Shown here: piece by piece, positions 1 to 64,000 of the stretch
Layout of the letters: each line of letters begins with the position of its first letter
How positions within the stretch are numbered: the stretch's first letter is position 1
Source: Haliotis rufescens
Lineage: Eukaryota
Reading direction: 5' to 3'
Assembly: GCF_023055435.1 (NCBI RefSeq)
Contig: NW_025963802.1
Coordinates: 36,704,001-36,768,000, forward strand
Length of the DNA: 64,000 nt
The notes under the pieces: model-generated
Told to the model about the DNA's origin: nothing
Database searches by the model: none
What the model saw: the letters and a program-made list of their open reading frames with translations, nothing else
Translations under genes and position numbers: made by a program

Positions 1-579
1 CACCTACCGAGCTAGAATATGATCTTCAGCACCATCGTCATCACGTCGTCTCTTTTCTCCGAAAAGGGATTTCCTTGTTCCATGGAAACCAGTCCTCCTG
101 TGATCCAAAGGTAGTGGCGACACCTGATAAAGAAACATATCCCACCAAATGTTTTATTTGGATTAGACTTTTTTTATGAATATAGATATTTCTGGCAAAT
201 ATTATATTTTGTTTCAAGCATTTACAGGATAGTATATTGATATACCTAAGTATTTCTGCAAATAAAAACTGCCCATAGTGTTAAATGAAATGTAACAAAC
301 CTCGCTATCACTGCCAAGAGATTCAAAGCCACTATCTCGAGAGTTGTCTTCATCGAAAACTAGGCTCTGCTTGATAAAGATTTCGGGTGAAGTCGGACAC
401 TCAAGGTTATTTGACAGGTCACTGGAAAACTGAAAAGAACTATTTTTCATATGATTGTTTTCATCCTTTAATTGTTTCTTATTATGATTAAATGAACATA
501 AGAAGTCGGTCTTTTGGTTGTGAAACAAGTCAAAATGTTATTATAAATTAATACTTACCGAGAGCTGCCTTCTTGACAT
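1..579 (-). pseudogene. cdc25: Cdc25 phosphatase copy 1, 5' part only (runs off window start); probable pseudogene
   Basis: Exons 579-559 (MSRRQLS, then GTAAGT donor), 429-301 ([18 protein letters not shown]...[12 protein letters not shown]) and 123-1 ([27 protein letters not shown]...). In-frame TAG at 6-4 where copy 2 has CAG. Confidence 0.8.
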
Positions 580-656
580 TATGACACAAGTATAATATTG
601 GTAAGAAATGTAAGTTGGACAATTGAACAGTTTTAAGGCGAATGACACAATGTCTG

Positions 657-658
<2 letters not shown>

Positions 659-696
<38 letters not shown>

Positions 697-864
697 GCAT
701 TAAGTGTTTAAGAGGTCGCCTTCTGCTTAAGCAATTTCGGCTGACCTGTCCCTCTGTGTGTGAGTAGGGTACACATGTCTATTGTGAGTTTGGTATTCAC
801 CGCTAAAGCATCTCTTGGCTTTAGGAGATCTATGACAGATAGTGGATCTAACTGCAATTTTTGT
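659..864 (-). mobile_element. Short retroposon / 5'-truncated non-LTR 3' end with (CAA)n tail, inserted upstream of the copy 1 ATG
   Basis: 11-bp target-site duplication CAATGTCTGTG at 648-658 and 865-875; (GTT)13 tract at 658-696; the paralogous site in copy 2 (~8485-8495) is empty. Confidence 0.8.
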
Positions 865-894
865 CAATGTCTGTGCATTCTCCTGTCTATATAT

Positions 895-1260
895 ATACCT
901 ATACAAAAACAACACATTAACATAACAAAGAAAGCACTCGTTAATCGGTTCATTATTCATTTAACCGTACTTTATTCATAACGAATAATGAAAACATAGT
1001 TAAACCCTAACGAGGGTGTGCGGGGGATTGTCCCGGGGTAATCCAATGTGCCGATGGTCCATGTATTGATAACACAGAATTCAAACAGGTTTGGTCGTCA
1101 GTTGAATGACAATTGAGGACAATTTGTATTTACTTTGGGAACAAGATATTTAATACGGGCACACTTTTTACGTGAATTCCCCACTGGTTTGGTTAAGGTG
1201 TAAAGTAAGCAGATTTATCAAGGGACTGTCAGGATGATCTGGATTAGCTTGATTAGGATC
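895..1260 (-). promoter_or_regulatory. Conserved upstream module of copy 1 (internally deleted)
   Basis: Aligns by eye to the module that precedes every Cdc25 copy; regulatory function is inferred. Confidence 0.55.
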
Positions 1261-2334
1261 ATCCTTGTAGAAAACGTCTGAATGGTTGGACGGTTGTTAA
1301 CTGAAATTAAGTAACAGTGAAATGTTCAGCTAGCTTTAGAAGAGACATAAATTTCTGTTCATATATACAGACATGTTTTGTGTACAATTTCTAGGCTTCC
1401 TACACCTGTTATCGCGTTGTTACAGACATTTGTGTTTATCTTTGTTTACTTACAAGCTTGTATGGCTATGGCGTGGCTTCCTTCCAAAATGCATGTTAAG
1501 GCTAAATATATGGGTGAGTGAGTTGGGGTTTTTTTTGCCGCTTTAGGCAAATCACGAAGGAGAAAGAAATGGGCTGAGAGAGAGAGAGAGAGAGAGATTA
1601 CAATATTTTCAATTGCAATGCTTACAGATTCCTGTTTTATTTGTATCTCAACTCTAGTGTTACATTTAGATACAAAGCATACATCGCATTCACATCAGAA
1701 GAACAGGAGCCATAAAAAGGAAAAAGTTCATAAATAGACAATATTAATAATGATAGAAGGAGTGTGTTGCATAGAGAAATTTCCAATATAGTTGGAGGAT
1801 ATATAATAGTTAATTAGCATCATGCATGTGGATCCTATTTAGGTGGTTAAACGTGCGTCCTTGAAATACTATTTAAAAGCTATTTTGAAAGACGATAATT
1901 GTACATGCTCGCGTCTGTTGCATGTTTCACGTCATGACTATTTCTGAACCAAAAATACATGAAGAATATGTTCGTAAGAAAAATGATGTTATAACATGTC
2001 CTAAAGGGTTAGAGACTTTAGTTCTAATACCGCTGTTATCCTATTGCAGCCATTTCAAAATAAGATCTCACAATTCATAAAGGTCCTCACAATTCTAGTG
2101 TTAAAGTTAGATACAAAGCAAAGATCGCATTCACATTTGAAGAAATGGAGCTACTCAAAGGAACACAGGCTTAAACACATAATTACTTCATACACTATAT
2201 ACCATGTCTTTAAGCAGATATTGTTTACGCTTATGGAAATGGTTTTGTCACTTTTTTATTTATTAAACTGTGTATGGATATTGACAATCTATTCCGGCGC
2301 ATCTTCTTTATTCTAAAATTTAGAATCTTCTACT

Positions 2335-2680
2335 TCGCACCTTAACCCCTCCCTTTGGCTTCATGCAGAAAGTGTATCTGTATACAGTAAAATATCGTTC
2401 TTAAGTGACATTAAGCTAACGATCTAAACCCTGCATTATCCCATATTATATCGGTACTTTTGATGGCTAACTTGGATTATTACCAGACCTTAATCCCTCA
2501 CACCTTGTTATATGTAGCTAATATCCACTGGACGTACAAGCGATAGTACTTTCACACAAAGCCCACATTGTTGTCGGGTCGCTTAATGTGTTAATGTTTA
2601 TCTTCGTTTTCATTTGACAGTAGAAAACAATGTACGCTCAATTGGGCAATGAGCTTATCAACGAGTGTTATCTTTGTTGC
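2335..2680 (+). promoter_or_regulatory. Diverged upstream module preceding Cdc25 relic A
   Basis: Retains module blocks such as TAATCCCTCACACCTT, ACAAGCGAT, AGCCCACATT and ATCAACGAGTGTT. Confidence 0.5.
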
Positions 2681-2973
2681 ATACGCGTGTACTTGATTCA
2701 GTAACTGTATACACACTTCAAATACAACAGAAATGGTATCATTCACCTGCTCTCTATTTGGCCCATAGTATTGCAAAACCTATTTGAAGAATCTATTCAA
2801 TAACGTGAAGAAGTCAGCTTTCCCTTCACGAACATCATATCTACAGTAAAGGTTTGTTAATCTGTTGTTATCAATAACTTTGTCTGATCAAGAATAATGT
2901 TCACAGTATTACATGAAAGCATAAAAATTAATCTGATATATAATATAAAGAAATACTTATATTTTCCATTCAG

Positions 2974-3570
2974 GTTTTAAAGTCAGAATTTACAGGAAGT
3001 CTTCATCCTAAAGAGCCTCGACGACGAAGATTTCACAAAACAGTCTTTGAGTCTTTTTGCAGCGACAGCGAGAATTGAAAAGTTTCATATTATGCAGCAT
3101 ACANNNNNNNNNNNNNNNNNNNNNNNNNNNNNNNNNNNNNNNNNNNNNNNNNNNNNNNNNNNNNNNNNNNNNNNNNNNNNNNNNNNNNNNNNNNNNNNNN
3201 NNNNNNNNNNNNNNNNNNNNNNNNNNNNNNNNNNNNNNNNNNNNNNNTCAGACAATGTCGCTAATTGACTCAAAATATATAGAAGTGACATCGGAAATTG
3301 TGAAGAGAGTTTCATAAAACAAATGGTCTTATCGGTGATGGTTATTAGTCACCATCAGAAGGAGAGAAACAGAGCATACCCAGTCGACGTCTCCACATTG
3401 ATGTGTCTCCACTCAAGCTATCTCCAGTCTGATTTGACTGAAATACTCTGGCGATGGTGTTGATACCTGCGTGTTGAGGTTTTAGGGAAAGACAATTTAC
3501 AGGCTGTTCGTTGTTTTGTTACCGTGTTGTGATACATTAGTGTTGTATATCATTGTTCAATGTGAATAAA
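2974..3570 (+). pseudogene. cdc25: Cdc25 relic A: decayed exon 1, end of exon 2 fused to tail of last exon, and 3'UTR; catalytic domain absent
   Basis: 2974-3072 resembles EVFI.KSL.DDED...FES.CSDSE; ~3281-3348 resembles EVTSE...LIGDG; then GEKQSIPSRRLHIDVSPLKLSPV* (TGA 3430-3432); 3'UTR-like sequence with AATAAA at 3565-3570. Confidence 0.75.
3104..3247. other. Assembly gap (144 N)
   Basis: Run of N. Confidence 1.
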
Positions 3571-5379
3571 CTCAAGACACTCACCTATTTCCATGTCCTC
3601 ATGTCTAATGAACCTACCATTTAACATTCTGGTCGGGGGACTTAGGTTCAAGATAGAGACAAAATATGTGTCGTTACCTGATTGAAAGCATACAGCATAT
3701 TTTTGTTACCTCTTCTCAAACAGCACCATCGATAATCTCTGTTGATGTTGTCTTATCACTCCTATTTTATCTGCTACCTTACTGTGTGATGAAACGCCAT
3801 GCCCTCACTCACTCATTGATACTGTGGCTGACAACTTCCTTGCGTTTCCAATTACAGATACAAGAGTGTAAAAAGGCATTGATGGATAAATCTAGACTGA
3901 TGGGCAAAAGAAACTATACCTCTCTATTGATTTTGTCTTAAATGTGTTAGATTTTCAATTGAAAATATCCTAAGTTGTCGATATTATATAAAAGAAATTA
4001 CTGAACTGGATGTAAGTTAGCACTCAATGAACGCTTCTGTATGGTTGTATTTCTAAGAATATATTTTGATTTAAAACTTTACATTCACAACTGCTGGTGG
4101 GTATCTTAGATATCTTATATTTTTAAATAAATAAATTTCTTTTTTTCGAAAAATAATTACAACATTCCAAACATAGTAGGGGTCATGTGGTTGCAAATTC
4201 ATTTCTAACCATAGTCTTCATTGAACCAATTTATATTTACACACAATTACCACCAAGCCACAGATAAATGTTCACAAACTTATGCAGGAATGAGTGATGG
4301 TTAAAAAAGACAATCAAGTTTAACTAATCTTTCAATTTTCAGTGACAAAGCGTGGATATTTACATGTAAAGTAAAGATATGATAGTAACATGTTTGTGAT
4401 ACGTTTTCGGTATCCAGTTTGTGGTTTCTTACTAAACACTCGACATTTTGATTATTACTTATACAAATCTGGTCACCACATACTCAAATATTATGATAAT
4501 CATCAAACGGTAAAGTATTTTAGTGTCATTGTAAAAATGTAAGAAAATCTAGTACATCATTTTTAGAAGTTTACCTCGCATTATTATTATGACAAGAAAC
4601 GGTTCTCATTTTCGACCGCATCCCTCCAAGCTTAAAACTTGCAATTAAAGCTTTTTCATTTTTTTAAATGCTGAAGTTTCTTTTGGTCGTCGGTTTAGAT
4701 TTATTTATATGTACCTTGAACACTTACTTAAGCTCAATTTATGTCTGTATATACAATTTATATCAGACTTCAGCATATGGATGAGTTGGGGGTTAATGCT
4801 TCTCTGAAGATTAGAGTTAAACCTTAAAGTTTTTCATCTTAAGATGGTAGGAAAGTAAAATTGCCAGATTGTGCAGGGTTTGGAACTGTGACAAATCATG
4901 AATACAAAAACGTGTTTATTAAGAGCAGGCTCTTAAGATGCTCCTCAACAAACCATCTCGTATGTCACTTCACAGACAATAATGTAAAGATTGTTGTTGT
5001 TACTGCTGCTGTTGTTGTTATGCGCCTGGTTATTACTTTACACAGAATTTCACCGGAGAGGCAGGATAAAATCATCTTTTTGCGAACACCTGCTATCATC
5101 ACTATTTTTTAATGATTCATAAATACATGATCATAATATCGAAATTGGACAATGGACTTTTGATTATTGAAAGGGTTTCGTCGTCTTAATGTAATTCCAG
5201 CTGTATTGTATAAATATAAGTGACAAAAACATCAGTTTCGTCATTGATGCTGATAAAAAGGGTGGAATCAGATAGAGATAACGTTTAGGTTTTTTCGTTT
5301 CATAAATGTACAGTTTGATTTTACTGTTCTGCCAACATGTTGGTACTAGTTTCTTATTTCACAAAAGATAAACGTAGAA

Positions 5380-6300
5380 GGTGATGATCCTGGCGGTCAT
5401 ACAACCAAGTACAATTCATTCGTTGTCGCATTGTGGCTTCCTTATCTTAAAGGGAAGCTAGGACAGGTTAATTGACAGCCCCAAAAACATTGATTCCAGT
5501 CTTTCAAACACCACTCTGCTCAAATTGTATAAAGCATGGGAATCTGACAAACAAAGGCACGTCAACATAAGGATTTTCAGCGGTTATTGTTTTTGTCACT
5601 GATGTGTCTTATTTGGAAATGTCCTCCACATATCTTCCATAATACTGTTTGAAAGCTTTTCTAAGGCTTTGAATGTTGAATATCAGATCATGGACATACT
5701 TGAAGCCTATGTTAAACGTTTTGGCCAGATTCCCTTGTTTTGACTTTACCAATCCCAGCTGATAATTTCTTATTTCTATGCATAAAAAAACATATCAACC
5801 AGAAGGGGAGGACAGTTGGTGCCCACTGAGATGCCTTCTTCTTGCCTTAATGTTTTATCTCCAATTTTTACATAGATATAATCAATGTAGAAGTCAAGCA
5901 TTTCACGTATTTTCTTCTCAGTAAACTTCGGACGGCATTTGCTTTCATTTTTGACAAACTACCCCGAACCATAAGAAATAGATATACAACTATGGACATC
6001 GAAATGATTCAAGGAATGAATGTTTCGTTAAGTTTGTGATGTGGGATAGTTGTGTTGTTGAAAACTCAATTGTTTTGACGGAATTGAACTTGGTTCTTTT
6101 CTGAGATTAGAAACATTCAAGTAAATACGTCGAGTATTTGTTAATCCACATGGTATTAATTCCTCAAATACTTTCTGTACAAACAAAGAAAGTCCTTCCT
6201 TGATTATATTAAGGATTCTGGTTAAACTTTAAGAGATATATTCGGTAGAGTTTCTGGATCCAATCATGTATTTCGCTCTGTGCGGGTTTGTATGGAACAT
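5380..6300 (-). mobile_element. Decayed Penelope-like retroelement reverse transcriptase fragment
   Basis: Minus-strand peptides HTNPHRAKYMIGS, MWINKY, RQEEGISVGTNCPPLL (GIPMGTNCAP-like), FKYVHD (YxDD-like) and LRKAFKQYYGRY; many stops. Confidence 0.7.
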
Positions 6301-6528
6301 TTATAAAGAAAAAAAGGAAATGAACAAAATGTAAGTCAGTATTTATTTTTATTGCACGAATGTTGTATCACAGATTGGGTGGTAAAACAGGTCAACATAT
6401 GTATAAAGTATTCAGTTATTGCCTCAACATTCAGGCACCAAAACAACAATAACAATAGCAATAAATAAGTCTCTCAAAACCGATGGTCGGGTAGTATCTG
6501 AAATCTGATTCATCATTTCATCTTCAGA

Positions 6529-8402
6529 TTACCAAAGAGGCATCTTGAGCGGAGACGTGTCTATTATGAGACGTCGACTGCGCATGCCCTGTTTCTCTCC
6601 TGCTGTCCACGACTTGGACTTCACCCGGAAGTGACGTAGTTGTTTGGAGTAATCCTGGTGCAGCATGGGAACGTAGTTTCTTGGTTGACACTGAGTCTGA
6701 AATAGAGTTGTAAAGACACATTATTACATAACATTTTACAAAAAAAGTAGTACAGTACAAATAACTCTGCTTTATTAAAATGTATATGAAAAACGTATAC
6801 ATGTACACTAAATATAGACATATTTATCTTTCCGGAAAAGGGACTCCCGTTAATTTCAAACGTTTCTCAACCTACCTGATGTTGTTCATGGAAGGCCTTG
6901 TATCCACCATCTAACAGGTATACTTCCGGGTAGCAGAGGAAAGGGTAACGGTCACTGTTCAGCTTCCGGTCAAGGTTTCTAAGGCAGCGCAATCTGTATC
7001 AGAGAACCGTTTTATAACGAGAGGCTAAGATATGCATGCTTGTTTGAGTGTTCATTTAAACTGAGCATCGTTATCGTAATGTTAGAATCGTTCAGTGTCT
7101 CAAGTGAGGAATGTGACAAAATACTTACAGTTTCGGGCCTCTCTCTGAGGAAAATTCACAGTGGAAGACCAGGATGTTTCGTTGAATGGAGTCCCTCCCT
7201 TGTAGGCTGGTCACTAAGTCTGTGATCAGAGTCTCGTTGTGAAGGTTCTCGGCACCCTGAAGTAAATAATTAGTAAAATGTAAATGTTACTAGATGTTAG
7301 GCAAAATACAATCAATATGCTCTTAATGTATTATTCTATGAACAATATTACATGGCCATGGTTGTACTGTTTATGTAAAGACAGTAGCATACCTCAATGT
7401 GACCACCTTCATATTCATATGGGTAACGACAGTCGATGATCCTGTAGCTGGAAATGACGTCATCGTACTGTCCTGCCAGAAGCTGACTGACTGTGTGTGG
7501 AGCCACAGACTTGAGATCCTTGTGTCTTCCTTGTATGGTTGGTAGACTATGATTCTGGAACACAAACACTAACGTTATTGATATAAATTTGAAGTTGTTT
7601 TCCAGTTATCTCGTTATCTTCAAAATCAGCGTGCATTTTTTAACTCTAAAGAATGTATTTGATTGATAAATATGAAATAATTAGTCTCCAACTGACCTGT
7701 GAGCCATCACCGATAAGATCAGTGCCCTGTTCCATTTTGTCGACGGCTGACTTTATAACATCTGACGTGACTCCTGTTTGGGCTTTGGGGACAACATTGG
7801 TTGTTTTAAGTTTCTTCATCTGCCGAGCTAGAATATGATCTTCAGCACCATCGTCATCACGTCGTCTCTTCTGTCCGAAAAGAGATTTCCTCGTTCCATG
7901 GAAACCAGTTCTCCTATGATCCAAAGGTAGTGGCGACACCTAATGAAGAAACATATCATCAAATGTTTTATTTTGATTAGAATAATGTTTAAGAATATAC
8001 ATATGTCTGTCAAATATTCATTTTGCTTGTTTCAAGCGTTTACAGTATGGTATTTATATACTAAGTATTTCTGCAAATAAGAACTGCCCATAGTGTTAAA
8101 TGAAATATAACAAACCTCGATGTCACTGCCAAGAGATTCAAAGCCACTATCTAGAGAGTTGTCATCATCGAAAACAAGGCTCTTCTGGGTGAAAACTTCC
8201 GGTGAAGTCGGACACTCAAGGTTATTTGACAGGTCACTGGAAAACTGAAAAGATGAAACGAAATAGTTTTCATATGTTTGTCTTCATCCTTAGTTTTTTT
8301 CGAATTATGATTAAATGAACATGAGACGCCGGCCTTGTAGTTGTCAAACAAGTATAAATGTCGCAATAAATAAATAGTTACCATGATCTGCTTTCGTGAC
8401 AT
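6529..8402 (-). CDS. cdc25: Cdc25 M-phase inducer phosphatase copy 2, 7 coding exons, 322 aa, intact
   Basis: Exons 8402-8382, 8244-8116, 7939-7697, 7554-7393, 7256-7129, 6993-6876, 6696-6529; all introns GT-AG and phase-consistent. Motifs [49 protein letters not shown]. Confidence 0.92.
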
Positions 8403-8509
8403 TATGACACAAGTATTTTCAAATTGTTTCTGTAATGCTAAGAGATGTAAGTTGGACAGTTGAACAGTTTGAAGTCGAATGATACAATGCCTGTGCACTC
8501 TCGTGTTTA

Positions 8510-8958
8510 TATACCTGTACTAAAACAACATATTAACATAACAATGAAAACACTCGTTAATCGTTTTATTATCCAGTTAACCTTCTCTATTCATAATGGC
8601 TATTGAAAACATAGTTAAACGCTTACCCAGTAAGAAAGTGCGCTTGGTGTGAATGTACGATTGCTTGCGTCCCCCGTAGATATGGAGTCGCCCATACGAG
8701 GGTGTGAGGGAGATTATCCCGAGGTAATCACAAGGTAGGACATCAAATGTGCCGGTAATCCATGTATTGATAACATAGAATTCAAGTAGTTTTGGTCGTC
8801 AGTTGAATGACAATTAAGGACAATTTGTATTTACTTTGGGAACAAGATATTTAATACAGGCACACTTTCTGCGTGGATTCTCCATGGGCTGGGTTAAGGT
8901 GTAAAGTAAGCAAATTTATCAAGCGGTTGTTAGGATGATCTGGATTAGCTCGATTAGA
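8510..8958 (-). promoter_or_regulatory. Conserved upstream module of copy 2
   Basis: Full-length match to the module upstream of the other copies. Confidence 0.6.
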
Positions 8959-9267
8959 CCCACCCTTGTAGAAAACGACTGAATGGTTGGATGGATGTTA
9001 ACTGAAATTAGGTAACACAATGAAATGTTTTGTATTTCATATTGGTTTCGTGTTCTAGTTCAGCTTTAGAAGAGACATATATTACTGTCGTCATAAACAG
9101 ACATGTTTTGTGTGCAATTTCTTATCTAGGTTGCCAACACCTGTTGAATTATCACGCTGTTTCAGACATTTGTGTTCATTTATGTTTGCTTAAAAGGGTA
9201 ACTTGGTTTGTTTGGCTTCGATAAATGTGGCATACTTCCAAACTGCAAGTTAAGGCCAAATATATGG

Positions 9268-9425
9268 GTGAGTGAGTTAGTTTTTTCGCTTGAGCAATAT
9301 GCCAGGCAAATCACGGGAGGTACACCAGACATGGGCTTCACACTCTGTGTCCATGTGGGGAATCGAACCCGGACATTCGGCGAAACGATCGAATGCTTTA
9401 TGCACATGGATATCCCATCGGCTCT
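9268..9425 (-). mobile_element. tRNA-derived SINE (decayed)
   Basis: Minus strand has B box GGTTCGATTCCCC, core GTGTGAAGCCCAT...TCTGGTGT and an (ACTC)n tail. Confidence 0.7.
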
Positions 9426-9654
9426 GGGATCAATTTCAACGGATAGTTTGGCGAGAGAGAGTGGAGGGGAGAGAGATTTATAAAGGATGTACACATCATT
9501 TGCATGTTTCAAACCATGTCTCTTGCTAAAACAGAAATACATGAATAATATGTTTGTAAGAAAAAATATGTTAGAACATGCCCGTAAGAGTTAGAGAATT
9601 GAGTTCTAATACCAATGTTATCCCATTGCAGCCATATCAGGATGGTCCTCACAA

Positions 9655-9722
9655 ATCACGCGGGGAATCGAACCTAGTTCTTTGGCGTGACGAGCAAACG
9701 CTTTAACCACTAAGCTATCCCT
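9655..9722 (-). mobile_element. tRNA-like head of the same SINE family
   Basis: A box TAGCTTAGTGG and B box GGTTCGATTCC; matches the head of the 9268-9425 element. Confidence 0.65.
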
Positions 9723-10024
9723 TGAATATGTTCCAAGGATCTTAATATATGACGTATCCGACGCGAGAAACAATGCATTTCCTTCCTCAATTCGACCAAG
9801 GGTTTGCTTAAACACATATAATACTTCATACACCACATACCATGTCTTTTAGCAGATATTTCCTACGATTATGGAAATGGTTTTGTCACTTTTATTTATT
9901 AAACTGTGTATGGATGTTGAATAATCTATTCCGGTGAATCTTCTTTATTCTAAATAAATTCTGTTTTCTTCTACAGGGAACATATTCCATCTTTTCCACT
10001 ACCTTCCTTTTCAAACTGTTCTGA

Positions 10025-10375
10025 CTTAGCACCTTAACCCATCCCTCGGGGTTTATACAGAAAGTGTGTCTGAAATACACTTAAAATTCTTAAGTTCTTA
10101 AGTTCTTAAGCTTACGATCTAAACCCTGCATAAGCCCATATTATATCGGTACATTTGATGGCTAATTTGGATGATTACCAGAGCTTAATCCCTCACACCT
10201 TGGTATATGTAGCTAATATCCACTGGACGCACAAGCGATCGTACTTTCACGCCAAGCCCACATTGTTGTCGGGTCGCTTAATGTGTTAATGTTTATCTTG
10301 GTTTTCATTTCATAGTACAAAACAGTATACGCTCAAATGGGCAATGAGCTTATCAACGAGTGTTATCTTTGTTGC
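10025..10375 (+). promoter_or_regulatory. Diverged upstream module preceding Cdc25 relic B
   Basis: Paralogue of 2335-2680. Confidence 0.5.
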
Positions 10376-10722
10376 ATCCACGTGTAGTTGTTGATTAAGT
10401 AACGGTATCCATACTTCAATTACAATAGAAATGATATCATTCACATGCTATCTATTTTATTCCTAAAGGTTACAGAAAAAATTTCAACAATGTATTCAAT
10501 AATGTGAAGAAGTCAGCTTTCAGTGAACATAAGCGACAAAACCCTTTCCTTTCACTGACATCATCGACAGAATAGGTTTGTTAATCAATTGTTATCAACA
10601 ACATATATTTTTGTCTGATAAAGAATAATGTTCACCGTATGAATCTGATGATATAAAAAAACACTTATTTTTTTCATTGTTGTTTTTTCATGGGCTATTC
10701 GAGAAAAGCACTTACAGTGAAA

Positions 10723-11265
10723 GTCGGGATATACAGGAAGTCTTCAACCCTTAGAACCTCGACGACGAAGATTTACAAGTCTAGCGAGAATTGAAAAAGT
10801 CTCATATTATACAGTAGACAAACAGTACAGTTTCAAATGAATGAATGAATGAATGAATGAATGAATGAATGAATGAATGAATGAATGAATGAATGAATGA
10901 ATGAATGAATGGAGATCATCAATCCTTTGGTAACGCCAAATAACACTATAGATCAGACAATGTCGCTAATAAATCCAAATAGAAGTGACATCGAAAATGA
11001 TGACAAGAGTTGGATTTACAAAATTGTCATCGGTGATAGTTAACAGTCGCGATCAGCAGTAGAGAAACAGACCATACCTAGTCGACGCCTCCACATTGAT
11101 GTGTCTCAACTCAAACTATCTCTTGTGTGATTTGACTGAAATGCTATGGCGATATTGATACCTGCGTGTTGAGATATTAGCATATGACAATTTACAGGCT
11201 GTTCGTTGTTTTGTTACCATGTTGTGATACATTAGTGTTGTATATTATTGTTCGATGTGAATAAA
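10723..11265 (+). pseudogene. cdc25: Cdc25 relic B, paralogue of relic A; catalytic domain absent
   Basis: Exon 1 remnant 10723-10788; exon 2 end ~10981-11046 (..ATCGGTGATAGTTAACAG) joined to the last-exon tail (EKQTIPSRRLHIDVSQLKLSLV*, TGA 11128-11130); AATAAA at 11260-11265. Confidence 0.75.
10836..10911 (+). repeat. (AATG)19 microsatellite
   Basis: Perfect tetranucleotide repeat. Confidence 0.97.
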
Positions 11266-13074
11266 CTCAAGACACGCTCCTAGTTCCATGTCCTCATGTC
11301 TTATGAACCTACCATTTAACATTCTGGTCGGGGGACTGAGATTCAAGATAGAGGCAAAATATGTGTAGTTAACTGCTTGAAAGTACACAATTGATTTCTC
11401 ACTGAGAGGAACCTTACGATTTATCACTTTTCACAACAGTTGTATGGTGCAAAATGTTCTGAAACAAATTATCTATGTAACCTTCTTCTCAAACAGTGTC
11501 ATCGATGATCTCTGTTGAGGTTGTCTTATCTCTCCTATTTTATCCGCACGTGTAGATTTGGTGTAGATCAATTCTCGGTATTCTATGTTTGACCCTAAGA
11601 GCCTAACTAATGATGATCGGTAGTGACAGTGTGTGACCTGACCAAGCAGGAGACGTAGAACCCCGACGTGCCCCTGACTCTGCCTTGATCTAGCTACCTG
11701 ACTGTGTGATGAAACACCATTCCCTCACTCACTCATTGAAATTGTGACAATGACTGACTGCCTGACCACTTCCTTGTGTTACAGGTACAAGAGTAAAAAG
11801 ACATTGATGGATAAATCTAGACTGATGGACAAAGGAAACTATACCTCTCAGTTGATTTTGTCTTAATTGTGTTAGATTTTCAATTGAAAATAGCCTAAGT
11901 TAGCGATATTACAGTAATGTTCTGTACTGGATCTCAGTTAGCATTCAAAGAATACTTCTACATGGTTTTATTTTTAAAAATGTAATTTGATTTAAAACTT
12001 TACATACACAACTGCTGGTGGGTATCTAAGATATCTCATAGTTTTAAATAAATAAATTTGCTTTTTTCGGAAAAGAATTACAACATTTCAAACATAGTAA
12101 GGGTCATGTGGTTCATTTCTTACCCAAGTCTTCATTGAACCAATTTATGTTCACTCACAATTACCAAGCTACAGATTATTTTTTACAAACTGTTGCAGGA
12201 ATGAGCAATTTCATTTTTTAAATGCTAAAGTTTCTTTTGGTCGTCGGTTTAGATTTAACATGAATCTTTTATATATACCCTGAACACTTACTTCGGCTAA
12301 ATTTATGTCTGTATATACAATTTGTATCAGCATTTCTGCAATTGGATGAGTTGGGGGTTAATGCTTCTCTGAAGATTAGAGATAAACATTAAAGTGTTTC
12401 ATCTTAAGATGGTAGGTAAGTAAAAGAGTCAGATCGTGCAGGGTATGGAACTGTGACAAACCATGGATACAAAAACGTATTTATTAAGAGCAGGTCTTTA
12501 AGACGTTCCTAAACAAACCATCTCGTATGTCACTTCACAGACAATAATGTAAAAGATTGTTGTTGTTGTTGCTGCTGCTGTTGTTGTTATGCGCCTGATT
12601 GTTACTTTACACAAAATTTCTCATAATTGAATATTTAATTTTGTTTTTATGAATAATTACACTTACGCTACTTTTTCACGACGAAAGAGAATGAATGAGT
12701 TAAGTTAAACGCCGCTTTGTTTTTGATGGTGAACGTGCCACCGGAGAGGCAGGATAAAATCATCTTTTCGCGAACACCTACTGTCATCACTATTTTACAA
12801 TGATTCATAAATACATGATCATAATATCGAAGATTGACAATGGACTCTGCTTTTAGTGGATATTTCTTTTGATTATTGAAAGGGTTTCGTTGTCTTAATG
12901 TCATTCCAGCTGTATTATATAAATAAAAGTGACAAATACATCAGTTTCGTCATTGATGCTAATAAAAAGGGTGGAATCAGATAGAGACAACCTTTAATTT
13001 TGTTCGTTTCATAAATGTACAGTTTGATTTTACTGTTCTGCCAACATGTTGGTACTAGTTTCTTATTTCACAAA

Positions 13075-13800
13075 AGATAAACGTAGAAGGTGATGATCCT
13101 GGCGGTCATACAACCAAGTACAATTCATTCGTTGTCGCATTGTGGCTTCCTTATCTTAAAGGGAGGCTAGGACAGGTTAATTGACAGCCCCCAAAACATT
13201 GATTCCAGTCTTTCAAACACCACTCTGCTCAAACTGTATAATGCATGGGAATCTGACAAACAAAGGCACGTCAACATAAGGATTTTCAGCGGTTATTGTT
13301 TTTGTCACTGATGTGTCTTATTTGGCAAGTCTATTGTTCAACTGCCAATCCGAGCTGATAATTTCTTATTCATATGCATAAGCATTTCAGGTATTTTCTT
13401 CTCAGTAAACTTCGGACGGCATTTGTTTCATGTTTGACAAATTACCCCGAACCTTAAGAAATAGAGATACAACTATAGACATGGAAAATGATTCAAGGAA
13501 TGAATTGTTCCTTAAGTTTGTTGTGGGGATAGTTGTATGGTTGAAAACTCAATTGTTTTGACGGAATTGAACTTTGTTCTTTTCTGAGAATGGAAACATT
13601 TAACTAAATACGTCGGGTATTTGTTAATCCACATAGTATTAATTCCACTTGTCTCAAATACTTTCTGTGAAAATATAGAAAGTCCTTCCTTGACTATATT
13701 AAGAATTCCGGTTAAACTTTGAGAGATATATTCAGTGGTAGAGGTTCTGGATCCAATCATGTATTTCGCTCTGTACGGGTGTGTATGGAACATTTATACA
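13075..13800 (-). mobile_element. Decayed Penelope-like RT fragment (duplicate of 5380-6300 with further deletions)
   Basis: ORF 13512-13793 HTHPYRAKYMIGS...NTMWINKY...SVKTIEFST; near-identical to the 5.4-6.3 kb block. Confidence 0.7.
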
Positions 13801-14022
13801 GCAATAAAGGAAATTGAACAAATGGTAAGTCAGTATTTAATTTTATTGTACGAATGTTGTATCACAAATTGGGTGGTAAAACAGGTCAACATATGTGTAA
13901 AGTATTCAGTTATTGCCTCAACATTCAGGCACCAAAACAACAATAACAATAGCAATAAATAAGTCCCTCTAAACCGATGGTCGGGTAGTATCTGAAATCT
14001 GATTCATTAATTCATCTTCAGA

Positions 14023-15988
14023 TTACCAAAGAGACATCTTGAGCGGAGACGTGTCAATTATGAGACGTCGACTGCGTATGCTCTGTTTCTCTCCTGCTGT
14101 CCACGACTTGGATTTCACCCGGAAGTGACGTAGTTGTCTGGAGTAATCCTGGTGCAACATGGGAAGGTAGTTTCTTGGTTGACACTGGGACTGAAATAGA
14201 GTTGTATAGACACATTATTACATAAAAGTTTACAAAAAAAGTAGTACAGTAAAAACAACTCTGCTTTATTAAAATGTATATGAAAAAAAGTATACATATA
14301 CACTAAATATAGACATATTTATCTTTCCCGAAAAGGACCCGTGAAGATTCCGGTGTAGAATAGGTCTTCAGCAACCCATGCTTGTCGTAAAAGGTAACTA
14401 ACGGGATCGGGTGGTCAGTCTCGCTGACTTGGTGGATGCATGTCGTCGATCCCAATTACGTGGATCGATGCTCATGATATTAATCACTGGATTGTCTGGT
14501 CCAGACTCGATTATTTACAGACGTTATATAGCTGGAGTGCGGCGTTAAACAACAAACCAACCAACCAACCAACTTTCCCGAAAAGAGACTCCGGTCAACT
14601 TCAAATGTTTCTCAATTGCAACCTACCTGATGTTGTTCATGGAAGGCCTTGTATCCACCATCTAACAGGTATACTTCCGGGTAGAAGAGGAAAGGGTAAC
14701 GGTCACTGTTCATCTTCCGGTCAAGGTTTCTAAGATGGCGCAATCTGTATCAGAAGATACATCACTGAATGAAACGTTGCATTAGAAAATGATAATTACT
14801 TTCGATGTCATTAGTATTTTACATCGTGCAATAAACGTATAAAACCGGTCCACATATATTTGAAGTTGTTTATATCAACCACTTTTATGAAATACTTACA
14901 GTTTCGGGCCTCTCTCTGATGAAAATTCACAGTGGAAGACCAGGATGTTCCGTTGAATGGAGTCCCTCGCCTGTAGATTGGTCACTAAATCTGTGATCAG
15001 AGCCTCGTTGTGAAGGTTCTGGGCACCCTGAAGTTGAAAAATGGTAGTATTTAGATTACAGACCTTTAGAATGTTGATCTCTGCCATTGTAGATTTGTTT
15101 ATAGTGTGTGAGATCACCACACCAATAATAAAAAAAAGTGTTGAATTTATTTGTAATATGTGAGATATTATGTAGGTTTACCTCAATATGTCCGCCTTCA
15201 TATTCATAAGGGTAACGACAGTCGATGATTTGGTAACCGGAAATGACGTCATCATATTTTCCAGCAAGAAGTTGACTGACTGTGTGTGAAGACACAGATT
15301 TGAGATCCTTGTGTCTGCCTCGTATGGTTGGGAGACTATGAATCTAAAACATAAGGAAAACTTTATAAGAACTTTAATAATATTGCTATTTATATGTCTA
15401 TGTGATAGAAATGTTAACAAAATGATTAATTCCCTTATTATTGCAATTAATTAGGCAATTCAGACCTATTTAATAATCGACATAACAATGGAATAATAAA
15501 CCTTCCACTAACCTGTGAACCATCACCGATCAGGTCAACCTCATTTTGCATTTTGTCCACAGCTGTTTTCATAACTTCTGACGTTAATTCTACTTGGGTT
15601 TCATGGACAACGTAGGCGGTTTTGTGATTCTTCGTTTGCTGAGCTTGAACGTGTTCGTCATTTTCATCATCATAATCACGTGGTCTCTTTCCCGTGAAAA
15701 GCGACTTCCTTGTGCCATGAAAACTTGTTCTCATGTGAACCAAAGATTGGGGAGACACCTGAAGAAAAAATCATATATTGCCTTTAAGTTTCTAAATAAC
15801 TGTCTTTCCTTTCTTTGTGTATATCTTTCTATCTGTCTTATAAATAAAAAAGCGTGATATATTATTCAACACACCTCGTCGTCACTGCAGAGAGACTCAA
15901 AGCCGCTATCCTGTGGGTCTTCATCATCGAAAACTAGGCTTTTTGGTTTGAAAACATCCAGTAAACTCTGACGTTGCTTTCTAGACAT
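14023..15988 (-). CDS. cdc25: Cdc25 copy 3, 6 coding exons, 311 aa, intact
   Basis: Exons 15988-15875 ([38 protein letters not shown]), 15758-15513, 15343-15182, 15027-14900, 14744-14627, 14190-14023; all GT-AG; HCEFSSERG intact. Confidence 0.92.
14336..14572 (+). mobile_element. SINE-like retroposon with (CCAA)n tail in the last intron of copy 3
   Basis: 13-bp TSD CTTTCCCGAAAAG at 14323-14335 and 14573-14585; empty site in copy 2 (~6828-6840); same family at 57292 and 18736. Confidence 0.88.
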
Positions 15989-16099
15989 TGTCGTGAACAA
16001 ATAATTTCAACAGGGATGAGAAAATGTATCTAGTATCTTGTGTTTGCTATTTAGAAAGCTGTCAAGCGAATGGTGCTATGTCTGTCCTCTCTCATATCT

Positions 16100-16555
16100 A
16101 TATACCTTCACTAAAACAACATATTTACATAACAAAGACAACACTCGTTGATCGATTCTTTACCCAATTGATCGTACCTTGTTTATATTGGTTAATGGAA
16201 GCAGTATAAACATTCACACATTAAAGGAGATCGGTTAAGTATGTGGGCTTGGTGTGAATGTGCGATACGTAGATACGTTGCTTCCTACACAAATGTAAGA
16301 AGGGATTATCCTGGGGCAATTATAATCATCCAGGTAGAACTTCAAATGTACCGGTAGACAATGTTTGGATAATGTAGGGATCAGGTCGTTCTGGTCGTGA
16401 GCTGAATGACAATTAAGGCCAGTTTGTTTCATCTTCGCGAACGCAATATAATGTCGGAGCACTTTCTGTGTGGATTCCCATCTAGCTAGTTTCATTTGTA
16501 AAATAAGCAGGCTTTGTCAGAGGACAGTTAGGATGATCTGGATAAGATGGATTAT
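16100..16555 (-). promoter_or_regulatory. Conserved upstream module of copy 3
   Basis: Module subtype with TACTGCTTCCATTAACCAATAT and GAAGTTCTACCTGGATGATT. Confidence 0.6.
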
Positions 16556-17399
16556 ATGCTTGTTGAAAGCGTGTTAATCGTCATATGGACATTGACATAA
16601 ACAAGGTACTTGAAATTGTTTATTGGAATGAAAAATATTGTGTGTAAGCAGGTACTCCGAAAGAGGTAGTCATGTCCTGCTCTAGCGGTTTCACCGGTAA
16701 TACGAGATGGATATGTTGCGGGGGTTTTCAGTTTATACTTTTGTTGACGGTATACGTACTAAGTTGATTATAATTTGAACTCGTAGTGTAATGTTTCAAA
16801 TGTCTATTTTAACTGTGCATTCGGTTGAAAAATGCCGTCACAACGTAAAGGTAATTGATCTACATCGAAAACACAGAATCTTGATCACTGTTTTATTTTT
16901 AAAAACTTAACTGTTAATCAAACGTTATGGGTAGGCTGCTTATTTAAATAAAGGAATCAACGATCACTCTCTATTTATAGTGCATTCCCTACCCAAACAA
17001 CGTTATCGTTATGCAATGGACACTCCTTGAGATAATGACGTCAAAGCAAGGTTTAGTTTTCAAGCACGTCACTATAATCACGTCACAATATTCTACTTTT
17101 GCAAAGGGTTGCAAGGGAAAAGGCCGACTATATACTCTCTCTATGTCGATTTTCATGGTATTTCGTGTCCAAAATGGCCTGCAATTTATACTCTGATTAG
17201 TCCAGGAACCGTCTTTCAACTTTTCGTAACCTACATAATATACACTGTTCCCCGTCAATGACGGGGAAAGGAAGACCTTCCTAGAAATATGAACCTCCAC
17301 GTTGATGATGATTGGTTTCAATCAGATGCTGTTATTGTGATTTGAAACCTCAATCAGAGAAAAAGAGAAAGTGTGTATTGTTCTTGGGATCTATTAGGA

Positions 17400-17735
17400 C
17401 AGGCATGATTTGATCAGCTTCTTAATGCAAGTGATTTCTATTTTAGATTCCTACACGTGGTTTAACAAACACTTAACAAACAGGACACTGCATACACAAA
17501 TGCGTGTATTTACATATCCCCATCTCGATTATCTGACGAAGCAGATTCCATTGGGTGTAAAAGGCAAAATAGCCGTGAAAATTATATCAAGGGATCACTG
17601 ACAATCAGTGATGCCATCAGGTGGTTATTCAGAAGTCGTTGAGGTTGACGTTTTATATTTAAGATTCGATTGTTACAGGTGTCATTGGTAGCAGGATAAA
17701 CTTACCTTTTCGCGAGCACCTGGTATCATAACTAT
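17400..17735 (+). mobile_element. Highly decayed Penelope-like 3' remnant
   Basis: NKHLTNRTL-like peptide followed by the GCAGGA...CCTTTTCGCGAGCACCTGG motif shared with 22085, 31025, 5060 and 12750. Confidence 0.4.
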
Positions 17736-17744
17736 TCGATTATG

Positions 17745-17802
17745 ATGATCTGGATTACTCATAACACATACTCATGATCTGGATTACTCATAACACATAC
17801 TC
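17745..17802 (+). repeat. Perfect 29-bp tandem duplication
   Basis: ATGATCTGGATTACTCATAACACATACTC x2. Confidence 0.95.
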
Positions 17803-18034
17803 ATGATATAGTCGGAACCGTACAATCGTCTCGAGATATCTTATGAAAAAGAAAGGGTTTTGTCGCCTTCATTTGCATATATGTGTTGAGCATTTAGTAA
17901 ATACAAGAGTTGTAGTGTATCGTCAAGACTTACAATAAGATATGACACTGATACGACATACAGTGTATTTCACCATTTGTGCATATTTATCTTAACGTCC
18001 ACCAACTATTAAAGCACGCTCTTTCAAGCATGGT

Positions 18035-18470
18035 TCTAATCCAGCTAATCCAGATCATCCAAGATACCCGTTGATTAAAGCCTGTTACGCCTTAATCCAG
18101 CTTGTTTGGGAATTAATGCAGAAAGTGCGCCCTAATTAAACATTTGCTAAGTAAATACAAATCGTCCTTAAATGCTTCAGAACAAACTGAACGCTAGGTT
18201 ATACCAGTTGGGGTACCGGTACATTTGATGTCGTTCCTGGTGATTACGTCGGATAATCCCCCAAACACCTTCGCACAGGTAGCTCCAAATCAAACGGGGA
18301 ACACAAGCTATCGTACATTCACACCAAGCCCACATCCTTAACCGATCTCCTCGAATGTGTTAATGTTTTCATTAAATAGTAACTATAAAGTAAGTGCAAT
18401 CAATTTGGTAACGAATCGACCAACGAGTGTTGTCTTTGTTATGTAAATATGTTGTTTTAGTTCAGGTATA
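18035..18470 (+). promoter_or_regulatory. Conserved upstream module of copy 4
   Basis: Aligns to the other modules; contains four TAATCC motifs. Confidence 0.6.
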
Positions 18471-18579
18471 TATACCACAGAAGCAAGACACAGCGTCATT
18501 CTCCTGGCAACTGACTAACTTGCAAATACAAGATTACAGATATACTTTCTTAAAATTCCGAAGAATTTGTAAAAATACA

Positions 18580-20460
18580 ATGCCAAGAAGAGATTGCCAA
18601 GTTTTCCCAGAAGTCTTTATCCCTACGAGTCTCGTTTTCTACGACGAAGACTCACGTGATAGTGGCGTTGAGTCACTTTGCAGTGACTGTGAGGTTTGTT
18701 AATTTATTCATAATACAACAGACAATGTCTTATATGCAATATTCCAGCTATCTGGCGGCGGTCTGTAAATAATCAAGTCTGGACCAGACAATTCAGTGAT
18801 TGAAATCATGAGCATCGATCCATGCTTTTGGGGTACGGTGTCATGCATCAATTAAGTCAGCGAGTCTGACCACCCGATCCCGTTAGTCACCTCTTATACA
18901 TATGATCATGAGTATGCAATGGATGAATGGTTAAATAATGAGACACAAAAAATAATAGTTAAATGGATGAAATAGAAAAAAGAAAACTGATTCATTATTT
19001 GAGTCTCTCTGCAGTGACAGCGAGGTTTGTTGAATAATATAATGTACTTTTGTATGGAAAAATGCCCGGACAATTTTCAGACATAAAAATCGGATTGACA
19101 TTTTGAAAATTTAACACTCTAAATTCAAGGTGTTTCATCATCAGGTGTCCCCACAACCTTTAGATCACAGGAGAAATGGTTTCCATGGAACAAGGAAGTC
19201 ACTGTTCGGAGGGAAGAGACAACGTGACAATGGTGATGACGGAGATTATGTTCAAGCGAGGCTGACCAAGAAACAAAAAACAACCAGCTGTGGACATAAC
19301 CTCCAAGCCGAAGTAACATCAGAGGTTATGAAGACAGCAGTCGACAAAATGCAAAATGAAGTTTATCTCATCGGTGATGGTTCACAGGTTTGTTGAGGAT
19401 TCATCCTTCCATTCTAATATCGATTTAAAAGATCTTGTGAATTGCTTAATCTATAAGAATGAGAAGGAATTCCACATTTTCAAGTTGCCATTATGTTTTC
19501 AGGTTCATAGTCTCCCAACTACACAAGGCAGACACAAGGATCTCAAATCTGTGACTCCACACACAATCAGTCAGCTTCTAGCAGGACAGTACGATGATGT
19601 CATTTCCAGCTACAGGATCATTGACTGTCGTTACCCATATGAGTATGAAGGTGGTCACATTGAGATATGTCTTTAATTTTGTATAAAGGATCGTAATCCA
19701 TGTTTGTTTGTTCATGTAATATCTTTGCTTAATACTTAAAAAAATAACTGACATCAATATGTTGCTGAGCATGTTAGCATTGTTCATATGAAAATTTGAT
19801 TTCGCGTTTTCTATTGTTAATAAATAACATTGTACGTTGTTTCTTGCTTATAGCACTTGAAACAGTCGGCGTAAAAGATCGTCCGGTCATAAGTTTACTG
19901 CACTACCCAAAATAATTACATTTGTTTTACCTTATTTAACAATTATTTCAATTATATATCTCCTGATACAGATTGAGACTTCTCAGAAACCTTGACCGGA
20001 AGCTGAACAGTGACCGTTACCCTTTCCTCTTCTACCCGGAAGTATACCTGTTAGATGGCAGATACAAAAAGTTCTATGAACAACATCAGGAAGGTTGGCG
20101 AATGTTTGAAACTGACGGGACTACTTGTAGTAAAATGCAAATATGTCCTTATTTAAATGCATGCCTTTTAATATTTATTTTAATATACATTCTAAATTTA
20201 AAGTTATCTGTACTACCCTTTTTGCGGATTTGTGTTATCAGTGAATTAATGTGAAACACGTATGGTAATAAGGACTTTCTTATAACTTTCAGTCTCAGTG
20301 CAATCCAAGAAATTACGTCCCCATGCTGCACCAGGATTACTCCAAACGACTACGTCACTTCCGAGTAAAGTCCAAGTCATGGACAGCAGGAGAAAAACAG
20401 AGCATGCGCAGTCGACGTCTCATAATAGATTCGTCTCCGCTTAAGATGTCTCCATGGTAA
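18580..20460 (+). pseudogene. cdc25: Cdc25 copy 4; catalytic exon deleted and two splice donors mutated
   Basis: Exons 18580-18693, 19145-19387, 19503-19664 (donor GT>AT), exon 4 absent (junction ~19772), 19972-20089 (donor GT>GA; GGY>GRY), 20293-20460. Confidence 0.9.
18736..18896 (-). mobile_element. Partial copy of the (CCAA)n-tailed SINE family in intron 1 of copy 4
   Basis: Reverse complement of the core of the 14336 and 57292 elements (TCTGGACCAGACAA, GACCACCCGATCCCGTTAG). Confidence 0.8.
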
Positions 20461-20831
20461 TCCGGAAGATGAATTGCTGAAATATGAAATGTCACCTGTT
20501 GTCCGAGTGTTGGATTTCAGAGATTTGTTGTTTATTGCCACTGTTATTGTTGATTATGTTGGTGCCTGAATGTTGAGGTAATCACGGAATACTTCAAACA
20601 TACGTTGACCTGTTTTGTCAACCACACTGTGATACCGTCTTGTTATCGACTGTTTCTTTGTATGATATGAATAAATACTGATCTTCAGCTCGTTTAGTGT
20701 CCTCACTTCCCTCACTCTCACACGTCAGATCACAAACGTTCTTTTTAATCGATGGTATGTCTCTGTTGTTTGTCTAGTTCTATTACAATTTCAATATATT
20801 TGGTCGAATGTGCCGTGAATCTGGTGAAGTC

Positions 20832-20947
20832 CAGGAGCCACTTGCACAAGTCGACGTTCGCGCAAAACATTAGTGTAAGTCTGTGTTAGAGTATGAAAGT
20901 CTGGAAGTTACAAAGGCGCTAAGGTCGTTCTGTGCAAGTGGTCCATG
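20832..20947. mobile_element. Small MITE-like element with terminal inverted repeats
   Basis: CCACTTGCACA (20838-20848) and TGTGCAAGTGG (20931-20941); the right arm is deleted in the paralogues near 38080 and 56825. Confidence 0.55.
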
Positions 20948-21559
20948 ATTACTATAGCTTCGTTACATTTCGATGTCTGTACACTATACACCAAGCTGTA
21001 TCCACTCCATAGACACTTATGCCCAAGTCGTCATCGTGACTTTCACCAAAGTAAGTGATTAAAATGGACATCACCAACGCCTATTGGGGTTTTACCCCAC
21101 ATTAAGCTGACATCCGGACGTATACAATAGATTTTGATTTTTATCTGAGTGATCCGTAATTTATGTATTAGATAAGCAAGGAATAAAGTAAGATTACGAG
21201 ACCATGAAGAAAAATAACAGGAGCATAATTAGAATTATTAATTGTTATATTATAAAAATGGAAGAATATGGAATACAATGTGTATTATAGGCAGTATATA
21301 TATTTTCAGTTTAGCAAACTGAAGTGAAAATAAAATAACAATGTGTCATAATTTGACTGGATATAAAGGATGTTATGGCATACCATTTAGTTTTCTTTCT
21401 TTATCTTAAAAATCTCAGAGCGGGACAAGACTGAGGGTGGGGAGGATACAAAATTCTGCTGAGACAGTCATGTGGTTCTAGTAACATTCAGTTACAATGC
21501 TTATAAAGAACATACACATTGTAGAAAGTAATATTCATGTGTTAAAGATACATAAATCA

Positions 21560-22135
21560 TTTATACGGATATTTACTATAAATCTTATTGGGTTTTAAAA
21601 AGTACAAATCCATATAACTGCCAGTGTAGTCATATTCGGAGGTATTTGCTACACCACTGAACAATGAAGTTATTATCATATTTGCCCAATCTCCCGTTTG
21701 GTTCCAAAGTATTAGGATATCCATAGACTGGTGTAGCATTCATATCTCACTGAGAAAAAACGCTCGTCATTTGAGTGTCAAGACTCCACGGTAATGCTGT
21801 GTACGTGGTTAAAGCATTAAACATCTGTTTCGAGGTTACAGACTGACTTGAAATACATCCCTCGTTATGTTTCAGAATGCATGAATGTTTATGCCGTGAA
21901 GAACTGTCAGCCAAAGCACCAGATCTGTAATCTGAATCTATAAAGCTGTAAACTGAACATTAATTGACTTCATTGAATAGCAAATTAACGTCGTTTATAT
22001 CACACGTGAATATTCTTACATTTATCGGAAAACGGAATTTAGGCCACTGAACCAGTGAAGTGTTTGTGACGGTGACACCCGTGGGGCAGGATACGCCCAC
22101 CTTTTCGCGAACATATGGTATCATCACCATGATAG
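21560..22135 (+). mobile_element. Decayed Penelope-like 3' remnant in the repeat unit (also ~30500-31075, 39910-40475, 48970-49545, 58560-59100)
   Basis: Degenerate C-terminal RT-like codons ending in the GGGGCAGGATACGCCCACCTTTTCGCGAACA motif; present in each plus-strand unit. Confidence 0.45.
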
Positions 22136-22334
22136 TTATTCATAAACACATGCTTGTGATATAGTCGGAATCGTACATTTGGCCAGCAGAATTTTCTTAT
22201 GACGCTTGTGTGTTTCAGTCAGCAAGTGAAGTGTTAATGCATGTTCAAACAATTGAACAGGGGACAAGACACCAATAAGAAATGCACAATATTTCACGAT
22301 GTGTTACGTATTTTATGTTAACGTTATACTCAAA

Positions 22335-22692
22335 TCTAATCCAGCTGGTCGGGAATACATGCAGAAAGTGAGCCCGCATTAAATGTCTTGTTCACAAAAT
22401 AAATAAAAATCTTCCTTAATTGCCATTTAACTGACGACGAGAACGACCTGAATTCTGTATTATCCAAACATGGGCTGCAGGTACATTTGAAGTTCTACCT
22501 GGATGATTACCCCGGCATAATCCCTTCTCACCTACGTATCTACGGGGGACACAAGCGATCGCACATTCACACCAAGCCCACATACTTAACTGATCTCCTT
22601 TAATGTGTGAATGTTTATACTGCTTCCATTAACCAATATAGACAATGAACGATCAATTTGGTAACGAATTAATCAACAAGTGTTTTCTTTGC
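22335..22692 (+). promoter_or_regulatory. Orphan upstream module (no gene follows)
   Basis: Copy 3-type module, truncated after ATCAACAAGTGTTTTCTTTG. Confidence 0.55.
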
Positions 22693-23599
22693 TCAGCGAT
22701 CTTAATTACCAACACAGCCACCAAGGCTTCCACAAAATAAAAGTCCGACAACTGGTAGTCAAGATACTTGATCAAGGTACTTTTTTTACCCCTCCGACAA
22801 GTCTAAATCTAGACTTCCAGTTGTCGGACTCTCATTTCTTGAAAGACTTGGTGGCTGGGTTAGATCGCTGACGCCGAGTGCCTTACTCTGGAAGTGTGGG
22901 TTTGAATCCCGGATGGGACTTAACCCAAAAAAGAACTAGAATCTATACCAGAAAATGTTATCACGAATATGAAAAATTGCAATGTATATTACTTATTTGA
23001 TCAAATCTGAACAAGTAACTTCAGTAACAAGTGCATCCCAACCTTTGATGGGAGACTTTAAAATCCTGTTGTGTTATATTGAATTATTCTCTGTATGTTT
23101 GGGGCAAAAGATTCATTGCTGAAACATGATAAATAATAGCATCAATTGCTAGACAGGTTTGCTATATAAAACGATTTCATAGTATATGAACCTGTTATGC
23201 TACAATAATATATGCAATGTCAGTCCTTTGAAGTAAATGAATGATATCGAAAACATGTTCAAATTCCACTAATCTGGACAATATTGATCCTGGCACCAAA
23301 TTTGGGCACTTACATTGAAATAGATACCTTTCCAATTCGAAATTTCATCTTAAGCTTACGTTTTAAAACTTTATGAACCTTTGTGGTTTCCATACGATTA
23401 CACGGACTGGATTGGAAAACAAGTCGTGCAACTTATATAAATACTTTTCCAGTAATACGTACAATCGAAAATGAAATTACAGTAAAGGTAGCAATAACTT
23501 GGAGATAACGCCAGTGGATAAGATGAAGGTGTGTCGGGTGTGTGTAATAGGCTATATAAACTGGTTAATGATCAATTTGAAAATATTTTTGTTTGTTTA

Positions 23600-24130
23600 A
23601 TATCATCACGTATAGATGCCAAACTTGTTTGGTTTAACATTTCCGATTTCTAGGGAAGTGCCATAAGATGTCAAGCTGATGTACTATCCCATGGTATAGA
23701 AGTATGAGTTTGATCTTTATGGTTCTATAAATTGGACATATTAAGAAACAATGAGCAGTGTCCTCGCATACCGAACCACGGGAACAAGAAGGGCCTTCAC
23801 AGATGTGTCTATCGCACTTAGAGGCATTCAAGTCACTACATCTTAGTCTTAGTCGCAGTCAAAGTAAAACTGTTGTGTACAATCAGCAATTTTATTAATA
23901 ATTCGTTTAAAATATCATGAGGAACCTGGGTTACTCAAATATGGCGATAAAATGTTCCGTAAGTTCGTTCAAGTGGGAATAAAATGATTTCCATAGTTTT
24001 TAGTTCTGCATTTAATAACTTGTAAATAGGAAGTATTCCTTTGCAAGTAATTATTTAAAGTGGACCAGAACGAGATCAGAATGATAATCGGCTGTTATTT
24101 ACCATTTTATAGTAGAACACCGTTTTTAAA
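23600..24130 (-). mobile_element. LINE ORF2 C-terminal remnant with Cys/His knuckle (also ~32310-32800, 42020-42550, 50780-51310, 60670-61090)
   Basis: RLRLRCSDLNASKCDRHICEGPSCSRGSVCEDTAHCFLICPIY resembles the C-terminal CCHC-type motif of non-LTR ORF2 proteins. Confidence 0.65.
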
Positions 24131-24239
24131 TTAGCTCGCTTTTCCCCAAAAAGATTTTAACCTTTTATGACTTTTTATGATTAGTGCTTCTTGGAACCCC
24201 GCAAATTGTTCAAATAATTACTATGTTGTTAATGGTGAG

Positions 24240-26120
24240 GTGCTGAGGCGTTATCCATGTTAAACTGTATCATTCAATCTTGTGCAGACTTTTGTAAGGA
24301 AAGTGCTTCGAAGGGAGTTCAAGCTAGTAACAGTAACTGCGATCGACAATGTTATTGACGAGTTGTGGTCATTCTTTTAACAGTTGTGTGCTTCTAGGTT
24401 GTCATCGGCATTTTCCAACTTTACAGACCGACTTTGTAATGTGCTTTCTGCAAAAGACAATAAGTTATTTTGGAGAACAGTTAAATCAATTTTGTCAACA
24501 ACAATACGTCTGTATGGATTAATCATTTTCAGCAGCTTTTTCAGGGATTGCATGTATCAGCGGATGAGGAACATTTTATTGTTAATGATAATCTCGTAGA
24601 ATCATCCGTTGATTTTGATGATTTTGATGAAGAAATCTGTTATCAAGATATAATTGATGCAATTCAAGATATGCAAACTGATGAAGCTCCCGGATATAGT
24701 GGAATTCCAATTGAAATTTTCGAAAATGAACTAGATTTAAGTATTAATTTGCTAAAACCTTTATTTAACAGTGTTGTATCTACAGGTATGTATCCACCTG
24801 AATGGTCCTATTGAGTTATTATTTCCCTTATAAGAAGGGTTGATTTGACTGTCCACCAAACTATTGACCGTGCTTGAAGTTTCGGGTAAAATTTTCTCTC
24901 AAGTTTTTATTAATAGATGAAATCATTTGGCAAAGCGGGAACATTTTTTCATTCAGGGGCAGGATGGGTTAAGATATGGTTTTCAGACCCAAGATAATAT
25001 TTTTGTTCTCAGCACCATCTTTAATAAATACATATAAATATTATGGGCAGTTTATTGATTTAAAGTCGGCCTTTGACTCTGTAGACAGGTAGAGGGTGTT
25101 TTTTTTTTAAACTTGTGCTGGGAAATGTCAAAGGCAAGGCCTTTAGATTGTTAAGAAGCGTGTATGAAAAAGTTCAAGTTTGTATTTCAATGAAGGATGG
25201 ATACACTTCTTTTTTATTGTTTATTTGGCTACGTCAAGGGTGCCAGTTATCACCTTTCCTTTTCTCTTTGTTTGTTAATGATATTGTTGAAAGTCCTTAT
25301 GCAGACAGCAGTCAGAGGTGTATTAATTTAGAATTTATTGAGTTATTTAGGCGACATTGTATCGTTTGATCTCTCAGCTGTAAGTTTACAAAAGAGGCTA
25401 GACAAGTTATTTTGTATTGCAATAAATGCGGACTAAAAGGAGATGTTGAATAGATTAAGGTAGTTGTGTTCAGAAAGGCTGACAGATTAAAACGTTCCGA
25501 AACATTCTTCTGAATGGAAAACAGTTTCATCAAAAATGTTCTTGGGTTCCATTTTTCGTGTTCAGAATCATGTTATTTTACACAAAACACCTTAGCTGAG
25601 CAAGCATGGAAAGTGTCATTAATCCTTAAATTATCAACAATGTTTTTTTGATAATTTGCAAACGAAGGTATTGTTACATATATTTGATGTCAAATGTCTT
25701 CCAACTTTATTGTACGGGAGTGAAGTTTGGGATTTCCATTCATCGCCAAATATCATAAATGTACAAAACAAGTTTTGTAGACAAGTGGTGGGTTTCTCAA
25801 GAATTTCTCAAACATTGTTGTTCATGCTGAAATTGGTCGTTATTCATTAAAAGTGAATCAGTATTGTTGAATTATTAAATATTGGACTCATTTGTTATCG
25901 CAAGTGTATAGTAATTTGGGAAACATTGCAAAGAATCATTCAAAACTCCAGATTTTATTAGTCACATGTGGGATGTAAGAGGGAAGAACAACAACGTCTG
26001 AGCAAGAGTCTTATGACGCTCTTTGAAATCTTGGTATAAAGAACATGCTCGATTGTTTCTCAAACGTTGCGAAATGTAAACACCAAATGCTGGAGCTGTT
26101 GTCATTTACATTTAATTATT
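24240..26120 (+). mobile_element. Decayed CR1/L2-group LINE reverse transcriptase
   Basis: KLFWRTVKSI, EAPGYSGIPIEIF, LFNSVVSTGMYPPEW, IDLKSAFDSVDR, RQGCQLSPFLFSLFVND and LYGSEVW, in order, broken by stops and frameshifts. Confidence 0.85.
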
Positions 26121-26314
26121 AACACGTCAATTTGTTAAGGAAAAATTGATGTAAAAAGTATTCGCAACCAAAAGGTAAATGATCTATCACAAATATGCAG
26201 AGTTGGACAGTGTTCTGATTTTCTGGGTGGTATGAAATAGCCATGTTTGGATTATATTTAGTGTACATTTTTCGAACAGCCAGCAATGTTCTCAATGCCA
26301 TAAGAGTGTTATAT

Positions 26315-26430
26315 CAAGTCGTTTGCTCGGCATGCTGAAGACCTAGGTTCGAATCCCTATTTTGGTCGAATGTGTGAAGCCCATTCTTGGTGTCCCATTC
26401 GTGGTATAACCACAGCATTATTATAAGACT
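26315..26430 (+). mobile_element. Decayed tRNA-derived SINE (also ~34715, 44765, 53460, 62560)
   Basis: GGTTCGAATCC B box and GTGTGAAGCCCATT core, as in 9268-9425. Confidence 0.6.
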
Positions 26431-26904
26431 GAGACTCGAGTGACATTCTCTGTATCTTTCTTGCTCGACTGTATATGAATTTGAGGCGAATACCAAAATT
26501 AAATAAAATAAAGTGACAGAAAATATGTCCATCATCTTATAATATCTCTAAAAACATCTTCATCACTATCAAATAGTGCTTATACAGTGAGTCTAACGTC
26601 CAACAAGAAACTTTACAGCAATAATTGTCGGAATAACGTGAAGCTTTTGAACGTTTTCCATCTATTATATTCTATGAAAACATGAAGATGCAAATATGTG
26701 GACATATACACAGTAATCACCTCTTAAAGTCAAATCATTTTTTTGTTTCTGCTGAAGCTGCAATAGAACCACACACACAGAGCGAGAGAGAGAGAGAGAA
26801 GAAAAAGAAGAAGAAGAAGAAATAAAAGAAAAACAATAACTTTCTCAATCTGCTTCCTTTTAAATAGTAATAGACATCTAACTATCAAGACATCCTAAAC
26901 AGGA

Positions 26905-27295
26905 ATCTAATCCAGCTTCACACCTTAACACAGCCAGTAGGAAATCCACGCTGAATATGCGCCTTAATTAAACATCTCGTTTGCCAGGTAAATACAAATC
27001 GTCCTTAATTGTCATTCAGCGGACGACCACAACGAACTGAACCCCGCGTTATCAATACATGGGTTAACGGTACATTTGAAGTCCTACCTGGTGATTACCC
27101 CAGGATAATCCCCCTCACACCCTCGTATGGGTAGCTCCTTATACCTACAGGGGACACAAGCGATCCCGCATTTTCACACCAAGCCCACATTCTTAACCGT
27201 TCTCCTCTAATGTGTTAATGTTTATATAAGTTTTCAACGAATCGATCAACGAGTGTTGTCGTTGTTATGTAAATATGTTGTTTTAGTGCAGGTAT
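26905..27295 (+). promoter_or_regulatory. Conserved upstream module of copy 5
   Basis: Aligns to the other proximal modules; has a small 5' deletion. Confidence 0.6.
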
Positions 27296-27413
27296 ATATA
27301 CAACAGATGCAAGACACAGCGTCATTCCCCTGGCAACTGCATAACTTGTAAATACCTGACCATAGATATATATTTCTTAACATTCAGAATAGTTGGACGA
27401 AATCTGTCCCACA

Positions 27414-29283
27414 ATGGCAAGAAGAGAATGTATACCAGAAGTCTTTATCCCAAGGAGCCTTGATTTCGACGACGAAGACTCACGTGATAGTGGCTTTGAG
27501 TCACTTTGCAGTGACAGTGAGGTTTGTGGAACTATGTATAATCGAACTGACAACAGCTACTTAAGGCAGATAGTGATATATGCGTAGCAATGGATATAGA
27601 GAGATATGAATAATGAATATTTAAATGGTTGAATAAGATGATTTTAAAAAAGGAAGTGTGATTCATTTTACATGTAATTGTTTAGCCAACATTGAAATTT
27701 AATGTATGCATGTTTCTTCATCAGGTGTCCCCAAAACCTTTGGATGACAGGAAAGCTGGTTTCCATGGAACAAGGAAGTCACTGTTCGGAGGGAAGAGAC
27801 AACGTGACAATGGTGATGACGGAGTTTATGTTCAAGCAAGGCAGATCAAGAAACAAAAAACAGCCAGCTGTGGACATAACCTCCAAGCCGAAGTAACATC
27901 AGAGGTCATGAAGACAGCAGTCGACAAAATGCAAAATGAAGTTGATCTCATCGGTGATGGTTCACAGGTTAGTTGAGGATTCATCCTTCCATTCTAATAT
28001 CGATTATATAGATCTTCTGAACTGCTTAATCTATTTGAATGAGAAGGAAATCCACATATTCAAGTTGCCATTATGTTTTCAGGTTCATAGTCTCCCAACG
28101 GTACAAGGCAGACACAAGGATCTCAAGTCTGTGACTCCACACACAGTCAGTCAGCTTCTGACAGGAGAGTACGATGACGTCATTTCCAGCTACAGGATCA
28201 TTGACTGTCGTTACCCATATGAGTATGAAGGTGGTCACATTGAGGTATGCAGCTGTCTTTAAGTTTGTATAATGGAATGTAATCTATGTTTTTGCTTGCT
28301 CATGTAATATCTTTGCATAAAACACACAAAAAATAACTGACATCAATATTTTGCGAAGAGTTTGCTGAGCTTATATTCTTACATCATTTACTTCAGGGTG
28401 CCGAGAACCTTCACACCCACGCTCTGATCAAAGACTTAGTGACCAGTCTACAGGGGCGAGACTCCACTCAACGGAACATCCTGGTCTTCCATTGTGAATT
28501 TTCATCAGAAAGAGGCCCGAAACTGTAAGTATTCTTTCTTACGTAAAACACAGTTAAAGTTGACGTAAAGGACTCAGACGTTAAACGTTTACATCATTGT
28601 TCACATGAAAATTAATGATGCAGTTTCTATTGTTAATACATTGTACGTTGTTTCTCGTGTATAATACTTGAAACAGTCGACGAAAAAGATCGTCCGGTCA
28701 TAAGTTTACTGCACTACCCATTGTTTGTTTGGGGTTTGTTTGTTTTTAATTTGTTTTATCTTATGTAACAATGATTTCAACTATGTATCTTCTGATACAG
28801 ATTGAGACATCTTAGAAACCTTGACCGGAAACTGAACAGTGACCGTTACCCTTTCCTCTTCTACCCGGAAGTATACCTGTTAGATGGCGGATACAAGCCC
28901 TTTTATGAACAACATCAGGTAGGTTGGCGAATGTTCGAAACTGACGGGTCCAAATGTAAATATGTCCTTATTTAAATGCATGCCTTTTAATATTCATTTT
29001 AATATACATTCTAAATTTAAAGTTATCTGTCCTACCCTTTTGGGGTAGAATGTTGTGTTATCAGTGAATTCTTGTGTCACATGTATGGTCATAAGTATTT
29101 TCTTGTAACTTTCAGTCTCAGTGCAATCCAAGAAATTACGTCCCCATGATGCACCAGGATTACTCCAAACAACTACGTCACTTCCGAGTAAAGTCCAAGT
29201 CATGGACAGCAGGAGAAAAACAGAGCATGCGCAGTCGACGTCTCATAACAGATTCGTCTCCGCTTAAGATGTCTCCATGGTAA
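27414..29283 (+). CDS. cdc25: Cdc25 copy 5, 6 coding exons, 308 aa, intact
   Basis: Exons 27414-27521, 27725-27967, 28083-28244, 28397-28524, 28801-28918, 29116-29283; all GT-AG; an in-frame TAG shortly upstream supports this ATG; AATAAA at 29493-29498. Confidence 0.94.
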
Positions 29284-29569
29284 TCTGGAAGATGAATTGC
29301 TGAAATGTGAAATGTCACCTGTTGTCCGAGTGTTGGATTTCAGAGATTTGTTGTTTATTGCCACTGTTATTGTTGATTATGTTGGTGCCTGAATGTTAAG
29401 GTAATCACGGAATACTTTATACATACGTTGACCTGTTTTGTCAACCACACTGTGATACTGTCCTGTTATGGACTGTTTCTTTGTACGATATGAATAAATA
29501 CTGATCTTCAGCTCGTTTAGTGTCCTCTCTTCGAAACACACACTTTTCTTACACTTTCGCATCAAACCA

Positions 29570-29940
29570 TCAATCTTCTCCACTGACGTAACCCGGCTTT
29601 CCATAGATTGACACATACAGGGGTCCATCCCATCTCCCCCTGTACTGCATCATTAGGAGTATATTTTACGACTCCAAGAAAATGTCTACACGCTCTGTTT
29701 TGAATCTTGTAATTGTAGAACATTCTCCAGTTCCACAAACTGATTCGCCATACGTAATCACAGGTAGCACAATTGCATCATACACTTTGGAATACGCATC
29801 GTATGGGAGACCACCCAGGACTTTACTGTTAGCAATGATAAGACCCAGGGCTCTCTTCGCTGACTGAGGAACTGCTTTTGCCGTCGTGGTAAAATCCAGG
29901 AATTCATCAATTAAAAGTCAGAGATAGTTGTACTCTAAAG
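29570..29940 (-). mobile_element. LINE ORF2 fragment, truncated version (also ~48040-48410)
   Basis: YNYL*LLIDEFLDF...RALGLIIANSKVLGGLPYDAYSKVYDAIVLPVITYG. Confidence 0.7.
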
Positions 29941-31283
29941 ACACTTGCGACCCAGGCGTCATCGTGACTTTCACCAAAGTAAGTGATTAAAATGTACCTC
30001 ACCAACGCCTATTGGGATTTTACCCCACATTAAGCTGACATGTGGACATACAAAATTGATTTTGATTTTTATCTGAGTGATCCGTGGTTTATGTTTTAGA
30101 TAAGCAAAGAATAAAGTAAGATTACGAGACCATGAAAAAAATAACAGGAGCATAATTAGAATTATTAATTGTTACATTATAAGAATGGAATAGTATAGAT
30201 TACAATGTGTATTATTGGCAGTATATATATTTTCAGTTTAGCAAACTGAAGTAAAAATAAAATAACAATGTGCTATAATTTGTCTTGATCTAATTGATGT
30301 TATGGTATACCATTTAGTTTTCTTTATTTCTCTTCAAAATATCAGAGCGGGACAAACAGACAGACTGATGGGTGGGGGATGGGGGAGGATACAAAATGCT
30401 TCTGAGACAGTCATGTCGTTCTAGTATCATTCAGTTACAATTCTTATAAAGAATATACACATTGTAGAAAGTAATATTCATGTGTTAAAGATATATAAAT
30501 CATTTATTCGGATACTTACTATAAATCTTATTGGGTTTTAAAACGTACAAATCCATATAAACTGGCAGTGTGGTCATATTCGGAGGTATTTGCTACACCA
30601 TTGAACAATGAATTAATTATCATATTTGCCCAGGCTCCCGTTTGTTCCAAAGTACTGGGATATCCATAGACTGGTATTGCATTCATATCTCACTTGGGAA
30701 AAACGCCAGTCATTTTAGTGTCAAGACTCCACGGTAATGCTGTGCACGTGGTTAAAACATTAAACGTCTTTTTCAAGGTTACAGGCTGACGTGAAATATA
30801 TCCCACATTATGTTTCAGAACGCATGACTGTTAATGTCGTGACTAACTGTCAACCAAGCACTAGATACAATAGAATATGTAAAGCTGTAAACTGAACATT
30901 GATTGACTTCATTGAATAGCCAAGTAACGTCGTTTATATCAAACATGAATATTCTTAAATTTATCGGAAAACGGAATTTAGGCCACTGACCCAGTGCAGT
31001 GTTTGTAACGCTGACACCGGTGGGGCAGGATACGCCCACCTCTTCGCGAACACCTGGTATCATCACTATGATAGTTATTCATAAACACATGCTTGTGATA
31101 TAGTCGGAATCGTACATTGGTGTCAGCAGAATCTTCTTATGACGCTTGTGTGTTTCAGTCAGCAAGTGAAGTGTTAATGCATGTTCAAACAATGGAACAG
31201 GAGACAGGAAACCAATAAGAAATACACTATATGTCACGATGTGTTACGTTTTTTGTGTAAACGTGATACTCTACAAGCATTAG

Positions 31284-31712
31284 TCTAATCCAGCTCATCC
31301 CGATCACCCTAACTTCCCTTTAATAAACATGCTTTCTTACACCTTAATCCAGTGGGTCGGGAATACATGCAGAAAGAGGGCCCGCATTAAATGTCTTGTT
31401 CACAAAATAAATATAAATCTTCCTTAATTGCCATTCAACTGACGACGAGAACGACCTGAATTCGGTGTTATCCAAACAGGGGCTGCAGGTACATTTGAAG
31501 TTCTACCTGGATGATTACCTCGGGATAATCCCTTCTCACCTTTGTATAGGTAGCTACGTATCTACGGGGGACACAAGCGATCGCACATTCACACCAAGCC
31601 CACATTCTTAACTGATCTCCTTTAATGAGTGAATGTTTATACTGCTTCCATTAACCAATATAGACAATGTACGATCAATTGGGTAACGAATCAATCAACG
31701 AGTCTTTCTTTG
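31284..31712 (+). promoter_or_regulatory. Orphan upstream module
   Basis: Paralogue of 22335-22692. Confidence 0.55.
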
Positions 31713-32929
31713 CTCAGCGATCTTACCCACACAGCCACCGAGGCTTCCACAAAATAACAGTCCGACATATGGTAGTCAAGATCACTTGATCAAGGTACTG
31801 ACAAGTCTAAGTCTAGACTTTCAGTTGTCGGACTTTCATTTATTGAACGCCTTGGTGGCTGTGTTAGGTCGCTGACTTTGTGTGCTGGCGATTAAGTGCC
31901 TCACTCTGTGAGTGTGGGTTTGAATCCCGGATGGGACTTAACCCCCCAAAAGAACTAGAATCTATACCAGAAAATGTTATCACGAATATGAAAAAATGCA
32001 AATGTATATAACTAATTGGTTCAAATTTGAACAAGTAACTTCAGTAACAAGTGCATCCCAACCTTTGTTGGAAGACTTACGTTTTAAGACTGTATGAACC
32101 TTTGTGGTTTCCATTTGGTTTACACGGACTGGATTGGAAAATAAGTCGTGCGATTTATATGAATACTTTTCCAGTAATTCTTTCAATCGAAAATGAAATT
32201 ACAGTAAAGGTAGCAATAACTTGGAGATAATGCCAGTGGATAAGATGAAGGTGTGTCGGGTGCATGTAATAGGCTATATAAACTGGTTAATGATCAATTT
32301 GAAAATATTCACGTACAGATGCCAAAATTGTTTGGTTCAATCTTTCCGATTTCTAGGCAAGTTTCCATAAGATGCCAAACTGATGTACTATCCCATGGTA
32401 TAGAAGTATGAGCAAATTAGACATATAAGAAACAATGAGCAGTGTCCTCGCATACCGAACCATGGGAACAAGAAGGGCCTTCACAGATGTGTCTATCGCA
32501 CTTATAGGCATTCAAGTCACTACATCTTAGTCTTAGACGCAGTCAAAGTAAAATTGTTGTGTACCATCAGCAATTTTATTAATAATTCGTTTAAAATATC
32601 ATGAGGAACCAGGGTTAGTCAAATCTGGCGATAAAATGTTCCGTTAGTTCGTTCAAGTGGGAATAAAATTATTTTCATAGTTTTTAGTTCTGCATTTAAT
32701 AACATGTAAATAGGAAGTATTCCTTAGCAAATAATTACTTAAAGTGGACCAGAACGAGATCAGAATGATAATATGCTTCTATTTACCATTTTATAGTAGA
32801 ACACCATTTTAAAATTATTTCACTTTTCCCCAAAAGGATTTTAACTTTTTATGACTTTTTATGAAAAGTGCTTCTTGGAACCCCGCAAATTGTTCAAATA
32901 ATTACTATGTTGCCAATAGTGAGGTGCTG

Positions 32930-34530
32930 AGGCGTTATCCATGTTAAACTGTACCATCCAATCTTGTGCAGACTTTTGTAAGAAAAGTGTCTTCGAAGCG
33001 ACACAACTGGTATGACGCGGAGTGTTGGTCTGCATGTAACACAACTCGGCGCTTTCTGCGTGCAGTTCAAGCTAGTAACAGTAACTGCGATCGACAATGT
33101 TACGTCGAGTTGTGGTCATTCTTTACCAGTTGTGTGCTTCTAAGTTGTCATTAGCATTTTCAAACTTTACAGACCGACTTTGTAATGTGCTTTCTGCAAA
33201 AGACAATAAGTTATTTTGGAGAACAGTTAAATCAATTTTGTCAACAACAATACGTCTGTATGGATTAATCATTTTCAGCAGCTTTTTCAGGGATTGCATG
33301 TATCAGCGGATGAGGAACATTTTATTGTTAATGATAATCTCGTAGAATCATCCGTTGATTTTGATGATTTGGATGAAGAAATCTGTTATCAAGATATAAT
33401 TAATGCAATTCAAGATATGCAAACTGGTGAAGCTCCCGGATATAGTGGAATTCCAATTGAAATTTTCGAAAATGAACTAGATTTAAGTATTAATTTGCTA
33501 AAAGCTTTATTTAACAGTGTTTTATCCACAGGTATGTATCCACCTGAATGGTCCTATTGACTTATTATTTCCCTTATAAGAAGGGTTGATTTGACTGTCC
33601 ACCAAACTATAGACCGTTGACCGTGCTTGAAGTTTCGGGTAAATTTTCCCTCAAGTTTTTATTAATAAATTAAATCATTGGGCCAAGCGGGAACATTTTT
33701 CATTCAGGAGCAGGCTGGGTTTAGATATGGTTTTCAGACACACGATAATATTTATTGAGTTTTTTATGTGACATTGTATCGTTTGATCTCTCAGCTTTAA
33801 GTTTACAAAAGAGACTAGACAAGTTATTTTGTATTGCAATAAATGCGGACTAAAAGGAGATGTTGATAAGAGTAAGGTAGTTGTGTTCAGAAAGGCTGAC
33901 AGATTAAAACGTTCCGAAACATTCTTCTGAATGGAAAACAGTTTCATCAAAAATGTTCTTGGGTTCCATTTTTCGTGTTCTGAATCATGTTATTTTACAC
34001 AAAACACCCTAGCTGAGCAAGTATGGAAAGTATCATTAATCCTTAAATTATCAACAATGTTTTTTGATAATTTGCAAACGAAGGTATTGTTACATATATT
34101 TGATGTCAAATGTCTTCCAACTTTATTGTACGGGAGTGAAGTTTTGGATTTCATTCCATCACCAAATATCATTAATGTACAAAACAAGTTTTGTAGACAA
34201 GTAGTGGGTTTCTCAAGACATACACCAAACATTGTTGTTATTCATTAAAAGTGAATCAGTATTGTTGAATTATTAAATATTGGACTCATTTGTTATCGCA
34301 AGTGTATAGTCATTTGGGAAACATTGCAAAGAATCGTTCAAAACTCCAGATTTTATTAGTCACATGTGGGATGGAAGAGGGAAGAACAACAACGTCTGAG
34401 CAAGAGTCTTTTGACGCTCTTTGAAACCTTTGTAGAAAGAACAAGCGCGATTGTTTCTCAAACGTTGCGAAATGTAAACACCAAATGCTGGAGCTGTGGT
34501 CATTTACATTTAATTATTAACACGTCAATT
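32930..34530 (+). mobile_element. Decayed CR1/L2-group LINE RT (unit copy with central deletion)
   Basis: NWYDAEC, KLFWRTVKSI, EQAGFR, LYGSEV; the RT core is deleted near 33750. Confidence 0.82.
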
Positions 34531-35151
34531 TGTGTAGGAATATTGATGTAAAACGTATTTGCAACCAAAAGGTAAATGATCTGTCACAAATATAAAGTGT
34601 TGGACAGTGTTCTGATTTGCTGGGTGGTATGAAATAGCCATGTTTGGATTATATTTAGTGTACATTTTTGGAACAGCCAGCAATGTTCTCAATGCCATAA
34701 CAGTGTTATATCAAGTCGTTTGCTCGGCATGCTGAAGACCTAGGTTCGATTCCCTATTTTGGTCGAATGTGTGAAGGCCATTCTTGGTGTCCCATTCGTG
34801 GTATAACCACAGCATTATTATGAGACTGAGTCTCGAGTGATATTCTCTGTATCTTTCTTGTTCTACTGTAAATGACTTTGAGCCGAATACCAAAATTAAA
34901 TAAAATGACAGAAAATATTTCTATCATCATATAATATCTCTAGAAATATCTGGATCACTATCAAATACTGCTTATGCAATGAGTCTAACGTCCAACAAGA
35001 AACTTTACAGCAATAATTGTCGGAATAACGTGAAGCTTTTGAACGTTTTCCATCTATTATATTCGATGAAAACAAGAAGATGCAAATACGTGGACATATA
35101 CACAGTAATCACAGCTTAAAGTCAAATCATTATTTTGATTCTGCTGAAGCT

Positions 35152-35161
35152 GCACACGCGC

Positions 35162-35194
<33 letters not shown>

Positions 35195-35224
35195 CACACA
35201 CGCACGCACGCACGCACACACACA
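35152..35224 (+). repeat. Compound (GCAC)n/(CG)n/(CA)n microsatellite
   Basis: About 73 bp of strictly alternating purine-pyrimidine sequence. Confidence 0.95.
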
Positions 35225-35317
35225 GAAGAAATAAAAGAAAAACAATAACTTTCTCCATGTGCTTCCTTTTAAAGATTAAAAGACACCTAACTATCAACAC
35301 ATTCTCTACAAACATGA

Positions 35318-35752
35318 ATCTATTCCAGCTAATCCAGATCATTCTAACTCGCCCTTGATAAACCTGCTTACTTCACACCTTAACACAGCCAGTAGGGAAT
35401 CCACGCTCAATATGCGCCTTAATTAAACATCTCGTTAGCCATGTAAATACAAATCGTCCTTAATTGTCATTCAGCGGACGAATACAACGAACTGAACCCT
35501 GCGTTATCAATACATGGTTTAACGGTACATTTGATGTCGTACGTGGTGATTATACCCAGGATAATCCCCCTCACACCCTCGTATAGGTAGCTCCATATAC
35601 CTACAGGGGACACAAGCAATCCTGCATTTTCACACCAAGCCCATATTCTTAACCGTTCTCCTCTAATGTGTTAATGTTTATATAAGTTTTCAACGAATCG
35701 ATCAACGAGTGTTGTCGTTGTAATGTAAATATGTTGTTTTAGTACAGGTATA
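35318..35752 (+). promoter_or_regulatory. Conserved upstream module of copy 6
   Basis: Full-length proximal module. Confidence 0.6.
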
Positions 35753-35869
35753 TATACAACAGATGCAAGACACAGCATCATTCCCCTGGCAACTGCATAA
35801 CTTGCAAACACCTGACCATAGATATAAATTTCTTAACATTCAGAATAGTTGGACGAAATCTGTCCCACA

Positions 35870-37706
35870 ATGGCAAGAAGAGAATGTATACAAGAAGTCT
35901 TTATCCCAAAGAGCCTTGATTTCGACGACGAAAACTCACGTGATAGTGGCTTTGAGTCCCTTTGCAGTGACAGTGAGGTTTGTGGAACTATGTATAATCG
36001 AACTGACAACAGCTACTTAAGGCAGATAGTGATATATGCGCAGCAATGGATATAGAGAGATATGAATAATGAATATTTAAATGGTTGAATAAGATGATTT
36101 TAAAAAAGGAAGTGTGATTCATTTTACATGTAATTGTTTAGCAAACATTGAAATTTAATGTTTGCATGTTTCTTCCTCAGGTGTCCCCAAAACCTTTGGA
36201 TGACAGGAAAGCTGGTTTCCATGGAACAAGGAAGTCACTGTTCGGAGGGAAGAGACAACGTGACAATGGTGATGACGGAGTTTATGTTCAAGCAAGGCAG
36301 ATTAAGAAACAAAAAACAGCCAGCTGTGGACATAACCTCCAAGCCGAAGTAACGTCAGAGGTCATGAAGACAGCAGTCGACAAAATGCAAAATGAAGTTG
36401 ATCTCATCGGTGATGGTTCACAGGTTAGTTGAGGATTCATCCTTCCATTCTAATATCGATTATATAGATCTTGTGAATTGCTTAATCTATTTGAATGAGA
36501 AGGAAATCCACATTTTCAAGTTGCCATTATGTTTTCAGGTTCATAGTCTCCCAACGATACAAGGCAGACACAAGGATCTCAAATCTGTGACTCCACACAC
36601 AGTCAGTCAGCTTCTAGCAGGACAGTACAATGACGTCATTTCCAGCTACAGGATCATTGACTGTCGTTACCCATATGAGTATGAAGGTGGTCACATTGAG
36701 GTATGCTGCTGTCTTTAAACTTGTATAAAGGAATATAATCCATGTTTGTTTGTTCATGTAATATCTTTGCTTAATACTTAAAAAAAACCAACTGACATCA
36801 ATATGTTGCTAAGCATATATTTTTACATCATTTACTTCAGGGTGCCGAGAACCTTCACACCCACGCTCTGATCACAGACTTAGTGACCAGTCTACAGAGA
36901 AGGGACTCCACTCAACGGAACATCCTGGTCTTCCATTGTGAATTTTCATCAGAGAGAGGCCCGAAACTGTAAGTATTTTTTCTTACATACAACAAAGTTG
37001 CATTTCACGTAAAAGACTCAAAAGTTACCATTGTTCACATGAAAATTTGATTTCGCGGTTTCTATTGTTAATACATTGTACGTTGTTTCTTGCGTATAGC
37101 ACTTGAAACAGTCGACGTAAAAGATCGTCCGGTCATAAGTTTACTGCACTTTCCAAAATAATTACATTTGTTTTACCTTATGTAACAATTATTTCAATTA
37201 TATATCTCCTGATACAGATTGAGACTTCTCAGAAACCTTGACCGGAAGCTGAACAGTGACCGTTACCCTTTCCTCTTCTACCCGGAAGTATACCTGTTAG
37301 ATGGCGGATACAAAAAGTTCTATGAACAACATCAGGTAGGTTGGCGAATGTTTGAAACTGACGGGACTACTTGTAGTAAAATGCAAATATGTCCTTATTT
37401 AAATGCATACCTTTTAATATTTATTTTAATATACATTCTAAATTTAAACTTATCTGTACTACCTTTATGCGGATGTTGTGTTATCAGTGAATTAATGTGA
37501 CACACGTATGGTAATAAGTACTTTCTTATAACTTTCAGTCTCAGTGCAATCCAAGAAATTACGTCCCCATGATGCACCAGGATTACTCCAAACGACTACG
37601 TCACTTCCGAGTAAAGTCCAAGTCATGGACAGCAGGAGAAAAACAGAGCATGAGCAGTCGACGTCTCATAATAGATTCGTCTCCGCTTAAGATGTCTCCA
37701 TGGTAA
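35870..37706 (+). CDS. cdc25: Cdc25 copy 6, 6 coding exons, 308 aa, intact
   Basis: Exons 35870-35977, 36181-36423, 36539-36700, 36841-36968, 37218-37335, 37539-37706; all GT-AG; HCEFSSERG; AATAAA at 37916-37921. Confidence 0.94.
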
Positions 37707-38227
37707 TCTGGAAGATGAATTGCTGAAATGTGAAATGTCACCTGTTATCCGAGTGTTGAATTTCAGAGATTTGTTGTTTAATGCCACTGTTATTGTTGAT
37801 TATGTTGGTACCTGAATGTTGAGGTAATCACGGAATACTTCATACATACGTTGACCTGTTTTGTCAACCACACTGTGATACCGTCTTGTGATGGACTGTT
37901 TCTTTGTATGATATGAATAAATACTGATCTTCAGCTCGTTTAGTGTCCTCACTTCCCTCACTCTCACACGTCAGATCACAAACGTTCTTTTTAATCGATG
38001 GTATGTCTCTGTTGTTTGTCTAGTTCAATTACAATTTCAATATATTTGGTCGAATGTGCCGTGAATCTGGCGAAGTCCAGGAGCCACTAGCACAAGGCGA
38101 CGTTCGCGCTAAAACACCAGTGTAAGTCTGTGTTAGAGTATGGAAGTTACAAAGGCGAAGGCGCTAAGATCGCCATGATTACTAAAGCTTCGTTAAATTT
38201 CGATGTCTGTACACTATACACCATGCC

Positions 38228-39390
38228 GACAGACGGACAGACAGTTTATTAGGGTCTCACCTTATGTACAGCAATATATACATTAAATAATATACATCTA
38301 TTATCAAAGTACACAAGCCATTCTAAAAGAACTGCGAGAGACCATACACAAAACAGGTTTTACATAATATATTTACAACAACATTCCCTGAAATGAAATA
38401 GAAATACATAATAAACTCAGGACAATAAAAGCCCTCTTCGTCAGGTTAAGATTAAATACAAGGTTTTGGTCGAAATTAAAACTAAGCTAGTAAATGACAG
38501 TAAAACACACATCTTATCAATATCAGAGTGTTTGTATTGCGGTAATAGTAGCGCTGCGTTCTGCACTAGCTTGTACCTCAGGTCTCAATATACTGCTCAA
38601 TGTTAAAGAACATGTGTCTCATCTTCGATGCAGATGTCACAAAAAGGGCATAACCATTGTTGAATGGCCAGTCCGTCATACCACAGCGAAATTTACTTCA
38701 TGCAATCCTGAAGTTTTTGGGCATGTTTGAGTATAAGGTTCCCTACAGTAATCTTGTTTGAAAAGACGATAAGTTCTCAATTTTCTATCACTTTGTCGAA
38801 TGTTGTCTCTCCATGCTTCCAATATTTTCAGTTCATATGCATTAATAACACTATCGATCACATTCTTGGATATAAAAGTTTCAACGTTGCAGAAATTACT
38901 CGACCCTTGGTTTTCAAAGAACTTGTAAATTCTGTAGTTTCATATCTTAAATCTTGATACTCGGTAATTGTCCAGTAGGATGAATATTCTTCTGTTCAAT
39001 CCATCCACATTTATGTTCACCAATCTTCTCCACTGATGGAACACGGCTTTCCTTAGATTGACACACATAGGGGTTCATCCCATCTCCCCCTGTACTGCAT
39101 CATTAGGAGTATATTTTACGACTCCAAGAAAATGTCTACACGCTCTGTTTTGAATCTTGTAATTGTAGAAAATTCTCTAGTTCCCCAAACTGATGCGCCA
39201 TACGTAATCACAGGTAGCACAATTGCATCATATACTTTGGAATACGCATCGTAGGGGAGACCACCCAGGGCTTTGCTGTTAGCAATGATAAGACCCAGGG
39301 CTCTGCTCGCTGACTGTGGAACTGCTTTTGCCGTCGTGGTAAAATCCAGGAATTCATCAATTAAAAGTCAGAGATAGTTGTACTCCAAAG
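38228..39390 (-). mobile_element. 5'-truncated LINE 3' portion with AATAAA and (CTGT)n tail
   Basis: SASRALGL, LPVITYGASVWG and RKLRTYRLFKQDYCREPY; ends in AATAAACTGTCTGTCCGTCTGTC on the minus strand. Confidence 0.78.
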
Positions 39391-40675
39391 ACACTTGCGA
39401 CCACGTCGTCATCGTGACTTTCACCAAAGTAAGTGATTAAAATGTACCTCACCAACGCCTATTGGGATTTTACCCCACATTAAGCTGACATGTGGACATA
39501 CAAATTGATTTTGATTTTTATCTGAGTGATCCGTAGTTTATGTTTTAGATAAGCAAAGAATAAAGTAAGATTACGAGACCATGAAGAAAAATAACAGGAG
39601 CATAATTAGAATTATTAATTGTTACATTATAAGAATGGAATAGTATAGATTACAATGTGTATTATTGGCAGTATATATATTTTCAGTTTAGAAAACTGAA
39701 GTAAAAATAAAATAACAATTTAGTTTTCTTTATTTCTCTCCAAAATGTCACAGCGGGTCAAACAGACAGACTGATGGGTGGGGGATAGGGGAGGATACAA
39801 AATGCTTCTGAGACAGTCATGTGGTTCTAGTATCATTCAGTTACAATGCTTATAAAGAACATACACATTGTAGAAAGTAATATTCATGTGTTAAAGATAT
39901 ATAAATCATTTATTCGGATACTTACTATAAATCTTATTGGGTTTTAAAAAGTACAAATCCATATAAACTGGCAGTGTAGTCATATTCGGATGCATTTGCT
40001 ACACCATTGAATAATGACTTGATTATCATATTTGCCCAGGCTCCCGTTTGTTCCAAAGTACTGGGATATCCATAGACTGGTATTGCATTCATATCTCACT
40101 TGGGAAAAAAAGCTCGTCATTTGAGTGTCAAGACTCCACGGTAATGCTGTTCGCGTGGTTAAAACATTAAACATCTTTTTCAAGGTTACAGGCTGACGTG
40201 AAATACATCCCACATTATGTTTCAGAACGCATGACTGTTAATGTCGTGACTAACTGTCAACCAAAGCACTAGATACAATAGAATCTGTAAAGCTGTAAAC
40301 TGTACATTGATTGACTTCATTGAATAGCCAAGTAACGTCGTTTATATCAAACGTGAATATTCTTAAATTTATCGGAAAACGGAATTTAGGCCACTGAACC
40401 AGTGAAGTGTTTGTCTCACCGGTGGGGCAGGATACGCCCACCTTTTCGCGAACACCTGGTATCATCACTATGATAGTTATTCATAAACACATGCTTGTCG
40501 GAATCGTATATTTGGCCAGCAGAATTTGCTTATAACGTTTGTGGGTTTCAGTCAGTAAGTGAAGTGTTAATGCATGTACAAACAATGGAACAGGAGACAG
40601 GACACCAAAAAGAAATGCACAATATTTCACGATGTGTTACGTATTTTGTGTTAATGTGATACTCTACAAGCATTA

Positions 40676-41108
40676 GTCTAATCCAGATCATCCCGATCAC
40701 CCTAACTTCCCTTTAATAAATATGCTTTCTTTACACCTTAATCCAGCTGGAAGGGAATACATGCAGAAAGTGAGCCCGCATTCAATATCTTGTTCACAAA
40801 TTAAATATAAATCTTCCTTAATTGCCATTCAACTGACGACGAGAACGACCTGAATTCGGTGTTATCCAAACATGGGCTGCAGGTACATTTGAAGTTCTAC
40901 CTGGATGATTACCCCGGCATAATCCCTTCTCACCTTCGTATAGGTAGCTACGTATCTATGGGGGACACAAGCGATCGCACATTCACACCAAGACCACATA
41001 CTTAACTGATCTCCTTTAATGTGTGAATGTTTATACTGCTTCCATTAACCAATATAGACAATGTACGATCAATTGGGTAACGAATCAATCAACGAGTGTT
41101 TTCTTTGC
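40676..41108 (+). promoter_or_regulatory. Orphan upstream module
   Basis: Paralogue of 22335-22692. Confidence 0.55.
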
Positions 41109-42669
41109 TCAGCGATCTTACCCACACAGCAACCGGGGCGTCCACAAAATGAAAGTCCGACAACTGTTAGTCAAGATCACTTGATCAAGCTACTTTTTTT
41201 TACCCCTCTGACAAGTCTAAATCTAGACTTCCAGTTGTCGGGCTTTCATTTCTTGAAAGCCTTGGAGGCTGGGTTAGATCGCTGACGCTGAGTGCCTCAC
41301 TCTGGAAGTGTGGGTTTGAATCCCGGATGGGACTTAAGCCAAAAAAGAACTAGAATCTTTACAAGAAAATGTTATCACGAATATGAAAAACTGCAAATGT
41401 ATATTACTAATTGGTTCAAATCTGAACAAGTAACTTCATTAACAAGTGCATCCCAACCTTTGTTTGGAGACTTAATAATCCTGTTGTGTTATATTGAATT
41501 ATTCTCTGTATGTTTGGGGCAAAAGATTCATTGCTGAAACATGATAAATAATAGCATCAATTGCTAGACAAGTTTGTTATATAAAACGATTTCATAGTAT
41601 AGGAACCTGTTATGCTACAATAATATATGCAATGTCAGTCCTTTGAAGTAAATGAATGATATCGAAAACATGTTCAAATTCCACTAATCTGGACAATATT
41701 GATCCTGGCACCAAATTTGGGCACTTACATTACATGAAATAGATACCTTTCCAATTTGAAATTTCATCTTAAGCTTACGTTTTAAGACTTTATGAACATT
41801 TGTGGTTTCCATACGTTTACACGGAATGGATTCGAAAACAAGTCGTGCAACTTATATGAATACTTTTCCAGTTATACGTACAATCGAAAATGAAATTACA
41901 GTAAAGGTAGCAATAACTTGGAGATAACGCCAGTGGATAAGATAAAGGTGTGTCGGGGGGTGTAATAGGCTATATAAACTGGTTGATGATCAATTTGAAA
42001 ATATTTTTGTTTGTTTAATATCATCACGTACAGATGCCAAACTTGTTTGCTTTAACGTTTCCGATTTCTAGGGAAGTGCCATAAGATGCCAAGCTGATGT
42101 ACTATCCCATGGTATAGAAGTATGAGTTTGATCTTTATGGTTCTATAAATTAGACATATTAAGAAACAATGAGCAGTGTCCTCGCATACCGAACCACGGG
42201 AACAAGAAGGGCCTTCACAGATGTGTCTATCGCACTTATAGGCATTCAAGTCACTACATCTTAGTCGCAGTCGCAGTCAAAGTAAAATTGTTGTGCACAA
42301 TCATCAATTTTATTAATAATTCGTTTAAAATATCATGAGGAACCAGGGTTAGTCAAATCTGGCGATAAAATGTTCCGTAAGTTCGTTGTAGTGGGAATAA
42401 AAGGATTTTCATAGTTTTTAGTTCTGCATTTAATAACTTGTAAATAGGAAGTATTTCTTTGCAAGTAATTATTTAAAGTGGGCCAGAACGAGATCAGAAT
42501 AATAATCGGCTGTTTTTTACATATTTACCATTTTATAGTAGAGCACCATTTTTAAATTAGCTCGCTTTTCCCCAAAGAGATTTGAACCTTTTATGACTTT
42601 TTATGATTAGTGCTTCTTGGAACCCCGCAAATTGTTCAAATAATTACTATGTTGCCAATGGTGAGGTGC

Positions 42670-44570
42670 TGAGGCGTTATCCATGTTAAACTGAATCATT
42701 CAATCTTGTACAAACGTGTCTTCGAAGGGAGACAACTGATATGACGCGGAGTGTTGGACTGCATGTAACACAACTCGGCGCTTTCTGCGTGCAGTTCAAG
42801 TTAGTAACAATAACTGCGATCGACAATGTTACGTCGAGTTGTGGTCATTCTTTTAACAGTTATGTGCTGCTAAGTTGTCATTAGCATTTTCAAATGTAAT
42901 GTACTTTCTGCAAAAGACAATAAGTTATTTTGGAGAACAGTTAAATCAATTTTGTCAACAACAATACGACTGTATGGATTAATCATTTTCAGCAGCTTTT
43001 TCAGGGATTGCATGTATCAGCGGATGAGGAACATTTTATTGTTAATGATAATCTCGTAGAATCATCCGTTGATTTTGATGATTTGGATGAAGAAATCTGT
43101 TATCAAGATATAACTGATGCAATTCAAGATATGCAAACTGGTGAAGCTCCAGGATATAGTGGAAATCCAATTGAAATTTTCGAAAATGAACTAGATTTAA
43201 GTATTAATTTGCTAAAAGCTTTATTTAACAGTGTTTTACCTACAGGTATGTATCCACCTGAATGGTCCCATTGAGTTATTATTTCCCTTATAAGAAGGGT
43301 TGATTTTGACTGTCCACCAAGCTTTTGACCGATAACCGTGCTTGAAGTTTCGGGTAAATTTTCCCTCATGTTTTAATTTATAAATGAAATCATTGGGCCA
43401 AGCGGGAACTTTTTCCATTCAGGAGCAGTCTGGGTTTAGATATGGTTTTCAGACCCACGATAATATTTCTGTTCTCAGCACCATCATTAATAAGTACCTA
43501 TAAATATAATGGGTGGTTGTATCGCGCCTTTATTGATTTAAAGTCGGCCTTTGACTCTGTAGACAGGTAGAGGGGTTTTCTTACTAATATGTGATGGGAA
43601 ATGCCAAAGGCAAAACCTTTAGATTATTAAAAAGCGTGTATGGAAAAATTTAAGCTTGTATTTCAGTGAAGGATGGATATACTTCTTTTTTATTGTATAT
43701 TTGGCTACGTCAAGGGTGCAAGTTATCACCTTTCCCTTTTCTCTTTGTTTGTTAATGATATTGTTGAAAGTCCTTATGCAGACAGCAGTCAGAGGTGTAT
43801 TAATTTAGAATTTATTGAGTTATTTATGTGACAATGTATCGTTTGATCTCTCAGCTTTAAGTTTACAAAAGAGGCTAGACAAGTTATTTTGTATTGCAAT
43901 AAATGCGGACTAAAATGAGATGTTGATTAGAGTAAGGTAGTTGTGTTCAGAAAGGCTGACAGATTAAAACGTTCCGAAACATTCTTCTGAATGGAAAACA
44001 GTTTCATCAAAAATGTTCTTGGGTTCCATTTTTCGTGTTCAGAATCATGGTATTTTACACAAAACACCTTAGCTGAGCAAGCATGGAAAGTATCATTAAT
44101 CCTTAAATTATCAACAATGTTTTTTGATAATTTGCAAACGAAGGTATTGTTACATTTATTTGATTTCAAATGTCTTCCAAGTTTATTGTACGGGAGTGAA
44201 GTTTGGGATGTCCATCCATCACCAAATATCAATAATGTACAAAACAAGTTTTGTAGACAAGTGGTGGGTTTCTCAAGAAATACACCAAACATTGTTGTTC
44301 GTTCTGAAATTGGTCGTTATTCATTAAAAGTGAATCAGTATTGTTGAATTATTAAACATTAGACTCATTTGTTATCGCAAGTGTATAGTCATTTGGGAAA
44401 CATTGCAAAGAATCGTTCAAAACTCCAGGTTTTATTAGTCACATGTGGGATGAAAGAGGGAAGAACAAGACGTATGAGGCTCTTTGAGAACATGCTCGAT
44501 TGTTTCTCAAACGTTGCGAAATGTAAACACCAAATGCTGGAGCTGTGGTCATTTACATTTAATTATTAAC
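42670..44570 (+). mobile_element. Decayed CR1/L2-group LINE RT (unit copy)
   Basis: Same motifs as 24240-26120, plus TPNIVVRSEIGRYSL. Confidence 0.85.
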
Positions 44571-45329
44571 ACGTCAATTTGTGTAGGAATATTGATGTAA
44601 AACGTATTCGCAACCAAAAGGTAAGTGATCTATAACAAATATAAAGTGTTGGACAGTGTTCTGATTTGCTGGGTGGTATGACATAGCAATGTTTGGATTA
44701 TATCTAGCGTACATTTTTCGAACAGCCAGCAATGTTCTCAATGCCATAACAGTGTTATATCAAGTCGTTTACTCGGCATGCTGAAGACCTAGGTTCGATT
44801 CTCTATTTTGGTACAATGTGTGAAGCCCATTCTTGATGTCCCATTCGTGGTATAACCACAGCATTATTATAAGACTGAGACTCGAGTGATATTCTCTGTA
44901 CCTTTCTTGTTCTACTGTAAATGACTTTGAGCCGAATACCAAAATTAAATAAAATGACAGAAAATATTTCTATCATTATATGATATCTCTAAAATAAATC
45001 TGGATCACTATCAAATAGTGCTTATACAATGAGTCTAACGTCCAACAAGAGACTTAACAGCAATAATTGTCGGAATAACGTGAAGCTTTTGAACGTTTTC
45101 CATCTATTATATTCGATGAAAACAAGAAGATGCAAATACGTGGACATATACACAGTAATCACCGCTTAAAGTCAAATCATTTTTTTGTTTCTGCTGAAGC
45201 TGCACACGCACGCGCGCACACACACACACACACAGAAGAAATAAAAGAAAAACAATAGCTTTCTCCGTGTGCTTCCTTTTAAAGATTAATAGACACCTAA
45301 CTATCATGAAAATTCTCTACAAACATGAA

Positions 45330-45762
45330 TCTATTCCAGCTAATCCAGATCATTCTAACTGGCCCTTGATAAACCTGCTTACTTCACACCTTAACTCAGC
45401 CAGTAGGGAATCCACGCTCAATATGCGCCTTAATTAAACATCTCGTTTGCCATGTAAATAGAAAATCGTCCTTAATTGTCATTCAGCGGACGACCACAAC
45501 GAACTGAACCCTGCGTTGTCAATACATGGGTTAACGGTACATTTGATGTCCTACCTGGTGATTACCCCAGGATAATCCCCCTCACACCCTCGTATGAGTA
45601 GCTCCTTATACCTACAGGGGACACAAGCGATCCCGCATTTTCACACCAAGCCCACATTCTTAACCGTTCTCCTCTAATGTGTTAATGTTTATATAAGTTT
45701 TCAACTAATCGATCAACGAGTGTTGTCGTTGTTATGTAAATATGTTGTTTTAGTGCAGGTAT
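45330..45762 (+). promoter_or_regulatory. Conserved upstream module of copy 7
   Basis: Full-length proximal module. Confidence 0.6.
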
Positions 45763-45880
45763 ACATACAACAGATGCAAGACACAGCGTCATTCCCCTGG
45801 CAACTGCATAACTTGTAAATATCTGACCATAGATATAAATTTCTTAACATTCAGAATAGTTTGGCGAAATCTGTCCCACA

Positions 45881-47754
45881 ATGGCAAGAAGAGAATGTAT
45901 ACCAGAAGTCTTTATCCCAAAGAGCCTTGATTTCGATGACGAAGACTCACGTGATAGTGGCTTTGAGTCACTTTGCAGTGACAATGAGGTTTGTGGAACT
46001 ATGTATAATCGAACTGACAACAGCTACATTGGGCAGATAGTGATATATACGCAGCAATGGATATAGAGAGCTATGGATAATGAATAGTTAAATGGTTGCA
46101 TAAGATGATTTTAAAAAAGGAAGTGTGATTTTACATGTAATTGTTTAGCCAACATTGAAATTTAATGTATGCATGTTTCTTCATCAGGTGTCCCCACAAC
46201 CTTTGGATCACAGGAAAGCTGATTTCCATGGAACAAGGAAGTCACTGTTCGGAGGAAAGAGACAACGTGACAATGGTGATGACGGAGTTAATTATGTTCA
46301 AGCAAGGCAGATCAAGAAACAAAAAACAGCCAGCTGTGGCCATAACCTCCATGACGAAGTAACATCAGAGGTCATGAAGACAGCAGTTGATAAAATGCAA
46401 AATGAAGTTGATCTCATCGGTGATGGTTCACAGGTTAGTTGAGGATTCGTCCTTCCATTCTAATATTGATTATATAGACCTTCTGACTTGCTTAATCTAT
46501 TTGAATGAGAAGGAAATCCACATTTTCAAGTTGCCATTATGTTTTCAGGTTCATAGTCTCCCAACGATACAAGGCAGACACAAGGATCTCAAATCTGTGA
46601 CTCCACACACAGTCAGTCAGCTTCTAGCAGGACAGTACAATGACGTCATTTCCACCTACAGGATCATTGACTGTCGTTACCCATATGAGTATGAAGGTGG
46701 TCACATTGAGGTACGCAGCTGTCTTTAAGCTTGTACAATGGAATGTAATCTATGTTTTTGATTGCTCATGTAATATCTTTGCATAATACACACACAAAAT
46801 TACTGACATCAAAATTTTGCGAAGAGTTTGCTGAGCTTATATTCTTACATTATTTACTTCAGGGTGCCGAGAACCTTCACACCCACGCTCTGATCAAAGA
46901 CTTAGTGACCAGTCTACAGGGGAGGGACTCCACTCAACGGAACATCCTGGTCTTCCATTGTGAATTTTCATCAGAGAGAGGCCCGAAACTGTAAGTATTC
47001 TTTCTTACGTAAAACACAGTTGCAGTTGACGTAAAGGACTCAGACGTTAAACGTTTAGATCATTGTTCACATGAAAATTGATGATGCAGTTTCTATTGTT
47101 AATACATTGTACGTTGTTTCTCGTGTATAATACTTGAAACAGTCGACGAAAAAGATCGTCCGGTCATAAGTTTACTGCACTACCCAAAATAATTGTTTGT
47201 TTGGGGGTTGGTTTTTTTAATTTGTTTTATCTTATGTAACAATGATTTCAATTATGTATCTTCTGATACAGATTGAGACTTCTTAGAAACCTTGACCGGA
47301 AACTGAACAGTGACCGTTACCCTTTCCTCTTCTACCCGGAAGTATACCTGTTAGATGGCGGATACAAGGCCTTCTATGAACAACATCAGGTAGGTTGGCG
47401 AATATTCGAAACTGACGGGTCCAAATGTAAATATGTCCTTATTTAAATGCATGCCTTTTGATATTCATTTTAATATACATTCTAAATTTAAAGTTATCTG
47501 TCCTACCCTTTTGGGGTAGAATGTTGTGTTATCAGTGAATTAATGTGTCACACGGATGGTCATAAATACTTTCTTATAACTTTCAGTCTCAGTGCAATCC
47601 AAGAAGTTACGTCCCCATGATGCACCAGGATTACTCCAAACAACTACGTCACTTCCGAGTAAAGTCCAAGTCATGGACAGCAGGAGAAAAACAGAGCATG
47701 CGCAGTCGACGTCTCATAACAGATTCGTCTCCGCTTAAGATGTCTCCATGGTAA
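45881..47754 (+). CDS. cdc25: Cdc25 copy 7, 6 coding exons, 309 aa, intact
   Basis: Exons 45881-45988, 46188-46433, 46549-46710, 46863-46990, 47272-47389, 47587-47754; all GT-AG; AATAAA at 47964-47969. Confidence 0.94.
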
Positions 47755-49755
47755 TCTGGAAGATGAATTGCTGAAATGTGAAATGTCACCTGTTGTCCGA
47801 GTGTTGGATTTCAGAGATTTGTTGTTTATTGCCACTGTTATTGTTGATTATGTTGGTGCCTGAATGTTAAGGTAATCACGGAATACTTTATACATACGTT
47901 GACCTGTTTTGTCAACCACACTGTGATACTGTCCTGTTATTGACTGTTTCTTTGTACGATATGAATAAATACTGATCTTCAGCTCGTTTAGTGTCCTCTC
48001 TTCGAAACACACACTTTTCTTACACTTTCGCATCAAACCATCAATCTTCTCCACTGACGTAACACGGCTTTCCATAGATTGACACATACAGGGGTCCATC
48101 CCATCTCCCCCTGTACTGCATCATTAGGAGTATATTTTACGACTCCAAGAAAATGTCTACACGCTCTGTTTTGAATCTTGTAATTGTAGAACATTCTCTA
48201 GTTCCACAAACTGATGCGCCATACGTAATCACAGGTAGCACAATTGCATCATACACTTTGGAATACGCATCGTATGGGAGACCACCCAGGACTTTACTGT
48301 TAGCAATGATAAGACCCAGGGCTCTGCTCGCTGACTGAGGAACTGCTTTTGCCGTCGTGGTAAAATCCCGGAATTCATCAATTAAAAGTCAGAGATAGTT
48401 GTACTCTAAAGACACTTGCGACCCAGGCGTCATCGTGACTTTCACCAAAGTAAGTGATTAAAATGTACCTCACCAACGCCTATTGGGATTTTACCCCACA
48501 TTAAGCTGACATGTGGACATACAAAATTGATTTTGATTTTTATCTGAGTGATCCGTGGTTTATGTTTTAGATAAGCAAAGAATAAAGTAAGATTACGAGA
48601 CCATGAAAAAAATAACAGGAGCATAATTAGAATTATTAATTGTTACATTATAAGAATGGAATAGTATAGATTACAATGTGTATTATTGGCAGTATATATA
48701 TTTTCAGTTTAGTAAACTGAAGTAAAAATAAAATGACAATGTGCTATAATTTGTCTTGATCTAATTGATGTTATGGTATACCATTTAGTTTTCTTTATTT
48801 CTCTTCAAAATATCAGAGCGGGACAAACAGACAGACTGATGGGTGGGGGATGGGGGAGGATACAAAATGCTTCTGAGACAGTCATGTCGTTCTAGTATCA
48901 TTCAGTTACAATTCTTATAAAGAATATACACATTGTAGAAAGTAATATTCATGTGTTAAAGATATATAAATCATTTATTCGGATACTTACTATAAATCTT
49001 ATTGGGTTTTAAAACGTACAAATCCATATAAACTGGCAGTGTGGTCATATTCGGAGGTATTTGCTACACCATTGAACAATGAATTAATTATCATATTTGC
49101 CCAGGCTCCCGTTTGTTCCAAAGTACTGGGATATCCATAGACTGGTATTGCATTCATATCTCACTTGGGAAAAACGCCAGTCATTTTAGTGTCAAGACTC
49201 CACGGTAATGCTGTGCACGTGGTTAAAACATTAAACGTCTTTTTCAAGGTTACAGGCTGACGTGAAATATATCCCACATTATGTTTCAGAACGCATGACT
49301 GTTAATGTCGTGACTAACTGTCAACCAAAGCACTAGATACAATAGAATATGTAAAGCTGTAAACTGAACATTGATTGACTTCATTGAATAGCCAAGTAAC
49401 GTCGTTTATATCAAACATGAATATTCTTAAATTTATCGGAAAACGGAATTTAGGCCACTGACCCAGTGCAGTGTTTGTAACGCTGACACCGGTGGGGCAG
49501 GATACGCCCACCTTTTCGCGAACACCTGGTATCATCACTATGATAGTTATTCATAAACACATGCTTGTGATATGGTCGGAATCGTACATTGGTGTCAGCA
49601 GAATCTTCTTATGACGTTTGTGTGTTTCAGTCAGCAAGTGAAGTGTTAATGCATGTTCAAACAATGGAACAGGAGACAGGAAACCAATAAGAAATACACT
49701 ATATGTCACGATGTGTTACGTTTTTTGTGTAAACGTGATACTCTACAAGCATTAG

Positions 49756-50184
49756 TCTAATCCAGCTCATCCCGATCACCCTAACTTCCCTTTAATAAAC
49801 ATGCTTTCTTACACCTTAATCCAGCGGGTCGGGAATACATGCAGAAAGAGGGCCCGCATTAAATGTCTTGTTCACAAAATAAATATAAATCTTCCTTAAT
49901 TGCCATTCAACTGACGACGAGAACGACCTGAATTCGGTGTTATCCAAACAGGGGCTGCAGGTACATTTGAAGTTCTACCTGGATGATTACCTCGGGATAA
50001 TCCCTTCTCACCTTTGTATAGGTAGCTACGTATCTACGGGGGACACAAGCGATCGCGCATTCACACCAAGCCCACATTCTTAACTGATCTCCTTTAATGA
50101 GTGAATGTTTATACTGCTTCCATTAACCAATATAGACAATGTACGATCAATTGGGTAACGAATCAATCAACGAGTCTTTCTTTG
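49756..50184 (+). promoter_or_regulatory. Orphan upstream module
   Basis: Near-identical to 31284-31712. Confidence 0.55.
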
Positions 50185-51429
50185 CTCAGCGATCTTACCC
50201 ACACAGCCACCGAGGCTTCCACAAAATAACAGTCCGACATATGGTAGTCAAGATCACTTGATCAAGGTACTGACAAGTCTAAGTCTAGACTTTCAGTTGT
50301 CGGACTTTCATTTATTGAACGCCTTGGTGGCTGTGTTAGGTCGCTGACTTTGTGTGCTGGCGATTAAGTGCCTCACTCTGTGAGTGTGGGTTTGAATCCC
50401 GGATGGGACTTAACCACCCAAAAGAACTAGAATCTATACCAGAAAATGTTATCACGAATATGAAAAAATGCAAATGTATATAACTAACTGGTTCAAATTT
50501 GAACAAGTAACTTCAGTAACAAGTGCATCCCAACCTTTGTTGGAAGACTTACGTTTTAAGACTGTATGAACCTTTGTGGTTTCCATTTGGTTTACACGGA
50601 CTGGATTGGAAAACAAGTCGTGCGATTTATATGAATACTTTTCCAGTAATTCTTTCAATCGAAAATGAAATTACAGTAAAGGTAGCAATAACTTGGAGAT
50701 AATGCCAGTGGATAAGATGAAGGTGTGTCGGGTGCATGTAATAGGCTATATAAACTGGTTAATGATCAATTTGAAAATATTCACGTACAGATGCCAAAAT
50801 TGTTTGGTTCAATCTTTCCGATTTCTAGGCAAGTTTCCATAAGATGCCAAACTGATGTACTATCCCATGGTATAGAAGTATGAGTTTGATCTTTATGGTT
50901 CTATAAATAGGACATATAAGAAACAATGAGCAGTGTCCTCGCATACCGAACCACGGGAACAAGAAGGGTCTTCACAGATGTGTCTATCGCACTTATAGGC
51001 ATTCAAGTCACTACATCTTAGTCTTAGTCGCAGTCAAAGTAAAATTGTTGTGTACAATCAGCAATTTTATTAATAATTCGTTTAAAATATCATGAGGAAC
51101 CTGGGTTACTCAAATCTGGTGATAAAATATTCCGTAAGTTCGTTGTAGTGGGAATAAAAGGATTTTCATAGTTTTTAGTTCTGCATTTAATAACTTGTAA
51201 ATAGGAAGTATTCCTTTGCAAGTAATTATTTAAAGTGGACCAGAACGAGATCAGAATAATAATCGGCTGTTTTTTACATATTTACCATTTTATAGTAGAG
51301 CACCATTTTTAAATTAGCTCGCTTTTCCCCAAAGAGATTTGAACCTTTTATGACTTTTTATGATTAGTGCTTCTTGGAACCCCGCAAATTGTTCAAATAA
51401 TTACTATGTTGCCAATGGTGAGGTGCTGA

Positions 51430-53265
51430 GGCGTTATCCATCTTAAACTGAATCATTCAATCTTGTACAAACTTTTGTAAGAAAAGTGTCTTCGAAGGGA
51501 GACAACTGATATGACGCGGAGTGTTGGTCTGCATGTAACACAACTCGGCGCTTTCTGCGTGCAGTTCAAGTTAGTAACAATAACTGCGATCGACAATGTT
51601 ACGTCGAGTTGTGGTCATTCTTTTAACAGTTATGTGCTGCTAAGTTGTCATTAGCATTTTCAAATGTAATGTACTTTCTGCAAAAGACAATAAGTTATTT
51701 TGGAGAACAGTTAAATCAATTTTGTCAACAACAATACGACTGTATGGATTAATCATTTTCAGCAGCTTTTTCAGGGATTGCATGTATCAGCGGATGAGGA
51801 ACATTTTATTGTTAATGATAATCTCGTAGAATCATCCGTTGATTTTGATGATTAGGATGAAGAAATCTGTTATCAAGATATAACTGATGCAATTCAAGAT
51901 ATGCAAACTGGTGAAGCTCCAGGATATAGTGGAAATCCAATTGAAATTTTCGAAAATGAACTAGATTTAAGTATTAATTTGCTAAAAGCTTTATTTAACA
52001 GTGTTTTACCTACAGGTATGTATCCACCTGAATGGTCCTATTGAGTTATTATTTCCCTTATAAGAAGGGTTGATTTTGATGAAATCATTGGGCCAAGCGG
52101 GAACTTTTTCCATTCAGGAGCAGTCTGGGTTTAGATATGGTTTTCAGACCCACGATAATATTTCTGTTCTCAGCACCATCATTAATAAGTACCTATAAAT
52201 ATAATGGGTGGTTGTATCGCGCCTTTATTGATTTAAAGTCGGCCTTTGACTCTGTAGACAGGTAGAGGGGTTTTCTTACTAATATGTGATGGGAAATGCC
52301 AAAGGCAAAACCTTTAGATTATTAAAAAGCGTGTATGGAAAAATTTAAGCTTGTATTTCAGTGAAGGATGGATATACTTCTTTTTTATTGTATATTTGGC
52401 TACGTCAAGGGTGCAAGTTATCACCTTTCCCTTTTCTCTTTGTTTTTTAATGATATTGTTGAAAGTCCTTATGCAGACAGCAGTCAGAGGTGTATTAATT
52501 TAGAATTTATTGAGTTATTTATGTGACATTGTATCGTTTGATCTCTCAGCTTTAAGTTTACAAAAGAGGCTAGACAAGTTATTTTGTATTGCAATAAATG
52601 CGGACTAAAAGGAGATGTTGATTAGAGTAAGGTAGTTGTGTTCAGAAAGGCTGACAGATTAAAACGTTCCGAAACATTCTTCTGAATGGAAAACAGTTTC
52701 ATCAAAAATGTTCTGGGGTTCCATTTTTCGTGTTCAGAATCATGGTATTTTACACAAAACACCTTAGCTGAGCAAGCATGGAAAGTATCATTTATCCTTA
52801 AATTATCAACAATGTTTTTTGATAATTTGCAAACGAAGGTATTGTTACATTTATTTGATTTCAAATGTCTTCCAAGTTTATTGTACGGGAGTGAAGTTTG
52901 GGATGTCCATCCATCACCAAATATCAATAATGTACAAAACAAGTTTTGTAGACAAGTGGTGGGTTTCTCAAGAAATACACCAAACATTGTTGTTCGTTCT
53001 GAAATTGGTCGTTATTCATTAAAAGTGAATCAGTATTGTTGAATTATTAAACATTAGACTCATTTGTTATCGCAAGTGTATAGTCATTTGGGAAACATTG
53101 CAAAGAATCGTTCAAAACTCCAGGTTTTATTAGTCACATGTGGGATGAAAGAGGGAAGAACAAGACGTATGAGGCTCTTTGAGAACATGCTCGATTGTTT
53201 CTCAAACGTTGCGAAATGTAAACACCAAATGCTGGAGCTGTGGTCATTTACATTTAATTATTAAC
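51430..53265 (+). mobile_element. Decayed CR1/L2-group LINE RT (unit copy)
   Basis: Near-identical to 42670-44570. Confidence 0.85.
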
Positions 53266-54024
53266 ACGTCAATTTGTGTAGGAATATTGATGTAAAACGT
53301 ATTCGCAACCAAAAGGTAAGTGATCTATAACAAATATAAAGTGTTGGACAGTGTTCTGATTTGCTGGGTGGTATGACATAGCCATGTTTGGATTATATCT
53401 AGCGTACATTTTTCGAACAGCCAGCAATGTTCTCAATGCCATAACAGTGTTATATCAAGTCGTTTACTCGGCATGCTGAAGACCTAGGTTCGATTCCCTA
53501 TTTTGGTACAATGTGTGAAGCCCATTCTTGATGTCCCATTCGTGGTATAACCACAGCATTATTATAAGACTGAGACTCGAGTGATATTCTCTGTACCTTT
53601 CTTGTTCTACTGTAAATGACTTTGAGCCGAATACCAAAATTAAATAAAATGACAGAAAATATTTCTATCATTATATGATATCTCTAAAATAAATCTGGAT
53701 CACTATCAAATAGTGCTTATACAATGAGTCTAACGTCCAACAAGAGACTTAACAGCAATAATTGTCGGAATAACGTGAAGCTTTTGAACGTTTTCCATCT
53801 ATTATATTCGATGAAAACAAGAAGATGCAAATACGTGGACATATACACAGTAATCACCGCTTAAAGTCAAATCATTTTTTTGTTTCTGCTGAAGCTGCAC
53901 ACGCACGCGCGCGCACACACACACACACAGAAGAAATAAAAGAAAAACAATAGCTTTCTCCGTGTGCTTCCTTTTAAAGATTAATAGACACCTAACTATC
54001 ATGAAAATTCTCTACAAACATGAA

Positions 54025-54458
54025 TCTATTCCAGCTAATCCAGATCATTCTAACTGGCCCTTGATAAACCTGCTTACTTCACACCTTAACTCAGCCAGTA
54101 GGGAATCCACGCTGAATATGCGCCTTAATTAAACATCTCGTTTGCCATGTAAATAGAAAATCGTCCTTAATTGTCATTCAGCGGACGACCACAACGAACT
54201 GAACCCTGCGTTGTCAATACATGGGTTAACGGTACATTTGATGTCCTACCTGGTGATTACCCCAGGATAATCCCCCTCACACCCTCGTATGAGTAGCTCC
54301 TTATACCTACAGGGGACACAAGCGATCCCGCATTTTCACACCAAGCCCACATTCTTAACCGTTCTCCTCTAATGTGTTAATGTTTATATAAGTTTTCAAC
54401 TAATCGATCAACGAGTGTTGTCGTTGTTATGTAAATATGTTGTTTTAGTGCAGGTATA
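54025..54458 (+). promoter_or_regulatory. Conserved upstream module of copy 8
   Basis: Near-identical to the copy 7 module. Confidence 0.6.
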
Positions 54459-54575
54459 CATACAACAGATGCAAGACACAGCGTCATTCCCCTGGCAACT
54501 GCATAACTTGTAAATATCTGACCATAGATATAAATTTCTTAACATTCAGAATAGTTTGACGAAATCTGTCCCACA

Positions 54576-56448
54576 ATGGCAAGAAGAGAATGTATACCAG
54601 AAGTCTTTATCCCAAAGAGCCTTGATTTCGATGACGAAGACTCACGTGATAGTGGCTTTGAGTCACTTTGCAGTGACAATGAGGTTTGTGGAACTATGTA
54701 TAATCGAACTGACAACAGCTACATTGGGCAGATAGTGATATATACGCAGCAATGGATATAGAGAGCTATGGATAATGAATAGTTAAATGGTTGCATAAGA
54801 TGATTTTAAAAAAGGAAGTGTGATTTTACATGTAATTGTTTAGCCAACATTGAAATTTAATGTATGCATGTTTCTTCATCAGGTGTCCCCACAACCTTTG
54901 GATGACAGGAAAGCTGATTTCCATGGAACAAGGAAGTCACTGTTCGGAGGAAAGAGACAACGTGACAATGGTGATGACGGAGTTAATTATGTTCAAGCAA
55001 GGCAGATCAAGAAACAAAAAACAGCCAGCTGTGGCCATAACCTCCATGACGAAGTAACATCAGAGGTCATGAAGACAGCAGTTGATAAAATGCAAAATGA
55101 AGTTGATCTCATCGGTGATGGTTCACAGGTTAGTTGAGGATTCGTCCTTCCATTCTAATATTGATTATATAGACCTTCTGACTTGCTTAATCTATTTGAA
55201 TGAGAAGGAAATCCACATTTTCAAGTTGCCATTATGTTTTCAGGTTCATAGTCTCCCAACGATACAAGGCAGACACAAGGATCTCAAATCTGTGACTCCA
55301 CACACAGTCAGTCAGCTTCTAGCAGGAGAGTACGATGACGTCATTTCCACCTACAGGATCATTGACTGTCGTTACCCATATGAGTATGAAGGTGGTCACA
55401 TTGAGGTACGCAGCTGTCTTTAAGCTTGTACAATGGAATGTAATCTATGTTTTTGATTGCTCATGTAATATCTTTGCATAATACACACACAAAATTACTG
55501 ACATCAAAATTTTGCGAAGAGTTTGCTGAGCTTATATTCTTACATTATTTACTTCAGGGTGCCGAGAACCTTCACACCCACGCTCTGATCACAGACTTAG
55601 TGACCAGTCTACAGGGGAGGGACTCCACTCAACGGAACATCCTGGTCTTCCATTGTGAATTTTCATCAGAGAGAGGCCCGAAACTGTAAGTATTCTTTCT
55701 TACGTAAAACACAGTTGCAGTTGACGTAAAGGACTCAGACGTTAAACGTTTAGATCATTGTTCACATGAAAATTGATGATGCAGTTTCTATTGTTAATAC
55801 ATTGTACGTTGTTTCTCGTGTATAACACTTGAAACAGTCGACGAAAAAGATCGTCCGGTCATAAGTTTACTGCACTACCCAAAATAATTGATTGTTTGGG
55901 GGTTGGTTTTTTAATTTGTTTTATCTTATGTAACAATGATTTCAATTATGTATCTTCTGATACAGATTGAGACTTCTTAGAAACCTTGACCGGAAACTGA
56001 ACAGTGACCGTTACCCTTTCCTCTTCTACCCGGAAGTATACCTGTTAGATGGCGGATACAAGGCCTTCTATGAACAACATCAGGTAGGTTGGCGAATATT
56101 CGAAACTGACGGGTCCAAATGTAAATATGTCCTTATTTAAATGCATACCTTTTGATATTCATTTTAATATACATTCTAAATTTAAAGTTATCTGTCCTAC
56201 CCTTTTGGGGTAGAATGTTGTGTTATCAGTGAATTAATGTGTCACACGGATGGTCATAAATACTTTCTTATAACTTTCAGTCTCAGTGCAATCCAAGAAG
56301 TTACGTCCCTATGCTGCACCAGGATTACTCCAAACGACTACGTCACTTCCGAGTAAAGTCCAAGTCATGGACAGCAGGAGAAAAACAGAGCATGCGCAGT
56401 CGACGTCTCATAATAGATTCGTCTCCGCTTAAGATGTCTCCATGGTAA
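54576..56448 (+). CDS. cdc25: Cdc25 copy 8, 6 coding exons, 309 aa, intact
   Basis: Exons 54576-54683, 54883-55128, 55244-55405, 55558-55685, 55966-56083, 56281-56448; all GT-AG; AATAAA at 56658-56663. Confidence 0.94.
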
Positions 56449-56967
56449 TCTGGAAGATGAATTGCTGAAATACGAAATGTCACCTGTTGTCCGAGTGTTG
56501 GATTTCAGAGATTTGTTGTTTATTGTCACTGTTATTGTTGATTATGTTGGTGCCTGAATGTTGAGGTAATCACGGAATACTTCATACATACGTTGACCTG
56601 TTTTGTCAACCACACTGTGATACCGTCTTGTTATCGACTGTTTCTTTGTATGATATGAATAAATACTGATCTTCAGCTCGTTTAGTGTCCTCACTTCCCT
56701 CACTCTCACACGTCAGATCACAAACGTTCTTTTTAATCGATGGTATGTCTCTGTTGTTTGTCTAGTTCAGTTACAATTTCAATATATTTGGTCGAATGTG
56801 CCGTGAATCTGGTGAAGTCCAGGAGCCACTTGCACAAGGCGACGATCGCGCTAAAACACTAGTGTAAGTCTGTGTTAGTATGGAAGTTACAAAGGCGAAG
56901 GCGCTAAGATCGCCATGATTACTAAAGCTTCGTTAAATTTCAATGTCTGTACACTATACACCATGCC

Positions 56968-57995
56968 GACAGACGGACTGACAGTTTATTAGGGTCTCAC
57001 CTCATGTACAGCAATATATACATTAAATAATATGCGAAATTTACTTCATGCACTCCTGAAGGTTAACTTGTTAACTTGAGTATAAGGTTCCATACAGTAA
57101 TCTTGTTTGAAAAGACGATAAGTTCTCAATTTTCTATCATTTTGTCGAATGTTGTCTCTCCATGCTTCCAATATTTTCAGTTCATATGCATTAATAACAC
57201 TATCGATCACATTCTTGGATATAAAAGTTTCAATGTTGCAGAAAATACTCGACCCTTGGTTTTCAAAGAACTTGTAAATTCTGAAGTTCCAGACCCGTGA
57301 AGATTCTGGGGTAGAATAGGTCTTCAGCAACCAATACTTGGCGTTAAAAGCGACTTTGCATGTCGTAAAAGGCGACTAATGGGATCGGGTGGTCAGGCTG
57401 ACTTGGTTGATACATGTCATCGATCCCAATTGCGTGGATCGATGCTCATGATGTCAATCACTGGATTGTCTGGTCCAGACTCGATTATTTTACAGACCGC
57501 CGTCATGTAGCTGGAATATTGCTGAGTGCGACGTTAAACAACAAACCAACCAACCAACCATATCTTAAATCTTGATACTCGGTAATTATCCAGTAGGAGG
57601 AATATTCTTCTGTTCAATCCATCCACATTCATGTTCACTGACGTAACACGGCTTTCCACAGATTGACTCACACAGGGGTCCATCCCATCTCCCCCTGTAC
57701 TGCATCATTAGGAGTATATTTTCCGACTCAAAGAAAATGTCTACACGCTCTGTTTTGAATCTTGTAATTGTAGAAAATTCTCTAGTTCCCCAAACTGATG
57801 CGCCATACGTAAGCACAGGTAGCACAATTGCATCATACAGTTTGAAATACGCATCGTAGGGGAGACCACCCAGGGCTTTACTCTTTGCAATAATAAGACC
57901 CAGGGCTCTACTCGCTGACTGTGAAACTGCTTTTGCCGTCGTGGTAAAATCCAGGAATTCATCAATTAAAAGTCAGAGATAGTTGTACTCCAAAG
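56968..57995 (-). mobile_element. LINE 3' portion (paralogue of 38228-39390), interrupted by a SINE
   Basis: LPVLTYGASVWG and RKLRTYRLFKQDYCMEPY; same tail. Confidence 0.78.
57292..57557 (+). mobile_element. SINE-like retroposon with (CCAA)n tail nested in the LINE
   Basis: Starts GACCCGTGAAGATT like the 14336 element; absent from the paralogous site at ~38940. Confidence 0.88.
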
Positions 57996-59300
57996 ACACT
58001 TGCGACCCAGTCGTCATCGTGACTTTCACCAAAGTAAGTGATTAAAATGTACCTCACCAACGCCTATTGGGATTTTACCCCACAGTAAGCTGACATGTGG
58101 ACATACAAAATTGATTTTGATTTTTATCTGAGTGATCCGTGGTTTATGTTTTAGATAAGCAAAGAATAAAGTAAGATTATCAGACCATGAAGAAAAATAA
58201 CAGGAGCATAATTAGAATTATTAATTGTTACATTATAAGAATGGAATAGTATAGATTACAATGTGTATTATTGGCTTTATATATATTTTCAGTTTAGCAA
58301 ACTGAAGTAAAAATAAAATAACAATGTGTCATAATTTGTCTTGATCTAAATGATGTTATGGTATACCATTTAGTTTTCTTTATTTCTCTTCAAAATGTCA
58401 GAGCGGGACAAACAGACAGACTGATGGGTGGGGGATGGGGGAGGATACAAAATGCATCTGAGACAGTCATGTGGTTCTAGTATCACTCAGTTACAATGCT
58501 TATAAAGAACATACACATTGTAGAAAGTAATATTCATGTGTTAAAGATATATAAATCATTTATTCGGATACTTACTATAAATCTTATTGGGTTTTAAAAA
58601 GTACAAATCCATATAAACTGGCAGTGTAGTCATATTCGGATGTATTGAATAATGACTTAATTATCATATTTGCCCAGGCTCCCGTTTGTTCCAAAGTACT
58701 GTGATATCCATAGACTGGTATTGCATTCATATCTCACTTGGGAAAAACGCTCGTCATTTGAGTGTCAAGACTCCACGGTAATGCTGTGCGCGTGGTTAAA
58801 ACATTAAACATCTTTTTCAAGGTTACAGGCTGACGTGAAATACATACGCATGACTGTTAATGCCGTGAATAACTGTCAACTAAAGTACCAGATACAATAG
58901 AATCTGTAAAGCTGTAAACTGAACATTGATTGACTTCATTGAATAGCCAATTAATGTCGTTTATATCAAACGTGAATATTCTTAAATTTATCGGAAAACG
59001 GAATTTAGGCCACTGAACCAGTGAAGTGTTTGTGACGGTGACATCGGTGGGGCAGGATACGCCCACCTTTTCGCGAACACCTGGTATCATCACCATGATA
59101 CTTATTCATAAACACATGCTTGTCGGAATCGTATATTTGGCCAGCAGAATTTGCTTATGACGTTTGTGGGTTTCAGTCAGTAAGTGAAGTGTTAATGCAT
59201 GTACAAACAATGGAACAGGAGACCGGACACCAAAAAGAAATGCACAATATTTCACGATGTGTTACGTATTTTGTGTTAATGTGATACTCTACAAGCATTA

Positions 59301-59733
59301 GTCTAATCCCGATCATCCCGATCACCCTAACTTCCCTTTAATAAATATGCTTTCTTTACACCTTAATCCAGCTGGAAGGGAATACATGCAGAAAGTGAGC
59401 CCGCATTCAATATCTTGTTCACAAATTAAATATAAATCTTCCTTAATTGCCATTCAACTGACGACGAGAACGACCTGAATTCGGTGCTATCCAAACATGG
59501 GCTGCAGGTACATTTGAAGTTCTACCTGGATGATTACCCCGGCATAATCCCTTCTCACCTTCGTATAGGTAGCTACGTATCTACGGGGGACACAAGCGAT
59601 CGCACATTCACACCAAGCCCACATACTTAACTGATCTCCTTTAATGTGTGAATGTTTATACTGCTTCCATTAACCAATATAGACAATGTACGATCAATTG
59701 GGTAACGAATCAATCAACGAGTGTTTTCTTTGC
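59301..59733 (+). promoter_or_regulatory. Orphan upstream module
   Basis: Near-identical to 40676-41108. Confidence 0.55.
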
Positions 59734-61094
59734 TCAGCGATCTTACCCACACAGCCACCGGGGCGTCCACAAAATGAAAGTCCGACAACTGTTAGTCAAG
59801 ATCACTTGATCAAGGTACTTTTTTTTACCCCTCTGACAAGTCTAAATCTAGACTTCCAGTTGTCAGACTTTCATTTCTTGAAAGCCTTGGTGGCTGGGTT
59901 AGATCGCTGACTTTGTGTGCTGGCGATTAAGTGCCTCACTCTGGGAGTGTGGGTTTGAATCCCGGATGGGACTTAACCCAAAAAGAACTAGCTAGAATCT
60001 ATACCAGAAAATGTTATCACGAATATAAGAAATTGCAAATGTATATTACTAATTGGTTCAAATCTGAAAAAGTAACTTCAGTAACATGTGCATCCCAGCC
60101 TTTGTTGGGAGACTTAAAAATCCTGTTATCTCAGGTGTTCTATTGAATTATTCTCTGTATGTTTGGGGCAAAAGATTCATTGCTGAAACATAATAAACAA
60201 TAGCATCAATCGCTGGACAGGATTGCTATATAAAACGAGTTCATAGTATAGGAACCTGTTATGCTACAATAATATATGCAATGTCAGTCCTTTGAAGAAA
60301 TTGAATGATATCGAAAACATGTTCAAAATCCACTAATCTGGACAATATTGATCCTGGCACCAAATTTGGGTACTTACATTACATGAAATAGATACCTTTT
60401 CAATTTGAAATTTCTTCTTAAACTTACGTTTTAAGACTTTATGAACCTTTGTGATTCCCATACGTTTACACGGAATGGATTGGAAAACAAGTCGTGCGAC
60501 TTATATGAATACTTTTCCAGTAATACGTACAATTGAAAATGAAATACAGTAAAGGTAGCAATAACTGAGAGATTATGCCATTGGATATGATGAAGGTGTG
60601 TCGGGGGGTGCTATAGGCTATATAAACTGGTTAATGATCAATTTGAAAATAGTTTTGTTTGTTTAATATCATCACGAACAGATGCCAAAATTGTTTGCTT
60701 TAACGTTTCCGATTTCTAGGGAAGTGCCATAAGATGCCAAACAGATGTACTATCCCATAGTATAGAAGTATGAGTTTGATCTTTATGGTTCTATAAATTG
60801 GACATATTAAGAAACAATGAGCAGTGTCCTCGCATACCGAACCACGGGAACAAGAAGGGTCTTCGCAGATGTGTCTACAGTACTTGCAGATCTAGACTTT
60901 CAAGTCAGTACATCTTAGTCGCAGTCAAAGTAAAATTGTTGTGCACAATCATAAAATTTTATTAATAACTCGTTTAAAATATCATATGAACCTGCGTTAG
61001 TCAAATCTGGCGATAAAATGTTCCGTAAGTTCGTTCTAGTGTGAATAAAATTATTTTCATAGTTTTTAGTTCTGCATTCAATAACTTGTAAAAA

Positions 61095-62340
61095 GTATTT
61101 TGATGATTTGGATAAAGAAATCTGGTATCAAGATAATATTGATGAAATTCGATATATGCAAATTGGTAAAACTCCCGGATATAGTGGAATTCCAATTGAA
61201 ATTTTCAAAAATGCACCAGAATTAAGTATTAATTGGCTAAAATCTTTATCTACAGGTATGTATCCACCTGAATGGTCCAACTGAGTTATTATTTCCCTTC
61301 TATAAGAAGAGTAGATCTGACTGTCCACCAAACTATTGACTATTGCTTGAAGTTTCGGGTAAAATTTTCTCTCAAGTTTTTATTGATAGATGAAATCATT
61401 GGGCCAAGCGGGAACATTTTTTCATTCACAAGCAGGCTGGGTAAAGATATGGTTTTCAGACGCACGATAATATTTTTGTTCTCAGCACCATCATTAATAA
61501 GTACCTATAAATATAATGGGCAGTTGTATTGCGCCTTTATTGATTTAAAGTCAGCCTTTAACTCTGTAGACAGGTATAGGTGATTTATTACAAACTTGTG
61601 CTAGGAAATGTCAAAGGCAAGACCTTTAGATTGTTAAGAAGCGTGTATGAAAAAGTTCAAGCTTGTATTTCAGTGAAGAATGGATATACATTTCTTTATT
61701 GTTTATTGGCGTACGTCAAGGGTGCCAGTTATCACCTTTCCTTTTCTCTTTGTTTGTTAATGATATTGTTGAAAGTCCATATGCAGGATTAATTTAGAAT
61801 TTATTGAGTTATTTATGTGACATTGTATTGTTTGATCTCTCAGTTTTAAGTTTAGAAAAAAGGCGAGACAAAGTAGTTTTGTACTGCAATAAATTGAAAT
61901 TAACAATAAATCTTGATACGAGGAAAGTAATTGTATTCAGAATGGCTGACAGATTAAAATGCTACTAATCATTCTTTCTGAATGGAAATCCTCTTGAAAT
62001 AGTTTCATTCCAAACTTTCTGGGGGTCCATTTTTCGTGCTCAGGATCATGGATGAAAAGTAGTAGTAATCCTTTAATCATCATAATGTTTTTGATAATTT
62101 GCCAACGAAGGTATTGTTACATATATTTCATGTCAAAAGTCTTCCAATTTTGTTGCTCGGGAGTGCTGTTTGGGCTTTTCATCCATCAGCAAATGCCATT
62201 AATCTACCAAACAAGTTGTTGAGTTATTAAATATTGAACTCATTTGTTATCGCGAGTGGATAGTCATTTGGGAAACATTGCAAGGAATCGTTCAAGACTC
62301 CAGGTTATATTAGTCACAAGCGAGATGTAACAAGGAAGAT
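61095..62340 (+). mobile_element. Decayed CR1/L2-group LINE RT (more divergent unit copy)
   Basis: YCAFIDLKSAFNSVDR and GNVKGKTFRLLRSVYEKVQACI. Confidence 0.82.
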
Positions 62341-63004
62341 TATGTCTATTGAAGCAATTTACTTTTAATTATTAACACGTTAATTTGTTAATGAATATTG
62401 ATATATATATTTTGTGAATTAAAAACGGTTTCGCAACCAAACGGTAAATGATCTAGACAGTTTTTTTATTTGCTGGAAATAGCCATGAATGGATTATATT
62501 TGGTGAACATTTTTGGAACAGCCAGCGATGTTCTTAATGTCATTAGATCGTAATATCAAGTCGTTTGATCACTATGCTGAAGATCTAAATTCCATTCCCT
62601 ATATTGGTACAATATGTGACACCCATTCGTGGTGGCATATTCGTGGTATTACCACAGCGTTGTTATAAGACTGAGGCTAAAGCACAAAATCTACTGTAAA
62701 TGACTGTGAGCCGAATACCAGATTCAAATAAAATAAAGTGACAGAAAACATTTCAATAATCATAAATTATCTTTAATAAAATCTGAAACACTATCAAATC
62801 GTGCTTGTATAATTATTCTAACGTCCAACAAGAAAACATACAGACAGTAATAACCTCATTTAGTCAAATCATTTTATTGTTTCTGCTAAAGTTGCCATAG
62901 AACCACACACACACACTAAACAGAAAAACAATAACTTTTTCCATGTGCCTCCCTTACAAGATTAATAGACACGTAACTGACAAGACATTCTCTACAAACA
63001 TGAA

Positions 63005-63450
63005 TCTAGTCCACCTAATCCAGATCATTCTAACTGGCCCTTGTTAAACCTGCTTACTTTACATCTTAACACAGCCACATTGCACCTTGATGAAACATCT
63101 CGTTTGCCATGTAAATACAAATCGTCCTAAATTGTCATTCAGCGCACGACCACAACAAACTGAATCCTGCTTTATCAAAACATGTGTTAACGGTACATTT
63201 GATGTCCTACCTGGTGATTACCTTGGGATAATCCCCCTCACACCTTCGTTTAGGTAGTTCCATACCTATGGGGGAGGCAAGCGATCCCGCATTTTCACAC
63301 CAAGCCAACATTCTTAACCGATCTCTTCTAATGTGTTAATGTTTACATAAGTTTTCATTAAATAGAATAAAGAAAGTGCGATCGATTGGTCGCCCAATCG
63401 ATCAACGAGTGCTGTCTTTGTTATGTAAATATGTTGTTTTAGTACAGGTT
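63005..63450 (+). promoter_or_regulatory. Conserved upstream module of copy 9
   Basis: Proximal module, more divergent than those of copies 5-8. Confidence 0.6.
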
Positions 63451-63568
63451 TATATACAACAGATGCAAGACACAGCATCATTCACCTGCCAACTGCATAA
63501 CGTGCACATACATGACCATAAATATACTTTCTTAACATTCAGAATTGTTTGAAGAAATCTGTCCCACA

Positions 63569-64000
63569 ATGCCGAGAAGAGAATGTCAGAGTTTACCAGA
63601 AGTCTTTATCCCAAAGAGCCTTGTTTTCGAAGACGAAGACTCACGTGATAGTGGCTTTGAATCACTTTGCAGTGACAGTGAGGTTTGTCGAATTGTGTAT
63701 AATCGAACAGAGAACAGCTACTTCTTAAATATATAAAGCAGACAGAAATATATATGCAGTAATGGATATGGATAATGGATAGTTAAAGGGTTGGATGAGT
63801 CGGTTTCAAAAAAGAAATGTGATGCTTTTACATGTAATTGTTAAGCCAACATTGAAATGTACTGTATGCATGTTTCTTCATCAGGTGTCCCCACAACCTT
63901 TGGATCACAGGAAAGCGGGTTTCCATGGAACAAGGAAGTCACTGTTCGGAGGAAAGAGACAGCGTGACAATGGTGATGACGGAGATTATGTTCAAGCGAG
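63569..64000 (+). CDS. cdc25: Cdc25 copy 9, 5' part (runs off window end)
   Basis: Exon 63569-63682 ([38 protein letters not shown]) and exon 63885->64000 ([27 protein letters not shown]...), open so far. Confidence 0.85.

What the first reader, a model, noticed from the sequence alone, without database searches (positions are those of the whole stretch)
1..64000. Large, actively turning-over tandem array of Cdc25 mitotic-inducer phosphatase genes
Seen: nine gene copies in 64 kb (six complete and intact), two relics and five gene-less upstream modules; genes are cut by both window edges, so the array is probably larger. Established: Cdc25 removes inhibitory Cdk1 phosphates, is dose-sensitive, and is normally present as a few dispersed genes (human A/B/C, Drosophila string/twine, four in C. 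elegans). Inference: birth-and-death amplification of a core cell-cycle trigger suggests selection for a high-dose, stage-restricted pulse of Cdc25 (cleavage divisions, oocyte maturation or spermatogenesis), or some form of germline conflict.
Basis: partly seen in the sequence, partly recalled or inferred. Interest (0 to 1): 0.88.

Follow-up and report, generated by a model that had tools for sequence, protein, structure and literature searches.

The report
Abalone tandem array of Cdc25 genes
This stretch of the red abalone genome really does hold a turning-over tandem array of short but intact Cdc25 cell-cycle phosphatase genes. It is part of a much larger abalone-wide amplification whose purpose is still untested.

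Summary
The window is Haliotis rufescens, C24:36,704,001-36,768,000. It holds nine Cdc25-like gene units:
- six intact genes of 6-7 exons (308-322 aa);
- one copy that has lost the catalytic-cysteine exon;
- two copies cut by the window edges.

It also holds two dead relics and five gene-less copies of a ~440-bp upstream module.

Outside the window the array grows to 14 units over ~93 kb, 11 of them intact. All 11 are already RefSeq 'M-phase inducer phosphatase-like' models.

Evidence that the copies are real and functional:
- They are diverged, with dS from 0.006 to 0.55.
- Several have one-to-one orthologues in H. cracherodii.
- dN/dS is 0.2-0.4, significantly below 1 for every pair tested except the youngest.
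- One RNA-like run gives spliced contigs.

Turnover is real. There are pseudogenes, a red-abalone-only duplicate pair, and a separate 17-member clade in H. asinina.

Short, multi-copy Cdc25 genes are the norm in molluscs, and two conserved single-copy genes lie 105-120 kb away.

The whole-genome check also found two four-gene clusters. Unexpectedly, it found a ~520-kb array of about 200 near-identical 2.63-kb units on contig C57; the two units read in full each carry a complete 332-aa Cdc25-like gene.

Stage, tissue and function are untested. The scan's first readers had noted other Cdc25 clusters of this genome on other DNA.

The parts
1..384 (-). Copy c1 (beta type), cut by the left window edge. 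Exon 1 is at 384-301 and exon 2 runs from 123 to the edge. Outside the window it has exon 4 and part of exon 3 but no exons 5-6, so it is probably a truncated pseudogene.
894..1256 (-). Upstream module of c1.
2418..3426 (+). Relic 1. It consists of a partial module (2418-2676), an exon-1-like piece (2991-3072), the assembly gap (3104-3247), and then an exon-2 end fused to the second half of exon 6, with stop codons (about 3290-3426).
6529..8402 (-). Copy c2, intact, 322 aa, 7 coding exons: 8402-8382 (a 21-nt first coding exon), 8244-8116, 7939-7697, 7554-7393, 7256-7129, 6993-6876, 6696-6529. It equals RefSeq XP_046358403.2 (P0166).
8510..8958 (-). Upstream module of c2.
10114..11107 (+). Relic 2, the paralogue of relic 1. 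It has a partial module (10114-10371), an exon-1-like piece (10720-10778) and an exon-6-like piece (11054-11107).
14023..15988 (-). Copy c3 (gamma type), intact, 311 aa, 6 exons: 15988-15875, 15758-15513, 15343-15182, 15027-14900, 14744-14627, 14190-14023. The RefSeq model XP_046358402.2 is partial.
16101..16557 (-). Upstream module of c3.
18035..20460 (+). Copy c4, a pseudogene, with its module at 18035-18470. Exons 1, 2, 3, 5 and 6 are present (18580-18693, 19145-19387, 19503-19664, 19972-20089, 20293-20460). Exon 4, which carries the catalytic Cys, is deleted, and the donors after exons 3 and 5 are mutated (AT and GA).
22337..22691 (+). Orphan upstream module 1 (no gene follows).
26916..29283 (+). 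Copy c5 (delta type), intact, 308 aa, with its module at 26916-27296. Exons: 27414-27521, 27725-27967, 28083-28244, 28397-28524, 28801-28918, 29116-29283.
31270..31712 (+). Orphan upstream module 2.
35318..37706 (+). Copy c6 (the reference model), intact, 308 aa, with its module at 35318-35752 and a TATA-like box about 105 nt before the ATG. Exons: 35870-35977, 36181-36423, 36539-36700, 36841-36968, 37218-37335, 37539-37706.
40663..41107 (+). Orphan upstream module 3. Similarity to gene-linked modules ends just before the TATA-like box, and a high-copy repeat follows.
45329..47754 (+). Copy c7, intact, 309 aa, with its module at 45329-45763. Exons: 45881-45988, 46188-46433, 46549-46710, 46863-46990, 47272-47389, 47587-47754.
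49742..50184 (+). Orphan upstream module 4.
54024..56448 (+). Copy c8, intact, 309 aa, with its module at 54024-54458. Exons: 54576-54683, 54883-55128, 55244-55405, 55558-55685, 55966-56083, 56281-56448. It is 99.3% identical to the c7 unit over 4.6 kb.
59288..59732 (+). Orphan upstream module 5.
63004..64000 (+). Copy c9, cut by the right window edge, with its module at 63004-63452. Exon 1 is at 63569-63682 and exon 2 starts at 63885. The gene is complete and intact (310 aa) in the flanking DNA.

Best explanation
The window is the core of a tandem family of short Cdc25 (M-phase inducer) phosphatase genes, about 93 kb and 14 units long, on a 43.8-Mb chromosome-sized contig of the red abalone. 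On the sequences sampled, this family is found only in Haliotis.

Shown:
- Each intact unit pairs a ~440-bp conserved upstream module and a TATA-like box with a 6-7-exon gene.
- The gene encodes about 120 N-terminal residues: a DSGFES motif of the beta-TrCP degron type, a KSLF motif and basic stretches.
- These are followed by a complete Cdc25 catalytic domain with the HCEFSSER active-site loop.
- The residues that align with R488, R492 and Y497 of human CDC25B are kept.
- The family evolves by birth and death. There is tandem and inverted duplication of units 8-18 kb long, pseudogenisation, and loss of gene bodies that leaves orphan modules.
- The survivors stay under purifying selection.
- Four subfamilies coexist: alpha (A); beta (B, C, c1, c2); gamma (D, c3); delta (c4 to c10).

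Inferred:
- The proteins dephosphorylate Cdk1/Cdk2 like other Cdc25s.
- The older subfamilies, whose N-termini evolve 3-4 times faster than the catalytic part, provide differently regulated inducers.
- The young near-identical delta copies add dose.
- The shared module, with its invariant TAATCC pairs and a TCACACC (T-box-like) block, co-regulates them in a particular developmental or germline setting.
For: Identity and species:
- The contig length of 43,813,872 equals that recorded for Haliotis rufescens RefSeq proteins.
- RefSeq proteins map at 100% onto c2, c3 and c5-c9, and onto A to D.

Family membership:
- P0166 (copy c2) matches CDC25C/B/A at E 1e-53 over the whole catalytic domain.
- Pfam Rhodanese scores above its cut-off.
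- The CDC25B alignment of exon 5 is.

Intactness: open frames and canonical splice sites in 11 copies.

Selection: whole-CDS pairwise dN/dS is 0.21-0.43. In the ten pairs tested, Fisher p runs from 9e-13 to 0.05. Only c7-c8 looks neutral, with 7 non-synonymous and 1 synonymous change.

Turnover and age:
- A Haliotis-only clade has 98% support.
- Copy A is one-to-one in four species.
- The beta and gamma copies have orthologous partners in H. cracherodii.
- c7 and c8 pair within H. rufescens.
- H. asinina has its own 17-member clade.

Expression: run X1 covers only the exon bins. It has a GT..AG joint that removes intron 2, and joints across exons 4-5-6 of a beta-type paralogue.

Regulatory module: it sits ahead of all nine genes, with invariant blocks between subfamilies.
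Against: - No enzymatic, genetic or stage-resolved expression data exist.
- X1 is only guessed to be RNA. Its species and tissue are coded, and it gave no cover of exon 1.
- RefSeq models of the delta copies start at an internal Met (211 aa). Some run on into the next unit, so the true mRNA structures are uncertain.
- dN/dS of 0.2-0.4 is relaxed for a core cell-cycle enzyme.
- Gene conversion between copies could distort both the tree and dS.
- Counts of TAATCC sites in homologous modules are not independent observations.
Confidence: 0.75

Rival explanations
1. Pure dosage amplification for the germline or early embryo. On this view the copies are interchangeable and exist to deliver a very large maternal or cleavage-stage, or spermatogenic, pulse of Cdc25.
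For: - The five delta copies are near-identical (dS 0.006-0.12) and share one promoter module.
- About 200 further near-identical Cdc25-like units lie on C57. This looks like a histone-style multicopy battery.
- In a clam, six CDC25 probes are higher in spawned oocytes (PMC4254928).
- All copies keep a DSG degron, as expected for a protein that must be removed abruptly.
Against: - Four diverged subfamilies with fast-evolving N-termini have been retained as orthologues in two species. Interchangeable dose copies would not be expected to behave so.
- There are no stage or tissue data.
- Invariant homeodomain-type and T-box-like blocks in the module fit zygotic, patterned transcription as well as they fit maternal loading.
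Confidence: 0.3
2. Largely non-functional amplification. The array is a by-product of unequal crossing-over in a repeat-rich region, and most copies are on their way to becoming pseudogenes.
For: - Of the 14 units in the full array, three are dead (c1, c4, c10). There are also two dead relics and five orphan modules.
- The youngest pair, c7-c8, shows no constraint, with 7 N and 1 S change.
- Two C57 units differ by 4 N and 2 S changes, and a third has lost its catalytic exon.
- Reverse-transcriptase-like ORFs (by eye) and a high-copy repeat fill the spacers.
Against: - Eleven copies keep open frames and every splice site despite dS up to 0.5.
- dN/dS is significantly below 1.
- Orthologues are kept in H. 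cracherodii.
- Spliced transcripts exist.
Confidence: 0.1
3. Genetic conflict. The amplified Cdc25 copies act selfishly in meiosis or gametogenesis (a drive and suppressor arms race), which would explain rapid, lineage-specific copy-number change.
For: - There are independent amplifications in H. asinina and in the H. rufescens / H. cracherodii lineage.
- H. rufescens carries a ~200-unit array.
- The N-termini evolve fast.
Against: - No pairwise dN/dS exceeds 1, apart from one non-significant young pair.
- There is no evidence on sex linkage, transmission or germline restriction.
- A small-RNA run (X9) laid nothing on the stretch, and without proof that the organism is in that run this is no test.
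Confidence: 0.05
4. Assembly artefact. On this view the copies are haplotigs, or a falsely expanded repeat.
For: One assembly gap lies in the window. c7 and c8 are 99.3% identical.
Against: - The copies differ by 1-30% in sequence and have different flanks, orientations and defects.
- An independent assembly of H. cracherodii has matching orthologues within a run of 14 RefSeq accession numbers.
- Contigs from two DNA runs of other samples cover exons, introns and spacers at 92-100% identity.
Confidence: 0.02

Closest known systems
Human CDC25A/B/C (M-phase inducer phosphatases 1-3)
   Same: The catalytic domain aligns end to end (E 1e-53 to 1e-45), with the [10 protein letters not shown] loop, DCRYPYEY(E)GGHI and YPE(V/M)Y. 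The residues aligned with R488, R492 and Y497 of CDC25B are kept. The numbering is from memory; the alignments are. The DSGFxS motif resembles the CDC25A beta-TrCP degron (from memory).
   Different: The N-terminus is about 120 aa instead of 300-400 aa and gives no Pfam PF06617 match. The human genes are three and dispersed; here 14 units lie in tandem.
Drosophila string/twine and C. elegans cdc-25.1 to cdc-25.4
   Same: These are lineage-specific Cdc25 paralogues with germline and embryonic specialisation (general knowledge; twine and cdc-25.2 are cited in PMC4254928). RefSeq even names an H. rubra relative of the C57 type 'cdc25-like protein phosphatase twine'.
   Different: They number two to four, are dispersed, and are old paralogues. 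They are not a tandem array that is turning over, and nothing comparable to about 200 units is known in them.
Molluscan short Cdc25-like genes (for example seven CDC25 genes reported in Crassostrea gigas)
   Same: They share the short, rhodanese-only architecture of about 290-350 aa. Many paralogues per species occur in Mytilus, Mya, Argopecten, Pecten, Dreissena, Patella and Lottia (PMC4254928).
   Different: The window genes belong to a clade found only in Haliotis (98% support). In the held paper library I found no description of their tandem organisation, turnover or copy number.
Oikopleura dioica CDK1 paralogue expansion
   Same: It is a precedent for multiplying a core, normally low-copy cell-cycle regulator in a marine animal with fast-developing planktonic embryos (bioRxiv 10.1101/817783, seen; abstract only).
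   Different: It concerns a different gene (the kinase, not its activating phosphatase), five paralogues, and no tandem array of near-identical units.

Membership tests
Cdc25 dual-specificity phosphatases | A rhodanese-fold catalytic domain homologous to CDC25A/B/C over its whole length. | tested here: met
   P0166 (window copy c2) matches PDB CDC25C, B and A at E 7e-53 to 2e-45 over residues 111-303. Pfam Rhodanese scores 44.8 bits against a cut-off of 22.2. Exon 3 alone gives E 9e-17.
Cdc25 dual-specificity phosphatases | The active-site loop H-C-X5-R. | tested here: met
   HCEFSSER is present in c2, c3 and c5-c8 (and in c9, A, B, C and D outside the window). It is absent from c4 because that exon is deleted.
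Cdc25 dual-specificity phosphatases | Substrate-docking residues remote from the active site (R488, R492, Y497 in CDC25B numbering, recalled from memory). | tested here: met
   In the alignment of exon 5 to CDC25B, RFIRERDRAVND--YP aligns with [18 protein letters not shown] and Y are kept, with a two-residue insertion.
Cdc25 dual-specificity phosphatases | The long N-terminal regulatory region, Pfam M-inducer_phosp (PF06617). | tested here: not met
   P0166, P0159 and the conserved single-copy P0190 give no PF06617 match, whereas a 548-aa chiton Cdc25 does. A whole-genome scan with PF06617 found nothing, but its controls were also silent. This region is typical of vertebrate-like Cdc25s rather than defining. 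It is missing from most mollusc relatives found.
Cdc25 dual-specificity phosphatases | Dephosphorylation of Cdk1 pThr14/pTyr15 and induction of mitosis. | not testable with these tools
   This needs an enzyme assay, complementation of S. pombe cdc25-22, or oocyte injection.
Birth-and-death tandem gene family | Diverged functional copies, pseudogenes and lineage-specific duplicates side by side, rather than uniformly homogenised copies. | tested here: met
   dS ranges from 0.006 to 0.55. c1, c4, c10 and two relics are dead. Orthologues in H. cracherodii stand beside species-only duplicates and a separate H. asinina clade.

The most novel reading that the evidence does not exclude
Abalone may run a multicopy Cdc25 'battery'. 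More than 20 diverged genes lie on one chromosome, and a ~520-kb array of about 200 near-identical 2.63-kb units lies on another; the two units read in full each carry a complete 332-aa Cdc25-like gene.

If most of these are transcribed, for example in oogenesis or cleavage, this would be a histone- or rDNA-style amplification of a dose-sensitive mitotic trigger. I know of no such case in any animal.

It would also give a natural system for asking how Cdk1 activation thresholds tolerate, or exploit, a hundred-fold change in gene dose.
Probability: 0.25. Interest if true: 0.85.

Novelty: new member of a known kind. Interest (0 to 1): 0.6.

Why it matters
Cdc25 sets the timing of mitotic and meiotic entry and is treated as a low-copy, dose-sensitive gene. 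An animal that keeps a dozen intact, selected tandem copies, and possibly hundreds more on another chromosome, challenges that picture.

It also gives a testable system for three things:
- how regulatory N-termini and promoters diversify after duplication;
- how copy number of a cell-cycle trigger varies between closely related, commercially and conservationally important species;
- whether broadcast-spawning molluscs use gene amplification to drive oocyte maturation or rapid cleavage.

The genes are already auto-annotated in RefSeq, so the new content is their organisation, evolution and scale, not the protein family.

Tried and rejected
- PF06617 scan of the own genome: no match, but the control genomes were silent too, so it is uninformative.
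- Tandem Repeats Finder on L015: nothing, because the 2.63-kb period exceeds its 500-base limit.
- Small-RNA run X9: no reads laid. This is no test unless the organism is shown to be in that run.
I did not try to obtain those letters another way.
The H. rubra context of the C57-type genes could not be read.
- Seven paper searches found no description of a Cdc25 expansion in abalone. Only a passing count for the oyster turned up.
- 'Retrocopy in a satellite' was my first reading of the C57 hits. I rejected it once the unit was read: it has four introns and a complete frame.
- 'Miniaturisation caused by the amplification' is rejected. The conserved single-copy abalone genes and most mollusc relatives are equally short.
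- Joined spliced models were built only inside scripts, for dN/dS and trees. They were never sent to a search tool.

Full report
**What the window is.** The window is AT-rich animal DNA (GC about 36%) and lies at G000:C24:36,704,001-36,768,000 of a 1.33-Gb assembly. Contig C24 is 43,813,872 bases long. That is exactly the contig length recorded for a set of Haliotis rufescens RefSeq proteins, and those proteins map at 100% onto the window's exons. The genome is therefore the red abalone.

**Checking the observation.** Six-frame motif scans find the Cdc25 hallmarks on both strands: [29 protein letters not shown] and [11 protein letters not shown]. I read one copy (c6) base by base. This gave a six-exon model, all GT..AG: 35870-35977, 36181-36423, 36539-36700, 36841-36968, 37218-37335 and 37539-37706, in total 927 nt and 308 aa.

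Mapping the six exons back onto the window gives nine units:
- c1 (minus strand), cut by the left edge;
- c2 and c3 (minus strand), intact;
- c4 (plus strand), which lacks exon 4 (the exon with the catalytic cysteine) and has mutated donors after exons 3 and 5;
- c5 to c8 (plus strand), intact;
- c9 (plus strand), cut by the right edge.

c2 begins with a separate 21-nt coding exon at 8402-8382, as RefSeq XP_046358403.2 confirms.

There are two relics. One is at 2991-3426: an exon-1-like piece, the gap, then the end of exon 2 fused to the second half of exon 6, with stop codons. Its paralogue is at 10720-11107.

A ~440-bp upstream module precedes every gene. It also occurs five times without a gene, at 22337-22691, 31270-31712, 40663-41107, 49742-50184 and 59288-59732.

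**The assembly gap.** The N run at 3104-3247 lies inside relic 1, which is already dead, so no frame depends on it. The sequenced flanks align in the same order and strand to the paralogous unit. Position 3038 aligns to 10778 and 3248 to 10953. The interval is 210 bases (including the N run) in one unit and 175 in the other. This fits a small true gap and shows no misjoin.

**Extent of the array.** With 50 kb of flanking DNA added, the array runs from about C24:36,680,200 to 36,773,400, roughly 93 kb, and has 14 units:
- A(+), B(+), C(-), D(-);
- c1(-), which is truncated, with no exons 5-6;
- c2(-), c3(-), c4(+, dead), c5 to c9(+);
- c10(+), a relic without exons 2-3.

Eleven units have open frames and canonical splice sites, and all eleven correspond to RefSeq 'M-phase inducer phosphatase-like' models. 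Self-comparison shows units of about 7.8 kb on the minus side and 8.5-9.5 kb on the plus side. It also shows an 18.4-kb two-gene super-unit duplicated at 93.8% identity, and the c7 and c8 units at 99.3% over 4.6 kb.

**Are they Cdc25?** The protein of window copy c2 (P0166) aligns to human CDC25C, B and A over the whole catalytic domain at E 7e-53 to 2e-45. Pfam gives Rhodanese above its cut-off but no PF06617. The H-C-X5-R loop is intact. In the alignment of exon 5 to CDC25B, the residues opposite R488, R492 and Y497 are kept; that numbering is from memory. The N-terminal ~120 residues carry DSGFES (the DSGxxS beta-TrCP degron type), a KSLF motif and basic stretches.

**Selection.** Nei-Gojobori estimates on exons 2-6 give whole-CDS dN/dS of 0.21-0.43 for all pairs except c7-c8. 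In the ten pairs tested, Fisher p runs from 9e-13 to 0.05. The catalytic exons give 0.18-0.59 for all pairs except B-C (0.08) and c7-c8 (1.73). The N-terminal exon has 3-4 times higher dN between subfamilies. Only the youngest pair, c7-c8, looks neutral, with 7 non-synonymous and 1 synonymous change.

dS values define four subfamilies: alpha (A); beta (B, C, c2 and the dead c1); gamma (D, c3); delta (c4 to c10). dS between subfamilies is 0.33-0.55.

**Expression.** Of the coded runs, X4 and X8 cover exons, introns and spacers, so they are DNA. X1 is only guessed to be RNA and its organism and tissue are coded. It covers only the exon-bearing bins. It has one joint that removes intron 2 exactly (GT..AG). 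It also has joints linking exons 4-5-6, whose inserted letters match the beta-type start of exon 5. Spliced transcripts of the family therefore exist. Which copies are expressed, and where, remains unknown. X1 gave no cover of exon 1 at 92% likeness.

**Evolutionary setting.** A search with copy A (P0159) found 2,963 relatives at E 1e-10 or better. Short, rhodanese-only Cdc25-like proteins occur as many paralogues per species across molluscs. A clam oocyte study notes seven CDC25 genes in the oyster genome and six CDC25 probes raised in spawned oocytes (PMC4254928).

Trees (quick IQ-TREE searches with SH-aLRT support) show the following:
- All C24 cluster genes fall in a Haliotis-only clade (98% support).
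- Copy A is one-to-one in four species.
- The beta and gamma copies have partners in H. cracherodii. The delta copies are shared with H. cracherodii only partly.
- c7 and c8 pair within H. rufescens.
- H. asinina has a separate clade of 17 near-identical proteins, sister to two from H. rubra.
- Accession numbers run consecutively in H. cracherodii and H. asinina.

This is birth-and-death evolution with independent lineage-specific bursts. Gene conversion cannot be excluded for the youngest copies.

Two conserved single-copy Cdc25 genes lie 105-120 kb to the right of the window: the 344-aa P0190 type and the 312-aa P0021 type. They group with Patella and Lottia, and with Gigantopelta, respectively. 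Both are short too. Among the Haliotis genes found there is no longer parental gene, and the amplification did not create the short form.

**Whole-genome count.** Exon searches of the assembly add two four-gene clusters on the same contig, at 2.5 and 5.2 Mb. RefSeq proteins map to them.

Unexpectedly, they also add a head-to-tail array on contig C57 from about 18.493 to 19.013 Mb:
- A DNA query gave 230 first-look candidates. All 40 that were scored were 99% identical over the full length and fell on a 2.63-kb ladder.
- I could read four units.
- Two of them carry a complete five-exon, 332-aa Cdc25-like gene. It has [27 protein letters not shown] and canonical splice sites. Its introns sit at partly different places from those of the window genes.
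- A third unit has lost its catalytic exon; the fourth runs off the end of the locus.
- The two intact units differ at 0.6% of bases, with 4 non-synonymous and 2 synonymous changes.
- The protein sits on a long branch outside the C24 clade.
- It is 88% identical over 294 residues to an H. rubra RefSeq protein named 'cdc25-like protein phosphatase twine'. That protein is one of three with consecutive accession numbers on one scaffold.

**Regulatory module.** An alignment of ten modules shows blocks that are invariant or nearly so between subfamilies:
- a tandem pair of TAATCC sites at the 5' end;
- CCTTAATTG;
- GGATAATCC;
- TTCACACCAAG, which contains a T-box-like TCACACC;
- AACGAGTG;
- a GGTATATA box about 105 nt before the ATG.

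The orphan modules lose similarity just before that box. They keep the upstream part but lack the core promoter and the gene. TAATCC is about nine times denser in the modules than outside them, but the modules are copies of one another, so these counts are not independent. X1 shows no transcription from the orphan module at 40663-41107.

**Reading.** The best-supported explanation is a real family of working short Cdc25 phosphatases, maintained by selection and evolving by birth and death. Older subfamilies appear to have diversified in their regulatory N-termini, and young delta copies add dose. They need stage-resolved expression data.

The genes are already auto-annotated. I found no paper that describes them. 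The protein is a new member of a known family. What is unusual is the organisation and the scale, above all the C57 array.

**Method note.** Joined spliced models were used only inside scripts. All database searches used exon references or RefSeq protein ids.

Noticed in passing
G000:C57:~18,492,800-19,013,000; sample L015:1-10000 (unit U2 exons, minus strand: 7822-7667, 7491-7192, 7034-6823, 6617-6500, 6350-6138): A ~520-kb head-to-tail array of about 200 units of 2.63 kb, 99% identical to each other. Of the four units read, two carry a complete five-exon, 332-aa Cdc25-like gene, one has lost the catalytic exon, and one runs off the locus end. Some units elsewhere in the array carry a TAG in that exon. 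The protein is 88% identical to an H. rubra 'cdc25-like protein phosphatase twine'. This may be the more remarkable amplification.
   Followed up: partly
window 29275-29283, 37698-37706, 47746-47754 (stop codons of c5, c6, c7) and exon 2 of the next copy: The stop codon overlaps a good splice donor (TG|GTAATC). RefSeq models of c5, c6 and c7, and H. cracherodii models, splice from there into exon 2 of the next unit out of frame. This adds a 56-57-aa tail. It suggests run-on transcripts across units, or an artefact of gene prediction.
   Followed up: partly
L012:2171-2296 (G000:C24:2,522,171-2,522,296): One copy in the 2.5-Mb cluster reads VFH*EFSSER, with TGA exactly at the catalytic cysteine. 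An earlier scan note had flagged this. It could be a pseudogene, a decoy or selenocysteine; I did not look further.
   Followed up: partly
L006:4431-7027 (+) and L007:9110-6420 (-), i.e. C24:36.872 and 36.886-36.889 Mb: Two conserved single-copy Cdc25 genes lie 105-120 kb to the right of the array. One is the 344-aa P0190 type, one-to-one in four Haliotis species and related to Patella and Lottia genes. The other is the 312-aa P0021 type, related to a Gigantopelta gene. They are the likely ancestral neighbours of the amplified family.
   Followed up: partly
window 40424-40622 and 41021-41200: A very high-copy repeat sits directly around orphan module 3. Its word depth in the two DNA runs reaches 30,000-40,000 in one stretch and 3,000-6,500 in the other. 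It is also present in the RNA-like run. It is probably a transposable element.
   Followed up: no
window 33931-34248, 43991-44347, 52686-53042, 61272-61583: ORFs in the spacers between units carry motifs that, by eye, recall retrotransposon reverse transcriptases (LLYGSEVW, FIDLKSAFNSV). Pfam gave no match at E 0.01 or better for the two I tested.
   Followed up: partly
window 35318-35752 and its 13 paralogous modules (alignment A1): Blocks that are invariant or nearly so between subfamilies include a tandem TAATCC pair, a TAATTG site, and TTCACACCAAG, which contains a T-box-like core. This hints at control by homeodomain (K50 class) and T-box factors.
   Followed up: partly
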